Positions 1 to 64,000 of a stretch of 64,000 bases of DNA are shown in pieces. The position numbers and the translations under genes are program-made. Each line of letters starts with the position of its first letter. Positions within the stretch are counted from its first letter, which is position 1. This DNA is from a virus, in IMG/VR virus record IMGVR_UViG_3300020179_002092, positions 10,496 through 74,495 of that record; one strand, given 5' to 3'. A model generated the notes under the pieces. That model was not told where the DNA came from and did no database searches. It was given only the letters and a program-made list of their open reading frames with translations.

Positions 1-90
1 ATGGATGATAAACAACGACAATATTGCTGGCAGCCTGCATATGAACTAGCAAGTTTAGAACAAATTAAAGAGCTTGGAGTAAAAGTTTAA
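1..90 (+). CDS. 3' end of an upstream gene (partial, hypothetical)
   Basis: Frame 1 is open (MDDKQRQYCWQPAYELASLEQIKELGVKV*). Its TAA at 88-90 overlaps the next ATG (TAATG coupling). Confidence 0.55.
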   Translation: MDDKQRQYCWQPAYELASLEQIKELGVKV

Positions 91-1076
91 TGACGGTTTT
101 TGCAAAACAAGTACTGGAGAGTGGTGGTAGTCTGCATCCAATTACAATAGAATTAAGTAAAACAAATGGTACAGGTATATTTAATCCTAGTCTATACTAT
201 GACGAACAAGTAGATAAATTGTACTTTAATATTAGACACTGTCAGGTAACATTATATCACGCCGAAAACGGCAAATATGAAAGTTTCTGGGGACCGCTGC
301 ACTACTGTCATCCAGAAAATGACCTTACTTTAACTACTACAAATTATTTTGGTGAATTAAATAAGCAAACATTAGAACCTATCTATACATCAAAAGTCGA
401 TACTACTAAATTAGACGTTGCTCCTATTTGGAATTTTGTTGGTCTAGAAGATTGTAGAATTGTTAAGTGGGACAATAAGCTATATTTAAGCGGAGTCAGA
501 CGAGATACTACAACAAATGGTCAAGGTAGAATAGAACTATCTGGTATCGAAATTGATGGCGAACATATTAAAGAAGTAACTAGAAATAGATTAAAACCAC
601 CTCTTGGTGATAGTTATTGTGAAAAGAATTGGATGCCTATTAATGACAAACCATTTGAATATGCAAAATGGTGCAATCCTACAGAAATTGTATTAGCAAA
701 TTTAGAAAACAATACTACTACACAAGTATTTCATGGTAAAGAAGCCTTTGCATACCCTAGAGATTTTCGTGGTGGCAGCCAAGTTATTAGACTAAATGAC
801 AAGTACAGATTTTGTTGTGTTCATACAGTTAATTTATTTAAGAGTGAGCAAGACAGAAAAAATGCAGTTTATAGACATTGTTTTATAATTTGGGATGAAG
901 ACTGGAATGTAATTAAACATACATCAGAATTTAGTTTTTTAGATGCAAAAATAGAGTTTTGTGCGGGTATGACTAAATATAAAGAAGATTTTTTAATTAG
1001 CTTTGGTTATCAAGATAATGCTAGTTATGTACTAAGAGTACCAGAAAGTTTAATGGAGAGTATATGTCTCAATTAA
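90..1076 (+). CDS. GH130/PH1107-like five-bladed beta-propeller protein (putative glycosidase/phosphorylase)
   Basis: Motifs FNPSL, GLEDCRI, CEKNWMP, RGGSQ, IEFCAG and ISFGYQDN are typical of this propeller family. Confidence 0.65.
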   Translation: MTVFAKQVLESGGSLHPITIELSKTNGTGIFNPSLYYDEQVDKLYFNIRHCQVTLYHAENGKYESFWGPLHYCHPENDLTLTTTNYFGELNKQTLEPIYTSKVDTTKLDVAPIWNFVGLEDCRIVKWDNKLYLSGVRRDTTTNGQGRIELSGIEIDGEHIKEVTRNRLKPPLGDSYCEKNWMPINDKPFEYAKWCNPTEIVLANLENNTTTQVFHGKEAFAYPRDFRGGSQVIRLNDKYRFCCVHTVNLFKSEQDRKNAVYRHCFIIWDEDWNVIKHTSEFSFLDAKIEFCAGMTKYKEDFLISFGYQDNASYVLRVPESLMESICLN

Positions 1077-1636
1077 AAAACTTGTTATACTCCTATGTAT
1101 ATAATCCTACAGACGAAAATAGACTGTATCTAGCAGATGAATACTATAAACTAGAACAGTATGCTGCTGCATTATCATATTATCTGCAAACAGCAGAAAT
1201 GTCCTTTGAAAAAAATATGCAATATTACTGTTTAATACAGTGTGGAAAGTGTTTCCAAGTTCCTGGTAATAGAAAGCACAGTGTTATGACACTGTATAAA
1301 CATGCAATAAATTTACTACCAAACAGACCAGAAGCATACTACTATTTAAGTCAAGTTTATGAATGGTCAAATGATTGGTTTGATTGCTATACTATGAGTT
1401 GCTTAGGTCTTGAAAAAGAAGAAATTAATGATAGTTATACTAAAAAACTAAAATATAGCGGACGTAATTACTTAATTTTTCAAAAAGCATTATCTGCATG
1501 GTGGATTGGTCGAGGTAACGAATCAAGACAATTACATCAATATTTAATAAATAATCATTTTAATCAACTAGAAGATAGTGTTTTAACTTCTATATTAAAT
1601 AATTTAAAAATACTATATCCTGAACGTCATGGATAA
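1064..1636 (+). CDS. TPR-repeat protein
   Basis: TPR-like helices LADEYYKLEQYAAALSYYLQ and YKHAINLLPNRPEAYYYLSQVY; overlaps the previous gene. Confidence 0.7.
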   Translation: MSQLKNLLYSYVYNPTDENRLYLADEYYKLEQYAAALSYYLQTAEMSFEKNMQYYCLIQCGKCFQVPGNRKHSVMTLYKHAINLLPNRPEAYYYLSQVYEWSNDWFDCYTMSCLGLEKEEINDSYTKKLKYSGRNYLIFQKALSAWWIGRGNESRQLHQYLINNHFNQLEDSVLTSILNNLKILYPERHG

Positions 1637-1910
1637 TAATATTCTCTATGAACGTTTAATAGAAGAAAATCTAGAAAAAGGTTTTCAATTTAAGCTAGTA
1701 GTGAACGATTTTAAAAATGTTACTTATATTCAACTGCGTAAATATTTTTTAAATTATGAAGGTGAATGGATTCCTAGTCGTGAAGGCGTAAGCATACCAG
1801 CTAGTATTGAAAATATACATAGTTTGTTATATGGACTTCTAGATATTTGCGCTAAAGCCGAAGGAGAGAAAATAATTAAGTTTTTTTACGACCATATTAG
1901 TAAAAAATAA
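1629..1910 (+). CDS. PC4/p15-like ssDNA-binding protein (T5-like)
   Basis: YIQLRKYFLNYEGEWIPSREGVSIP is a PC4-type signature; lies just upstream of the ligase as in T5-like phages. Confidence 0.75.
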   Translation: MDNNILYERLIEENLEKGFQFKLVVNDFKNVTYIQLRKYFLNYEGEWIPSREGVSIPASIENIHSLLYGLLDICAKAEGEKIIKFFYDHISKK

Positions 1911-1911
1911 C

Positions 1912-1940
1912 TTGACAAATAAACCTTAAACTGCTATAAT
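1912..1940 (+). promoter_or_regulatory. Consensus sigma70 promoter for ligase A
   Basis: TTGACA (1912-1917), 17-bp spacer, TATAAT (1935-1940), with an A-tract upstream. Confidence 0.9.
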
Positions 1941-1947
1941 ATTATTT

Positions 1948-2904
1948 ATGAATAAATTACATAAACTATTAGATAAAGCCAGTGAAGCCTACTATGCGGG
2001 TAAGCCTACTATTCCCGATCATGTATTTGATCAATTAGCAGATAGCTGTGATTACAATAAAATTGGTACAGCTGTGCATGGGCGTAAAGCCAAGCACTTG
2101 TATCCTATGTATAGTTTACAAAAATATTATGAAGATGAAGGTAAAAGTGATCCATTAGCAGGCTTAGATGTTACTGCAAGTATTAAGCTAGATGGTGCTG
2201 CTATCAGTCTATTATATGTAGACGGTATACTAACACAAGCACTTACTCGTGGTGATGGCCTTGAAGGTCAAATTATTACCGATAAATTATATGAACATGG
2301 TGGCTTAGTGCCACTAACTATTAATCTTTGCAATATAACTGTACAAATTACAGGTGAGATAGTAGCTCCGCTTCATATAGAAAACAGTCGTAATTATGCG
2401 GCAGGATCACTAAATCTTAAAGATTTAGCAGAGTTCAAAACTCGTGCTATTGAATTCTTTGCCTATCAAGTAACGCCAAACCTAGGTCAAACTTGGTCTG
2501 GTGATATGCATCTACTAAAACAATTGGGGTTAAATACTGTACTAGAGCCTGAACTTAGCAATATATATCCTAGTGATGGCACAGTAGTAAGATTAGAAAA
2601 TAATTATCAATTTGACCAACTAGGTTATACTAGCAAACATCCACGAGGTGCTTATGCTAAAAAACAGCGAGCAAGTTTTGTAGAAACCATACTATTAGAT
2701 GTAGAGTGGAATGTTGGAAAAACAGGTAGAGTAACACCTACTGCCATATTAGAACCAGTAAAAATTGGTGATGCTTTAGTAAGTAGAGCAACATTAAATA
2801 ATCCTGGATTTATAGAAGCTCTTGATCTCCAAATTGGAGATACTGTAGCCGTAGCCAGAGCTGGTTCAATTATACCTTGTATAGTACATAAAGTAAATGT
2901 TTAA
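1948..2904 (+). CDS. ligA: NAD-dependent DNA ligase subunit A (adenylation + OB domains)
   Basis: Adenylation motif KLDG, plus ALTRGDG, SDGTVV, WNVGKTGRVTP and RATLNN; split architecture as in T5. Confidence 0.93.
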   Translation: MNKLHKLLDKASEAYYAGKPTIPDHVFDQLADSCDYNKIGTAVHGRKAKHLYPMYSLQKYYEDEGKSDPLAGLDVTASIKLDGAAISLLYVDGILTQALTRGDGLEGQIITDKLYEHGGLVPLTINLCNITVQITGEIVAPLHIENSRNYAAGSLNLKDLAEFKTRAIEFFAYQVTPNLGQTWSGDMHLLKQLGLNTVLEPELSNIYPSDGTVVRLENNYQFDQLGYTSKHPRGAYAKKQRASFVETILLDVEWNVGKTGRVTPTAILEPVKIGDALVSRATLNNPGFIEALDLQIGDTVAVARAGSIIPCIVHKVNV

Positions 2905-2936
2905 AATTTTTTAGTAAAAGCAGTAAAAATTTTAGC

Positions 2937-2965
2937 TTGTCAATTACTAGTTATTAGTGTATAAT
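2937..2965 (+). promoter_or_regulatory. Sigma70-like promoter for ligase B/D5
   Basis: TTGTCA (2937-2942), 17 bp, TATAAT (2960-2965) in the ligA-ligB gap. Confidence 0.8.
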
Positions 2966-2989
2966 AATATCTTAAGTTAATTAATCTAT

Positions 2990-3751
2990 ATGAAAATTAA
3001 AATTCCAACAGAATGTCCGTGTTGTAATTCTAAACTAGAATTAGTAAGAGATCAACTCTTTTGTCGTAATAAAAGTTGTGAAGCACAAACTGCTAAAAGA
3101 GTAGAACACTTTTGTAAAACTCTTGGAATTAAAGGTATGGGTGCTAAAACTATAGAAAAACTAGAACTAGGAGATATAACTGAAATATTTTATCTTGATA
3201 AGCAAGAAATAGCTGCTCAACTAAATAGTGAAAAAGTTGCTGAAAAATTACTCGATGAAATAGATAAAAGTAAATCAGCACCTCTTGCTATAGTTTTAGC
3301 AAGTTTTAGTATTCCATTAATGGGTTTTACAGCTAGCAATAAATTATGTACAGTTATTTCTACAATAGACGATATTAATTTAGATTCTTGTAAAAAAGCC
3401 GGTTTAGGTGATAAAGTAACATATAATCTACTAAATTGGTTAGAAACAGAATTTACAGAAATGAAAGCGTTTTTGCCTTTTTCATTTCGTAATAAAATAC
3501 CAGTAACTAATAATATTAATAAACAAAATATTTGTATTACTGGCAAACTATCTTCTTTTAGAACAAAAGCCGAAGCTTATAGTATATTAATAGAACATGG
3601 ATTTAATATTAGTGAAACAGTAAATAAATCTCTCAGCTATTTAGTCGATGAAGAAGACAACAACAGTAGTAAGCGTAAAAAAGCCGATCAATTAGGCATA
3701 AAAATTATTACAAATTTACAAACTTTTTTAAGAGAATATATTAATGACTGA
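2990..3751 (+). CDS. ligB: NAD-dependent DNA ligase subunit B (Zn finger, HhH, BRCT)
   Basis: CPCC..C..C zinc finger, IKGMG helix-hairpin-helix, and BRCT (ICITGKL...SSKRKKADQLGIKI). Confidence 0.92.
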   Translation: MKIKIPTECPCCNSKLELVRDQLFCRNKSCEAQTAKRVEHFCKTLGIKGMGAKTIEKLELGDITEIFYLDKQEIAAQLNSEKVAEKLLDEIDKSKSAPLAIVLASFSIPLMGFTASNKLCTVISTIDDINLDSCKKAGLGDKVTYNLLNWLETEFTEMKAFLPFSFRNKIPVTNNINKQNICITGKLSSFRTKAEAYSILIEHGFNISETVNKSLSYLVDEEDNNSSKRKKADQLGIKIITNLQTFLREYIND

Positions 3752-4496
3752 AAAAACAAAAAAATGGTCAGAAGAAACAGTAGATCAATTAATGAAACTT
3801 GTTGGTAAACAACGTCCAGTTGCTGCTGAAACAGTTTTGCACGCTGCTAAATCTTTAGGCGAAGATTTTACACCTAGAAGTGTAGCCAGTAAACTACGTC
3901 AACTAGAAGTAGAAGTTGCTAGCATGGCAAAAGAAAAAACTAGTGCTTTTAGTGAAGATGAAAGTGCTGAGCTTGCTGAATTTGTTGTACAAAATGCAGG
4001 AAAACTTACCTATAAACAAATTGCTGAACAATTTATGAACAGCAAATTTACTGCTAAACAAATTCAAGGTAAACTTTTAGCTCTTGAACTTACTGCCAGT
4101 GTTAAACCAGCAGAAAAAGTAGAAGTAGCACGTACTTATACTGATAGTGAAGAGCGCCAGTTTATTCAAATGGCCGAACGAGGCGCATTTATTGAAGATA
4201 TTGCTACGGCTTTAAATAAAACTGTAGCAAGTATTCGTGGCAAAGCACTTAGTCTTACTCGCAAAGGTCAAATTGCTAAGATTCCTGCGCAAAAGAATAG
4301 CTATGCCAAAGAAAATGTTGATCCAGTTACAGCACTAGGAGCAGAGATTCATAGGATGACAGTTGCACAAATTGCAGCTGCTGTTGATAAAACTGAGCGA
4401 GGTCTTAAAACCTTACTTACACGTCGGGGAATCAAAGTTGCTGATTATGATGGAGCAGCAAAACGTGCAAAAGCAGAAGCACGTCAAACAGCCTAA
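3744..4496 (+). CDS. D5: T5 D5-like DNA-binding transcriptional regulator
   Basis: Repeated HTH-like units (RSVASKLR, KQIQGKLL, ASIRGKAL, RGLKTLLTRRG..ADYDG); follows ligB as in T5. Confidence 0.85.
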   Translation: MTEKTKKWSEETVDQLMKLVGKQRPVAAETVLHAAKSLGEDFTPRSVASKLRQLEVEVASMAKEKTSAFSEDESAELAEFVVQNAGKLTYKQIAEQFMNSKFTAKQIQGKLLALELTASVKPAEKVEVARTYTDSEERQFIQMAERGAFIEDIATALNKTVASIRGKALSLTRKGQIAKIPAQKNSYAKENVDPVTALGAEIHRMTVAQIAAAVDKTERGLKTLLTRRGIKVADYDGAAKRAKAEARQTA

Positions 4497-4516
4497 TTAA
4501 AAAATAACAAAACCCG

Positions 4517-4558
4517 AAGGCTGGGAGAATTAAAAACCTCCCAGCCTTTTCTTCTTTT
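4517..4558 (+). terminator. Rho-independent terminator after D5
   Basis: Stem AAGGCTGGGAG / CTCCCAGCCTT followed by TTCTTCTTTT. Confidence 0.85.
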
Positions 4559-4569
4559 AGAGCATATAG

Positions 4570-4869
4570 ATGAAGGTTACAATAACATATCATGATAATG
4601 AAAGTTTTACTGTTGAAGAAATAGTAAAACAAGCTACACATAATTATGGTCGCACAGCCCAAGTCGAAATAATGCCTGAGTCAACGTTAGCTTATGATCA
4701 TATTTATTTTGGATTGCAACAACTTATAACACACGAACAATTAAGCATATTATTTGAAGAAAACAATAAGTATCAACAAGACATTAGAAAATTACGAGAA
4801 GAAGTAATTTACAAAATAACAGAAATTATAGATCAAGTTATTATCGACAATGAATCGAAAGTAGGTTAA
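4570..4869 (+). CDS. Hypothetical protein
   Basis: 99-aa ORF tightly packed before the helicase. Confidence 0.7.
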   Translation: MKVTITYHDNESFTVEEIVKQATHNYGRTAQVEIMPESTLAYDHIYFGLQQLITHEQLSILFEENNKYQQDIRKLREEVIYKITEIIDQVIIDNESKVG

Positions 4870-4871
4870 TT

Positions 4872-6251
4872 TTGGACACAAGCGCAGTAGTCTTAAATAA
4901 ACTACTAGCAGAGCAAAACCTAGAATTATGGGCTCGCCTTAAGCTAGTATTCTTAGACCCTGCCTATAGCTCTCTTTATACTGCTATTAATAAGCATTAT
5001 GAAAAGTATCATCAAGTACCTAGTTTTGATGATCTTTCTGTAACATTAAGGGAGGGGCCTGCGTCTAAAACGTTAGCAACTCTTCGTCTAACAGAAGTTC
5101 CTGATGTTTCAGCAGAAATAGCACTTGATGCATTAATAGATCAATATACACAAAATGAAACAGTAAAATTATTAGATAAATTCGTAGACAAACTACCTCT
5201 TTATGATAGCAATGAAATAAAAGAAAATTTATCTACTATAGTAATGACTATAGAAGAAAAAACACATACTAGTGAAAAAGTATTTAACATGGCTAATATC
5301 ATGTTATTTCGTCATCCTGATGATTTGGAGAAAGAACGTGTTTATTTAGGACTTAATAATACTTTTGATGCTGTTCTTGGTGGTGTAGCTAGACAAGAGC
5401 TTATACTTATCGGAGGGAAGAGAGGTAGTGGCAAGAGTATTACTAGTAGCAACATTTTTATTAATCAGTATGAGAATGGGAATAGCTCAATATACTTCTC
5501 TATAGAAATGACTGCTTATGAAGTTATGGAAAGAAATTTGTCTATACTAACAGGTGTTAGTTTACAGCGATTAAAACAAAATAAGCTAACAGACGAGGAA
5601 GTACTAAGATTAGTAAAATGTAGAGCTAATATGTTTCAAGATTCAGATCAATTAGTATTAGATTTTATGCGTCATCGCGACAGATATAAGTTTGAAGAAA
5701 ATTTAGTGCGAAATCATGAGTTAAATCAAGATAATCAAATGATTATTGTTGACGATAGAGATTTGACTATTAGCAGTATTGACTTACATATAGGAAAAGC
5801 TAAAGCAAAATTTGGTGATCGGCTACAAGTTGTAGTAGTAGATTATTTAAATCAAATAGTGCAAGAAGGCAGCGATATGTATGACTGGAAACCACAAGTT
5901 GAAGTATCAAAAAAATTAAAGAATCTAGCAAGAAAATATGAAATAGTATTAGTAAGTCCTTATCAAATTGATGCAACTGGAGAAGCACGGTTTGCTAAAG
6001 GTATTTTAGATGCTGCAGATATTGCACTAGTAATGGAAGCTCATGATAAAAGTAGTGAAGCTATTAGTTTTGAGACTACTAAAATTCGTGGTGGAAAAGA
6101 GATGAAATTTACTAGTCCTATTGATTGGGAAACACTAAAAATTAGTCCGCAAAGTATAGATAAACCACAAGAAAAAGAAACTATTAAAAAAACTGGAAAG
6201 AAAAATTTAAAACAAGATGACAGCACAGCAGATTTACCTTGGAATGCTTAA
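4872..6251 (+). CDS. Replicative DnaB-like DNA helicase (T5-like), TTG start
   Basis: Walker A GGKRGSGKS, FSIEM, VVVDYLNQ, SPYQ and ILDAAD. Confidence 0.9.
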   Translation: MDTSAVVLNKLLAEQNLELWARLKLVFLDPAYSSLYTAINKHYEKYHQVPSFDDLSVTLREGPASKTLATLRLTEVPDVSAEIALDALIDQYTQNETVKLLDKFVDKLPLYDSNEIKENLSTIVMTIEEKTHTSEKVFNMANIMLFRHPDDLEKERVYLGLNNTFDAVLGGVARQELILIGGKRGSGKSITSSNIFINQYENGNSSIYFSIEMTAYEVMERNLSILTGVSLQRLKQNKLTDEEVLRLVKCRANMFQDSDQLVLDFMRHRDRYKFEENLVRNHELNQDNQMIIVDDRDLTISSIDLHIGKAKAKFGDRLQVVVVDYLNQIVQEGSDMYDWKPQVEVSKKLKNLARKYEIVLVSPYQIDATGEARFAKGILDAADIALVMEAHDKSSEAISFETTKIRGGKEMKFTSPIDWETLKISPQSIDKPQEKETIKKTGKKNLKQDDSTADLPWNA

Positions 6252-7100
6252 ATGACAGATCCAGTACTACAATTATTACAAAAAAATGGATTAAACTATA
6301 CAATAAGTGGCAGAGATTACTTAGTAAAATGTTTAAATCCAGATCATGAAGATACGCACCCTAGTTTTAGAATTGATAGAGTAAATGGTGCAGCACATTG
6401 TTTTAGTTGTGGATTTAAAACTAATATATTTAAATATTTTGGAGTATTTACTAATCCAGTTCCTCTTAGAGTAGCAAATCTTAAACGTAAATTAGAAACA
6501 CTAAAAACAGTAGAAAGTTTAAGCTATCCTGCTGGTTATACACCTTGGACAAAACCATTTCGTGGTATTAGCATTCAAACACTTAAATATTTTAATGCGT
6601 TCTATACTAATCAAGTAGAAAAACTACAAGATAGAATTGTATTTCCTATTAGTGATGTAACTAATCAAATAAAAGTATTTGTTGGTAGACATACACTAAG
6701 TAATGTAAATCCAAGATATATAAATTATCCTAATGGTGTTCAATTACCCCTATTTCCAAGCTATTTAAAACAATCTAATCGCAGCATAGTTTTAGTAGAA
6801 GGAATATTTGACATGTTAAATCTATACGACAAGGGCATGAAAAATGTGATTTGTTGCTTTGGTACTAACACACTACAAAATAACGTAAGTGAAAAGTTGC
6901 TGCCATTTAAAGCGCAAGGAGTTACAAATGTGTACATATTGTTTGATGGCGATGAAGCAGGCGAAAAAGCTGCTAAACAATTAAAGCCATTACTAGAAAA
7001 AGATGAATTCATTGTAGAGATATTAAAACTGCCAGACGGAGTTGATCCTGGCGAATTAGATCAAATAGATGTACAAAGTATAAAAGAGTATATTCAATGA
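6252..7100 (+). CDS. DNA primase (Zn-binding + TOPRIM)
   Basis: CLNPDHED..HCFSC zinc domain; TOPRIM motifs LVEGIFD and FDGDEAG. Confidence 0.92.
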   Translation: MTDPVLQLLQKNGLNYTISGRDYLVKCLNPDHEDTHPSFRIDRVNGAAHCFSCGFKTNIFKYFGVFTNPVPLRVANLKRKLETLKTVESLSYPAGYTPWTKPFRGISIQTLKYFNAFYTNQVEKLQDRIVFPISDVTNQIKVFVGRHTLSNVNPRYINYPNGVQLPLFPSYLKQSNRSIVLVEGIFDMLNLYDKGMKNVICCFGTNTLQNNVSEKLLPFKAQGVTNVYILFDGDEAGEKAAKQLKPLLEKDEFIVEILKLPDGVDPGELDQIDVQSIKEYIQ

Positions 7101-9376
7101 AAATTGCCTTAATTGACAAAGCACCTAATCGCACAAAATATAGTGATTATTTTGAGTTTGATTTTGAACACTTTCACATGAGTTCAAAGCCTATTACAAA
7201 ATTGCTGAAAAAAGATGTAGACCTAGATATTGATACTAACTTATATGACTTAGTGATACTAGTAGGTGCTGAAGCGGCTAAAGAATATGCTAAAATTACT
7301 AGTGTAACTAACTATGCAGGTCAAGTAATAAATGAAAAGTTTATACCTATCAGCAATCCTGCTATGTTAGCATTTAAGCCAGAAGGTAAACCGGATTTTG
7401 AGCGTGCAGTAGATAAAATACACAAATATGTTCGTGGTGAAGTTACTGGACTTAAAACTGGCGATTTTTGTGGTATTGGTAATGAAGAACAAGCTAGAGC
7501 TTTCTTTCAAGAAGTTTTAGATAACGCACAGGGTGTAGTAGCTATGGATACAGAAACAACTGGCCTATACCCTAGAGATGGTTATGTACTCGGCATTAGT
7601 ATTAGTTATAAGCCAAATCATGGCAGATATATTAGCTGTGATTGTATTGGTGAAAATACATTTCAATTATTGCGTGAAATTTGTAGTCGTTTTACAATAG
7701 TTTTCCATAACATGAAATTTGACTATAAAATGCTTAAATATCATCTCGATTTAGAATTTGATCGTAGTAAAGTACATGATACTATGGTCATGCACTATGT
7801 ATTAGATGAAACAGATGGTCATGGCTTAAAAGATTTAGCACTAAAGTACACAGACTATGGTGACTATGACGCTAAACTGGATGAATTTAAGAAAGATTAT
7901 TGCCGTCAACATCATATTCTCAACGAAAATTTTACCTACGACTTAATACCATTTGACATTATCAGTGAATATGCATCGATAGACACAGCAGTTACACTAG
8001 AATTATTTAACAAGTTCTGGCCTATCATACAAAAAAATGGTAATCTATACAAAGTTTACACACAAATCTTAATTCCAGGTACCTTATTCTTAATGGACAT
8101 GGAAGAAGTAGGTATTCCTATTAGTCGTGAACGTATGCAATTAGCGGACGAGTATCTAAGTACAAAGATTGAAGAAGCTAAACAGCATATTTACACTTTT
8201 GATCAAGTAAAATTATTTGAAAAGAATGAAAATAAAACGTTTAATCCTAATAGTGTTATGCAGCTACGCTCAATACTATTTGATTATGTAGGATTAACAC
8301 CAACTGGTAAAAAAACTGGCACAGGAGCTATTAGTACCGATGCAGAAGTACTAGAACAGCTAAGTGAAGAACACGAGCTTCCTAAGGCTATCTTACAAGT
8401 ACGTAAATTATCAAAGATTCAAAACACATATATTCATAAGATACTTCCTGAGCTTGATAAAGACGATAGGATTCGCACTAATTTTAATCTTATTTTTACC
8501 ACTAGTGGTCGTCTATCTAGTAGTGGTAAATTTAATGCACAGCAGATACCTAGAGACGACCCAATAATTAAAGGTTGTATCAAAGCTCCAATAGGTTATA
8601 AAATTGTTTCGCAAGATTTGAGAACTGCTGAAATGTACTATGCCGCGGTGCTGTCAAAAGATAAGAATTTGCAAAAGGTATTTACTGACGATGCTGATTT
8701 TCACAGTAGTATTGCTAAAATGGTATTTGACTTACCTTGTGATGTAGAGCAGGTAAAGAAAATTTATCCAGATATGCGTCAAAGTGCTAAAGCAATTTCA
8801 TTTGGTATTTTATATGGTAGTGGAGCTGATAAAGTCAGTGTTACTGTTACGAAAGCTACAGGACAGCACTACCCTGTAGATCGTGCTCGTGATGATATTA
8901 AGCAGTACTTTACAACTTTTAAAAAATTAAAGCAGTGGCTAGACACTCGCAAGGAGTTTATTCAACAAAATGGATATACTTACTCGTTTTTTGGCCGAAA
9001 AAGACGGCTTCCTAACGTATTCAGCAGTGACAAAGGAATCGCAGCCCACGAAGTACGAAGTGGAATTAATTCAGAAATCCAATCGCTGGCAAGTGACGTT
9101 AACTTACTCGGAGCTATTGGAACTGCTAGAGAAATTATCGAGCGTAGACTTGACGCAAGAATCTTCATGCTTGTACATGACTCAATCGTGGCATTGGTTA
9201 AGACCGAGCACGTAGAACAGTATTGCGAAATATTGCGTAGTAATACTCAATATGACTGGGGCTGTAACATTCCCGGATTTCCTATTGGTGTAGACCAAGA
9301 CATTGGCGATGATTATAGCTTTGGGCATTTTGAAGAAATTTATGCAGTTAGACAAAATAACTTGGCCCGTATTTAA
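7097..9376 (+). CDS. polA: DNA polymerase, family A (T5-like) with 3'-5' exonuclease
   Basis: Exo motifs DTETTG and FHNMKFD, then TSGRLSS, motif A SQDLRTAE, motif B RQSAKAISFGILYG, motif C LVHDS; T5-like N-terminus. Confidence 0.96.
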   Translation: MKIALIDKAPNRTKYSDYFEFDFEHFHMSSKPITKLLKKDVDLDIDTNLYDLVILVGAEAAKEYAKITSVTNYAGQVINEKFIPISNPAMLAFKPEGKPDFERAVDKIHKYVRGEVTGLKTGDFCGIGNEEQARAFFQEVLDNAQGVVAMDTETTGLYPRDGYVLGISISYKPNHGRYISCDCIGENTFQLLREICSRFTIVFHNMKFDYKMLKYHLDLEFDRSKVHDTMVMHYVLDETDGHGLKDLALKYTDYGDYDAKLDEFKKDYCRQHHILNENFTYDLIPFDIISEYASIDTAVTLELFNKFWPIIQKNGNLYKVYTQILIPGTLFLMDMEEVGIPISRERMQLADEYLSTKIEEAKQHIYTFDQVKLFEKNENKTFNPNSVMQLRSILFDYVGLTPTGKKTGTGAISTDAEVLEQLSEEHELPKAILQVRKLSKIQNTYIHKILPELDKDDRIRTNFNLIFTTSGRLSSSGKFNAQQIPRDDPIIKGCIKAPIGYKIVSQDLRTAEMYYAAVLSKDKNLQKVFTDDADFHSSIAKMVFDLPCDVEQVKKIYPDMRQSAKAISFGILYGSGADKVSVTVTKATGQHYPVDRARDDIKQYFTTFKKLKQWLDTRKEFIQQNGYTYSFFGRKRRLPNVFSSDKGIAAHEVRSGINSEIQSLASDVNLLGAIGTAREIIERRLDARIFMLVHDSIVALVKTEHVEQYCEILRSNTQYDWGCNIPGFPIGVDQDIGDDYSFGHFEEIYAVRQNNLARI

Positions 9377-9866
9377 ATTAGGTAATAAACAACCCCAAGT
9401 AGAAAATGGGGTTGTTTATTATCACACAGAATTACTCGACAGTGAAAAAAACGAGTTAATAAATACAATAAACATTGTAGACGATAAAACATTGCCACAA
9501 AAAACATTAGGTTTACGAAGATTAAGTATTAATAAAGATAATTTATATAAAATATCTACAGCAATATATACTCTGCAAGATTTAGTAAAAATAGCCACAC
9601 CAAAAGTTTGGTTTATAGATAGCAGTGGAGCTATTTTTCAGTATAAAAAATCTGTGCGCGCTAAGCTGCAAATTTACAAGATTAAACAGGTTCTACCTGT
9701 TAGTGGAATAGGATGTGTACTAGAGGTTGAAGGTCTAGTAGAAAGATTTAAATCATTAACAGTACCAAATAATGAAAAATATGCGGCAATTTTACACTAT
9801 AGTAACAAAGTGTTATTCTACGGTTTATGTAGTGAAAAAATCAAATCAACTTGGAGATTAGTATGA
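9342..9866 (+). CDS. Conserved T5-like hypothetical protein
   Basis: Lies between pol and D10 as in T5-like phages. ATG 9342 is preferred over TTG 9303. Confidence 0.7.
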   Translation: MQLDKITWPVFKLGNKQPQVENGVVYYHTELLDSEKNELINTINIVDDKTLPQKTLGLRRLSINKDNLYKISTAIYTLQDLVKIATPKVWFIDSSGAIFQYKKSVRAKLQIYKIKQVLPVSGIGCVLEVEGLVERFKSLTVPNNEKYAAILHYSNKVLFYGLCSEKIKSTWRLV

Positions 9867-11155
9867 AAGCTATTATAAGTAATAGAATTTATATGGACAA
9901 TCCAGGTAATGCTGCTACTAAATTTATAGCAAACACGTTAACTTATAAACTAGTAAAAAATACTGGATCTAAAAAATTTAATACAGTAGAAACCATAAAA
10001 AATTATAGATTATTTAATGGCGGCATGATAAGTGTTCCACAGGGTCGCATAGACCTAATACCAGAAGAATATGAAATTATCGATAGACGTGTATACAATA
10101 ATGTTCCTTTTCCTAAACCAAAATTTAACCTAAGACCAGAACAAGAAGAAATCTATAAACAAGCTAATGATACATGTTTTATTAATGCACTAGTAGGTTG
10201 GGGTAAAACATTTACTGCCTTACATATAGCTAGTAAGTGGCAACAAAAAACATTAATTGTAACTCATACTACGGCACTTCGAGATCAGTGGATAGACGAA
10301 ATACAAACCTTATTTGGGGTAGTTCCTGGAATTATTGGTAGTGGAACATTTAATATTGATGATCACTGCATTGTAGTTGGAAATGTGCAAAGTATTGTAA
10401 AATATTTAGAAAAAATAAATAAAGAATTTGGCACTATTATCTTAGATGAAGCACATCATTGTCCAGCAACCACTTTTAGTAAAACTATAGATAGTTTTCA
10501 CAGTAGGTATAGATTGGCACTAAGTGGAACATTGACTAGAAAAGATGGAAAACATGTAGTATTCCAAGATTATTTTGGTAATGTAGTATATAAACCACCA
10601 CAAAGTAATACTATTAATCCACAAGTACATTTAATTAAAAGTAATATAGTATTAAATCCCAAAGCTAGTTGGGTTGAAAAAATAAATGAATTAACACAAA
10701 ATAATGATTACAGAAAATTTATTAGCGTTTTAGCTAAATATCACATTAATAATGGGCATAGTGTACTAATAGTAGCAGATAGGGTAGAATTTCTAGAAAA
10801 GGTAAAGGAATATGTTGGCGAAACATGTTTGTTGGTTACTGGCGACACCTCAGCAGAAGAAAGACAGCTTGCAAAAGAACAAATCCTTAACAAAACAAAA
10901 ATGTGCATTGCTGGCAGCAGACAGATATTTAGTGAAGGAATCTCCATTAATATCTTAAGTTGTGTAATACTAGCAGTGCCAATGAGTAATGATAGCTTAC
11001 TGGAACAAATTGTAGGCAGAATTATGCGAGAATATCCAGATAAATTAAATCCTATAGTAGTAGATGTGCAATTTAGCGGTTGGTTAGATAAAAAACAAAA
11101 TAATGACAGATTAGGGCTATACCTTAAGAAAGGCTGGGAAATCATAACGGTATAG
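9863..11155 (+). CDS. D10: T5 D10-like SF2 helicase
   Basis: GWGKT, ILDEAHH, LSGT, FSEGIS and EQIVGRIMR. GGAG precedes ATG 9863, which overlaps the upstream stop (ATGA). Confidence 0.92.
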   Translation: MKAIISNRIYMDNPGNAATKFIANTLTYKLVKNTGSKKFNTVETIKNYRLFNGGMISVPQGRIDLIPEEYEIIDRRVYNNVPFPKPKFNLRPEQEEIYKQANDTCFINALVGWGKTFTALHIASKWQQKTLIVTHTTALRDQWIDEIQTLFGVVPGIIGSGTFNIDDHCIVVGNVQSIVKYLEKINKEFGTIILDEAHHCPATTFSKTIDSFHSRYRLALSGTLTRKDGKHVVFQDYFGNVVYKPPQSNTINPQVHLIKSNIVLNPKASWVEKINELTQNNDYRKFISVLAKYHINNGHSVLIVADRVEFLEKVKEYVGETCLLVTGDTSAEERQLAKEQILNKTKMCIAGSRQIFSEGISINILSCVILAVPMSNDSLLEQIVGRIMREYPDKLNPIVVDVQFSGWLDKKQNNDRLGLYLKKGWEIITV

Positions 11156-11165
11156 AATTTTTAAC

Positions 11166-11194
11166 TTGTAGTATTTAATTTGCTGTGTTATAAT
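11166..11194 (+). promoter_or_regulatory. Sigma70-like promoter with extended -10
   Basis: TTGTAG, 17 bp, TATAAT (11189-11194) preceded by TGTGT. Confidence 0.75.
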
Positions 11195-11199
11195 ATATA

Positions 11200-11556
11200 A
11201 TGGTCGAAAGAAAAGTATATAGATTTGATTTACAAAAAGCTAAAATTTTAAGTAAACATAATCCAATAAAAATGTTAAATATATTATATAAACACTACAA
11301 AAGAAATGACATTAAATTAAATGGATTAAGTTTTTTAAAAAATGCTAAAGATTTTTTCCTAGACAAAAATGTAGATATATTATATAGAGCGCAATATATA
11401 GACTTAGCAGGACGTAGAAGTTATCAACAATACAAAGACTTAAATTACACATATTTAGACTTAACTTACTATCCTGATATAAATATAAATGCAATAACCT
11501 ACAATACATTATTAATAATCAAAAACAACAAAATTTATTTTAAATACGAGGAATAA
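11200..11556 (+). CDS. Conserved T5-like hypothetical protein
   Basis: Between D10 and D11; contains YIDLAGRRSY and ends IYFKYEE. Confidence 0.7.
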   Translation: MVERKVYRFDLQKAKILSKHNPIKMLNILYKHYKRNDIKLNGLSFLKNAKDFFLDKNVDILYRAQYIDLAGRRSYQQYKDLNYTYLDLTYYPDININAITYNTLLIIKNNKIYFKYEE

Positions 11557-12195
11557 ATGGCACTAACTTTTAAACAAACAAAAGGTAAAGCAGTAACAAA
11601 TAAAGTAGAAACTTATGAATATAAAGATGGTGAAAATACAGTACGATTAGTTGGTGGTATTCTTCCTCGATATATTTATTGGATTAAAGGTACAAACAAC
11701 AAAGATATTCCTATTGAATGTCTAGCCTTTAGCCGTGATAAAGAAAAATTTGACAATTTAGAAAAAGATCCTGTACCTGAGTATTATCCTGATCTAAAAT
11801 GCAGTTGGAGTTATTCTATTAATTGTATAGATCCGAAAGACGGAAAAGTTAAAGCACTTAACCTTAAAAAGAAATTGTTTGAGCAGATTCTTACTGCTGC
11901 AGAAGATTTAGGTGATCCTACTGACTATGATACAGGCTGGGATGTAGTATTTAAACGTGTTAAAACTGGTCCACTTACTTTTAATGTCGAATATACACTA
12001 CAAGTATTACGTTGCAAGCCTCGCGCTCTTACACCGGCAGAAAGAGCTGCTGCAGATAGTGCACAGAGTATTGATGAAAAATTTCCAAGACCTACACCAG
12101 AAGAAATAAAAGCTTTGCTAGAAAAATTAAGTAATCAACAAGACGAAGAAGAAACTACAGATAACGAACAAGAAGCAATTAAAGAATTAGGTTAA
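11557..12195 (+). CDS. D11: T5 D11-like ssDNA-binding protein
   Basis: VRLVGGILPRYIYW, LKKKLFEQI, GDPTDYDTGWD and an acidic C-terminal tail; GAGG RBS. Confidence 0.88.
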   Translation: MALTFKQTKGKAVTNKVETYEYKDGENTVRLVGGILPRYIYWIKGTNNKDIPIECLAFSRDKEKFDNLEKDPVPEYYPDLKCSWSYSINCIDPKDGKVKALNLKKKLFEQILTAAEDLGDPTDYDTGWDVVFKRVKTGPLTFNVEYTLQVLRCKPRALTPAERAAADSAQSIDEKFPRPTPEEIKALLEKLSNQQDEEETTDNEQEAIKELG

Positions 12196-12200
12196 TAATA

Positions 12201-12236
12201 AGCCCAGTAACCTAAATTACTGGGCTATTTATTTTT
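12201..12236 (+). terminator. Rho-independent terminator after D11
   Basis: AGCCCAGTAA-cctaaa-TTACTGGGCT followed by ATTTATTTTT. Confidence 0.8.
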
Positions 12237-12250
12237 AGGAAATGTTAAGT

Positions 12251-13210
12251 ATGCAAGTATTATTTACAGCAGATATTCATATAAAATTAGGTCAAAAAAA
12301 TGTTCCTGTAGAGTGGGCTAAAAATAGATATGAATTACTGTGGCAACAATTAACACTACAACAAAAAAAAGCAGATGTATTTATTATAGGCGGAGATATT
12401 TTTGATAAACTGCCTAGCATGGAAGAATTAGAAATTTATTTTGATATGATTAGTAATTGCAAGATAAATACATTAATTTATAGTGGTAATCATGAGGCAG
12501 TTAAAAAGTCTACAACTTTTCTAACCAATTTAGCTCGTGTAACCAACTTAATGAATAGAAAAGTAATAATTATAGACGATTACTATAGCGACTATGGAAT
12601 AGAATTTGTTCCTTACAATAAATTAAAAGATTTTGAACAAGCTAATCCATGGCCAGAAGGTGGTAATATATTATGTACTCACGTACGTGGTAGTATACCT
12701 CCACATGTAACACCAGAAGTAAATTTAAATATATTTAAGCTTTGGAAGATTGTGCTAGCCGGTGATCTACATAGCTATGAAAATTCTCAGGCAAATATTT
12801 TATATCCAGGTAGTCCAATTACTACTAGTTTTCACAGACAACCTGTAGACACAGGAGTTATTTTGCTAGATACTGAAACACTAGAGCACAAGTGGATAAA
12901 ACTAGAACTACCGCAATTGATAAGAAAAACTGTTGGAGCAAATGACCCTAAACCGCCAACTGAGTATCATCATACAATTTATCAAGTTGAAGGTGATATG
13001 CAAGAATTAGGACAGCTAGAAGATAGTGATTTAATTGATCGCAAGATAATCAAACGTACAACTGATGTGCAATTAATGCTAGAAAACGATATGAGTTTGA
13101 TTGAAGAAGTAAGAGAATATTTAAGATATATACTTGAATTACCTGAAGAAACTATTGAACGCGCAGCACTAGAAGTTCAAAGTCAACTTGATAAGATTGA
13201 AAATGAGTGA
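12251..13210 (+). CDS. D12: T5 D12-like SbcD/Mre11 nuclease
   Basis: Metallophosphoesterase motifs ADIH, GGDIFD, GNHE, GDLH and YPGS. Alternative start at 12242. Confidence 0.9.
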   Translation: MQVLFTADIHIKLGQKNVPVEWAKNRYELLWQQLTLQQKKADVFIIGGDIFDKLPSMEELEIYFDMISNCKINTLIYSGNHEAVKKSTTFLTNLARVTNLMNRKVIIIDDYYSDYGIEFVPYNKLKDFEQANPWPEGGNILCTHVRGSIPPHVTPEVNLNIFKLWKIVLAGDLHSYENSQANILYPGSPITTSFHRQPVDTGVILLDTETLEHKWIKLELPQLIRKTVGANDPKPPTEYHHTIYQVEGDMQELGQLEDSDLIDRKIIKRTTDVQLMLENDMSLIEEVREYLRYILELPEETIERAALEVQSQLDKIENE

Positions 13211-13218
13211 GTTAAAAG

Positions 13219-15021
13219 ATGATAACAATTAAGGAATTACGTTGGAGTAATTGTTTTAGCTATAGTTCAAATAATGTTATCAACTTTGTAAAAGCACCGT
13301 TAACACAACTAGTTGGTAAAAACGGACACGGTAAAAGTAGTATTGCATTAATATTAGAAGAAGTATTATTTAATAAAAACAGTAAGTCTATTAAAAAGTC
13401 TGATATTTTAAACAGATATATAAAAGACAAAAATTATATTATTGAATTAGATCTTGAACGTGATGGTAATGATTATACTATAAAATGTACTCGTGGCACG
13501 CAACAAACTGTTAAATTGCTAAAAAATGGCCAAGATATTAGTGCACACACTGCTACACAAACTTATAAAATTATAGAGGATATTATAGGTATTGATCATA
13601 AAAGTTTTTCGCAAATTGTTTATCAGTCAAATGCTAGTAGCCTTGAGTTCTTAACTAGTGCAGATACAGCACGAAAAAAGTTTTTAATAGAAATTTTAAA
13701 TTTAACTAAGTACACTCGTGCAAGTGAAATATTTAAAGAAATTAGTTTAGAGTTAGGTAAAGAAATAGCACAATGTCAAGCCAAAATTACTACTATTAAT
13801 AATTGGCTAAACAAGTATGAAAAAAGTGATCTAATTGTTAAAAATTTTTATATAGTAGAAACTTTGGATAATAATTTATCTAAGCAGGTAACAGAATTAG
13901 AATTAGACTTAGCGAATTTAGAAAAGATTAATCGTAAAATAATTAATAATAATGTTTATAAACAACAGTTAAATAATATAGATTTAAATTTATCTAACTC
14001 TACTAGTGTAGATATTGACGATATTAAAAAATTTCAGCAAAAACAAGCTGAGTATATGAAAACTGTTCGAGATGGTGAAACATTTATAAAAAAATTAAAT
14101 AACTTACATGGTGTCTGCCCAACTTGTTTTAGTAAAATTGACAGTGTAAAAACTACTGATTTAATTAATGAACGAAATGAGGAGATAAAAAGTGCTAAAT
14201 CGGCACTAACATCAACTACGACAATTATTAGTAGTTTAGAAGAGCAATATAAATTATATCAACATAATTTACAGCAACAACAAGAATGGGAAAAACTTCA
14301 TCTATTAATTGATAATTCGCTGCCAGAAAAAACATTAATAAAAAATGAACTACAAATTAAATATGATAGCTTAGCTAAAAATTTAAGAGACACTCAGCAA
14401 CGAATAAAATTGGCAGAAGAAAATAATTTAAAGATACAACAGCATAATAGTCGTGTAGAAACTATTAAGCAACAATTGCAAGAGATGAGTGAAGAGTTAG
14501 AAGAGCATAGTTTTCAACTAAGTTTAATGAACGAGCGCATGAGTATACTACAAGTACTTACAAAAACTTTTAGTACTACAGGCCTTGTAGCTTATAAGAT
14601 AGAATGTTTAGTAAAAGACTTAGAAGATATTACTAATAAGTACTTAGTCGACTTAAGTGATGGTAGATTTCAAATTACTTTTAAAGTAAATAGCAGTGAT
14701 AAACTAAATGTTATTATTACTGATAATGGCAAAGATATTGATATTAACGCATTAAGTGGCGGAGAACGCGCTCGTGTAAATGTTGCAACACTACTTGCAA
14801 TTAGAAAGTTAATGCAAACACTTAGCAGCAGTCGTATTAATTTGCTAATATTAGATGAAACAGTAGAAGCTCTAGATACAGATGGTAAAGAAAAATTAAT
14901 AGAAGTGCTATTGAGTGAAGAACATTTAAACACTTTTTTAGTAAGTCACGGTTTTAGCCATCCACTATTAGAAAAAATTAGCATTATAAAGCGTAATAAT
15001 ATATCTCGTATTGAGGGGTAG
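13219..15021 (+). CDS. D13: T5 D13-like SbcC/Rad50 ATPase
   Basis: Walker A GKNGHGKSS, coiled coil with CPTC zinc hook, LSGGE signature and LILDE. Confidence 0.92.
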   Translation: MITIKELRWSNCFSYSSNNVINFVKAPLTQLVGKNGHGKSSIALILEEVLFNKNSKSIKKSDILNRYIKDKNYIIELDLERDGNDYTIKCTRGTQQTVKLLKNGQDISAHTATQTYKIIEDIIGIDHKSFSQIVYQSNASSLEFLTSADTARKKFLIEILNLTKYTRASEIFKEISLELGKEIAQCQAKITTINNWLNKYEKSDLIVKNFYIVETLDNNLSKQVTELELDLANLEKINRKIINNNVYKQQLNNIDLNLSNSTSVDIDDIKKFQQKQAEYMKTVRDGETFIKKLNNLHGVCPTCFSKIDSVKTTDLINERNEEIKSAKSALTSTTTIISSLEEQYKLYQHNLQQQQEWEKLHLLIDNSLPEKTLIKNELQIKYDSLAKNLRDTQQRIKLAEENNLKIQQHNSRVETIKQQLQEMSEELEEHSFQLSLMNERMSILQVLTKTFSTTGLVAYKIECLVKDLEDITNKYLVDLSDGRFQITFKVNSSDKLNVIITDNGKDIDINALSGGERARVNVATLLAIRKLMQTLSSSRINLLILDETVEALDTDGKEKLIEVLLSEEHLNTFLVSHGFSHPLLEKISIIKRNNISRIEG

Positions 15022-15022
15022 T

Positions 15023-15205
15023 ATGAGTAAAAAGCATCTTGAAAAGATTATGAGTAGACGTCCAAAACGAATAGAAAAAGCCACTAAATTAATAGAAGAA
15101 ATGGCACTATTAGATCAAAAATTACCTCTATATATGGACGCTAGGGGTAATATTGACTGGGATAAGCTAGCTAAACATGTACATGAGGCTATTAGTGGTA
15201 CATAG
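15023..15205 (+). CDS. Hypothetical protein
   Basis: GAGG RBS before ATG 15023; 60 aa. Confidence 0.6.
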   Translation: MSKKHLEKIMSRRPKRIEKATKLIEEMALLDQKLPLYMDARGNIDWDKLAKHVHEAISGT

Positions 15206-15226
15206 TCGCCAAAAAAGAGCAGACTC

Positions 15227-15652
15227 ATGTTTAAGATCTTAAACAGTCAAGCAGATCAAATTGGTAATATTTTAGTCACGGTGTTTCACAAACTGGCTCT
15301 GTTTGGCATTGGTGCTGCAACAATATGGGCTGCTGGTTATACTTTCTGGGAACTATTTGCCAAGCCTCATGCTACCATCAGCGATCTCTTGTTGCTGTTT
15401 ATCTATCTGGAAATTGGCGCTATGGTGGGTATTTATTTCAACACAAATCACATGCCGGTGCGTTTTCTGTTGTATATTGCAATCACTGCATTGACCAGAC
15501 ACTTGGTAGAGATGATGAGTCACTCACCGGTTAATGTGTGGCACATGGTGGCCACAGCAGGCTGTGTGTTTGTTGTGGCTATAAGCGTAGTTGTAATTAG
15601 ATTCGGCAGTTGGCGATTTACGTCTAGAAACGATAGTGATGATACAGTATAA
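15227..15652 (+). CDS. psiE: Phosphate-starvation-inducible PsiE family membrane protein
   Basis: DLLLLFIYLEIGAMVGIYF..HMPVRFLLYIAITALTR with four hydrophobic segments. Confidence 0.85.
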   Translation: MFKILNSQADQIGNILVTVFHKLALFGIGAATIWAAGYTFWELFAKPHATISDLLLLFIYLEIGAMVGIYFNTNHMPVRFLLYIAITALTRHLVEMMSHSPVNVWHMVATAGCVFVVAISVVVIRFGSWRFTSRNDSDDTV

Positions 15653-15790
15653 ACTTTTTTAATTGTGAATATCACATTATTAACATATTAGAATTAAGAA
15701 ATGAAGATTAAAAACTATCTATAACTAAATATTAGATAGAATCCTTATCAACAAACTTAAAAAATATATAGGTGTAAATAGGCATATCTC

Positions 15791-16978
15791 ATGAAAATTG
15801 CTATTATTGGAGCAGGTATAGTAGGAATTACTTCTGCTTACTATCTGGCAAAAGCTGGTTATAAAGTTACTCTTTTTGACAGCGAATCAGGTCCTGCTCA
15901 ACAGAGTAGCTATGCAAATGGGGCACAAATCAGTGTTAGCAATAGTGAAGTCTGGAATACTTGGCATAATATATACAAGGGTATAAAATGGTTAGCTAAA
16001 AAAGATGCACCTCTCTTGATCCGACCCAGTTTGGATTGGGATAAGACACTTTGGCTTCTTAAATTCTTATACTATACAGCTACTAATATCTATGAAAAAA
16101 ATACTATTGCTACTATAAAACTGGGATTGCAGGCCCGTAAACTTTATGAAAAAATTATTGTAGAAGAACAGTTAAAATTTGATCAACGATATGAAGGCAT
16201 ACTGCACATTTATAGAAACAAAAATTGGTTTAAACAAGCTAAACAAAGACAAGAGTTATATGTCTGGAACGATTGTGACCATGCGATCTTGACAAATAAA
16301 GACGATATACTTAAAATAGAACCTAATCTGTTTAAAATTCAAGATATAGTTGGTGCTACTTATACAAAATCTGATTGGACCGGAGATATCTATCAATTCT
16401 GTAATCATTTATTTAATGTATTAACAACAAAATATTCTATTGAATATGAATTCAATAGGAAAATAAGATTTATGTATGAGTTAAGTACCTATGATAAAAT
16501 AGTTGTGGCCAACGGATCTCAAGCTAGACATTTGAGTAGACAAATTGGTGATTGTCATCCCGTATATCCTGTAAAAGGATACAGTATCACTGTTCCTGCA
16601 CAAGACATAAAAAACTATGATGCTATGCCCACAGTAAGTATTTTAGATGATGAAAATAAAATAGTATGCAGTAAACTTGGTGCTAGATTAAGAGTTGCAG
16701 GAACTGCAGAAATTACTGGTGATGATACAACGATAAGATCAGAAAGAATAGAACCTCTTGTAAGATGGGTAAATAAAAATTTTCCTGATATTAATACTGA
16801 ACGATATGATAGTTGGGCTTGTTTAAGACCTATGACTCCAAATATGTTGCCAATAGTTAAACAAAGTAAATACAATGCTAAAGTATTTTATAATATTGGT
16901 CATGGGCATTTAGGCTGGACATTGAGTACAGCAACAGCAAAAAATTTAACTGAGTTAATGAATAATATTAAAAATTAA
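15791..16978 (+). CDS. dadA: D-amino acid dehydrogenase (FAD-dependent, DadA-like)
   Basis: IGAGIVG FAD motif, SYANGAQIS, YPVKGYSIT, LRVAGTAE, WACLRPMTP and GHGHLGWT. Confidence 0.88.
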   Translation: MKIAIIGAGIVGITSAYYLAKAGYKVTLFDSESGPAQQSSYANGAQISVSNSEVWNTWHNIYKGIKWLAKKDAPLLIRPSLDWDKTLWLLKFLYYTATNIYEKNTIATIKLGLQARKLYEKIIVEEQLKFDQRYEGILHIYRNKNWFKQAKQRQELYVWNDCDHAILTNKDDILKIEPNLFKIQDIVGATYTKSDWTGDIYQFCNHLFNVLTTKYSIEYEFNRKIRFMYELSTYDKIVVANGSQARHLSRQIGDCHPVYPVKGYSITVPAQDIKNYDAMPTVSILDDENKIVCSKLGARLRVAGTAEITGDDTTIRSERIEPLVRWVNKNFPDINTERYDSWACLRPMTPNMLPIVKQSKYNAKVFYNIGHGHLGWTLSTATAKNLTELMNNIKN

Positions 16979-16992
16979 GGAAAGAAATTTTA

Positions 16993-17073
16993 ATGAACAT
17001 CAAAGATGTAATCATGTTAGTTGTAATTTGTTCTATTATGTCTGTGACCTTGCTTTATGGAGGCATGCCATAA
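16993..17073 (+). CDS. Small hydrophobic peptide (26 aa, MNIKDVIMLVVICSIMSVTLLYGGMP)
   Basis: Below the ORF-track cutoff. AAGGA upstream; stop overlaps the next ATG (TAATG). Confidence 0.55.
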   Translation: MNIKDVIMLVVICSIMSVTLLYGGMP

Positions 17074-17147
17074 TGGCTAAAAATATCTGTATTTTATTTT
17101 ACGTTTCAACAATGATAACAATCTTTTTAATCTTGGTGGGTATTTAA
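17073..17147 (+). CDS. Small hydrophobic peptide (24 aa, MAKNICILFYVSTMITIFLILVGI)
   Basis: GGAGG at 17059-17063; coupled to the previous stop; next gene starts 1 nt after its stop. Confidence 0.55.
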   Translation: MAKNICILFYVSTMITIFLILVGI

Positions 17148-17148
17148 T

Positions 17149-17514
17149 ATGTTTGGCTTTATAAAATTTTTAATGCTTTTGATAAAAACTTTTTATCATC
17201 TATTGGATCCTAACAAGAATGGTATGAAAGCTGCTCCGGTCAGTGTAAAATACATTGCCAGTATTTTATTGGCCTGTTTTTGGGCACTGGCATTTACTCT
17301 ATATGTGGGAGAAATTTGGCTGCTGGGTTATAACCTATTTGGGCACATGGCTATTGTGACCATGGCGTTTGTGACCTGGATTGTGATCAAGACCATTCAA
17401 AAACAATATCCAGATCGTCCACTAATAGAACACTTGAGACAACCGGATCGTAGTCAGCGTGATTATGAAATGACAGATCAAGAGCGTGTTAAGAAAGCAG
17501 GTGGTGTAGTATGA
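17149..17514 (+). CDS. Hypothetical membrane protein
   Basis: Two hydrophobic segments; ATGA overlap with the next gene. Confidence 0.7.
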   Translation: MFGFIKFLMLLIKTFYHLLDPNKNGMKAAPVSVKYIASILLACFWALAFTLYVGEIWLLGYNLFGHMAIVTMAFVTWIVIKTIQKQYPDRPLIEHLRQPDRSQRDYEMTDQERVKKAGGVV

Positions 17515-17765
17515 AATTGTTCAGACCCAAACATCAAACAGGATATGTTTCTGAAATCACAGAATTTATTAACGAATTGAAACAAAAAGATCCTGAACTT
17601 GAAGCCAAACAATTGTATGGACGAAATTTGCTCTGGAACCGTCCTCAGGATTTAAATACCAATGAAGAATTAAATGCAGGGCGTGAAGCACAGAGTTCAT
17701 ATGTATATTATTCAATACCGGATGTTAAAAAACCACTCTACAATGTTGACGTAGATAAAAGATAA
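17511..17765 (+). CDS. DUF3460-like protein
   Basis: YVSEITEFINELKQKDPELEAKQLYGRNLLWNR...QSSYVY resembles DUF3460 of Burkholderiales (recognised from memory). Confidence 0.7.
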   Translation: MKLFRPKHQTGYVSEITEFINELKQKDPELEAKQLYGRNLLWNRPQDLNTNEELNAGREAQSSYVYYSIPDVKKPLYNVDVDKR

Positions 17766-17772
17766 TTCAAAT

Positions 17773-18063
17773 ATGATATATTTTTGTTGCTCTCTACAAA
17801 ACCCTTGGCATAAGAGGTGGGTAGGACACATCCGAACTTGGTCTGGTGCAGTGAGAGGAACCAAGCATAAATTTTGGGAAATACAATTTGGACGTTTTAA
17901 TTATTTTTTAAGAACGGAACTCAACATGACCACAAAAGAAGATCATGCTGGTGTAGAATTTGAAGTTGGGTTTTTGAGCTATTTTCTAAATTTTCATGTC
18001 TATGATCACAGACACTGGAATGACTTTGACAACTGTTTTCATGATGTAAATCATCGTGTCTAA
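17773..18063 (+). CDS. Hypothetical phage protein
   Basis: 96-aa aromatic-rich ORF (KFWEIQF, DHAG, YDHRHWN) packed in the operon. Confidence 0.65.
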   Translation: MIYFCCSLQNPWHKRWVGHIRTWSGAVRGTKHKFWEIQFGRFNYFLRTELNMTTKEDHAGVEFEVGFLSYFLNFHVYDHRHWNDFDNCFHDVNHRV

Positions 18064-18103
18064 AATTATAGTAGGGTAATTTTATGAAAAAAAATTGTGA
18101 TTA

Positions 18104-18574
18104 ATGAATGTTATGATAGATAGTCGTCAAAAAGGCGCGCGTACAGAAACACTAGCACGCGATGTTTTACGTAAACATACTGGTTTAAATTGGGAACGAG
18201 TGCCTGGAAGTGGAGCACTTGATCCTAAACATCAACTCAAAGGTGATCTTTACGTGCCTGGTAGTAATAACAAGTTTTGTATAGAGGTAAAAGGTTATGC
18301 AGAGGATCATATTAACAGTGGACTACTAACGCATAAAACTCCGCAGCTAATAGAATGGTGGCAACAGACTGATCGACAAGCACGTCAAGTAGGTAAACTA
18401 CCACTACTTATATTCAAATATGATCGAAGTAAACTATTTGTAGCTACAGTAGAATACAACCTTGACATGTTAGATAATCGTTGGATCTTATACAGCAATG
18501 GTGAAGATTACGAGTTTTATATTCTATTATTAGAAGATTGGCTTAGTGGATCCACAGTTAAATTTATATCTTGA
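18104..18574 (+). CDS. D14: T5 D14-like Holliday junction resolvase (PD-(D/E)XK)
   Basis: SRQKGARTE, WERVPGSGA, GDLY, IEVK, WWQQ and LIFKYDRS. Confidence 0.88.
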   Translation: MNVMIDSRQKGARTETLARDVLRKHTGLNWERVPGSGALDPKHQLKGDLYVPGSNNKFCIEVKGYAEDHINSGLLTHKTPQLIEWWQQTDRQARQVGKLPLLIFKYDRSKLFVATVEYNLDMLDNRWILYSNGEDYEFYILLLEDWLSGSTVKFIS

Positions 18575-18599
18575 TTTTATGTTTCAACTGTGTTATAAT
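18571..18599 (+). promoter_or_regulatory. Sigma70-like promoter for D15-dut-nrdJ
   Basis: TTGATT, 17 bp, TATAAT (18594-18599) preceded by TGTGT, the same design as the 11166 promoter. Confidence 0.75.
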
Positions 18600-18624
18600 A
18601 ATAGATTAAACCTTAAAAAACGAT

Positions 18625-19461
18625 ATGAAACCTTTTACACAATTTGAAACAACTGAAAAAGTATTAATGATAGTTGATGCACTTAATCTTGCTTTTCGCT
18701 ATAAACATAGTGGGACTAGAAATTTTGCAGAAGATTATATACGAACAATTGAAAGTCTAAAAAAGAGCTATAAAGCTCAGTGGGTTATCATTGCTGCAGA
18801 TCAAGGATCTAGCAGTTATAGAAAAAATATTTATCCATTTTACAAACAAAATCGCAAGGATAAGTATGATCAGCAAACTGATGAAGAGCGTCTAGAATTT
18901 GAATTATTTTTTGAAGATTTTACTCAAACCTTAGAACTACTTGCTGAACGTTATCCAGTACTACGTTTTCAAGGCGTTGAGGCTGATGATATTGCAGCAT
19001 ACGTTGTTAGCAAAAAACGACAGTTAAAAGTCAATGAAATATGGTTGATAAGCAGTGATAAAGACTGGGATCTACTAGTTAAACCAGAAGTAAGCAGATT
19101 TAGTTATGTTACTAGAAAAGAAGTTACTTGGGAAAATTGGAATGATTATTACTCCTTTGAACCTGAACAATATATTTCGATTAAGTGTCTTATGGGTGAT
19201 AGTGGTGATAATATTCCTGGTGTTCCTGGTGTAGGACCTAAACGCGCTCAACAACTTGTTGAAGAGTATGGTACTGCCTGGGATATTATTAACAGTATTC
19301 CCATACAAGGTCGTTATAAATATATTCAAGCAATTAATGACTGTAAAGAACAATTAGAACTTAATTATCAATTAATGGATCTTGTTACTTATTGTAGGGA
19401 TGCTATTAACCCAGAAAATTGTAGTGAAATTAATCAAATATTAGAGTTAACCATTAAATGA
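18625..19461 (+). CDS. D15: T5 D15-like 5'-3' exonuclease / flap endonuclease
   Basis: IVDALNLAFR, YKQNR, GVEADD, SSDKDW and GDSGDNIPGVPGVGPKRA. Confidence 0.94.
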   Translation: MKPFTQFETTEKVLMIVDALNLAFRYKHSGTRNFAEDYIRTIESLKKSYKAQWVIIAADQGSSSYRKNIYPFYKQNRKDKYDQQTDEERLEFELFFEDFTQTLELLAERYPVLRFQGVEADDIAAYVVSKKRQLKVNEIWLISSDKDWDLLVKPEVSRFSYVTRKEVTWENWNDYYSFEPEQYISIKCLMGDSGDNIPGVPGVGPKRAQQLVEEYGTAWDIINSIPIQGRYKYIQAINDCKEQLELNYQLMDLVTYCRDAINPENCSEINQILELTIK

Positions 19462-19943
19462 AAAAAAATATAGAATTTTTTAATATTAACAAAACTTATG
19501 ACCACAATTGTGATGTACAGATTAAGCAAATAGTAGAGTGTCGTGTAAATAATGCTGCCTACTTACCAAAACGTGCTAATCCTACAGACGCAGGAGCAGA
19601 TTTACGCAGCACTGAAAAGTGTGATCTCTATCCTGGCGAAACAAAACTCTTAGATAGTGGTGTAGCCATTAAAATTCCACAGGGTTATGGCGGGTTCGTC
19701 TTTAACAGATCGGGACAAGGCTCAAAGGGAATTATTGTGCTTAACGGCGTAGGCGTTATTGACAGTGATTACCGTGGAAATATAAAAATTGCATTAAAAA
19801 ATATTAGTGAAAATAGATATACCATAGAAGTTGGTGATAGAATTGCGCAGCTGGTTATACTACCAGTTATACTTTGCGATTTTGTAGACAGCTGGAATGA
19901 CACAGAACGTGGTACCGGAGGGTTTGGTAGCACAGGAAAATAG
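19458..19943 (+). CDS. dut: dUTPase (trimeric)
   Basis: AGADL, RSG, GVIDSDYRG, RIAQLV and RGTGGFGSTG. Confidence 0.96.
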   Translation: MKKNIEFFNINKTYDHNCDVQIKQIVECRVNNAAYLPKRANPTDAGADLRSTEKCDLYPGETKLLDSGVAIKIPQGYGGFVFNRSGQGSKGIIVLNGVGVIDSDYRGNIKIALKNISENRYTIEVGDRIAQLVILPVILCDFVDSWNDTERGTGGFGSTGK

Positions 19944-19951
19944 GAGAAATT

Positions 19952-21916
19952 ATGCAAGTAAGCACACGCGCTCAAGTTATCACTAGAAGAACGTATAACA
20001 GACCTACTAGTGATGACGGTAAACAATTTGAAACATGGACACAAACAATTCGTCGAGTACGTGAACATCAACACTGGTTGTGGAAACGCAGTGTAGATCG
20101 TCAACTATATTCTAATGAAATAGAAGAATTAGAAGAACTAGAACAATTGATGCTAGCTAGAAAAGTATTAATGAGTGGGCGTACACTTTGGCTAGGTGGT
20201 ACAACAGTAGCACAAACACGCGAAGCATCACAGTTTAATTGTAGTTTTACACAAGTAGAAACAGTATATGATGTAGTTGATGTTTTATGGTTATTATTGC
20301 AAGGTGCAGGAGTAGGATTTAAACCTATTGTAGGTACTCTAAATGGATTCTCAAAACCTATCAAAGACATTAAGATTGTTAAAAGTCAGCGTACTAGTAA
20401 GGGTGGACTTGAACATAATGTTGAAACTTGGGATGCAGATACAAAAACTTGGACAATACAAGTTGGAGACAGTGCAGAAGCTTGGGCTAAATCTATAGGT
20501 AAGCTACTTGCTGGCAAGTATCCTGCTAACACTCTTGTGCTCGATTTTAGTCAATTAAGACCTGCTGGAGAAAGGTTAAAAGGTTATGGATGGATTAGCA
20601 GTGGTGACAGTGCTATATCAAAAGCTTATGTTGCAATTGCCAACATACTTAATGGTAGGGCTGATAGTCTTCTTTCTAGGATGGATATTCTTGATATTGT
20701 CAATCATCTCGGAACAATATTATCCAGTCGTAGAAGTGCTGAAATCGCGCTTTTTGACTATGGTCAGCCGGAGTGGGAAGAATTTGCAGTAGCTAAAAAA
20801 GACTTTTGGTTGTATGCGCGTGAACATCGTCAGCAATCAAATAACAGCTTAGTATTTAAGGAAAAACCTAGTCGTCAAGAACTAAAACATATATTCAGTC
20901 TTATGCAAGAAGCTGGTGGTAGCGAGCCAGGGTTTATTAATGAACAAGAAGCTCTTAGACGTGCTCCGTGGTTTAAAGGAGCAAATCCTTGTGTGGAAAT
21001 ACTTTTAGGCAACAAAAGTTTTTGTAATCTTACAGAAACAGACATTTCTAAATTTAGAGGAAATAACGCAGAATTACATGATGCAATTAGATTAGCTGCT
21101 AGAGCAAACTATCGTCAGACTTGTGTTAATCTTAAAGACGGTATTTTACAAGAAGCGTGGCATCTTAATAACTATTTTTTACGTCTTTGCGGAGTTGGTT
21201 TAACAGGTATTGCAATGCGTCCTGATATGCATAGTTATGATTATGAATATTTAAAACGAACTGCAACAGCAGCAGCTATTAGTATGGCAGATGAACTAGG
21301 ATTACCACGTCCTAAGAATATTACTACAATTAAGCCATCGGGTACATTAAGCAAAATTATGGACTGTACAGAAGGTGTACACAAACCACTAGGCAAGTAC
21401 ATTTTTAATAACGTACAATTTGGAATTCATGACCCATTAATTCCAATATTACGAGCTGCTAATTATAAAGTTATCAATCATCCTACAGATCCTAGCGGAG
21501 TATTAGTAACATTTCCTGTAGAGTGGAAAGATGTGCAGTTTGATAAAGATAGTGGTAAAGAAGTTAATCTTGAAACAGCAATTCAACAACTAGAACGATA
21601 CAAAATGTTACAAACTAGTTGGACGCAACAAAACACATCGGTAACTATTAGCTATGATGTTAATGAAGTGTCAGAAATTATAGATTGGTTATTAAATAAC
21701 TGGGATTGCTATGTAGGAGTTAGTTTTATCTATAGAACTGATCCCACAAAAACAGCTAAAGATTTAGGGTATCTTTACTTACCACAAGAAGTAGTAGATG
21801 AATATACATTTAGAAGTTATATGCAAGACTTAAAACCAATTAATGTAGATAGTGCTAATAGTTTTGACGAATTATTAGATGATGAATGTATAACTGGAGT
21901 ATGTCCTGTAAAATAA
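19952..21916 (+). CDS. nrdJ: Class II adenosylcobalamin-dependent ribonucleotide reductase (monomeric RTPR type)
   Basis: SGRTLW, FNCSF, GAGVGF, NPCVEI, FCNL, TTIKPSGT and C-terminal CITGVC; no beta-subunit gene follows. Confidence 0.9.
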   Translation: MQVSTRAQVITRRTYNRPTSDDGKQFETWTQTIRRVREHQHWLWKRSVDRQLYSNEIEELEELEQLMLARKVLMSGRTLWLGGTTVAQTREASQFNCSFTQVETVYDVVDVLWLLLQGAGVGFKPIVGTLNGFSKPIKDIKIVKSQRTSKGGLEHNVETWDADTKTWTIQVGDSAEAWAKSIGKLLAGKYPANTLVLDFSQLRPAGERLKGYGWISSGDSAISKAYVAIANILNGRADSLLSRMDILDIVNHLGTILSSRRSAEIALFDYGQPEWEEFAVAKKDFWLYAREHRQQSNNSLVFKEKPSRQELKHIFSLMQEAGGSEPGFINEQEALRRAPWFKGANPCVEILLGNKSFCNLTETDISKFRGNNAELHDAIRLAARANYRQTCVNLKDGILQEAWHLNNYFLRLCGVGLTGIAMRPDMHSYDYEYLKRTATAAAISMADELGLPRPKNITTIKPSGTLSKIMDCTEGVHKPLGKYIFNNVQFGIHDPLIPILRAANYKVINHPTDPSGVLVTFPVEWKDVQFDKDSGKEVNLETAIQQLERYKMLQTSWTQQNTSVTISYDVNEVSEIIDWLLNNWDCYVGVSFIYRTDPTKTAKDLGYLYLPQEVVDEYTFRSYMQDLKPINVDSANSFDELLDDECITGVCPVK

Positions 21917-21937
21917 AACAAAAAGTTTATAGGTAAT

Positions 21938-21972
21938 AAAAAAGCCCACTAGAATGTTCTACTGGGCTTTTT
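21938..21972. terminator. Bidirectional terminator at the convergence of the two transcription arms
   Basis: AAAAAAGCCCAcTAGAA-tg-TTCTAcTGGGCTTTTT with A/T tracts on both sides, between convergent genes. Confidence 0.88.
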
Positions 21973-21976
21973 GTAT

Positions 21977-22621
21977 TTATAAACTTAGTGGCGTGTCATA
22001 ATTATTATCTTCATCATCTATACTATTATCATCATCATACATACTATCTAGTTGACTAAATACTTCTACTAGTATATCACGATAAGGTTGATCTACTTTG
22101 CATAGGTCTAATAAATAAATATCTAAGTGATCATTACGTAATAATTCTGCATGATACATAAATTGACCAAATGCTTCTAAGTCTTCACTAATATTAGTAT
22201 TAGCATAATTTTCTAATATTTGTGCTGCCATCATACGTAGTGGTTTACTAATCATGCCTTTTTGAGCAATATGTACTAATTGAAGTGCTTTTCCTTCACG
22301 CTCGCGCATAATTTGATTTCGTTTTGCTGTACTCCAACTATAACCACCGTCGCCGCCCCACAAATCCCAAGCTACCCTACCTTTACTAGGAAAGCCTTCT
22401 TGTCCACTATAAAATCCTGTTGCCTGTTTGTCTACTTCATGACGGCTAAAAAAACTGTACATACGTAGTACTACACTCGCTGATAGTGGATCGCGATCTT
22501 TTAATTGATTAGCTCTGGCTAAGCCAACAAGTGTACCACCGGCTTTTCCTTCACTTTTCCACTTTAGTGCTCTCTTGGCCGCACTAGCCATACCACTTGT
22601 TGGTTTATATGTTTTAGCCAT
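21977..22621 (-). CDS. Conserved phage protein of unknown function (RMYSFFSRH / AWDLWGGD domain)
   Basis: N-terminal domain of a kind often seen in phage proteins; acidic C-terminus. Confidence 0.7.
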   Translation of the reverse strand: MAKTYKPTSGMASAAKRALKWKSEGKAGGTLVGLARANQLKDRDPLSASVVLRMYSFFSRHEVDKQATGFYSGQEGFPSKGRVAWDLWGGDGGYSWSTAKRNQIMREREGKALQLVHIAQKGMISKPLRMMAAQILENYANTNISEDLEAFGQFMYHAELLRNDHLDIYLLDLCKVDQPYRDILVEVFSQLDSMYDDDNSIDDEDNNYDTPLSL

Positions 22622-23313
22622 TACAGCTCCTGTTTATATGCTAAAATTATTTGTTTACATAGTTTACTACGTACAATATCTTCATCACGAAATCTAACGA
22701 CTTCAATACCTTCAATATGTTCTAGTCTAGTACTGGCGTCTAAGAGCCCACTGTTGTGAATATCGCTTTGCTCGTAATCTCCGTTAATTATTATTTTACA
22801 GTTTCTCCCAATGCGTGATAAGATCATTTTCATCTCATCCTTACTAGCGTTTTGTGCTTCGTCGAGTAAGACTATGCAATCATCAAATGTTAGTCCACGC
22901 ATAAATCCCAGCGGTTTAGGTACTATTTGATTTTTATTTACTGCATACTCATAGAACCCCTGTCCTAGACTATTGCTAAAGATTTGATCAAATGGTTCTA
23001 AGTAGGGAGCATATTTTTCTTCTAATGTACCAGGTAAAAATCCAAGTCCACGTCCAGTTTCTATATTAGGTCTTGTTAATATAATTTTTTGTATGCGGCG
23101 ATGAAATAATTCACCGGCTGCATAAGTTGCTGCAATATAAGTTTTACCAGTGCCTGCACTACCTATACCAAAAATTATGTTATTTTCATGTATAGCTCGT
23201 AAATATTCTTCTTGAATGTAGTTTAATGGTTTTACATTTTCAAAGCCTATTTCTAGAGAAACAACATTATTACATTGTACGCTGCGTAATTTTTTAGCAC
23301 TGCTTTTAGCCAT
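22621..23313 (-). CDS. phoH: PhoH family ATPase
   Basis: GSAGTGKT, LTRP, LGFLPG, FMRGLTF, LDEAQN, GDYEQSD and DIVRS. Confidence 0.95.
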   Translation of the reverse strand: MAKSSAKKLRSVQCNNVVSLEIGFENVKPLNYIQEEYLRAIHENNIIFGIGSAGTGKTYIAATYAAGELFHRRIQKIILTRPNIETGRGLGFLPGTLEEKYAPYLEPFDQIFSNSLGQGFYEYAVNKNQIVPKPLGFMRGLTFDDCIVLLDEAQNASKDEMKMILSRIGRNCKIIINGDYEQSDIHNSGLLDASTRLEHIEGIEVVRFRDEDIVRSKLCKQIILAYKQEL

Positions 23314-23341
23314 ACTTATATCCTATAAGTTTAGAGACTGT

Positions 23342-23647
23342 TTATAGCTCTCTATTATCTTGTTGAGGTATTTTATTTCCTAATATTTTACTTCTAGTAG
23401 TATATGTACTTTCTCCTTGTTGATAGTTTGTAGTTTTGCTAGTAAATTTTTCAGCAACAGTTACTCCTAAACCAGCCATAGTAATATACACCATTCCCTC
23501 AAACATATATGTTTCTACAGTTTTGTTAAAAAATAAGTTTGAAATAAAAGCTATACTACATAGTATAAATGCTAAAAAAGTTATTAGTCGCTTGCTGCTT
23601 AAACTGCCATTTTCACCATCTTCAAATAGTGTAGCTAGCCGACGCAT
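23342..23647 (-). CDS. Putative holin (2 TM)
   Basis: SLSSKRLITFLAF, two TM helices and a charged tail; directly downstream of the endolysin. Confidence 0.6.
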   Translation of the reverse strand: MRRLATLFEDGENGSLSSKRLITFLAFILCSIAFISNLFFNKTVETYMFEGMVYITMAGLGVTVAEKFTSKTTNYQQGESTYTTRSKILGNKIPQQDNREL

Positions 23648-23649
23648 AA

Positions 23650-24261
23650 TTAACTTAATATATTTATAATATGATTGTAGTGATTTAATCTGTCTTCTAA
23701 TCCGTTTGTACCACCATTAATTCGTTTAGTTAAAGTAACTATGTCAGCTACATCTGCAAATCTATTAAGATTGTTAGTTTTCCAAAACCAACAACTACAT
23801 TCTACAGCACCTTCAAAAGTTTCCATGTACTCTGACGCTTCTTCGGCACTAATATCTAAACTACTAGCAAATTCTGTATAGTTATTACGTCCAGTTAACT
23901 GTATTAATCCACGACCACAAAAAAGCCAACCGTCTCCACTTTCTTCAGAACCATTGCCCATGCGGTTGGCATACACACGATTAGCAATTTTTTCCGGCTG
24001 ACGTTCATACTGTTGTGCTAATGCATCTGTAGGAAAATATTTGGGAAAAGTTTTGCGCAGGCTTTGCCAGCGATAGTTTAAGTTTTCCTTAAAAAATTTA
24101 AAATTACCACTTTCGTGTGCACACTGTGCTAAAAAAGCAGCTACTCTTAATTTGGTATCAATTTTATAGCACGGAAATAATTTTTCAAAACATTCATACC
24201 AATTTTTAACGTGCAAATTATTGGGTATAATGTCTTGCAATTGTTGTTGTGTAAAAATCAT
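23650..24261 (-). CDS. Endolysin, glycoside hydrolase family 19
   Basis: AAFLAQCAHESG, ENLNY, IANRVYANRMGN, GRGLIQLTGRNNY and TKRINGGTNGL. Confidence 0.93.
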   Translation of the reverse strand: MIFTQQQLQDIIPNNLHVKNWYECFEKLFPCYKIDTKLRVAAFLAQCAHESGNFKFFKENLNYRWQSLRKTFPKYFPTDALAQQYERQPEKIANRVYANRMGNGSEESGDGWLFCGRGLIQLTGRNNYTEFASSLDISAEEASEYMETFEGAVECSCWFWKTNNLNRFADVADIVTLTKRINGGTNGLEDRLNHYNHIINILS

Positions 24262-24530
24262 TACTGCTCCTTATTTTTCCAGTGATTATTGTACCAGGTA
24301 ATCCAACTGTCTACTTTAGCTTTACAAAGATGCCACTTTAAATAATTTTGTTCTACATTACTTACTAATTCAGGCATACCATCGCCTACTTTTAATAATT
24401 CTAATGGCTCACATGGTGCTAAATAAACTTGTCTTTCCTTTTCTGGTAATACTGGCCAAGGTTTTCCTATAGAAAAAGTTTGACATCCGGTTAATACAAA
24501 TACTGTAGTTAAAAGTAATATAAATTTCAT
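24261..24530 (-). CDS. Putative o-spanin (lipoprotein)
   Basis: Signal peptide with lipobox LTGC, Pro-rich, additional Cys residues; follows the i-spanin. Confidence 0.75.
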   Translation of the reverse strand: MKFILLLTTVFVLTGCQTFSIGKPWPVLPEKERQVYLAPCEPLELLKVGDGMPELVSNVEQNYLKWHLCKAKVDSWITWYNNHWKNKEQ

Positions 24531-25129
24531 TTTTTAACACCAGTTTCAGTAGGATTTTGCGCGATATTATTTAGCCTATTTATATATAATTCAGGTACTA
24601 CAGGACAATTTTTTTGAAAGTTTATTGCATCCTGCATATCTCTATTTATTTTTTCACGATCTATTGCACTTAACGCTTCATACTTAGCTTTTGCAGCTTG
24701 ATCAAAACTATTAATAATATTTTGTACCGTAGCATCCTTAGCTTTGATAGCTAGAGCAAAATTATCGCTTTGACGTTTTAATTGCGTGGCACTATCTTTT
24801 ATAACAGCCATCTTTGCTGCAGTTTCTTCACCTAATTTAGCATTTAATAGTTCTTGTTCTTTTATAGCTAAATTATACCGCTCTTGCTCTACGCGTAATT
24901 TTTCTTGCCAACTATTTTCGTTAAAAACTACGCCAGTAATAAATATACTTATTACGAATATAGCTAAACTACCTATTTGAATAGGTAGTTTATATAATTT
25001 TAACAGAGGTATAGGAATAAATCGTAAAAAATTACTAGCTATATATACAGTAGCGCTTAATACTGCTAATCCTATCCACGTATAAACAGGAATAAAATTT
25101 AATATAAACATCATAATTAGTATGCCCAA
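24527..25129 (-). CDS. Putative i-spanin
   Basis: N-terminal TM segments, long coiled coil and a C-terminal Cys (NCPVVP); overlaps the o-spanin. Confidence 0.7.
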   Translation of the reverse strand: MGILIMMFILNFIPVYTWIGLAVLSATVYIASNFLRFIPIPLLKLYKLPIQIGSLAIFVISIFITGVVFNENSWQEKLRVEQERYNLAIKEQELLNAKLGEETAAKMAVIKDSATQLKRQSDNFALAIKAKDATVQNIINSFDQAAKAKYEALSAIDREKINRDMQDAINFQKNCPVVPELYINRLNNIAQNPTETGVKK

Positions 25130-27714
25130 GCTTCATTAATACTTAATTCAAATGGAGTTACTTTTTCGCTGCGCACATTTAATAAAATACTAGTTTTTAA
25201 ACCACTACTTGAATTAATAAAAAATAATTCTCTTTGATTTTCTATTTCACCAGGACCTGTATTAGTTTTAAGTTTTTCGTTTCCTATAATATGTCTAGTA
25301 ATAGTTAATATATTTTTATTTCCAAGAGGATCACTAGAATTATTAAATGCTAAAGATTGTGCATATTTTTCTTCACTTAAATGTGGATTTATTAAATAAC
25401 TTGCTTTGTCTATATTTGGATCTTTTAAAGATTTCAATCTTAAATGTAATTCGTAAACTTCTAGTTCATTTAAAATTTTATCCATAATACCTGCTTGAGC
25501 TAAAAATCCTGGTGCAGCATGCTTAGTAGTAGTATTCTTAACTTTACTATTCATAGCACCAATTTTATCAATTAACCAACTTTGATATGCTAAATTTAAA
25601 GTAGCTACTAAAATACCTTCTACATAGTACTTAGTAATTCCTCTAGATTGTTTGGTTAAATTTTTAAATATTTTAAAAGGTCCCATAGGCACAGTAGTAC
25701 TTTCAGAGTCTACAGGGTTCCATCTACCTTCTACTTCTGCAGAAGTATCACTTAGTACTTTCGTAATTACTTTTACTTGAGCAGGACCAGTACCTGGCGC
25801 TCCATTATCTGGTTGATTAGTTGGTAAAAATCTTTGATTAAACCCAAAGCCAACAAAATCTTTGTTAATTATTTTGTCACCAACTTTTAAATCTCGTAAA
25901 AATTTAGTTCCTACTCCATTTAATAAGGATTTTGCTGCTACAGCAGGTTGACTAGTAGTGGCAGTTATAGCAGGAAGATTTTGAGTCCAGCAAGTTCCTT
26001 CAATGTCCGGACCTTCTGATTCTGAAGTAACTATAAGAGTTTGCCAATCAGATAAAAATCCTATAACAGGAGGGTTAGAGCGTTCTTCAATAACACTATC
26101 ATAATTTACTATATTAAACTTACCTGAAACAGCAGTAGTTGAATATACAGAACTAGCAGGATCAGGCCATTTAGTAGTTTTTCCAATAATAATTTCTAAT
26201 ATATTACTATTATTAGTTGTGTCTAAGTGTACAACATTTTCACTTGTTAAATAACCTTTGTTAGGTGGCGGAGCCGGAGGCGGTGGATTAATACCTCTAG
26301 TGCCTACATCATTATCAGTAGCAACAAATAATGATTTATTAGCTAATACAGTGCTTACACCTTGAGTTCTAGGTTTCCATAAATAAAATCTAGTATTATG
26401 TTTTTTTATTTCTACTGCGGGTGATAGACCACCAGCAATACTTTTAGCTTGTAATGCTGTTGGTTGTTGATATACTTGTGTATTTACATTTTTAATTTTA
26501 ATGACTTCATACGTTCCACCACTAAGATCTAAATATCTAAAATTTGGCGAATCTATTTGTACCTTTAAAGGTCCCCAAGATACGTTTGTTTGTAGATCAA
26601 AAAGAGCAGTCCAACGTCTATTATTATCATAATAATCTCGAACATCAAATGCCCCATTTGCAGTACTGTCTATTTTTAATAAACTAACTCCATTGTTTGC
26701 ATCTAAATAAGTTTTAAATGCAGTAGCACTAAAGTTTTTTATACTATTTATATAATATTTACTAGATATGTTAATAACATTGGGACTAAATCTAGGATTA
26801 TCTAAATCATCTACATCATAAATTTTTTCTGATCGAATATCTAGTCTAAATCCATCAACTATAATTTTCTTTATAGCATTTATAAAAATTATTTCCTGGT
26901 TAGTGCCTTCTTTTTTAGAATTCTCTGTTCTTTTTATTTCGCTTTCAATAACAGTTCTATCTACAACAATATTGATAGTTTTAGTTATACCGCTACTAAT
27001 TATTAATTTATCATTAACGGCAATAGTTTCTATTTCTTTATTAAAATTACCACTAGTACCTATAAAATTATCAGTAATTATAACTGGTGTAGAACTAGCA
27101 ACTGTAGGACCTACTATACTATCACTCTTTAATAATATAATTACAGTTTCAGAACCTTCTAATACTAAATCCCCAATTAAAGTTAGTGTTAAACTAGCTG
27201 TACCAGAACTATTTACATAAATTACTCCAGAATTAGTAAATTCAACAAAATCAACAGCACTTGTGTTTCCTGTATTTATCCAAAATAGTGGAGTACCAGT
27301 AGCAACATTTGTAGTAGTAATATTCCATGTTATACTACTTCCTTCGACTACAGTTGTAGTCGAAGGAAATATTGTATAAGTTTTTTCAGTAGAAGTATCA
27401 GCAACATTAACAGTAGATGCAGTAGCAACCAAAGTTCCCAGTAAACTATTTGTATATAGCCTAATAATTATTGTTTCTACCCCTGCCTCTGAAGTAAAAT
27501 CTTCAGCTATAGTAATAGGTAAAATTGCAAAATTATTATTTATTACTACAGAACCACTATTAGATCCGCTAGTAAAATCAGCTCCTGTTGTTGTTCCTAC
27601 ATTTTCCCAAAATAACTGAGTTCCATTTGCAACACCAGTTGTAATAATAGTCCATGTAATTGAACCACCCTCATTAACTGAACTAGAATTAGGATTAATA
27701 CTATATGTTGCCAT
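25117..27714 (-). CDS. Virion structural / fibre protein with two N-terminal Ig/Calx-beta-like repeats
   Basis: Tandem ~105-aa repeats (TYSINP..SVNEGGSITW / TYTIFP..TVVEGSSITW); beta-rich. Confidence 0.65.
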   Translation of the reverse strand: MATYSINPNSSSVNEGGSITWTIITTGVANGTQLFWENVGTTTGADFTSGSNSGSVVINNNFAILPITIAEDFTSEAGVETIIIRLYTNSLLGTLVATASTVNVADTSTEKTYTIFPSTTTVVEGSSITWNITTTNVATGTPLFWINTGNTSAVDFVEFTNSGVIYVNSSGTASLTLTLIGDLVLEGSETVIILLKSDSIVGPTVASSTPVIITDNFIGTSGNFNKEIETIAVNDKLIISSGITKTINIVVDRTVIESEIKRTENSKKEGTNQEIIFINAIKKIIVDGFRLDIRSEKIYDVDDLDNPRFSPNVINISSKYYINSIKNFSATAFKTYLDANNGVSLLKIDSTANGAFDVRDYYDNNRRWTALFDLQTNVSWGPLKVQIDSPNFRYLDLSGGTYEVIKIKNVNTQVYQQPTALQAKSIAGGLSPAVEIKKHNTRFYLWKPRTQGVSTVLANKSLFVATDNDVGTRGINPPPPAPPPNKGYLTSENVVHLDTTNNSNILEIIIGKTTKWPDPASSVYSTTAVSGKFNIVNYDSVIEERSNPPVIGFLSDWQTLIVTSESEGPDIEGTCWTQNLPAITATTSQPAVAAKSLLNGVGTKFLRDLKVGDKIINKDFVGFGFNQRFLPTNQPDNGAPGTGPAQVKVITKVLSDTSAEVEGRWNPVDSESTTVPMGPFKIFKNLTKQSRGITKYYVEGILVATLNLAYQSWLIDKIGAMNSKVKNTTTKHAAPGFLAQAGIMDKILNELEVYELHLRLKSLKDPNIDKASYLINPHLSEEKYAQSLAFNNSSDPLGNKNILTITRHIIGNEKLKTNTGPGEIENQRELFFINSSSGLKTSILLNVRSEKVTPFELSINEAWAY

Positions 27715-27726
27715 TATTTATCCCTG

Positions 27727-30147
27727 TTAAATACTAATTGTTGCAACTACTTCACTAATACCAGCGTTTAATATTCTAATATCTACAATTACATCACCGG
27801 TATTACTTGTTGTTATTGTAGTTTGTTGTAATTCGGTACCAGCAACAACAAATTTCATACTAGTACCAGTAATTGTTAGTGAAACAGGTAAATTATTTAT
27901 TCTTTGATTTAAGAAATTGTATGCAGATACAAGTATTTGACTATTAATAGGTGAATTGTCATAATCATAATTAGTTTGTAGAGTTCTTAATACAATTCTA
28001 ACAGGAATTGATATGCTTAAACTATGAATATTTACATATCCATTATCTGCTGGTGCTTCAGTGGCCCAAATTCTGTCTGTTGCATCCCTGCCTAGACTTG
28101 TAAATATACCAGGTATTTCTGTAGTTGACATCCAACCTTCTGCATCGTTCCACTGATAAATAACTATGCGATCTTGTAGTATCATACCTACAAGTTTTCT
28201 GTCGTCTTTTAAAAATACAATACTTTTAATAGTTGTAGGTACTGTAAACGATGAGTGATAAGTTAATCTTTTTGGCAGTGGAGGAGTAGTTGTAGGATCC
28301 ATATTTACTTTATACGTAAACACAACTCTACCACCACTTGCACTTGATCCACTACTAGTACTACCATATTTATTAAATACACCACTCATAGTGTACATAG
28401 TTAAATATCTGTTTAATTTTTCTATTGGTAAAGCTATACTACTTGGTGTAGTAAACGCTTCTATTACACTTAATGCAGTAGATGAACTTGGTGTAACACT
28501 TACAGTTCTTACTTGATTTCCTATTTTTATTACATCACCTGCTACAAGATCTATATTAAAATTAGTACTTACACCTGTTACTAAAAAACCATCCATAACA
28601 GCATTACCAATATTTTGATAGCTAGTGTGATGCTCATTATACATCAAATCTGCTAAACCATTATCAGCACCTTCAGTATTTCTAATAAGTGTTGCACTTG
28701 GTGTGGGTACATTATTAATAAGAGTTCTTCTATTTCTATATCTGCCGCTAATACCGCCAGCAAAATTAGGACCTGCAGGTTTACCAGTAAGCGTACTAGG
28801 ACCAAAACTTTTGCTTAATCCTTCAGTATTATTAGTATTATTAGCAACTGTGTTACCATTATTAAGTGTTATTTCTACAGGAAATCTAGTAAAACTTTCT
28901 GCTCCACTAGTTGTCCAAGTGTACAAATAAGGATAATAATTTCCTACTTTATCAAAATAGGGAGTAAACCAGTGTCTAATGTTAATATTACTAGAGTTAT
29001 AAAAAACTTTTGAAGAAAATTTAGCAAATTCACCTAGTGCTGTGCTATTTGTATTTCGTTTTCCAGGGGAAAATCTTACAGTTTCTGGCACCGTCGGCGC
29101 GTCGTCTAACTTTGTTACAACTGTAGTATTAAGCGGAGCAGAGGTTTCGCCTGCTTTATGTGAAACTAAATAGCCTACATGATCACTTCTACAATCGTTA
29201 AAGAAATAAGTAGGAACGTTAGATGCATTTTTACCAACATATTGACCAATCATTTCATCAAATAATGTAACAGGTGCTGATGGTGAACCAGTGGTGCCAA
29301 ATAATTGTAATGGTCCGCTACGCTCTCCAGTTCGTATATTTATACGTCTAAGTGCAAAAGTTGGTCTAATTACTTTGCCAAATTCACTAATAGGATAGAA
29401 ACTGTCGGCACCGCGTCCGGTAGCCCCTCCTGCTATAGAAATTTTACCGCTGCTAGTTATACATAATTCAGAAACCCAACCAGTATTACCATCTTCTTCA
29501 GTGGGAAGTGCAAAATATACTCCCTGCGAAGCCTCTGTATAGGATTGAGTTTGTATTTGTGTACCGGCACTAATTATAGTAGGCGGTACTGCATACATTT
29601 CTTGAGGACTTCCGCCACCGGGCCAAAGTATAACAGTTAGAGGGCCACCATAGCTGCCATCAATATACCACATAACTGTTACTGTAGTTAAATCGTTTGA
29701 TATAACTCTATTTATTACACCGCGTTGTAAACCTTCAACCATGTTTAAATAGTTAGTTACTATTAAGTTAGTTTGACTGTTCATGTTTAATACATCAACA
29801 GCGGCAGTAGCAGCACTCATGTCATTGCCAAGAATAGTATGACCAGCATAAGCAACATCTTTAGTTAAAGCCATAGTACTGCCAGGAAATAATCCGCTTC
29901 TTGCAATAGCACCTAGGACGTTAGGTGCTACTGTTTCTAGAATATTTCTATTTTTTAGATGAATATTACTACCACGATAATCAACGCGATTTCCACCTGG
30001 AGTCATAAACATATGACTATTATGTTTATAGGCTAAAGTATCTTTTGAATAACCTTCACCTTCTAAATAAATTGTGTTCTTTCCTGGATTGGGATCCTCA
30101 AAAACACTAATTACACCTTTTTTTGTAGCATATTTAATTATAGCCAT
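27727..30147 (-). CDS. Putative virion protein, 'EDPxP' paralog family
   Basis: Shares FEDPNP, LTYHS, SLGRDATDRIW and a C-terminal Ig-like domain with the ORFs at 42162, 46077 and 47861. Confidence 0.65.
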   Translation of the reverse strand: MAIIKYATKKGVISVFEDPNPGKNTIYLEGEGYSKDTLAYKHNSHMFMTPGGNRVDYRGSNIHLKNRNILETVAPNVLGAIARSGLFPGSTMALTKDVAYAGHTILGNDMSAATAAVDVLNMNSQTNLIVTNYLNMVEGLQRGVINRVISNDLTTVTVMWYIDGSYGGPLTVILWPGGGSPQEMYAVPPTIISAGTQIQTQSYTEASQGVYFALPTEEDGNTGWVSELCITSSGKISIAGGATGRGADSFYPISEFGKVIRPTFALRRINIRTGERSGPLQLFGTTGSPSAPVTLFDEMIGQYVGKNASNVPTYFFNDCRSDHVGYLVSHKAGETSAPLNTTVVTKLDDAPTVPETVRFSPGKRNTNSTALGEFAKFSSKVFYNSSNINIRHWFTPYFDKVGNYYPYLYTWTTSGAESFTRFPVEITLNNGNTVANNTNNTEGLSKSFGPSTLTGKPAGPNFAGGISGRYRNRRTLINNVPTPSATLIRNTEGADNGLADLMYNEHHTSYQNIGNAVMDGFLVTGVSTNFNIDLVAGDVIKIGNQVRTVSVTPSSSTALSVIEAFTTPSSIALPIEKLNRYLTMYTMSGVFNKYGSTSSGSSASGGRVVFTYKVNMDPTTTPPLPKRLTYHSSFTVPTTIKSIVFLKDDRKLVGMILQDRIVIYQWNDAEGWMSTTEIPGIFTSLGRDATDRIWATEAPADNGYVNIHSLSISIPVRIVLRTLQTNYDYDNSPINSQILVSAYNFLNQRINNLPVSLTITGTSMKFVVAGTELQQTTITTSNTGDVIVDIRILNAGISEVVATISI

Positions 30148-30422
30148 TATTCAGATTCCTTTTCAGAATAACCTTCTCCCAACATCCAGTTTACAACTTC
30201 TTGTGCATCTATCCACTTATACCGTTGACCATTTTTATCAAATCTTAGTGGATGTTTATAAAAAATTCCAGAATATGTTTCAACAGTTTTTTCCATTTCT
30301 TCTACTATTTGCTTTTCTATTTTAAATAATTTAGCAACAGTATTATTTTCTTCTAATACTACTTTATAGGTTTCAATTATAGTAATATGTTCACTAATAG
30401 CTATTGGTATTTCAAAAATCAT
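30147..30422 (-). CDS. Small hypothetical protein (cassette partner)
   Basis: KHP..NG..KW..QEVVNW resembles ORF 50115-50309; coupled to the downstream gene. Confidence 0.6.
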   Translation of the reverse strand: MIFEIPIAISEHITIIETYKVVLEENNTVAKLFKIEKQIVEEMEKTVETYSGIFYKHPLRFDKNGQRYKWIDAQEVVNWMLGEGYSEKESE

Positions 30423-30434
30423 TTTGTATATTCC

Positions 30435-30890
30435 TTAATTACTGTATATAAATTGCGTATATAAATCCTCGGCTCCAATACCAGGTTGTATTATATCAAC
30501 TGTTAAATAGTCTCCTTGAATCATAGCAATTTCACTAATGCTACTGCTATTTGCATATGTAGCATTTGCTAAAATATTTAACTCTTTAGTTAATAAACCA
30601 TTTTTTCTAACACCTATTTTTATAAGATTGTTAGTAGGTTTTACTAAATACGCTCTAATTTCAATTATAGTCAGTGTAGAAGGAGCATACCAACGTTTTT
30701 TACCAATGTTCTTGGTTAATTTACCAAATATAGTATGATTAAAATGACTAAGAGGTACTGTTATAGTATTACCATGTGTAGCTGTTAAAACTTGACCTTC
30801 GGCATTTACCGTTATATTAGCCGCAGTATAATAGCCTGGCAATACACCTGTAGGCGTAATATTAGTTTCTGTGATTTTTGTTGATGACAT
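30435..30890 (-). CDS. Short fibre adaptor-like protein
   Basis: N-terminus (TGVLPGYYTAANITVNAEGQV) matches ORF 34319-37348. C-domain (GDYLTVDIIQ) matches the C-terminus of ORF 50311-56130. Confidence 0.65.
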   Translation of the reverse strand: MSSTKITETNITPTGVLPGYYTAANITVNAEGQVLTATHGNTITVPLSHFNHTIFGKLTKNIGKKRWYAPSTLTIIEIRAYLVKPTNNLIKIGVRKNGLLTKELNILANATYANSSSISEIAMIQGDYLTVDIIQPGIGAEDLYTQFIYSN

Positions 30891-31013
30891 GGTAATGCCC
30901 TATATAAGTTAAAATTTTTACTACTACTATTATACTATAAAAGTAGTAGTAGATGCTAGATTAAATTTATATTAACTAGCACTTATCTTTATCGTAGGGT
31001 AATATTTTTTTAA

Positions 31014-31385
31014 CTATTGAGGTATAACAACCTCAATCCAACTTGTGGTACTTTCATCCCAACGATACATCTTACCATCTGTGGGCATTGCGGTAGGTGC
31101 TTGCCATAAGCCAGCGGCATCATCTAGTTGCCAGCTCGCAAAAGGCTTAGGAGGAATAAAAGCATCACGTTCAGGATCATAGCTGTAGCCAATGCCAGCA
31201 TAATTTTTGCGAAATGGTGTGCCACCACCGTTATGTACTCCACCATGTGTGTTATAACTGGTGCGCTTGCACAATTGACCACGAAACTGACCGTAGTGTG
31301 CTTCCCAATCATAGTTTGATTCATCTTTACCTACGATAACTTCAGTAACGATGTAGTTTTCATCTAAAAATGCATAATGTGCCAT
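31014..31385 (-). CDS. Conserved phage protein associated with glycine-rich tail proteins (possible chaperone)
   Basis: MAHYAFLD...RTSYNT..FRKNYAGIGYSYD..DAFIPPKPFASW; AAGGA RBS. Confidence 0.7.
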   Translation of the reverse strand: MAHYAFLDENYIVTEVIVGKDESNYDWEAHYGQFRGQLCKRTSYNTHGGVHNGGGTPFRKNYAGIGYSYDPERDAFIPPKPFASWQLDDAAGLWQAPTAMPTDGKMYRWDESTTSWIEVVIPQ

Positions 31386-31423
31386 TTGTTGTTTTCCTTA
31401 TAGAAAATAATAATATACTGTAT

Positions 31424-34309
31424 TTATGTTAGACTGAATGTGACGGTGCCTGTACCGGCTGTGAATGACAGTATTCTAGATCCCACTACAGCGGTTGTGT
31501 TGTTAGTGAATGTCAGGCCAGCTGATACTGTGGCTGTATATACGCTAGGTATACGCAGTACAACTATGCCGGAACCACCTGCGCCTCCTGCGTAAAAAGT
31601 ATTAGGCCCAGTAGCAAAACCACCGCCACCTCCTCCTCCCCCGGTATTAGCTGTACCAGATGATCCTGTAGCCGAAGTAACACCATTGCCACCGCCCCCT
31701 GAACCACCTGTTCCAGCGGTGCTTGTTTGTCTAAAGTCTGGAGCACCTCCACCCCCACCTGCATAAGTTACAGTTGAGCCAGTTATTACGGAATTTGCCC
31801 CAGCACCGCCATTTCCTCCCGCAGATGTTGTTGCATTTACTCCAATAGCATTTGCACCGCCCCCACCTGCTCCAACAGGATAACCTCCAAAAACTCCAGT
31901 TCCTCCAGTATTTCCTTGGCTAGGTGAAGTTGATGGCGTATTTCCTGAACCTCCTACTCCATTAGTAGGGTTAGAACCACCCCCGCCACCGCCCGAACCA
32001 CCGCTTAATCCGTTTTGATTTGGCGCTATAGTACAACCCCCGCCACCGCCTTTTGTAGAAGTAATTGTGCTGAAAACAGAATCTGACCCAGACACTCCTA
32101 CATTTTGAGTTCCAGATGCGCCGCCTGCGCCACCACCACCAACTGTAATCTCATAGCTAGTTCCTGTGTTAACACTTAATACTGTTCCGGCCCTGAAACC
32201 TCCTGCGCCACCTCCACCACCACCATTACCACTAGAGCCGCCGCCGCCTCCGGCCACTACCAAGTATTCTACTGTGAGTGGGGGTGGTGTAGTTTGTAGC
32301 GCAAAAGTACCAGTACCGGCGGTAAATCTAGTATGACGATATCCCCCACCTTGGCTGATGGTTTCCGCAGTTAAGCCGGTGCCGATGCTAGCGTAGTAAG
32401 TGTCAGGATAGCGTACAATAACTACGCCGGAACCGCCGGCACCACCATTACCGGCTCTACCAGCTCCACCACCTCCACCTGTGTTGGCATTACCTGATGT
32501 GCCGTTTCCAGTACCAAACACACCAGTACCTCCTCCTCCTGCGCCACCTGCACCAGCTGTGCCTGTAGAAGTTGATCCACCTCCACCTCCAGCATAAGTT
32601 ACTGACGATCCTGTGATAGAAGATGATAAGCCGGCACCGCCGCTACCTCCACCTCCAGTAGTGCCGGTAGTACCTACTGCTCCGGCACCTCCACCTCCAC
32701 CCCCTGCTCCGTAGGAACCCGATGAGTGATTTGCAGTACCACCGTTATTTCCCTGACTAGGTGTTGTAGCAGGTGTATTTCCTAAGCCGCCGGCATAGGA
32801 CCCCGAAGATAAGGCTATTGATCCTCCACCACCTGAGCCACCATTTCCAGCATTTGCGCCTCCATAGGCTTGTCCACCTTTGCCTCCACCAGTAGAAGTA
32901 ATAGTATGAAAAGAAGAATCAGAACCATTAGTAGGATTTGTAGAACTGCTTTGTATTGCGCCCGCTCCGGCAGCTCCAACAGTTACAGTATATGATGTTC
33001 CTGCAACTATCGAAAAATCAGCTGCTGTTCTAAATCCACCTGCACCTCCACCTCCAGAAACATCAGTGTAACCTCCACCCCCACCACCACCGGCTACCAC
33101 TAGGTAATCTACCGAAATAGGCGGATTATTACTAAAAAATACATTACCAGTGCCCGCGGTAAAGGTTGATACTTTGTTGGCGCCGATGGTGACAGTTGAT
33201 GTGGTCAAGCCCGAGCCTGGGATCATGTAATACACTGCGGGATAGCGTAGGATCACAATACCAGAACCACCTGTCCTTCCGCCTACAGAGTCGCCCGGAG
33301 TTATCCAACCACCGCCCCCACCGCCCCCACCAGTGTTTGTAGTTCCCGCAGTTGATGATGCTACTAAAGAATTAGGTGTTTCTGAACTTAGGCTACCGTT
33401 TCCACCACCACCTTGTCCACCTAAACCTTGCTTTGACGCAGGTTGTGATCCGGGGTAAAGAGCTCCACCACCACCTCCACCACTGTAATAAGTAAGAGTA
33501 CCCGTAATTAAACTTGTTCCGCCAACACCACCATTTGCCGCAGTAGTTAGTAATCCACTTGCACCAATGCCACCAGCACCGCCACCAGCACCACCTGCAT
33601 AATTTGGAGGACTTCTATATCCGGCACCACCTGCATTACCTTGACTAGGCGTGGTAGAAGGGGTATTACCCGGCCCACCTGCATTTCCTGTAGATCCACC
33701 GGCTTGCCCACCGCCACCTGATCCACCTGATCCACCGGTATTGCTATAGCCGTTAGCAGAACTACCGCCACCGCCGCCGCCACCTGTTGAGGTAATACTA
33801 CCAAATATACTATTACTACCCGCACTACCATTATCAAAAACCGCTCCTGGTCCTGTTCCACCGGCCCCCACTGTAACTGTATAAGTTGTAGTAAAATTTA
33901 CTGTACTAGTTCCTGTTCTAAATCCACCTCCACCTCCACCTCCTGCAAGATATCCACCCCCACCTCCGCCACCGGCAACTACCAAATAATCTACACTCAT
34001 TGTAGTCAGCGAGCTAGTAACACCAGATACCGTGATCCAAGCTGCCAAGGTGGCATCATAGTATTCAACACGATCTAAGTCGGTGTTGAATCGAACATAA
34101 CCATCATTTACCGAAGTCGGGCGTTGGGCTGTGGTGCCGCGAGGTAGGCTGAAGAATCCTGTGCTGGTATTGTCTCGATCCGACACATCAGCAGGCCCGG
34201 TTATGCTAGACCCAACTTTATTCCAGCTATTACCGTCATAACGCCACACAATATTATTATAAGTATAAGTTTGGTTAGTGCTAGGGCTTAAGGGAAATGA
34301 TATTGGCAT
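31424..34309 (-). CDS. Glycine-rich tail/fibre protein (three Gly-rich domains)
   Basis: Three units from (D/E)YLVVAGGGGGG to GGSG(I/V)V(I/V)xRxP; LPRGTTAQRP anchor domain. Confidence 0.8.
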   Translation of the reverse strand: MPISFPLSPSTNQTYTYNNIVWRYDGNSWNKVGSSITGPADVSDRDNTSTGFFSLPRGTTAQRPTSVNDGYVRFNTDLDRVEYYDATLAAWITVSGVTSSLTTMSVDYLVVAGGGGGGGYLAGGGGGGGFRTGTSTVNFTTTYTVTVGAGGTGPGAVFDNGSAGSNSIFGSITSTGGGGGGGSSANGYSNTGGSGGSGGGGQAGGSTGNAGGPGNTPSTTPSQGNAGGAGYRSPPNYAGGAGGGAGGIGASGLLTTAANGGVGGTSLITGTLTYYSGGGGGGALYPGSQPASKQGLGGQGGGGNGSLSSETPNSLVASSTAGTTNTGGGGGGGGWITPGDSVGGRTGGSGIVILRYPAVYYMIPGSGLTTSTVTIGANKVSTFTAGTGNVFFSNNPPISVDYLVVAGGGGGGGYTDVSGGGGAGGFRTAADFSIVAGTSYTVTVGAAGAGAIQSSSTNPTNGSDSSFHTITSTGGGKGGQAYGGANAGNGGSGGGGSIALSSGSYAGGLGNTPATTPSQGNNGGTANHSSGSYGAGGGGGGAGAVGTTGTTGGGGSGGAGLSSSITGSSVTYAGGGGGSTSTGTAGAGGAGGGGTGVFGTGNGTSGNANTGGGGGAGRAGNGGAGGSGVVIVRYPDTYYASIGTGLTAETISQGGGYRHTRFTAGTGTFALQTTPPPLTVEYLVVAGGGGGSSGNGGGGGGAGGFRAGTVLSVNTGTSYEITVGGGGAGGASGTQNVGVSGSDSVFSTITSTKGGGGGCTIAPNQNGLSGGSGGGGGGSNPTNGVGGSGNTPSTSPSQGNTGGTGVFGGYPVGAGGGGANAIGVNATTSAGGNGGAGANSVITGSTVTYAGGGGGAPDFRQTSTAGTGGSGGGGNGVTSATGSSGTANTGGGGGGGGFATGPNTFYAGGAGGSGIVVLRIPSVYTATVSAGLTFTNNTTAVVGSRILSFTAGTGTVTFSLT

Positions 34310-34318
34310 GATTTAATC

Positions 34319-37300
34319 CTAGTTAAATGTTACAGTACCGGTTCCGGCTGTGACTGAATATACTCGATAACCTGTTACCGCGGTGTTTGATTGAGTCACA
34401 GTCAGGCCAGCTGAAAATGTGGCTGTGTATAGATTGGGTATGCGTAGGATGACTACGCCAGAACCACCTGTACCGGCCAATCCGGTACTAACATACGAAC
34501 TGCCACCGCCACCGCCACCGGTGTTTACTAATCCTGATCCGGCTGCTCTTGTATATACAGAAGAAGCATTTAATAAAGCACCATCGCCTCCTCCCCCAAA
34601 TCCACCTGCTCCGCCACCGCCCGACGCTCCACTGTTTCTTAAACTACTAGATCCACCACCGCCACCAGCATAACTCACAGATGAGCCTGTTATAGACAAG
34701 TTAGCACCTATACCACCAGCGCCACCCGAACTACTACCGGTTCCATTTCCTCCTATACCACCAGCACCGCCGCCTCCGCCGCCGTCGTAGGTGGTATTCA
34801 TTGTACCATTACCACCTGTATTACCTTGACCTGAGGTTCCAGCTGCTCCTGTATTATTTGTAGAGCCACCTAATCCACCTCCACCGCTTCCACCAGACAC
34901 AGCCGGGCCAGGTATATTACCTGCGCCATATCCGCCACCAATAGCAGTAAAGGAAGAAAAAATACTATTACTACCAGAAGTTTGATTTACAGAAGGACTA
35001 TATTGTCCTGCTGTGCCGCCACCCCCTACACTAACATTATAAGGAACACCGGATTGAATGTTTGTTCCTGTCCCTGTTAAGAGTCCACCAGCTCCCCCAC
35101 CACCACCAGTACTAGAACCACCGCCACCTCCGCCAGCCACTACCAAATAATCTACTGTAAGTGGTGGTGTGGTGGTGAATGAGATTGATCCTGTGCCCGC
35201 AGTAAATCTTGTGTATTTCTCTGCTGCATTTATTGTGACTGTTTCTGCGGTGAGTCCGGTTCCGAGATTGATATAGTAGTTGGTAGAATAGCGTAGAATG
35301 ACTACACCACTGCCACCTGTGCCACCGTTGCCGTATGTTGTATCATTATTTCTATGAGAAGCGCCACCGCCACCACCTGTATTAGCAGTACCATCACCAC
35401 CTGCATTAGGTGCTCCCGTCGCCCCAGAATTTCCGCCTCCACCCAATCCGCCAGAACCTGGTGTGCCTCCAGTATATGTTCCGCCGCCGCCTCCACCAGC
35501 ATAATAAGTAGACGATCCTGTAATAGAACTTAGTGCTCCTATCCCGCCATTACCACCGGTGGTAGAGGTTCCGTTAGCACCAACAGAACCAGCACCTCCA
35601 CCACCACCAGAACCATAATTTCCTGTACTAACACTACCGCCACCATTGTTGCCCTGACTAGGTGTTGTGCTAGGGGTATTTCCTGCACCAATGGCTCCGC
35701 TGTACCCTGCCCCACCACCAGAACCGCCGCTGCCACCTGCACCCGACCCTGTGCCCCCGCCCTGTCCCGAAGTACCACCGAATCCACCGCCTGTTGTGGA
35801 TATACCCGAAAATGCACTACCGCTTCCAGGAGAACCTTGTGTTTGAAGTGAACCAGATCCAGTGCCCCCACTACCACCAGCACCAACTGTTACAGTATAG
35901 GTTGTATTAAGTTGTATAGTACTTTGTGTACTAGTTAATAGTCCTCCTGCTCCACCTCCACCCCCCAAGCCTCTTACACCTCCACCGCCACCAGCAACTA
36001 CTAGATACTGTACAGCAATGGGCGGTGTTGTTGAAAAACTGACAGTGCCAGTGCCAGCTGTGAATGTGATGATTTTGAATCCACCTACTATAACAGAGCT
36101 TGATGTTAGCCCAGCTGATACTGTTTCATAATATAGTATAGGATATTTGATAATAACAATACCAGAGCCGCCCGAATAACCGCCCTGACTTCCGCTGCCA
36201 CCACCGCCACCACCACCGGAATTTGTTGTACCTGCTGCTCCAGCAACAGTGCCGGCGCCTTTTCCGCCCCCACCTAAACCACCAGTACCGCCATTGGTTC
36301 CATTGAAAGTTCCGCCACCGCCACCGCCAGCGTAATATCCAGTAGAAGGTGATCCACCATGGCCAGCTGCACCGAAAGATGAAGCAAATGATGGACCTAT
36401 TAGACCACTTCCGCCATTGCCACCAGTTCCTCCAGATGGTCTGGCTGATCCTGCACTACCAGCACCACCACCACCAGATGCATCTGTTGTATCGCTACCC
36501 AGAGTCGCGCCATTTTGACCTTGTGTAGTTGAAATTTCGCCTGAAATAGGAGTTATTGCAATTGCAGCCCCACCAGGGCCATTATAACCAGCGCCACCAC
36601 CAGAACCCCCAGTAAGACCTGGACTACCTGGCGCAACACCGCCACCGCCACCGCCACCTTTTGATGTAATAGAGTGTAAGATTGAATCGCTGCCTGTTGA
36701 TCCACCACTGGCGCTACCTGTGTTTGTACTTCCTGCGCCACCCCCACCTATAGTAATTGTATAATTTGTGTCTGACAGAAGAAATAAATTAGTACCATAT
36801 CTCATTCCTCCAGCACCGCCACCGCCACCATGACGAGAGCCACCTCCACCTCCACCAGCGACTACTAGATACTCAATATCAAAGCTAGTGGAAACAGCAG
36901 CACCAGCTGTCTGTTGTAGGGCCATCCATGATTGATAAGTTGAATTATAGTATTCTACTTGTAGGGTAGTAGTATTATATCTAACATATCCTGATTGTGG
37001 TGTTACAGGACGCTGTGCTGTGGTACCAGCTGGTAAACTTATAAAATCTGTAGCTGAATTTGGTTGTCCGCTGACAGCCGCAATATTGGCTGAGCCCCCT
37101 CCACCACTGACCACTGCCCAAGCATTACCAAAGTAAGCATTGAGGTCACCAGTTTCTGAATTCAACCATAAGTTGCCTTCCCCTGATCCAGCTGGTCGAG
37201 TACCACTTACTGTAACCGATGCTCCGCCTCCACCACTACTAGCACTGGTAATTTGTCCAGCTTCATTAACCGTAATATTGGCATGAGTATAGCTGCCTGG

Positions 37301-37348
37301 GGTAACACCTGTGGTGGCTAGCATTGTTGTTGGAACTTTTGTAGGCAT
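34319..37348 (-). CDS. Glycine-rich tail/fibre protein (three Gly-rich domains)
   Basis: Same architecture as the adjacent paralog; LPAGTTAQRP domain. Confidence 0.8.
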   Translation of the reverse strand: MPTKVPTTMLATTGVTPGSYTHANITVNEAGQITSASSGGGGASVTVSGTRPAGSGEGNLWLNSETGDLNAYFGNAWAVVSGGGGSANIAAVSGQPNSATDFISLPAGTTAQRPVTPQSGYVRYNTTTLQVEYYNSTYQSWMALQQTAGAAVSTSFDIEYLVVAGGGGGGSRHGGGGGAGGMRYGTNLFLLSDTNYTITIGGGGAGSTNTGSASGGSTGSDSILHSITSKGGGGGGGVAPGSPGLTGGSGGGAGYNGPGGAAIAITPISGEISTTQGQNGATLGSDTTDASGGGGAGSAGSARPSGGTGGNGGSGLIGPSFASSFGAAGHGGSPSTGYYAGGGGGGTFNGTNGGTGGLGGGGKGAGTVAGAAGTTNSGGGGGGGSGSQGGYSGGSGIVIIKYPILYYETVSAGLTSSSVIVGGFKIITFTAGTGTVSFSTTPPIAVQYLVVAGGGGGVRGLGGGGGAGGLLTSTQSTIQLNTTYTVTVGAGGSGGTGSGSLQTQGSPGSGSAFSGISTTGGGFGGTSGQGGGTGSGAGGSGGSGGGAGYSGAIGAGNTPSTTPSQGNNGGGSVSTGNYGSGGGGGAGSVGANGTSTTGGNGGIGALSSITGSSTYYAGGGGGGTYTGGTPGSGGLGGGGNSGATGAPNAGGDGTANTGGGGGASHRNNDTTYGNGGTGGSGVVILRYSTNYYINLGTGLTAETVTINAAEKYTRFTAGTGSISFTTTPPLTVDYLVVAGGGGGGSSTGGGGGAGGLLTGTGTNIQSGVPYNVSVGGGGTAGQYSPSVNQTSGSNSIFSSFTAIGGGYGAGNIPGPAVSGGSGGGGLGGSTNNTGAAGTSGQGNTGGNGTMNTTYDGGGGGGAGGIGGNGTGSSSGGAGGIGANLSITGSSVSYAGGGGGSSSLRNSGASGGGGAGGFGGGGDGALLNASSVYTRAAGSGLVNTGGGGGGSSYVSTGLAGTGGSGVVILRIPNLYTATFSAGLTVTQSNTAVTGYRVYSVTAGTGTVTFN

Positions 37349-37357
37349 GCTGTTTCC

Positions 37358-40300
37358 TTATTTTAACCTGTGTGGGCCGGTGGGCGGTGTAAAGTTGGCA
37401 GTGTAACGGGCTACACCCTTGGTAATTCGCAGATCGTCGATGTAACCATTGAAAAATGAACCTACTACTGCAGGTGGTCCAAGAGTACTTGAAGCACCGA
37501 CACCGAATTTCGTGGAGGCTGTTAAGGTCATTAAATCACCAACTGTTATAGTACCAGTACCATCTAATACACCATTTATAAATAACCTCACTGTATTCGT
37601 AGACCTTGTAACTGCAACATGTGTCCAAGTATTTAGGCTAACATTACCGGTCGATACAAAATCTTGCCACGATGATTCACTGGCAGCTACAAAAAAAGTA
37701 AGTTTATTTGTAGTGAAATACAACAGATACTGAATTACAGAAGTATCACCTATTCTATAGATACCGCAAATAACGCCATTAGTAGTAGAATAATTAATCC
37801 ATGCTTCTATTGTAAAATCACCACTTTTAAGATCTAAAAAGCTGCCCGGTGGCGCTGGTATAGTTAAGTAGTCACCGGTGCCATCAAACGACATAGCACC
37901 TGTACCATACTTAACTTGCACTGAACTAGTCTTGGCATCTGCCACAGTCTCAACGACCGTACGCCCGGTACGATCTACAATGGCAGCGTCGGTGAAGTTT
38001 AGTAGTAGACTGGTGTTAGCTGTAGGACTGGCTGGTGCGGTTGGTGGTGTAAATGCACTTGTATACAGTGCTGTACCTTTAATAATATTAAGATTAGTTA
38101 TATATCCGTTAAAATGCCAAGTATTTGTGTCTTCATTTCTTCCAATAGACCATTGCTGAGTTGTATCATTCATAGTTACTGAGCTTGTTCCAGTAGCTGC
38201 TGATACTCCATTAAGCCAAATAGTAAAATTACTACCGCTGCGAGTAATAGCAATATGGTACCATGTATTAATATTTATTGTAGCAGTTGTTGTAAGGGTA
38301 AGACTGTTATTTATGCTAAAAGAAATAATATTAGCACTAGTTATATATAACATAAATGGATAGCTTGGTCCACTCCATTTACTCAATATTCCATGATTGC
38401 TACCAGCTGATAATCTGTAGACCCAGCACTCAATTGTAAAATTACTATTTCCAAGTTCCATATTTGGATTATCGGTTACAGTAAGAAAATCTCCAGTACC
38501 ATCAAAATAGGCCGATCCACCGTGTAGTGCGGGTGTGTATGCTGCGGTGGGGGCGAAGGGTGAGAAGGCAACTACTCTGGCGTCACCGTTGCGAGTGACG
38601 GCGAAGTTATTGGTACTAGCATCTCTAAAGCGGTTGTCGTGGCAGGTTAATAAACTGGTGTTTGCTACAGCAGTTAGTGGTGTGGTACTTGGTGTAAAGT
38701 TTGTGGTATATAAGGCAGTGCCTTTAACAATACGCAGGTTACTGATATAGCCTGCGTAATCATTCCAAACTTGAGTATCCCATCTACCTATTACTAAACT
38801 GCTAGCGTTGTTAAAATTATTTGAACAAGTTATAGTATTTGTTAAAACTCCATTCGAGAAGGATGTCAACACAGTACCACTACGCACATATGCAATGTGT
38901 GTCCATTGACCAGGAAGTACTTGATTGTTTTCACTATGTAAATTTCCACCACCAAAATAAAAAATAGCCGATTTAGTCCCTATGTTATAGGCTATTTTCC
39001 AACTGTCCGCTGTAGAACCTGTTCCTTTAGTTATCATATCTGGCCACGCATCAGTTGGGGTGGATGAAGGGTTCATCCAAAATTCAATAGTAAAATTACC
39101 AGTTTCCAAGTCTAGAGCGGCATTGTCTGCTATACTTAGGTAATCGTCGACACCATCAAAATAAACACTCCACCCAGTCTGACTAAATGGGCTGAATGTA
39201 CCTTGACTAGCATTACCGTTACGAGTGATTAAGAATTGATTCGAGCTGGCGTCCTGAAATCCATGATTGTTGTGTGGTTGACGATATTGTAGGGTTAATA
39301 ATTGTGTATTGGCTATAGCGGTCAGTGGCTGGGTAGGTGGCGTAAATACCGAAGTACCACTTGTTATCGCACTGGTTTGATAGCTTGTCGGTACAGAACC
39401 TTTTGTAATTCGTACATCCGACATATAACCAGTAAACATAAAATTACCCAACGAATCTCCGGCAGTTGCAAGTGTCAACGCTCCGTTTGTATAATTACTG
39501 TTATTGGTAATTGAATTAGCGTCTAAAACACCATTAAGGAAAATCCTTGTTCCTGCGTTACTTGTAACCTGTCTTGTTACAGCAACGTGCGCCCAAGTAT
39601 TAAGCTGTATATTTGTTGTCCCCGTAACAACATCAACACCAACAGTTCCATCTCTTAAAGTTAACTTATACCCTGATGATACATTTAACCAAGGAGAGTT
39701 GAAATTAGGCGAACCTCTTCGTAAATCAATCAGACCAGAAGGGCTAGCAGGAGCAGCCGTCATGTATATCCAACCCTCCATGCAATATTCGCCAGTACCA
39801 AAAGCAAAAGCTGAGTTTACTGGCCCCTGCAAATAATCCCCACTACCATCAAAATATGCACTGCCGTTGGCTATTTGAGTATAAAATGGATTGTTATGAG
39901 ATATAACAGGACTATTTACTAAATTAATAGTAGCATTGGATATATTTTCTATAAACCTATTGTCTTGCCATAACAATAATTTAACATCACCTGCAACGGC
40001 TCCTTGACTACTATTAGTTAATTTAGTAGTAGGAGGTGTAAAAATTTGAGCATCTACAGTAGTTGAACTAGTTTGATAACTTGTAGGAACCGATCCTATA
40101 ACCATACGGAAATTGCTAATAAAAATTTCTGTTAGATCTCCACCTAATTGACTATTTGTACCAAAACTAGTAGTAGATGTTCCATTTATATTAGTGGTCG
40201 CACCGGCTACTGACTCTTTTAATATGCCATTCAAAAAAAGCCTTAGTGTACCATTTTGTCTTGTTACCAGTACATGACACCAACGATTCTTATATAGTGC

Positions 40301-41803
40301 AACATTGCTGGCTCCAGAAGCTGTAGCACTAAAATAAGTAGTAGAGTTTCCATCTATTAGAGTTTGTATTAATGAATCAACAGTCCCAAACGCTAGCTCT
40401 ATTCCCACGCTACCTGCTAAACCCCAATTGCTTTGATGACTCCAAATTCTACTATAATTTGCTGGCTGTCTAACAACATTAATCCAACATTCTATACTAA
40501 GATCGTTGGTGCCTATACTGCGTGAGGCATTATAGGCAAGGTAAGCATAACTGCTAGAGCCGTTAGTATACAGACTATAACCAGTTCCGTATGGAGTAAA
40601 ACTACTAGCACGAGCATCGCCCAAGACAGTTAAGTTAAAATTATTCGCTGAACTATCCCGTACTATAGTATTGCCCTGCCCCCCACCTAATAGCAGTGTA
40701 GTCAACCTAAAGTAAGGATCACTCACAGTGATAGTTACTGTAAATGTACGTGGGCTATCTTGATTTTGTGCATCGGTAGCACGCACTGTAAAAGTATAAG
40801 TGGTATCTACTGTGACCCCAGTTACAGTGCCTGTGATAACACCAGTGCTGGTGTTCAAGGATAGGCCAGGCGGCAATGATCCCGATATTAGTGTATAACT
40901 GGTGGCTTCTGTGGCTACTAGACTTAATGATATTGAAACACCATCATACTGATCGGGCAAACCACTAGCAGTTTGCCAACTAGGTAAACTACTAAAAGTA
41001 ACACCTGGTACGCTAATGGCCACACCACCATCACTGTTAATCACATAAACCACATATGTACCAGCTGCCAGTGCACCTGTGCCTACTTGTAGCTCTGTGC
41101 TTGATATAAAACTTATGCTAGCTGCTGGAGTTTGATTAAAGTATACTAAACAACCACTGGCAAAACCTGTTCCGGTTAACTTGATATATCCGCCACTGGT
41201 ATCCACAGCAGTGTCGTCAATGGCGGCATAACTGCTATCAGTTATAGTTATTGCGCTAATTTTAGGTGCAACGCCACTGCTAACTACATCGCCAAGTACA
41301 CGTAATTGTATTTGACTATTAGCAGGAGGAGCGCTAGTAAATATGACGTTACTGCCGCTGACAGTATAGTCTGTGGTGGGTGTTTGAGTTACGCCACCTA
41401 TGATTGCCAGCACAGTATGTACTGTTATACCACCGGTGGCTGCAAAAGTTGTTGTACTACCATTGCCCGTATAAGTGTAAGTGGTGTGCTGTAGTCCAGC
41501 TCCACTGCCACTACCGCCACTACCGCCACTACCTGCTAAACCTTGTATGCCTTGCGCACCGGTACCTGTAATACCCTGTAAACCCTGTAAACCCTGTAAA
41601 CCCTGCAAACCCTGCAAACCCTGCAAACCCTGCAAACCCTGCAAACCCTGCAAACCCTGTAAACCCTGTAAACCCTGCGTACCACTACCTGTAGTACCTT
41701 GTGTACCCTGATTTTGAGCAAAACCAAAGCCTTGTACGCCTTGTACGCCTTGTACGCCTTGTGGCAAGCTACTTGCTATTAGAGTTCTAACTGATATAGG
41801 CAT
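37358..41803 (-). CDS. Tail fibre/adhesin with short collagen, IPT/TIG-like, putative Ig and five LamG/ConA-like domains
   Basis: GLQ repeats, [19 protein letters not shown] Ig motif, and repeated S.YFDG.GDYL...FTIE.W...W.H.A..R...GYI.. LamG units. Confidence 0.82.
   Translation of the reverse strand: [1481 protein letters not shown]
41573..41677 (-). repeat. 9-bp tandem repeat (ACCCTGYAA) encoding (GLQ)n
   Basis: About 11 consecutive units visible. Confidence 0.85.
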
Positions 41804-41861
41804 AATTTTAAACCTTGATTAAATGTAACCAACAATTTTACACACAATTGCATGGTCCAGC

Positions 41862-42128
41862 TTATAACACAGGAAAGGCTCCGGTTGGTGCAGTGAAGTT
41901 AGCTGTGTATCGTGCATATCCCGTGGTCAATCTTAAATCTTGCAAGTAACCGTTAAAGTATGCAGCCCCTGCACCGCCTCCACCACCTGTGGCAACTTCT
42001 TGTGTAGTGGCTACCTGCGTGCCGCCAACACCGGTACCTGTGGGCAGTACAATAGTATTACCTGTGGCTGTTATAGTAGCTGTGCCAATCTGTAAGCTGT
42101 CACCAACAACAAAAGAAAAATTAGGCAT
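41862..42128 (-). CDS. 88-aa internally deleted LamG fibre relic (possible pseudogene)
   Basis: An N-terminal anchor and GGGGGAG linker are joined directly to a LamG C-terminal tail ([26 protein letters not shown]) that matches the end of ORF 37358-41803. Confidence 0.6.
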   Translation of the reverse strand: [88 protein letters not shown]

Positions 42129-42161
42129 AATTCATATCTCTTATTAGATATTTACCTTATA

Positions 42162-45100
42162 TTACGTATAGAAAACTTCGGTGGCAGTTAATCTATGCAC
42201 TGTGTAACCGCTTATCGTACTAATTTCACCACCCACTGCTTTAGGAGAGCCTAAATATTTTATAATAATAACACCTGACCCACCTGATGCTCCGCCAGCA
42301 GTGACACCGTATACTCCACCATAAGCGCCGTAACCGCCGCCACCACCGCCGGTATTAGGACTACCAGTTTGTGGAGAAGTACCACCACAAGCACTGGCGC
42401 CTGACCCACCACCTCCTAAACCTCCAGCTGACCCTGAGCCACCTTCCGACCCTCCTCCTCCACCGCCACCATAATAAGTGTTAATTCCGGTGATATCAAA
42501 CTGCCTGCCTATTCCTCCTACTGTACTAGCGCCGCCACAGTGGCCTCGGTTTGAAGCCGAATATCCTGACCCAGGTGTAGCACCAGGACCAGCACCACCT
42601 CCACCTCCTGCGTATCCTGCACCGTTAGAGCCGTAGGCTGCAAAAGGAGGTTGCGGTGTTTGAATACTGATGTAATTATTTTGCCCGCCGCCACTGCCTC
42701 CGTCGCTGCCTAATCCACCAGATGCAGATCCGCCACCGCCTCCACCGTAAGCAGTATAAGTATTACTACCTATAACTATGCTGGTGTTGCCGCCTGCTGA
42801 AGAATTCAACGTTCCATTTACACACCCTGCACCTCCAGCACCTACTGTACAGGCCAAAGATGTTCCTTGTGTAAGAGTAACTGATGTAGCATGTAGTATA
42901 CCACCAGCACCTCCGCCGCCACCAGCCCCGCCATAGTAAGTTCCGCCGCCTCCGCCACCACCTGCTACTAATAAAATTTCTGCAGAGAAGGGGGTAATTA
43001 CGCCCGTACTTATAGTAATGTTAAAACTTCGATCTTGATAAGCAGCATTTAAATCAGACACTCTGACTACAAAAGAAAAATTAGCAGTGGCTCCTGCATC
43101 CTCACCAACCCCTGATATAAGTCCCGAACTACTATTTAGAGTAATTCCAGCTGGTAAGTTCCCTGAATACACCGTATAATTTAATGCGCCATCCCCTCCA
43201 GCCAAAAGCTGAAAGCTGTATGCCACATTGACTTGCGCTGGTGGCAAATCGCCAGCGGGAGTTATCCAATAAGGTGCAATAATACTAACCGCTGTAATAT
43301 AAGAAACACCGTTACCGGTTATGAATACGTTACTGGTATAAGAGCCATTTACTGTGGCTATAACCTGGGATTTAGCACCGTTATCAAAGGTCATAGTATC
43401 GCCTATGATTTGCATATTCATTCTAGTTAAATGAGCACCCGACGTATCTACAATTGTGTTACTTTGAAATGTCAACAATTTTACTTGATCACTGGTAAAG
43501 GCTACTAAATTGCCACTGGCAGCTTGACTGCTGGTTAAATTACTAGTGGCAGGAGTAAAATTACCTGAATAAGCAGCAACACCTTTTAAGATACGCAAAT
43601 TACTAATCATACCATTAAATGATACACTCCAAGTCTGACTAAATCCTACATTTAGCTGACTAGTATAATCATAGATATTAAATCCCGCTGTTACATTCAA
43701 TCCGGCCTCTACGCCATTTTTGAACCATCTTAAGTTTGTACCTGATCTAACCAACGCCCAGTGTTCCCAAACTGCTGTGCCTACATCCGCTGTAGAATAA
43801 AAATCTTGTGTGCCTGCATACCTGACTACTAGCTTATTGGTTTGTGTGCTGTTTCTATAAATCTGCCAACCTTGCGTAGCGTCTCCAGTTTTATGTCCTA
43901 CAACACCGCACAAGTTGGTTTGACTAGACCAAGCTACTCTACTATAAAGCCAGAATTCTACAGTAAAATCATCTAAGTAGAAATTAAAATCGTCTGATGT
44001 AGCGGCTACTATCTTATCTCCGGTTCCATCAAAGGTTACTGACCAGGACGTACCTGCATTTCCAAAAGGATTTAGACTAGTTACAGCAGCATTACCATAC
44101 TCCGCTAATTCTTTCCTATTAGTAGCATTTACAGTTAGCGTAGAATTAATAGTAGTCCCAGTAAAATTATAGCTAGATTGATCCATTGATAATGTAACTT
44201 GATTAGCACTAGATGGATCATATATATAAATACTATTGTATCCGGTACCTGTTAAATTATCTGCGGTAGTGCCTGTTTGAATTGCTGATGCCATACCTCT
44301 ATTAACTAGCCATATTCTGCCTGTACTATCTATTCCATATGCTCGAACATCTAAACTAGTTGTATTAAGATTTGTCCATCCTGATATCGGACTAAATTCT
44401 AATTTAGCTACTCTGCCTATCTGAAAAACTAATAGCGTGTCTCCAGAGTCACTAACAGGAACCCATGATCTTGGCATGTCATAACTTGTAGGCCAATTAT
44501 ACACACTGTGAAACGTTAATTCGTGATCATTGCCTCCTACAGAATAAGTTATCCAAGCTCTTTGTTTAATATTACTAAATCTTTCGTTTATATAGTTATG
44601 TATGCTTTTTTCTGTAATAAGGAAGCTTATATATGTAATATTATTTTTTACAAAAACATGTGGCTTTATCCACCAGGTATTACTGCTGTTAGCATTGTAA
44701 TTATTATTACTAGCTACTTGACCATATGTAGAAAAAGTATCAGGTCCTGGATATGCAACACTACATGTAGTAGATGTAACTTGGCCTGTTAGTTTATTCC
44801 AAGTAAATTTTCTAGGTTCTAATATGCCTGAAACATTATAATGGCTGCTATAAAATGTACAGTAATAACTGTTTGTATTTACGAAGTTGCTTGGAAATTG
44901 GTATATGACGCCAGTATATCCGCCCGTTATTCCAGTTAATATTGTACTTGTACTAGTACTAACGGCTGATCCTGTAAAGCTAGGGTTACCTATTCTAATT
45001 ACTGAATATTCATGTGTATTGCAATTAACTTCTAAAAAATAATCTGTACCAAAATAATCTGATCCCATGTAGAAATGAATAATATTAGTTGTAGTTCTAA

Positions 45101-45683
45101 TATTATAAGTTGTGAGACCGGCCGGATCCATGAGCATTAATACTACTGCGGTAGTATTATTATCTTGATTTAGTCCTATCCAATTACCATCCTCACGCAA
45201 TCTTATAGGAGTAGTCCAATCATTTTGAGTAGTAGTACGTGTTTGGGCAAACGTATCTAAGTTTTCACCTACCCACACGTCTTGTCTCATATTATCGGTA
45301 GTAATGTCTCTAGGATAAAACATGTACCATCTGTCAGCAGTGCTGGCATAAATTATTTTTTGCGGTGTAAAATTATAGTCTAGAAATAATAGCCACGGAT
45401 CCCAGCGTCCTATACCAGCAGGCCATGCTTGTCTACTATCTGCCCAACTATTACCAAATTTACCAACAGTCATGACCACTGGCCAGTCTTTCCAGTCTGC
45501 GGCTGCTGTAGTAGTAGTATTCCAAGTATTATCACTATGCCAGAAAGATTCTCCAGGTCTTGGGGTTAAATCATTGACATTTAGTGCTTGATTTTCAACA
45601 AAAATTCTACCATATCTATTATCCGGATCTTCTATTACCCAATTATAGCTTTGATTTCGTTTAACATGTACTAACAATGGCAT
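42162..45683 (-). CDS. 'EDPxP' family virion protein with inserted LamG, Ig and Gly-rich domains
   Basis: IEDPDN, FPSN, LTFHS, AYGIDSTGRIW, then LamG, GNLPAGITLNSSSGLISG Ig and a Gly-rich domain. Confidence 0.72.
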   Translation of the reverse strand: MPLLVHVKRNQSYNWVIEDPDNRYGRIFVENQALNVNDLTPRPGESFWHSDNTWNTTTTAAADWKDWPVVMTVGKFGNSWADSRQAWPAGIGRWDPWLLFLDYNFTPQKIIYASTADRWYMFYPRDITTDNMRQDVWVGENLDTFAQTRTTTQNDWTTPIRLREDGNWIGLNQDNNTTAVVLMLMDPAGLTTYNIRTTTNIIHFYMGSDYFGTDYFLEVNCNTHEYSVIRIGNPSFTGSAVSTSTSTILTGITGGYTGVIYQFPSNFVNTNSYYCTFYSSHYNVSGILEPRKFTWNKLTGQVTSTTCSVAYPGPDTFSTYGQVASNNNYNANSSNTWWIKPHVFVKNNITYISFLITEKSIHNYINERFSNIKQRAWITYSVGGNDHELTFHSVYNWPTSYDMPRSWVPVSDSGDTLLVFQIGRVAKLEFSPISGWTNLNTTSLDVRAYGIDSTGRIWLVNRGMASAIQTGTTADNLTGTGYNSIYIYDPSSANQVTLSMDQSSYNFTGTTINSTLTVNATNRKELAEYGNAAVTSLNPFGNAGTSWSVTFDGTGDKIVAATSDDFNFYLDDFTVEFWLYSRVAWSSQTNLCGVVGHKTGDATQGWQIYRNSTQTNKLVVRYAGTQDFYSTADVGTAVWEHWALVRSGTNLRWFKNGVEAGLNVTAGFNIYDYTSQLNVGFSQTWSVSFNGMISNLRILKGVAAYSGNFTPATSNLTSSQAASGNLVAFTSDQVKLLTFQSNTIVDTSGAHLTRMNMQIIGDTMTFDNGAKSQVIATVNGSYTSNVFITGNGVSYITAVSIIAPYWITPAGDLPPAQVNVAYSFQLLAGGDGALNYTVYSGNLPAGITLNSSSGLISGVGEDAGATANFSFVVRVSDLNAAYQDRSFNITISTGVITPFSAEILLVAGGGGGGGTYYGGAGGGGGAGGILHATSVTLTQGTSLACTVGAGGAGCVNGTLNSSAGGNTSIVIGSNTYTAYGGGGGGSASGGLGSDGGSGGGQNNYISIQTPQPPFAAYGSNGAGYAGGGGGAGPGATPGSGYSASNRGHCGGASTVGGIGRQFDITGINTYYGGGGGGGSEGGSGSAGGLGGGGSGASACGGTSPQTGSPNTGGGGGGYGAYGGVYGVTAGGASGGSGVIIIKYLGSPKAVGGEISTISGYTVHRLTATEVFYT

Positions 45684-45684
45684 A

Positions 45685-46077
45685 TCAGCTCCAGAAAGGT
45701 TGATTTTCCGCTGTACCGGGGGTAGTTATTACTGAAACAGGTATTGTTGGCGCATAATCATTACTATCTAACACAATTAACTCTACTATACCATTTACAT
45801 TACTAGTCGAACTAATAGGTAGAGATATATCACTTTGTACGCATACTGGTATACTTATAGGATGACTCCATGTAGTATTGGTTGTAGATACAACTTCTAA
45901 TACACCTAATATCGTAGACTTTGTGCTGGTTACTGAAATAGTACAAGTATTAATTTCATACTTATAAGTTGTATCTGCTATTTCCAACATTAAATGATTT
46001 TCATTATACGTAGAAATTAATCCTGGTTCTGTTTTTACACCACCTTGAAAAACTATTTGATTAATAAGCTCTGACAT
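45685..46077 (-). CDS. Hypothetical protein
   Basis: 130 aa, Thr/Ser/Ile-rich, coupled to both neighbours. Confidence 0.6.
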   Translation of the reverse strand: MSELINQIVFQGGVKTEPGLISTYNENHLMLEIADTTYKYEINTCTISVTSTKSTILGVLEVVSTTNTTWSHPISIPVCVQSDISLPISSTSNVNGIVELIVLDSNDYAPTIPVSVITTPGTAENQPFWS

Positions 46078-47852
46078 TATATTACCACATGAGAAGTGAT
46101 TAAAGGTCTACCGCCCCCAGTTATAGTTATAGGCACTACTACGTTACTATTAGCACTGGTTTCTACAGTAATTATTTGACTGTTATTGCTAAATTTAGCA
46201 TTGCTACCGTTAATAACTAATTTTACATTTGCTGATACTTGTGTATTAGATACTACGTTTTTTGTATTTATGGTTAAATTAGCTGTACTATTTATTCCAG
46301 AATACACATAGTTAATTTGATCTAAACTTAATCTAACAGATATTGGCTGGCTAGGTAAATATTCGTAAACCATACCGTGTCCTCGTGCATTAGAATAGTC
46401 GTAACGCTGTGTACCAGAATCATAATAATTGTTAATTCCAGAAGTACTTATATATATTCTATTTGTAGTATCTTGTGCTACAGATCTAGCAGATATAAAT
46501 TCTACATCATGTTCAAACCAACCACGATCTGGATCAAAACTTATAGTACACACTGTATCCATTCTAATTATTAATAATTGATTACCAATTTCATTAATAG
46601 GTAAATAGTATCGTGGATAATGCCTATTACTGCTATCCCAAATTATAGTACTATGATAAGTTAATATATGATCATTTGTTCCAGAACCTACTGTAAAGGT
46701 AATCCAAATATTTTGTTTATCTCGGCGATAGTACCAGGCTCTTTCATACGGATAATTAGGCGCCGAACGATCTATAAACATATAAGTAATATAGGTTTGC
46801 CCACCTATAGTAAATTGGTGTGGTTTATACCACCAGGCATTTCTGGTTTGACTATGATAAGTTGGCTCAAATCTAACTAATCGTTGATAGTCCAAGTGGT
46901 TTGTGCCTGTAGGATATACTAATGTACATCTAGTAGAAGTAATTTCTCCAGATACAGGGTTCCAAACGAATCTATGAAAAATAGCTTCTTTATTATCTTC
47001 TAATGCGTTCTGATCCCATCCACCTTGATAAAATACTTTGCGACTAGCGGAATCATGCCGTATATTACTTGGAAATTGGTAATGGTGAGTACTAGGTCCG
47101 GGATGAACAAATGTACTAACTAAAGATGATGTGGCTAATGAGCCTATTTTATAAAACTCTATACTCTGTGTGTTGCCGTGTACATCTGCAAAAAGAGCGC
47201 TACCATCTGCAAATGTACCAACAAAAAATAAATTATTTGCAGTACTTCTAGCTGAGGTAAACGCAACCCCACCAGCCCCAGTAAACCTTAGTTTGCCTAG
47301 GTAATACGTTCCATTGTCGTAGCTTATAGCATAAAAATCATCGATACCGTAAGGATCTTCGTAAAATACAGTACAAAATGCTCCGTTACTAGCACTGTAA
47401 AAAACTGGTGCCTTATTAAAATCATAGCCTGCCCAATAACTCATTAGGCCATCGTTACCACTGTAGCTGCTATGACTCATTATTACACTTAACCCAGTGC
47501 TGGTTTTGAGACTTTGCTGTCCTGGCAGATTATAATAATCTAAACTGGCCATCCAAGGATCCGAATGACCTGGATAAATATGTGCTTCTTGTCTAGCTGT
47601 AGAATACTGAAGACACCAACGTCCCATTGTTTGTAGAACGGTATAGCCCCAATCTACTGGGTGCGCTGTATCAGGGGCTGCCACCATGTCTGTACCCTGA
47701 CCATAGAAATAATCTCCAGGTATTACATTTAGATTGTCAATATTATGTGCTTGATTATTTATGTATATTCTTCTATTATTAGGGTCAGGATCTTCAAACA
47801 TGTAGTTCCATGCACGAGTCCTTTTTTCATTAACTAGCTCTCTTATTGGCAT
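46077..47852 (-). CDS. 'EDPxP' family virion protein (minimal form)
   Basis: FEDPDP, FPSNIRH..RKVFY, KPHQF, LTYHS, SVAQDTTNRIY and a C-terminal Ig-like domain. Confidence 0.7.
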   Translation of the reverse strand: MPIRELVNEKRTRAWNYMFEDPDPNNRRIYINNQAHNIDNLNVIPGDYFYGQGTDMVAAPDTAHPVDWGYTVLQTMGRWCLQYSTARQEAHIYPGHSDPWMASLDYYNLPGQQSLKTSTGLSVIMSHSSYSGNDGLMSYWAGYDFNKAPVFYSASNGAFCTVFYEDPYGIDDFYAISYDNGTYYLGKLRFTGAGGVAFTSARSTANNLFFVGTFADGSALFADVHGNTQSIEFYKIGSLATSSLVSTFVHPGPSTHHYQFPSNIRHDSASRKVFYQGGWDQNALEDNKEAIFHRFVWNPVSGEITSTRCTLVYPTGTNHLDYQRLVRFEPTYHSQTRNAWWYKPHQFTIGGQTYITYMFIDRSAPNYPYERAWYYRRDKQNIWITFTVGSGTNDHILTYHSTIIWDSSNRHYPRYYLPINEIGNQLLIIRMDTVCTISFDPDRGWFEHDVEFISARSVAQDTTNRIYISTSGINNYYDSGTQRYDYSNARGHGMVYEYLPSQPISVRLSLDQINYVYSGINSTANLTINTKNVVSNTQVSANVKLVINGSNAKFSNNSQIITVETSANSNVVVPITITGGGRPLITSHVVI

Positions 47853-47860
47853 AAAAATTC

Positions 47861-50101
47861 CTATAAATTAATACTAGCAGAAATTTGTGTTTGTCCTGGC
47901 CCTACAATCGTGACTGGTACTGAAACTGAATTTGAATTACTAGTGGTTACTTGTACAATATTGGTATTATTTGCAAATAATATATTTCTACTATTTGCTG
48001 TTAATGTTATTGTGCTGGCCACCCTATTATTATAGAAATCATATGCGTTAACTATAATATTGGTACTAATTGCCGTGCCTTGATACGTGTATCTAGTAGT
48101 TGTTCCTGGTACTGGATTGCTTAAAGCTATATCAACTCTTGTTGGCATATTTTCTTTAAACATATGAATATCTACTCTACCTAAGTTAGGATTTCTAGTA
48201 GTTACCCAGATTCTATTTTGGCTATCTACTCCTATACCTCTGGCTCTAATACTAGCTATATATCCTGGCTGCCAGCCTGTTGAAACATGCATAGTTCCAC
48301 TGGCTGTACCACTAATCAGAGTACCACTATCATTAACCGTTACTACAAAAGTAAAACTATTTTCGTTCAATACATTATTAACTCTATAACAACCATTAGG
48401 TGCATTACTATCTGCCACGGCCCCACTAGTTGTTATAATTTCTCCTGCTATTAAACCATGAGCAGTTTTATTTACTGTAACGGTAGTTAGTCCACCAACT
48501 ACTGAATAAGACCAAGAGGTTGCGTCAAATTCTGTTGTATCAAATGTATATATACCTGTACCTGCTGTACTAGCTATAACAATTTTATCGCCATTTGTAT
48601 TGTACGGCACCCATGTTAGTGGAAAGTCATTAGGAGTTAAAAAACTAATAGCGCTATGAAAAGTTAGTTGACTATCGTTTGCTTCAATTTTAAAAGTTAG
48701 CCATGTTCTGGCTTTTACAGTTGGTAATCTTGCACTATTGCTATAAATAAATTTATCAATAACAGTAAAAGTTATGTAGTTTACATTATTTTTTGTAAAC
48801 TGATGTCCTCGTTGCCAATAGTTATTTATACCAAACGTGTTATAGTTATTAGCAGTAGGTATAGCAGCATACGTTGCAAAACTTGTTCCTGCCGGAAAAT
48901 TTTCTATACAATTAGTAGTTGCAATTGTACCAGTAGATTTTGTCCATTCTATCCTTAATACAGCTAAATCTGTTGTACTAAAAGGGGCGTAATAAAATAC
49001 CTTTCGATTTTCTGTAGCATGTCTTATGTTACTAGGTAATGATGGAAAAACATTATTTGTAAGTGTTCCAGAAGGCAATTGACTGCTAGTTACTGTTGTT
49101 TCTGTAAATGGAGCACTAAGAGTATATTTATATATACTTAAATTCGCTGGATTAATTTGCTCTACTCTGCAAAACCATATATGACTAGGGTCTGTACCCA
49201 TAAAAAATTTATAACCACCTAGATTCAATTGAGTGTAAGTAGGTCTGCTAACTCCGGCTGTTGTGCTATTATCTTCGTAAGTATAATTGTGTCCGTATAG
49301 AACAACTGCTCTACACCCATTACTGGCAATTGCTGCAGCTTGTGCTTCATTTTCAATACCCCAACCTCTATACGCAGTACCTGTTACTGTAACCGTACCT
49401 CCAGCAGTTCCGCTAGGAGCTGTACCAAGTGTAATAGTAAAACTATTAGCATTAGGTACTGACGATATAGAAAATAGTCCATTAGGGGGGTTAGTCGAAG
49501 AAATAGCTCCAGATACTGTTACATAGTCTCCGGTAAAAAATCCGTGATTACCTTTATTAATAGTAATAGTTACACCAGAGTAAGACCACGAATCTGCAGT
49601 AAATGTTATATTTTCTACATGTTCTAATAAATGTACATAGTAAAAAGTATCTGTATGTCTCCAGCTATTGCTACGACGAGTCATCTCTTTACCCAGCCAC
49701 CAGTCTCCTTGAGTATCTCCAGCTGAGGAGGTTCTAGGGTAGGTGGCCACAGTAGTACCTAAAGCACTTCTCCATACTCTAGTAGGTTTTGCAGACTCTA
49801 GGTCCAAGCTAAGCAGCCAATTATCAAATAAGCCCATCATAGCCCATAAATCATTATTACTTGCTGCCCATGCGTTACTATCTATATTATTTAATTGAAT
49901 AGGACCGTAATTATCCCATTCTCCGCTATTTGTGTAAGTATTATACCTAGTTTGCCACTGCCATATTTCTAGTGAGCGAGGAGAAAGATTTGTAAAATTA
50001 AAAGCGAAATTATCTAAAAATATTCTATTTTTGGTGGGATCTGGATCCATCCAGATTGATGGCCATTTATTGTAAGACTTGCAGGTAACTAATTTTGCCA
50101 T
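47861..50101 (-). CDS. 'EDPxP' family virion protein with two inserted small beta-domains
   Basis: WMDPDP, LPSNIRH..RKVFY, LTFHS, GIGVDSQNRIW; two SWSYS..HG(F/L)..G(D/E)..SGA..PNG inserts. Confidence 0.7.
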   Translation of the reverse strand: MAKLVTCKSYNKWPSIWMDPDPTKNRIFLDNFAFNFTNLSPRSLEIWQWQTRYNTYTNSGEWDNYGPIQLNNIDSNAWAASNNDLWAMMGLFDNWLLSLDLESAKPTRVWRSALGTTVATYPRTSSAGDTQGDWWLGKEMTRRSNSWRHTDTFYYVHLLEHVENITFTADSWSYSGVTITINKGNHGFFTGDYVTVSGAISSTNPPNGLFSISSVPNANSFTITLGTAPSGTAGGTVTVTGTAYRGWGIENEAQAAAIASNGCRAVVLYGHNYTYEDNSTTAGVSRPTYTQLNLGGYKFFMGTDPSHIWFCRVEQINPANLSIYKYTLSAPFTETTVTSSQLPSGTLTNNVFPSLPSNIRHATENRKVFYYAPFSTTDLAVLRIEWTKSTGTIATTNCIENFPAGTSFATYAAIPTANNYNTFGINNYWQRGHQFTKNNVNYITFTVIDKFIYSNSARLPTVKARTWLTFKIEANDSQLTFHSAISFLTPNDFPLTWVPYNTNGDKIVIASTAGTGIYTFDTTEFDATSWSYSVVGGLTTVTVNKTAHGLIAGEIITTSGAVADSNAPNGCYRVNNVLNENSFTFVVTVNDSGTLISGTASGTMHVSTGWQPGYIASIRARGIGVDSQNRIWVTTRNPNLGRVDIHMFKENMPTRVDIALSNPVPGTTTRYTYQGTAISTNIIVNAYDFYNNRVASTITLTANSRNILFANNTNIVQVTTSNSNSVSVPVTIVGPGQTQISASINL

Positions 50102-50114
50102 GTTGTATCCTAAA

Positions 50115-50309
50115 TTATTCTTCTGATATTTCGGCTATAATAGGGGGGCCATAGGCTAATTTAACTGATTCCCACCAGATTAAAGATTCTGCTTCTGATT
50201 GCCACGGTAACCCGTTGGTAGGGTTATGAGGCTGTTTTATTATAAGCCTATCATTCTCATAGACTTTTAACGTGTATTCAATAAATGTAGTTGAAAATAT
50301 AGTAGTCAT
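50115..50309 (-). CDS. Small hypothetical protein (cassette partner)
   Basis: KQPHNPTNGLPWQSEAESLIWW; coupled to the upstream collagen gene. Confidence 0.65.
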   Translation of the reverse strand: MTTIFSTTFIEYTLKVYENDRLIIKQPHNPTNGLPWQSEAESLIWWESVKLAYGPPIIAEISEE

Positions 50310-50310
50310 A

Positions 50311-53300
50311 TTATTCTCTGTTATATAAAAAACTAATTACAAGATCAGTTCCCGCAATAGAACTACCTTTTTGCAGCACATCAACTGTAAAATAATCGCC
50401 TTTTATTGAATTAATATTAACGTTAGATTCAATAGAATTAGTAGTAGCAGCTATAGTTAACTGTGCCACTTCGCTAGCATTTTTCTTTATACTTAAAATT
50501 ATACTTGTACCGGTAGGGGCTGTTGAAACCTGTGCTCTTAGTTGGCTGACTAAAATATTACTTTGTATCCACCATCTACTGGTGCCTGTAGAAATATTTA
50601 CTGTACCAGGTAAATTATAGTGCCTTTCTAATATTGTAGGCTGTCCTTGTATACCTTGTATACCTTGTATACCTTGTATACCTTGTTGTCCTATTGTACT
50701 AGTAATTTGCCAAGTAGTTCCATCGTATATAAATTCATATGTAGTACCGCTTATATCTAGTAATACATCATCTGCGTAACCTTCTATAGTACTACTATTT
50801 CTAGCAACTGTTAAGTTAATATTAGCTAAATTAGCTCCATCTGTAATAACTACGTAGTTACCTACTGCAGGACTACTAGGTAGTGTAATAGTAAATGTAC
50901 CACCACTAGTATCAACTATTAATTTATCACCACTTATAGCAGTATAATTTGCTGTTTTTCTTGACCACAGTGAGCTTCCACCAGTAGCTGTAAAAGTAAT
51001 AGATTTTGGAACACTACTAGGGTTGGTTGTTATTTGTACACCACTGCCAGCTATAAATTTAACAGTATCTAAGCCACTAGCTACTAAATCTGCCTGACCG
51101 TCTACTTGCCAAGTTTTAAAAGTAGAATTCATACCTACTTTTACAGCACCACTACCTAGGTTAGTTACATCAAAACCACTGTCGCTATCAAATCTTAGTG
51201 CAGTAACACTAGACACTGCTTGACTAGTTACATTAGAACTATTTATAAGGCTAACTTCCATTAAAGTACCACTAGTACCTTGTATACCCTGACCAGCAAA
51301 CTCTCCGTGTAATCCTTGTATACCTTGTACGCCTTGTACGCCTTGATTTTGATTAAAACCACCACCTTGTATACCTTGCGTACCCTGTATACCTTGTGGA
51401 CCAAGATTAGTAATATTAATAATACCTGCCATTGACCCATGATGTTGGCAATTATAATATAATGTATTTGGTGCATCATAAGGTACAACAAATGTAATGG
51501 TACCATTATCAATACCATTATTGGTTACTCCAGTGTTGTATTGATCACCTGTACCAGTTGTTTGAGTCGTTTTTATCCAAAAAGTATGACCACTAGCAGA
51601 AATAGAAAAGTAATAAGTAAATCCTCTTATAAAGTTAAGAGTAGGATTATTAGATCCATTTATTACATAGGCACCACTTCCAGAATTAGTAACAGTATAG
51701 GTAGCTCCTCCTACTAATCCTTGTATACCTTGGTTGCCTTGTGGCCCTTGACATCCTTGTGTACCTTGAGTACCTTGTGGTCCCTGTATACCTTGAATAC
51801 CTACAGCTCCGCTAAGATCACTTTGATAGCTCCAGCTAGTACCAGTCCATAAATATAGTTTACTATTATCAGGATCTTCTGAATTAATTGTATTTACTAA
51901 AGCAAACTGACCTCCTACAATATTTGTAGGATTAGTATCTGCTAATAATGCAGATACTGTTGAATATACTTTTGCAATAACAAAACCTAAACCAGTATCG
52001 CCTCGTAATCCTTGTAGTCCCTGTATACCTTGTATACCTTGTATACCTTGATTTTGATCAAAGCCACGTCCCTGCAATCCTTGCAGCCCTTGCAGCCCTT
52101 GCAACCCTTGCAACCCTTGCAGCCCTTGCAACCCTTGATTCTGATCAAAACCACCACCTTGTAATCCTTGTACACCTTGTGGTCCAATTACTCCTTGTTC
52201 ACCTTGTGGTCCTGTATAACCTTCTGGTCCTTCTGGCCCAATTTGCCCATGTTCACCTCGTGTACCCTGTAATCCTTGAGACACTAGTAATGTCCAATTG
52301 TTTCCTTCAATAGGTATAATACCAGAAGTAAGTGTAAATATCATTGATCCACTTATAGTTCCTTCAGTAAACCCTATAGGTGTTCCACCAATAGCTGTAC
52401 TTAATTTAAATTGAAAACTAGCGTCCGGTACAGAAATAATATAGTAGTATGTTCCTAACGGATTATAACCGATAATTGTTGCTGTGCCACCATCATTAGT
52501 TCCAGATACATATACTCTATCTCCTACCCTTAATCCCTGATCTAAATTAACTGGATTACAACTAATTATACCTGTAGAATTTATACTTATATTAGTTAGT
52601 GTTTCAGTTATAAAATTTTCTTTTACTAGCCAGTTACTACCAATATAGTGAACGATATCAAAATATTCATAATTTGCTGTTGAATTCCAGATACCTTTAG
52701 GAGTAAATCTTCTACCTTGTGTACCTTGCGTACCTTGACTTTGATCAAATCCACCACCCTGTATACCTTGTGGTCCTTGTGGTCCTTGTGGCCCATATGG
52801 TCCTTGTATACCTTGATTTTGGTCAAAACCACCACCCTGTAGTCCTTGTCTACCTTGTGTACCTTGTCTACCTTGTGTACCTTGTCTACCTTGTAGTCCT
52901 TGTATACCTTGATTTTGATCAAAGCCACCACCCTGTAGCCCTTGTTGACCTTGTGGCCCTTGTGGCCCTTGTATACCTTGTGATCCTTGTATACCTTGAT
53001 TTTGATCAAAGCCACCACCCTGTAGTCCTTGTGTACCTTGTGTACCTTGTGTACCTTGTGTACCTTGTCTACCTTGTGTACCTTGTGTACCTTGATTTTG
53101 ATCAAAGCCACCACCCTGTAGTCCTTGTGTACCTTGTACACCTTGTGGTCCTTGTCTACCTTGAGTACCTTGAGTACCTTGATTTTGATCAAAACCACCA
53201 CCCTGTAGTCCTTGTCTACCTTGTGTACCTTGTCTACCTTGTGTACCTTGTCTACCTTGTGTACCTTGTGTACCTTGATTTTGGTCAAAGCCACCACCTT

Positions 53301-56130
53301 GTAGTCCTTGCGTACCTTGAGTGCCTTGTCTACCTTGAGTGCCTTGTCTACCTTGAGTGCCTTGTGTGCCTTGATTTTGATCAAAACCACCACCCTGTAG
53401 TCCTTGTGTACCTTGTGTACCTTGAGTACCTTGAGTACCTTGTCTACCTTGTAGTCCTTGTATACCTTGATTTTGATCAAAGCCACCACCCTGTAGTCCT
53501 TGTAGTCCCTGAATACCTATTCTACCACGTGGTCCTTGTATACCTTGTGTGCCTTGATTTTGATCAAAGCCACCGCCCTGTAGTCCTTGCTGACCTTGTG
53601 TACCTTGTCTACCTTGTGTACCTTGTGTACCTTGTGTACCTTGTGTACCTTGATTTTGGTCAAAGCCACCACCCTGTAGTCCTTGTGTTCCTTGTGGTCC
53701 TTGTGGTCCTTGTGTACCTTGTAGTCCTTGTATACCTTGATTTTGATCAAAGCCACCACCCTGTAGTCCTTGTGTACCTTGTGTACCCTCTAATCCTTGT
53801 GGTCCCTGTGGTCCCTGTGGTCCCTCTAATCCCTGTGGTCCTTGTGGTCCCTCTGGACCAGTATAAACTTCAGCAACAAAGTACTCTCCACTAAAACCTT
53901 GTATACCCTGTGCACCTTCTATACCTATAGGACCTTTTGTACCCTGTGCTCCTTGTGATCCAATTTGTCCTTGTATACCTTGTGATCCAATTTGTCCTTG
54001 TGTACCCTGTAATCCAATTTCTCCTTGTTCACCTGGATCACCTTGTGGTCCGGTTTCTCCAACTTCTCCTTGTTCTCCTTGTAATCCTTGTTCACCTTGT
54101 ACACCTTGCGCACCTTGTACACCTTTTACATTATGAAGCTCTACTATACTCAATACTGGGCCAGTGTAATTACCAAATATAACATTTTCCGCATTTGTCA
54201 TATTTGTAATTGCTAGTGAATATATATATGTTCCTGCTACTACGTCATCTATTATTTGTATAACAAATGGATTTGCAATACCTGTTGTATATGTAGAAAT
54301 AGTAGTTAATTGATCTAATGGTACACCGTCTCTAAGTATGTTTATTTCAGCAATACCTGGATCACCAGTCAATAGAGTAAATAATACATCACCTTGCGCT
54401 ATAATTTGAACTGGGCTACCGCTTGTAGATATTGTTGCTGTAACAATATCTACAGGCAATGACATAAAATAGTCTACAGTTACTGGATAAGGTTCTTTAG
54501 TTTGTACGTAATTTACTGAACTATATAGATAACTATTACCTTGTATGCCCTGTATACCTGGTTGCCCTTCGACACCTTGTATACCTTGTATACCTGGTTC
54601 GCCTATGCCTTGTATACCTTGTATACCTTGTGGACCTTGTATACCTTGTGGACCTGTAAAAGTTTCTATAGCAAAAAATTCACCTGTTGTTCCCTGTATA
54701 CCAATAAGACCTTGCTCACCTTGTATACCTTGTATACCTTGACCATCAGCACCTTGAATACCTTGCTCACCTTGTATACCTTGAGCAGCGTACTCACCTG
54801 CAATACCTTGTATACCTTGCTCACCTTGAGGACCTTGTTCACCTTGAGGACCTTGTTCACCTTGAGGACCTTGTTCACCTTGAGGACCTTGCGGTCCCTC
54901 TGGACCGGTATAAATTTCAGCAACAAAATATTCTCCGCTAGGACCCTGCTCACCTTGTGGCCCCTGTGGTCCCTGTGGTCCCTGTGGTCCTTCTGGACCA
55001 GTATAAACTTCGGCAACAAAATACTCTCCACTAGGACCTTGTATACCCTGTGCACCTTCTATACCTATAGAACCTTCTGCACCTTGAGCTCCTTCTGCAC
55101 CTTGAGCACCCTGAATACCTTGTACTTCAAAACCTCTAGGACCTTGTATACCGATTTCTCCGGCTGTACCTTGTAGACCTTCTGGGCCTTGTGCACCATC
55201 ACTGCCAGTAATAGGTATCCAACTGCCGCTACTATAAATATATAGTTTAGATTCTGTAGTATTATACCACAATAAATTTTCTATTTCATCTGTAGGAGCA
55301 ATTGATCCTGCTCTAACAAATTGACTAAGATTAATTCCTTGAGCAGAACCTGGTGGTGTAACTATTAAGCTACCATCTTCTGCAATACTAACACTAGTAT
55401 CACCTAAATAAATTGTACTAGGTGCTAAATATAGTGATCTAAATCTTTTTGTTGGACTACCTAAGTCGAATGTTTTATCTAATGTAGGTATTATATCGCT
55501 ATCTATTTTTGCTAAATTAGCTGCTGTTCCTGATAGTCCTTGTATGCCTTGTATTCCCTGTCTTCCATCAAATCCTTGAGGTCCTTGGGTACCTTGTAAA
55601 CCCTGCAGGGCAATCATAGAAAAAATACTGCCAACAAATAACCAGTTTGATGCGCCTGGGGGACCTAGCCACAAATACACTCTACCATTATCAGGATCAC
55701 TTAAGCTAGTAGTTTTTACTATAGCAAACTCACCTGCTGTCATTGGCTGGCCAACGGCTATCTGTGGATTAAAATCTCCTTCTAGTATTGATCTACTAAT
55801 ATAAATTTTAGTTATTCTAAATACGCCTACATCGCCTTTAGAACCTGTAGGCCCTATAGGTCCTAGTAAACCTTGAATACCTTGTCGACCTTGAATACCT
55901 TGTCGACCTTGCATACCTTGAAGGCCTTGCCAACCTTGAATACCCTGCCAACCTTGAAGACCTTGACGGCCTTGAAGACCTTGAATGCCTTGAATGCCTT
56001 GAATGCCTTGAATGCCCCTAGAAACACTAGCTACCCATCTTGGATTATAAGCGTCATAAGTATAGGTTACACCACCAACAGTAAAAGTTTGACCATTAAT
56101 TGCACCATTTGGAAAATTTATAGCTGGCAT
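50311..56130 (-). CDS. Giant collagen-like (Gly-X-Gln) fibre protein, multi-domain
   Basis: Long G-X-Q tracts alternate with globular domains, including a cupredoxin-like domain, a gp9/10-like [13 protein letters not shown] domain and a C-terminal [10 protein letters not shown] domain. Confidence 0.85.
52260..52716. repeat. Direct repeat copy A (457 bp, ~96% identical to 63412-63868)
   Basis: Manual alignment: 20 mismatches, no indels. Confidence 0.9.
52733..53790 (-). repeat. Tandem array of 12 GGGFDQ(N/S)Q units separated by 6-8 G-X-Y triplets (period mostly 87 or 96 bp)
   Basis: Recurrent tgattttgatcaaagccaccaccctgtagtcc on the + strand, in frame with the collagen gene. Confidence 0.85.
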
Positions 56131-56149
56131 TTTATATTATAATCCTTTA

Positions 56150-58084
56150 TTAGGTTTGTCTATAAAACTTAATTCGTGGCCAAGTTTGTCCATCTATATT
56201 CCTAGTACTATTATTAAACTTAGGAAATTTTTGTTGAGCTAAGGCACTTTGTGATACTGGTGGTGATATATAGCCTAAGTATCTGTTAGATGCACCATAT
56301 GTTGTAGTATTAAGTCTGCTAAAATGTGTATTAGAATAGCTAGGATCAAATGTTGGGCTTTCATCTAATAGCTGATTACTAGTAGACATTTCTATTAATT
56401 TAGCCTTTGCTTGTGTTTGATTTAATGTGGGATATGCTTCAAGTATAGCAGCTAATACTCCGCAAACATTAGGACAAGCAAAACTAGTGCCTTTTAATCG
56501 TGTTCTATAATGTATTTTTGTATAGGGTGCTTTTGGCTTAAAATATCCTGTAGTTAGATCGGGATCAATTTCAGCAGTTCTAGGGTCAACTTGTGAAATT
56601 CTGTCATTATAGTAATTTACTCCGTTACTTGCACCAGTAATTCCAACACCTGGTGCAAATATATCTGTTCTTGGGCCAGCGCAACTAAAATCTGCTTTTC
56701 TGTCTATTTTTGCACAATCTGCAGCACTAACCATTATTACACCTGTAGTGGCTCCAGGAGTAGCTCCTCTGTGAAAATATAAACTATCATTAATAAAACT
56801 TTCGCTGTCAAGAAATGATAGTCTGTTATTGTAGTGTGCAGAAGCTGAGGTGCTAGGATTATCAACATAATGAAAAAGATTACCTGCTGCACCAACAAAA
56901 ATAATACCTTCTGCTATTCCATCAGCAATATCTTCGTCTATACTAGGTACTCTAACTTGATATATAACAGTATTTGTTGTTATACCTGTACGATTATTAT
57001 TAACTTCATACCAGCCGTATATTAATCCAAATTTAAACCTTGCTGTTAAATTAAGCTTTCCATTTATCCATATCCAACTACTACCAGGTCTAGTATACTT
57101 GGTTCCTTTATACCAAATAAATTTAGATTGATCCATTTCTTTTAGATCACTCCACGCATAACTCATATTAACAATTGTTGGATTTTTTCTACCTGTTGTT
57201 GGGTTTATAGACTTAGTTCTATGAAATTCTCTTATATAATTAATATTATTAGTTGATGCGTATTCTATGTTATATATGTTTGCTTTTCTAGCCCAACCAC
57301 AAGAATTTCCAGCAACTATTGAAGCTGTAAGCGTTCCATGATCACTTTCATCATTAATTGGATATGATTGATAATTTGTGTTATAATCGGGATAAGTACC
57401 TGCTGTTTGACCAGTAACTTGTGGATTATGTTGAAACCAATTGTAATATTTAAATCTGCTATTTCCAGTACCGTCACTATTTTTATTAAATTCTATATGT
57501 TTAGGATCAGTAATACCATCAACAATTACTACATCAACATGTTCGCCTTGTACACCAAGAGTTATACTTTCAAAAACTTCAGGAGATCCATCTTTGCCCC
57601 AATTTGGTATCTGAGCACGTTTAGTACAACGTAATAGTGCCCAATTTATCCAAGTACTGCTACCATAATGTGCACTACGAGGATTTGCTAAATCTGAATC
57701 TGTATTACCAGGATATTGTGCCCAAGGATCATTATAGTTAGACATTTTATTCCAACCACTGTATGTTCTAAAAGCAGATTTGTTTTCAGGTGGACGAAAA
57801 AAATTCCATGTTTGTTGAGGGTTTATAATAGTATTAGTAAGTCGAGGTATTATTCCTAAATCTTCCGGAGTTCTAGTAACGTTTAATACTCTGCTATCTT
57901 GTTTAACCTGCTCGGCCTCTTCATCTGTTAGACGATAATGTGTACTGCGACTATTTGGTTTTCTATGTATGCAGTCTACAATTCTAGCTGGAATTTCATT
58001 ATCTCCATAGTAAGATTCCATATCTTCATAAAACTGATCAAGATCTTTTGCATTTTTTAAAATTACAATATATTCTTTTTCCAC
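56150..58084 (-). CDS. Subtilisin-like S8 serine protease with N-terminal I9-like propeptide
   Basis: Catalytic Asp VVIVDG, His DHGTLTASIVAG, oxyanion AAGN, Ser GTSFACPNV; N-terminal KEYIVILK. Confidence 0.88.
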   Translation of the reverse strand: MEKEYIVILKNAKDLDQFYEDMESYYGDNEIPARIVDCIHRKPNSRSTHYRLTDEEAEQVKQDSRVLNVTRTPEDLGIIPRLTNTIINPQQTWNFFRPPENKSAFRTYSGWNKMSNYNDPWAQYPGNTDSDLANPRSAHYGSSTWINWALLRCTKRAQIPNWGKDGSPEVFESITLGVQGEHVDVVIVDGITDPKHIEFNKNSDGTGNSRFKYYNWFQHNPQVTGQTAGTYPDYNTNYQSYPINDESDHGTLTASIVAGNSCGWARKANIYNIEYASTNNINYIREFHRTKSINPTTGRKNPTIVNMSYAWSDLKEMDQSKFIWYKGTKYTRPGSSWIWINGKLNLTARFKFGLIYGWYEVNNNRTGITTNTVIYQVRVPSIDEDIADGIAEGIIFVGAAGNLFHYVDNPSTSASAHYNNRLSFLDSESFINDSLYFHRGATPGATTGVIMVSAADCAKIDRKADFSCAGPRTDIFAPGVGITGASNGVNYYNDRISQVDPRTAEIDPDLTTGYFKPKAPYTKIHYRTRLKGTSFACPNVCGVLAAILEAYPTLNQTQAKAKLIEMSTSNQLLDESPTFDPSYSNTHFSRLNTTTYGASNRYLGYISPPVSQSALAQQKFPKFNNSTRNIDGQTWPRIKFYRQT

Positions 58085-58085
58085 G

Positions 58086-61000
58086 TTATATCTCTGTTCT
58101 AATAATAGTAAAAGTTACGTTTACAATACTAGCACCCCCTCTATTTACTATTCTAACAGGCATAACATCTTGTGGAGGATTTTCATCATTAAAACCTAAT
58201 ACAACAGGCATAAGTGTTACAATTCTAGCCCCATTAGTAACTATTTCTGCAATTAGTCCAGAATCAAATATAGGATCGTCTGCTTCTGCTCTAGATTGAT
58301 CCAATAGTCTACTAGCATTGTCTGTATATACTCTTACCCAAGCAGCTCTATCTGTTTCAATCTTATAAATACCATAACCTTTAAAAGCTGATACACTAAA
58401 ATCTTGTCCGCTTCCAGTAGCCAATACACTTGTTGTAACAGTTCTAGTATATCTTTGTGTTAAAGCAGTACCATATATACCTTGTATACCTTGTATGCCT
58501 GCTATACCTTGTGGTCCAGTAAAAGTCGTAGTTATAAATGCTTCACCAGTTATACCTTGAATTCCTTGTATACCTTGTAGTCCTTGCAACCCTTGTATAC
58601 CTTGTATGCCTTGTATGCCTTGATTTTGATCAAAACCACCACCTTTTATACCTTGTATACCTTGATTTTGATCAAAACCAAAACCTTGTATGCCCTGTAT
58701 GCCCTGTATACCTTGTATACCTTGAATACCTTGAATACCTTGAATACCTTGATTTTGAGCAAAACCAAAGCCTTGTACGCCTTGTACGCCTTGTATACCT
58801 TGTATACCTTGTATGCCCTGTATACCTTGATTTTGAGCAAAACCAAAACCTTGTAATCCTTGAATACCTTGTAATCCTTGACGACCTTGTATACCCTGAA
58901 TGCCTTGTATACCTTGCAAACTTTCTGCACCTACATTAGCACTAACCCAATGATTAAAGTCACCATCATAGTAGTAGAAAAATAATGATCCAATGTCACT
59001 AGCCCACCAAAAATCACCTACTTTAGGGTTACTAGGAGGTAATATTCCTACTTGTGCCCTAAATTCAATACCTTGTAGTCCTTGCCAGCCTTGTAGTCCT
59101 TGCCAGCCTTGTAGTCCTTGTATACCTTGTAGTTGATTATAACCAAAACCTTGTGGACCTAATACTCCTTGCATACCTTGTATGCCAATTGCACCTAAAA
59201 CTCTAATACCTACTTTAGTACCTGTCGATGGCGCAACAGTAAATACCACATCATTTAAATATACACCAAAATCAAGTCCAGGAGTTTGTGTAACACCATT
59301 TAATGTAACCAATACATTTTCTGTATTTACCCCTAAACCAGCACCAAAAATTACTTGTGAGTTGTTACCAATATAAGTATAGTAGCTATATCCTATAGCA
59401 CCGGCAGAACCTGGTCCTTGTATACCTTGTATACCTTGATTTTGTTCATAACCAAAACCTTGAATTCCTTGAATTCCTTGAATTCCTTGAATTCCTTGAA
59501 TTCCTTGAATTCCTTGCGTACCATCTAAACCTTGTACACCTTGAATACCTTGTAATCCCTGTCCAGTAATACCTTGTAATCCTTGAGAACCACTTAAACC
59601 TTGAGTACCAATAGTACCAGTTAGTCCTTGTGGACCTATTGGACCACGAGTACCTTGAGTACCCTGATTACCTTGAGAGCCATCAGCTTGATCAAATCCA
59701 CCACCTTTTATACCTTGTGGGCCTTCATAGCCTTGTACACCTTGAAAGCCTTGCCAACCACTTAAACCTTGTATACCTTGAATGCCGGTTTTTGCACCTA
59801 CTCCGCCCTCAATTTTTAAACCTAAAGAATATCTACCATTTTGACTGCTGTCTATGTCAGCAGTGTCAAAATAACTGCCGCTAATATCAGATAAGATTAT
59901 AGGGCCACCGTCTAATCTATATAGGTACAGTAGTTTATCTGTAAATGCATTGCTAGCACTATTAAGACCAGTAATTTCTTTAAAAGTAAATCCGTCTGGA
60001 TTTGGTGATAAATTAGAAAGCGTAATAGGCCCGCCTTCAGTATTAATTAATACTAGTTCTCCAGAAGAACTTACACTAGCTTCTATATATGGTATACCAG
60101 ATTTGTTGATGTCAGTAGCTATATCAGCCGAAACTGCAAATACGTTGTTAGAGTAATTAGCTGTATAAATATCGCCATTAATATGTGTATCACATAATAC
60201 ACTAACGCCGTTTATAACACCTGTAAAAGGTACTTTTGCTAATATCTCACCTAGACTAGCTACAACATTAGCAAAATCAGTTTTAGTTTCTGTAGGTCGA
60301 AAAATAGTTCTAGCAGTTACGTAATGATATGGTGTAAGTAAATTTATTCTATCTACAATATCTAATAGGGGGACTTGTGGCGTACCCGCACTAGAATTAA
60401 GTGTAACATCTATTCCATTAATTCTTACTACATCACCATCAGTTGCATCTATATTTGCTATTGCACTTTGTGTAAAGCTTGGTATAGCATTAGCTAACTT
60501 AATAAATAATGCACGTTCTATTGTAGAAATTGTACTTAATTCTCCAGTACTATCATCAATGTAGATAAAATCACCAGGATCGCCTGGTAATCCTGGTACA
60601 TAATCAATTATACCATTGTTCGGTCTTAATAAAAATCTATTTGGTCCTGGTCCCGCCTGAGTAACAGTACCTATATATCTATCGATTGTACCTATACTAG
60701 TTTTTTGAAAGAATCCACTATCAATACTAACAGGATCACCAATACTAAATCCGTGATTTAATTGCTCTAGTTGATAGTTTTCGGCTGGATTAAAGTATTG
60801 AAAATAGCTAGCTAAACTAATGCTAAAAACTTCACTACTAATAGTACTTGGTACTGGATCTACTATTGGTATACCTCTTTCATTAATCTGAAAAAAGATT
60901 ACATCTTCACCAATATCAATAGCCGGGTTCCCATATAAAAAAGCATTATATCTTAGTCGATCTTCACATACTGCAACAATTTGATTGTCACTTTTATTAA

Positions 61001-61307
61001 GTATTTTAATTACTTGCAAAAATTTATTAGTTACTACTCCACATACAAAGTCTCCAACTTCTATATCAAGACCGTTGTAATAGCCTGGTGCTCTAGTTAA
61101 ACTACTATTATGATAAGTAGGATTAACCTTAAAAGCTATAGTAAAGGTATAAAATTTTGGATTTTGTCCACCTGCCCAAAACTGATCGCCTTGAGAGTAG
61201 GGATAAAGCCAAAAATCTTTACCCTCTACTTGTAAGACTGCTCCTGTAAGGATTTTAGGTGGAATCCCAAGTTGTGTTGCATTAGTTTTCCACGATATTA
61301 TAGCCAT
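58086..61307 (-). CDS. Collagen-like fibre protein with a large N-terminal globular region
   Basis: ~500-aa beta-rich N-region followed by G-X-Q tracts with GFG(F/Y)xQNQ interruptions and small domains. Confidence 0.8.
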   Translation of the reverse strand: MAIISWKTNATQLGIPPKILTGAVLQVEGKDFWLYPYSQGDQFWAGGQNPKFYTFTIAFKVNPTYHNSSLTRAPGYYNGLDIEVGDFVCGVVTNKFLQVIKILNKSDNQIVAVCEDRLRYNAFLYGNPAIDIGEDVIFFQINERGIPIVDPVPSTISSEVFSISLASYFQYFNPAENYQLEQLNHGFSIGDPVSIDSGFFQKTSIGTIDRYIGTVTQAGPGPNRFLLRPNNGIIDYVPGLPGDPGDFIYIDDSTGELSTISTIERALFIKLANAIPSFTQSAIANIDATDGDVVRINGIDVTLNSSAGTPQVPLLDIVDRINLLTPYHYVTARTIFRPTETKTDFANVVASLGEILAKVPFTGVINGVSVLCDTHINGDIYTANYSNNVFAVSADIATDINKSGIPYIEASVSSSGELVLINTEGGPITLSNLSPNPDGFTFKEITGLNSASNAFTDKLLYLYRLDGGPIILSDISGSYFDTADIDSSQNGRYSLGLKIEGGVGAKTGIQGIQGLSGWQGFQGVQGYEGPQGIKGGGFDQADGSQGNQGTQGTRGPIGPQGLTGTIGTQGLSGSQGLQGITGQGLQGIQGVQGLDGTQGIQGIQGIQGIQGIQGIQGFGYEQNQGIQGIQGPGSAGAIGYSYYTYIGNNSQVIFGAGLGVNTENVLVTLNGVTQTPGLDFGVYLNDVVFTVAPSTGTKVGIRVLGAIGIQGMQGVLGPQGFGYNQLQGIQGLQGWQGLQGWQGLQGIEFRAQVGILPPSNPKVGDFWWASDIGSLFFYYYDGDFNHWVSANVGAESLQGIQGIQGIQGRQGLQGIQGLQGFGFAQNQGIQGIQGIQGIQGVQGVQGFGFAQNQGIQGIQGIQGIQGIQGIQGIQGFGFDQNQGIQGIKGGGFDQNQGIQGIQGIQGLQGLQGIQGIQGITGEAFITTTFTGPQGIAGIQGIQGIYGTALTQRYTRTVTTSVLATGSGQDFSVSAFKGYGIYKIETDRAAWVRVYTDNASRLLDQSRAEADDPIFDSGLIAEIVTNGARIVTLMPVVLGFNDENPPQDVMPVRIVNRGGASIVNVTFTIIRTEI

Positions 61308-61309
61308 AA

Positions 61310-64000
61310 CTATATTCCATATACTATTACATATGCATGTCTATTTGCACCATTTACAACACTACCAACCTTACTGGGACTAGTATCTAATGTTAGTCGA
61401 TGTACAGACGGATCAAATGCAGTAAATGCATCTGGTGGGCCGCTACTACTTGCAACAAGACCTTTAAAAGTAGTTTGATTATCTACATGCCTAGCATCAT
61501 ATCCTGGCCCAGTAGTATTACCTGCTATAGAAGAGCCAGGATTAAATGCCCAATACATTATACCAATTGGTGGTAGGGTAAAACCAGTCAGTGTTATATC
61601 AATTTTTGAAGTTGTATTGTTTGCACCAGATGCAATAACTGCTTCACCAAGTCCACTAATTTTTGATATTGTATGTAGTGTTCCGCCATTGGTATAGTCT
61701 AAACGGAACACTAATTTAGTAATGCCACCGCTGCCACCGCCACCGCCATTTGCAGCAATCCAACCTACATCGTAATTTGTAGCACTAAGTTTTCCAAGTA
61801 TTTCACCTGCTGATCCTCCTATGGGTAATGATCCTAGGTCGCCTTTTAATCCTTGAATACCTTGACTAACCATACGATTCCAATAATTAATATTAGTATC
61901 ATTTGGCTCTTTACCATAAAAACCATAAGGAGCTAAAAATAGCATTGATGCTGGTGCACCAGTAATTGCGGTTGTACTTAAGGTAGGACCACCTGGTGTT
62001 AAACTCAATACAAATGAAGTCGCCGGTGAACCACCTATAGCTATTACATAATAATCAGTACCATTTGTATTATAACTACTATCATTTATTGGATTAGTAA
62101 CTGGTGTACCACTAACTCTAATTTTATCGCCGACTAACAAGCCTGATGGATTAAGCGTTGTTGCTGTAGACAAACAATTAAATACTCCGCCACTTGTTAC
62201 ACTAGTTATAGTTATTGGACTAGCTATTCCACTACCACGTATTGCTATCCAACTGTCACCTTTATACTGAACTGCATGGTTAGTATCATATACGACTGTA
62301 GGACTACTATAAGTACCACGCCAAGTTATTCCATAACCAGTTAACCCTTGTGTACCTAAATTACCTTTAATTCCCTGAAGTCCTTGTAAACTTTGTATGC
62401 CCTGTACGCCCTGTACGCCCTGTACGCCCTGTAAACCCTGTACGCCTTGTGTACTAACTGGGCCAGCATCTAACCATATTGAACCATTCCAAACATAAAG
62501 ATGTCTGTCATCTTGAACTATCCAAGTATCTCCTACAGTAGCTCCAGCTGGAAGATCAGCTACAATAGCAACAATACCTTTGATCATAATACCAAAACCT
62601 GCTTGACCTTGTAGTCCTTGTAGTCCTTGTAGTCCTTGTAGTCCTTGTAGTCCTTGTAGCCCTTTTAATCCCTGAATACTTTGTATTCCTTGTATTCCTT
62701 GTATTCCTTGTATTCCTTGTGTACTTATTGGACCAGCATCAACCCAAGTTAAATTATCCCAAATATATAAGTGTCTGTCACTATCAACTACATAAACGTC
62801 ACCTACTGTAGCTCCAGGCGGAAGATCAGATACAGTAGATACAACGCCTTTAATATTTATACCATAACCTATACTACCTTGTATACCTTGTAAACCCTGC
62901 AAACCTTGAACACCTTGACGTCCCTGAAGTCCTGTTTCTCCTTGAGCTCCACGTGCACCTTGTAATTGATCAAAACCGCCACCCTGTATACCTTGTATAC
63001 CTTGACGACCTTGAGTACCGCTACCTTGAACACCTTGTATACCTTGTAATTGATCATAGCCAAAACCACGGGGACCTTGTACGCCTGGTCCACCACTAGT
63101 ACCTGCAGGTCCTGCGGGCCCTATAATACCTGGTGCACCACTAAGATCACCTACTTCTACATATCCTCCAACTCCTCCGGTTTTGGGTCCTGCATATAGA
63201 AATAATTTGGAATCATCTGGATCAGTTTTATCTGGATTATTAATTATAGCAAATTCACCTGGTATAATTGAAGGAGCACCAATATTTTCATGATTCATTA
63301 GAGCAGCTCTGTTTATAAATACTTGAGCAATTCTAAATGCCATCCCTATAGCACCTTGATAGCCTTGTACACCTTGTACACCTTGTACACTTTGTATACC
63401 TTGTATACCTTGTGTACCCTGTAATCCTTGAGACACTAGTAATGTCCAATTGTTTCCTTCAACAGGTATAATACCAGAAGTAAGTGTAAATATCATTGAT
63501 CCACTTACAGTTCCTTCAGTAAACCCTATAGGTGTTCCACCAATAGCTGTACTTAATTTAAATTGAGAACTAGCGTCCGGTACAGAAATAATATAGTAGT
63601 ATGTTCCTAACGGATTATAACCGATAATTGTTGCTGTGCCACCGTCAGCAGTTCCAGATACATATATTCTGTCTCCTACCCTTAATCCCTTGTCTAAATT
63701 AACTGGATCACAACTAATTATACCTGTAGAATCTATACTTACATTAGTTAATGTTTCAGTTATAAAATCTTCTTTTACTAGCCAATTACTACCAAGATAG
63801 TGAACGATATCAAAATATTCATAATCTGCTGTTGAATTCCAAACACCTTTAGGAGTAAATCTTCTACCCTGAATGCCTTGTATACCCTGAATGCCTTGTA
63901 TACCCTGAATGCCTTGTATACCCTGAATGCCTTGTATACCCTGAATGCCTTGTATACCCTGAATGCCTTGTATACCCTGAATGCCTTGTATACCCTGAAT
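61310..64000 (-). CDS. Collagen-like fibre protein (5' partial; begins beyond the window)
   Basis: The frame of ORF 61310-63496 stays open to 64000 (IQGIQG...[15 protein letters not shown]...), so the ATG at 63496 is internal. Confidence 0.85.
63412..63868. repeat. Direct repeat copy B (457 bp, ~96% identical to 52260-52716)
   Basis: Manual alignment. Confidence 0.9.
63867..64000. repeat. Perfect 18-bp tandem repeat (CCCTGAATGCCTTGTATA), ~7.4 copies, encoding (GIQ)n
   Basis: Directly visible, running to the window end. Confidence 0.9.

Follow-up and report, generated by a model that had tools for sequence, protein, structure and literature searches.

The three genes analysed here, encoding a fibre or short anchor protein with a C-terminal knob, a small tryptophan-motif protein and a large protein predicted to be a beta-propeller, constitute a genuine module that is both conserved and mobile. 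Two homologous copies were found in the window, which is the whole 64,000-nt stretch analysed (positions 10,496 to 74,495 of IMG/VR record IMGVR_UViG_3300020179_002092). The same gene order was found in many aquatic phages, on dozens of viral contigs.

Two cassettes in one genome

The phage that carries the window is T5-like, with genes for at least 10 fibre-like proteins within 39 kb. The first-pass annotation, made from the letters alone, had placed eight ORFs of cassettes and paralogues on the minus strand, and all eight coordinates were exact (Table 1). It had also read the same three-gene order twice, and all three genes were homologous between the copies. The description as a duplicated cassette was correct as to homology, but the duplication is not recent: the midpoint root of the tip tree separates the two tips, and each window cassette has separate orthologues in other phages. 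In cassette 1 the fibre and small genes are separated by 1 nt, and the small and propeller genes by 13 nt. In cassette 2 a 12-nt gap follows the knob gene, and the stop of the small gene overlaps the propeller start by 1 nt. Overlaps of 4 nt and 8 nt were found in loci L010 and L011 of other phages. Such abutting or overlapping genes are compatible with translational coupling.

Table 1. Genes of the two cassettes and related genes; coordinates refer to the whole window.
Feature	Coordinates	Strand	Remarks
Collagen-like fibre, 1939 aa	50311-56130	(-)	cassette 1, gene 1
Trp-motif small protein, 64 aa	50115-50309	(-)	cassette 1, gene 2
Putative propeller + C-terminal Ig-like protein, 746 aa	47861-50101	(-)	cassette 1, gene 3
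Minimal propeller paralogue, 591 aa	46077-47852	(-)	without its own tip or small gene
130-aa protein between two propeller genes	45685-46077	(-)	basis: position, C-terminal (F/Y)WS ending
Propeller paralogue fused to LamG, He_PIG and Gly_rich_2, 1173 aa	42162-45683	(-)	
Glycine-rich fibre, 1009 aa	34319-37348		anchor motif in common with the 151-aa protein
Anchor + knob protein, 151 aa	30435-30890	(-)	cassette 2, gene 1
Trp-motif small protein, 91 aa	30147-30422	(-)	cassette 2, gene 2
Divergent propeller-family protein, 806 aa	27727-30147	(-)	cassette 2, gene 3

The knob and its stalks

A common tip domain had been claimed for both first genes. BLASTP aligned the last ~105 aa of the 1939-aa protein with the 151-aa protein (E 7e-13, 31% identity). 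The knob of the long fibre lies at about 50314-50643 and belongs to tip profile A6. As had been noticed at first, one stalk is a giant collagen stalk and the other is very short: the 1939-aa protein matched Pfam Collagen in 11 stretches (E 1e-79) with GXY repeats that run directly into the knob, and the 151-aa protein consists of a ~40-aa N-terminal anchor motif and the knob (residues 43-151). The anchor motif was linked to that of the glycine-rich fibre via orthologues in L008 and L014.

An AF2 model of the 151-aa protein (pLDDT 85.4) predicts that the knob is a TNF/C1q-like jelly roll. In structure comparison the 7-7-1 long tail fibre ranked first, its distal jelly-roll domain (PDB 9RKV) giving Z 10.8 with rmsd 2.3 A over 104 aa, and C1q-family heads gave Z 8-9.3. 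No match to Pfam C1q was obtained, and a knob profile search of PDB found nothing. C1q/TNF-like heads in other fibres are receptor-binding domains themselves. The knob family comprises 5557 cluster representatives, some of them with other genes downstream in place of propeller cargo, as in Alteromonas phage R22Y.

The small proteins

The motifs of the small proteins are QP..P..G.PW..E..L.WW (64 aa) and KHP....NG..KW...E...W (91 aa). Orthologues of the former occupy the equivalent position in L008-L011, and an orthologue of the latter (66% identity) does so in L014. BLASTP gave no match between the two, and comparison of the 64-aa family with the 91-aa protein in hhalign gave a probability of 0.6%. 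We therefore used profile X, built from 17 small proteins of other loci with both window proteins left out. It matched the 64-aa protein (E 4e-6, hhalign 97.8%) and the 91-aa protein (E 3.5e-10, hhalign 93.4%), and none of 500 shuffled sequences scored as high in either case. Since both match an independent profile, they are homologous, as first thought, with the link running only through intermediate sequences.

Small proteins are at times located between two propellers. A small ORF also stands at the position of the 130-aa gene in L008 (130 aa) and L009 (138 aa); their likeness to the window protein rests on position and on the common C-terminal ending. Family searches with the 130-aa protein, including Pfam, PHROG and NCBIfam, gave no match.

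The propeller proteins

The four large proteins, which had been grouped by an EDPxP motif, belong to a single family (profile E 3e-29 to 1e-108). In BLASTP the 746-aa protein matched the 591-aa (E 1e-18), 1173-aa (E 7e-24) and 806-aa proteins (E 2e-12), the last only in the C-terminal 146 aa. A profile built on the family of the 591-aa protein matched the 1173-aa protein with E 1e-108, the 746-aa protein in three collinear pieces (E 7e-92) and the 806-aa protein at residues 3-58 and 581-805 (E 3e-29). In the 806-aa protein the recognisable parts are the conserved blade motif at the N-terminus and ~225 aa at the C-terminus (last blades and Ig-like domain), with a divergent middle; PHROG 20698 matched residues 657-802, and homologues are 66-79% identical. 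The 746-aa protein has two inserted barrel-like segments and about 45 full-length homologues (42-84% identity), three of which carry a precomputed match to PF12195 (endosialidase beta-barrel). In the 1173-aa protein the propeller (1-~524) is followed by Pfam Laminin_G_3, He_PIG and Gly_rich_2. Searches of Pfam and NCBIfam gave no family match for the knob, small and propeller families.

These proteins are predicted to consist of a seven-bladed beta-propeller and, after it, an Ig-like domain. In the AF2 model of the 591-aa protein (pLDDT 83.7, pTM 0.86) the propeller spans residues 1-504, which matched seven-bladed propellers (VIA) with Z 12-14, and the Ig-like domain spans 505-591. Foldseek matches included the integrin alpha headpiece, and the nearest viral models were uncharacterised proteins of RP12, PaBG and uncultured phages. 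EDPxP, PSN, LTYHS and G.D...RIW are, in the model, blade motifs within a single propeller. The EDPxP N-terminus was also considered as a separate anchor or docking peptide, which we rejected because the motif sits in the first modelled blade. Two features ascribed to all four proteins apply to fewer: PSN is absent from the 806-aa protein, and the Ig-like part is not terminal in the 1173-aa protein, being internal and split by the LamG domain. Conservation over 44 non-redundant propellers was highest in the Ig-like end and lowest at residues 61-210; several charged residues are invariant.

Recurrence of the module and replacement of its cargo

Gene neighbourhoods across IMG/VR, to which the first-pass annotation had pointed, bore out the gene order as more than a chance arrangement. 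In a sample of 98 classified knob-bearing genes from IMG/VR and related loci, 44 showed the order knob, small protein, propeller, and another 33 preceded an unrelated small protein and a ~400-aa protein. The three-gene order was found in L008-L011 and L014-L017, with knob carriers of 139 to ~1000 aa (1939 aa in the window). Stalk lengths in the classified loci ranged from about 40 to about 900 residues, and a locus may hold up to three copies of the unit on unrelated stalks. Carriers include T4-like myophages besides the T5-like phage of the window.

In 31 loci centred on the small protein, a propeller lay downstream in all 30 untruncated cases and a knob protein upstream in 27; in 3 loci the small protein followed a propeller instead of a knob. 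In L090 the propeller comes directly after the knob gene with no small gene between, and the 1173-aa window paralogue, like the 591-aa one, has no knob or small partner of its own. The proposal of a dedicated module thus stands as regards a conserved and mobile unit, but it is the propeller, not the knob, with which the small protein is associated.

Replacement of the cargo was seen directly in L040 and L047, whose fibres have 90% protein identity and 84% DNA identity. DNA homology stops 10 nt past the fibre stop and resumes beyond the swapped cargo, which is small protein plus propeller (and a 464-aa protein) in one and an unrelated small protein plus ~400-aa protein in the other. Near-identical fibre pairs of this kind, with 90-95% identity that extends over the knob, precede small proteins unrelated to each other (hhalign 0.06%). 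At least six cargo switches are needed on well-supported branches of the knob tree. Since the fibre is kept while small and large proteins are replaced together, the small protein moves together with the large one, and what stays constant is the scaffold, the knobbed fibre. The swap site in marine T4-like contigs is found just ahead of gp13/gp14-like neck genes, at the end of a described hypervariable host-recognition cluster (PMC7029224), in agreement with the host-recognition setting first suggested.

Proposed role and alternative explanations

We propose a tailed-phage host-recognition module of scaffold and exchangeable cargo, in which the propeller would be held on the knob, and consider the chances of this reading about even. 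Gene 1 would supply a fibre or very short anchor ending in a TNF/C1q-like knob, which we take to be trimeric. Genes 2 and 3 would form a matched pair, a Trp-motif protein of 64-95 aa and a seven-bladed propeller with a C-terminal Ig-like domain. The propeller may be a receptor-binding (or glycan-processing) head attached non-covalently to the knob, with the small protein as its cognate adaptor or assembly factor, and both would be carried in virions. The variable blades, about residues 61-210, would be turned to the host, and the conserved Ig-like end with the adjoining first and last blades to the phage. If the knob is a trimer and the propeller a monomer, each fibre would have to carry three propellers or have mismatched symmetry. 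The 32 virion proteins identified from gel bands of Ralstonia phage RP31 include the adjacent tail fibre but lack orthologues of the RP12 proteins that are distant structural homologues.

It is possible, though doubtful, that no physical link exists: the knob would be the receptor-binding head of the fibre itself, the propeller and its helper would join the tail separately, and adjacency would reflect a shared recombination-prone host-range island. Known fibres, the 7-7-1 long tail fibre among them, have TNF/C1q-like jelly rolls as distal domains (PMC12796354), knobs are present in thousands of proteins and beside other neighbours, propeller paralogues exist without a knob gene, and the swap region falls within the known hypervariable cluster (PMC7029224). 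However, the three genes remain neighbours even where the stalks are non-homologous, and one genome may hold two or three such sets. In the 139-151-aa proteins, where the stalk has only ~40 residues, the knob would have little exposure. The 151-aa protein is no more than an anchor motif and the knob, which fits a distal receptor-binding role badly but suits a docking platform. The part that determines specificity would be expected to vary, yet the knob is conserved where the downstream pair has been exchanged.

An ordinary fibre with a Tfa/gp38-like chaperone that folds the knob, the propeller being the next, independent receptor-binding protein, appears unlikely. The tight spacing directly downstream of the fibre gene would suit it, as would the knob protein upstream in most small-centred loci, and genes of Tfa-type chaperones classically sit there (lambda Stf-Tfa, Mu S-U, P2 H-G, T4 gp37-gp38). 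Yet near-identical knobs are followed by unrelated small proteins, homology breaks right past the fibre stop, and the constant downstream neighbour of the small protein is the propeller (30 of 30); in 3 loci a propeller, not a knob protein, also precedes it. The small proteins matched no chaperone family in Pfam, NCBIfam or PHROG. They resemble Tfa chaperones (lambda Tfa, Mu U, P2 G; Pam3 gp25, PMC9608196) in the position of the gene but differ in co-varying with the next gene and not with the fibre tip.

Quite improbable is a cassette that delivers glycan-degrading activity through virion-borne or released enzymes (lactonase-, lyase- or sialidase-like depolymerases): the fold is common to lactonases and Vgb-lyase/SGL-type enzymes, with a weak Atlas lead at 0.77, PF12195 occurs in 746-aa homologues and charged residues are invariant, but Pfam and NCBIfam gave no significant enzyme family, fold matches were generic (Z 12-14 alike for WD40, BamB and nucleoporins) and no catalytic motif was identified.

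Comparison with known systems

In fold and C-terminal fibre position the knob resembles the 'triple jelly roll' of the Agrobacterium phage 7-7-1 long tail fibre (9RKV; PMC12796354), in which small 'garland' proteins touch lower (middle, C-terminal) parts of the fibre (PMC12796354). Among the C1q/TNF heads compared (adiponectin, C1q, collagen VIII/X NC1, Bacillus BclA), the knob of the 1939-aa fibre is like C1q, collagen X and BclA in directly capping a collagen triple helix. It has no detectable sequence relationship to these heads or to that of 7-7-1, is shorter than gC1q (~105 aa against ~130 aa) and comes with a gene pair of its own downstream. To our knowledge, no such pair has been described for 7-7-1/C1q-type proteins.

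T4-type phages encode adhesins and adaptors separately (gp37-gp38 of T2/S16-type phages; the gp10-gp11-gp12 trio of T4), and the adhesin sits non-covalently on a trimeric fibre end. The cassette shares their order of scaffold, small or medium connector and adhesin (the T4 gene order was checked) and, in marine T4-like contigs, an equivalent genome position before gp13/gp14. It differs in lacking homology to them and in its predicted beta-propeller fold, which is not of gp38 or gp12 type. The knob profile gave 0.1% probability against T4 gp9; PHROG 677 matched the L047 fibre, with overlap to gp9/gp10 only in another region of the profile.

Branched systems include LtfA/LtfB (T5-like DT57C, DT571/2), CBA120 TSP1-4, G7C gp63.1/gp66 and phiKp24/K64-1-type hyperbranched fibres. 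In these, several receptor-binding proteins are linked via N-terminal docking domains (T4 gp10-like, XD) on trimeric spikes. CBA120 and phiKp24 are cited in PMC12796354. The window phage is T5-like, as are DT57C and DT571/2. Unlike in these systems, the proposed socket of the module is a C-terminal C1q-like knob, and its cargo would be a propeller with a small partner.

The predicted propeller has seven blades, compared with five in phi11 and six in sialidase. Beta-propellers at the host interface are found in the Gp45 platform of Staphylococcus phage phi11 (PMC4901313) and in K1F endosialidase (PMC13564897), the latter sharing the endosialidase-type barrel insert (PF12195) with 746-aa homologues. 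Neither gave a sequence or specific structural match to the propeller in the top-ranked matches.

The general concept, a separately encoded adhesin or side fibre beside a fibre gene, is already known in other phages. From its genes and predicted folds, the module described here probably hangs exchangeable host-binding heads on fibres.

Relationship between the two cassettes

On the minus strand, cassette 1 encodes a 1939-aa collagen fibre with a C-terminal knob, a 64-aa small Trp-motif protein and a 746-aa large protein (called propeller below), and is followed by 591- and 1173-aa propeller paralogues. Cassette 2 encodes a 151-aa protein made of an anchor and the knob, a 91-aa small protein and an 806-aa propeller. 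Every open reading frame of the first-pass annotation was found in place, and its reading of the stalks held, with a giant collagen stalk (1939 aa) in one copy and a stub of ~40 residues with an anchor motif in the other. The last ~105 residues of the 1939-aa protein aligned with the 151-aa protein (E 7e-13), confirming that both copies contain the knob domain. The large proteins formed one family, as had been proposed: pairwise BLASTP gave E values of 1e-18, 7e-24 and 2e-12, and a profile of the 591-aa family matched the 1173-, 746- and 806-aa proteins at 1e-108, 7e-92 and 3e-29. The PSN motif, described as common to all four large proteins, was missing from the 806-aa protein, which was recognisable only in its N-terminal blade (residues 3-58) and its last ~225 residues.

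The pairing of the small proteins stood in indirect form. Direct comparison of the 64- and 91-aa proteins gave no match, and their similarity was seen only through intermediates. An independent profile, drawn from 17 small proteins at other loci and including neither of the window's, matched the 64-aa protein at E 4e-6 (hhalign 97.8%) and the 91-aa protein at E 3.5e-10 (hhalign 93.4%), scores that no shuffle out of 500 came near. Taken together, the knob, small and large protein matches indicate that all three cassette genes are homologous between the two window copies. The copies are old: in the knob tree the two knobs belong to separate deep branches, and each has its own orthologues elsewhere.

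Structure of the knob and propeller proteins

The 151-aa protein was modelled with AF2 from 55 homologues (pLDDT 85.4, and >90 over most of the domain), giving a jelly-roll at residues 43-151. The best structural match of the knob was the C-terminal triple jelly-roll domain of the 7-7-1 long tail fibre (PMC12796354), with Z 10.8 and an rmsd of 2.3 Å over 104 residues. VIA Z scores were 9.3 for adiponectin, 8.4-8.8 for C1q, 8.4-8.5 for collagen VIII/X NC1 and 8.2-8.8 for BclA; 4-1BBL was also among the matches of this group (range Z 8-9.3), and Foldseek found Cbln1 at E 3e-5. Neither the 151-aa protein nor the C-terminal end of the 1939-aa protein matched Pfam C1q/TNF at E<=0.01, and a PDB profile search with the knob gave chance matches only (E 0.8). 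The model places the knob in the C1q/TNF-like fold class, as a structural member outside the Pfam families. The 1939-aa protein was identified as a collagen-like fibre (Pfam Collagen E 1.3e-79, 11 G-X-Y stretches), and its GXY repeats adjoin the knob directly, which is the architecture of a collagen stalk plus a C1q-like head. From these abutting repeats we infer that the knob would form a homotrimer with threefold symmetry. The collagen region is also broken ~20 times by the non-collagen insert GGGFDQNQG, found as well in neighbouring fibres; such inserts would kink the triple helix, or set its register, at regular intervals.

The 591-aa protein was modelled from 32 homologues (AF2; pLDDT 83.7, pTM 0.86). 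Residues 1-504 aligned with seven-bladed propellers (WD40, lactonase and BamB) at VIA Z 12-14 over 280-295 residues, and Foldseek found the propeller-plus-Ig arrangement of integrin alpha headpieces. The protein is predicted to be a seven-bladed beta-propeller whose N-terminal strands lie within the fold, and its last ~85 residues form an all-beta domain in the model, read as Ig-like. In the model, the EDPxP, PSN, LTYHS and G.D...RIW motifs are all blade motifs: EDPxP...RIF lies between strands of the first blade and is no detachable docking peptide, and the other three belong to further parts of the blades. Among viral models, the nearest came from an uncultured phage (TM 0.67) and from the jumbo phages RP12 and PaBG, all of them uncharacterised proteins, and an Atlas look-up of the 591-aa protein gave a weak lead to Vgb-lyase/SGL-type propellers (0.77). 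Across 44 non-redundant propellers, conservation was highest in the Ig-like end (0.50-0.55), followed by approximately residues 391-450 (0.45-0.47) and the first 30 residues (0.40), and lowest at residues 61-210 (0.18-0.30). This pattern would fit a conserved phage-facing and a variable host-facing side.

Pfam and NCBIfam held no model for the knob, small or propeller family, and PHROG matches were confined to the Ig-like end, to families without an assigned function. No match to known chaperone families was found for the 64- and 91-aa proteins in Pfam, PHROG or NCBIfam, and an Atlas look-up of the former returned unnamed clusters only.

Gene order in other viral loci

The knob profile matched 5557 cluster representatives among 1.84 billion proteins at E<=1e-3 (1652 at E<=1e-10), nearly always at the extreme C-terminus of proteins of 87 to 2328 residues. 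In 50,697 phage records, from which the window's own genome records were possibly left out, no match was found by megablast of window positions 42000-56200 or by tblastn of the 746-aa protein. Scanning viral contigs with the single 746-aa sequence also gave no match; its relatives there were found by alignment query. With the 151-aa protein, tblastn of the phage records matched Alteromonas phage R22Y alone, where the knob ends a 676-aa protein and no match to the small- or propeller-family profiles was found at the locus.

The conserved gene order expected by the first-pass annotation was recovered with the family profiles in IMG/VR. We classified 98 knob-bearing genes, comprising 80 further sampled knob loci, the cassette relatives and the window. 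Downstream of the knob gene, 44 of them had a small-family protein with a propeller, 33 an alternative pair (a ~60-105-aa protein and a ~400-aa protein, in a few cases without the small protein), four a small protein only and two a propeller with no small protein detected; the context was other or truncated in 15. In four relatives of cassette 1, with knob proteins of 139, 139, 304 and 668 aa, the knob gene was followed in turn by the small gene and the 746-like, 591-like, (130-aa) and 1173-like genes, and another locus (L014) kept cassette 2 with an 865-aa gene after it. Three larger contigs carried two or three knob cassettes per locus, at least two of the propeller type, with one of the alternative type in L017. 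A complete 219.7-kb record (L021) carried a propeller cassette and a Gp23-type capsid protein; therefore the module also occurs in T4-like myophages, besides the T5-like phage of the window.

When a narrow small-protein alignment was used as the query, a propeller lay downstream in all 30 untruncated cases among 31 loci, and the upstream gene encoded a knob protein in 27 and another propeller in three (the remaining one being a contig end). The partner of the small protein is the large protein and not the knob.

Several variant arrangements were observed. The 130-138-aa ORFs between the second and third propeller genes in the window and two other loci are alike in position and in their (F/Y)WS ending, and could encode another connector or helper. 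The order in L090 was knob protein, propeller, small protein, propeller, and in L128-L130 the small protein lay between two propellers; these may be chains of propellers. In Ralstonia phage RP12, the tail fibre gene (ORF153) and a propeller homologue (ORF152) overlap stop to start, followed by 93- and 138-aa ORFs and the propeller homologues ORF149 and ORF148; the propeller homologues and small ORFs are annotated as hypothetical. This cultured jumbo phage is a possible experimental entry point.

Cargo exchange behind a constant fibre

The fibres of two loci, L040 and L047, were 90% identical across all 588 residues. Their DNA identity was 84% through the fibre gene and ended 10 nt past the stop codon. 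After the break, L040 carried a small protein, a 604-aa propeller and a 464-aa protein, whereas in L047 the alternative small protein was joined by one of 399 aa, and homology resumed beyond. Two further fibres preceding the alternative pair (L050 and L070) were 93-95% identical to that of L040. The knob tree requires at least six switches of cargo type along its well-supported branches. The genes downstream of the swap resemble the neck genes gp13 and gp14, which places it at the end of the hypervariable host-recognition cluster of marine T4-like myophages (PMC7029224). The knob-ended fibre is a constant scaffold, and the small gene with its large gene is an exchangeable two-gene cargo.

The alternative small protein (~60-105 aa) in many cases ended in DNVWxEWTG, and the alternative large protein (~375-420 aa) ended in ...ACYAFPEDNVPYA. 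Neither had a Pfam or PHROG match, and no relation of the pair to the small or propeller families was detected by profile comparison.

Genome setting

The IMG/VR record containing the window is 74.5 kb long, with an estimated completeness of 66%. The left half of the window encodes on the plus strand a family A DNA polymerase, a DnaB-like helicase, SbcCD-like proteins and a class II ribonucleotide reductase. The polymerase shared 48-49% identity, along 98-99% of its length, with the polymerases of T5-like phages of Vibrio, Aeromonas, Enterobacter and Proteus (103-128 kb), and on this ground the phage is classed, from its replication genes, as a divergent T5-like virus. No tRNA genes were found in the window.

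On the minus strand, fibre-like genes form an unbroken array from ~25 kb up to the end of the window. Within it, a 644-aa subtilase (Pfam Peptidase_S8, E 2e-22), which may be a virion-associated or fibre-processing protease, lies between two giant collagen-like fibre genes. The last ~30 residues of an 88-aa ORF match the C-terminal strand motif (…GYARYTANFT.PTG…) of the LamG repeats in the adjoining 1481-aa fibre; this ORF is a small capping protein or else what is left of a LamG fibre. Directly upstream of the short knob gene, in the window as in L010, a 123-aa protein has Trp-rich C-terminal repeats (…SWQLDD..GLWQAP…YRWDE.T.SWIEV) and relatives at 44-47% identity, and may be a fibre-assembly factor. 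Two ~1000-aa glycine-rich proteins with threefold internal repeats are encoded at a local GC of 0.50-0.52, against ~0.33 in the remaining window. The first ~35 residues of the 1009-aa one recur in the 151-aa knob protein, pointing to an attachment site shared by both.

Coordinates of cassette-associated and neighbouring features
Feature	Sequence	Position	Strand	Other loci
Alternative small and large protein genes	L047	5337-5621 and 5591-6790		L038, L044, L049, L051, L054, L059, L064, L070, L072, L080, others
Tail fibre and propeller homologues	Ralstonia phage RP12, AP017924 (L138)	144252-153695
130-138-aa inter-propeller ORF	window	45685-46077	minus	L008:14055-14447; L009:14783-15199
Knob protein, propeller, small protein, propeller	L090	3324-5282 and downstream
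GGGFDQNQG inserts, 1939-aa gene	window	52600-53900	minus
Neighbouring fibres with GGGFDQNQG	window	58086-64000
644-aa subtilase	window	56150-58084	minus
88-aa ORF	window	41862-42128	minus
123-aa Trp-rich protein	window	31014-31385	minus	L008:1455-1820; L010:943-1317
Two ~1000-aa glycine-rich proteins	window	31424-37348	minus

Discussion

In the simplest model, the propeller would be held non-covalently on the knob, and the small protein would be an adaptor or assembly factor. The knob-small-propeller unit occurs repeatedly on non-homologous stalks, including ~40-residue stubs whose anchor motif is common to other fibres, which argues for a functional tie between the knob and its cargo. We regard this mounting as evenly balanced between true and false, because of the propeller paralogues not tied to a knob, the virion proteome of phage RP31 and the knobs without cargo. 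The RP31 proteome table lists the tail fibre and not the propeller orthologues; the PaBG paper does not mention the propeller homologues.

The same observations bear on the reading that knob and propeller are not linked at all, which we consider rather unlikely. It would account for the wide occurrence of the knob without propeller cargo and for propeller paralogues that come without a knob or small gene of their own, such as the 591- and 1173-aa proteins, a case in L090, and the three propellers of RP12, which lie after a tail fibre without this knob. Against it stands the recurrence of the whole unit on unrelated stalks. A plain fibre-chaperone pair, in which the small protein serves the upstream fibre, is improbable: chaperone-type co-variation with the upstream fibre tip was not found, 90-95% identical fibres precede unrelated small proteins, and the small protein is followed by a propeller in all 30 untruncated loci. 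Its tie to the large protein speaks against a Tfa chaperone of the classical, tip-specific kind. That the propeller is an enzyme and not a binding head, a reading compatible with the others, seems very improbable; PF12195, an endosialidase beta-barrel domain, was recorded on three homologues of the 746-aa protein, Pfam found no sialidase catalytic or chaperone domain in the window propellers, and sialidases were not among the top fold matches listed for the 591-aa model.

Separately encoded adhesins and side fibres include gp37-gp38 of T2/S16, gp10-gp11-gp12 of T4, LtfA/LtfB of T5-like DT57C, and those of CBA120 and G7C. In its working, the cassette would most closely resemble these systems, but it is no member of their families, and no sequence relationship was found. 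We also considered the knob as a gp9/gp10 docking domain. The knob profile scored 0.1% against T4 gp9 (hhalign), the L047 fibre showed no relationship to T4 gp9 or to the PDB, and its match to PHROG 677 covers positions 165-411 whereas T4 gp9 and gp10 match positions 3-112; on these sequence comparisons the candidate was dropped.

More tentatively than the mounting itself, unrelated aquatic tailed phages (T5-like and T4-like) might share a plug-and-socket system. The trimeric C1q-like knob, on any fibre or stub, would be a universal socket for interchangeable heads (seven-bladed propellers or the ~400-aa family), each with its own small adaptor gene; host range would be re-tooled by a two-gene swap behind an unchanged fibre, with several head types per virion.

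For most uncultured aquatic phages, sequence does not reveal the host range. The analysis provides working definitions for three unannotated families, namely the knob (5557 cluster representatives), the small Trp-motif protein and the propeller plus Ig-like protein, which has homologues in two cultured jumbo phages (RP12 and PaBG), and a sharp recombination boundary where specificity modules are exchanged. Should the mounting model prove wrong, the annotation of host-recognition clusters still gains from the families and their linkage. If it is true, it would explain how a phage carries many different heads on few scaffolds, the specificity determinant would be the gene pair after the knob and not the fibre, and the cassette would be a natural scaffold-and-cargo design open to study in laboratory phage-host pairs.
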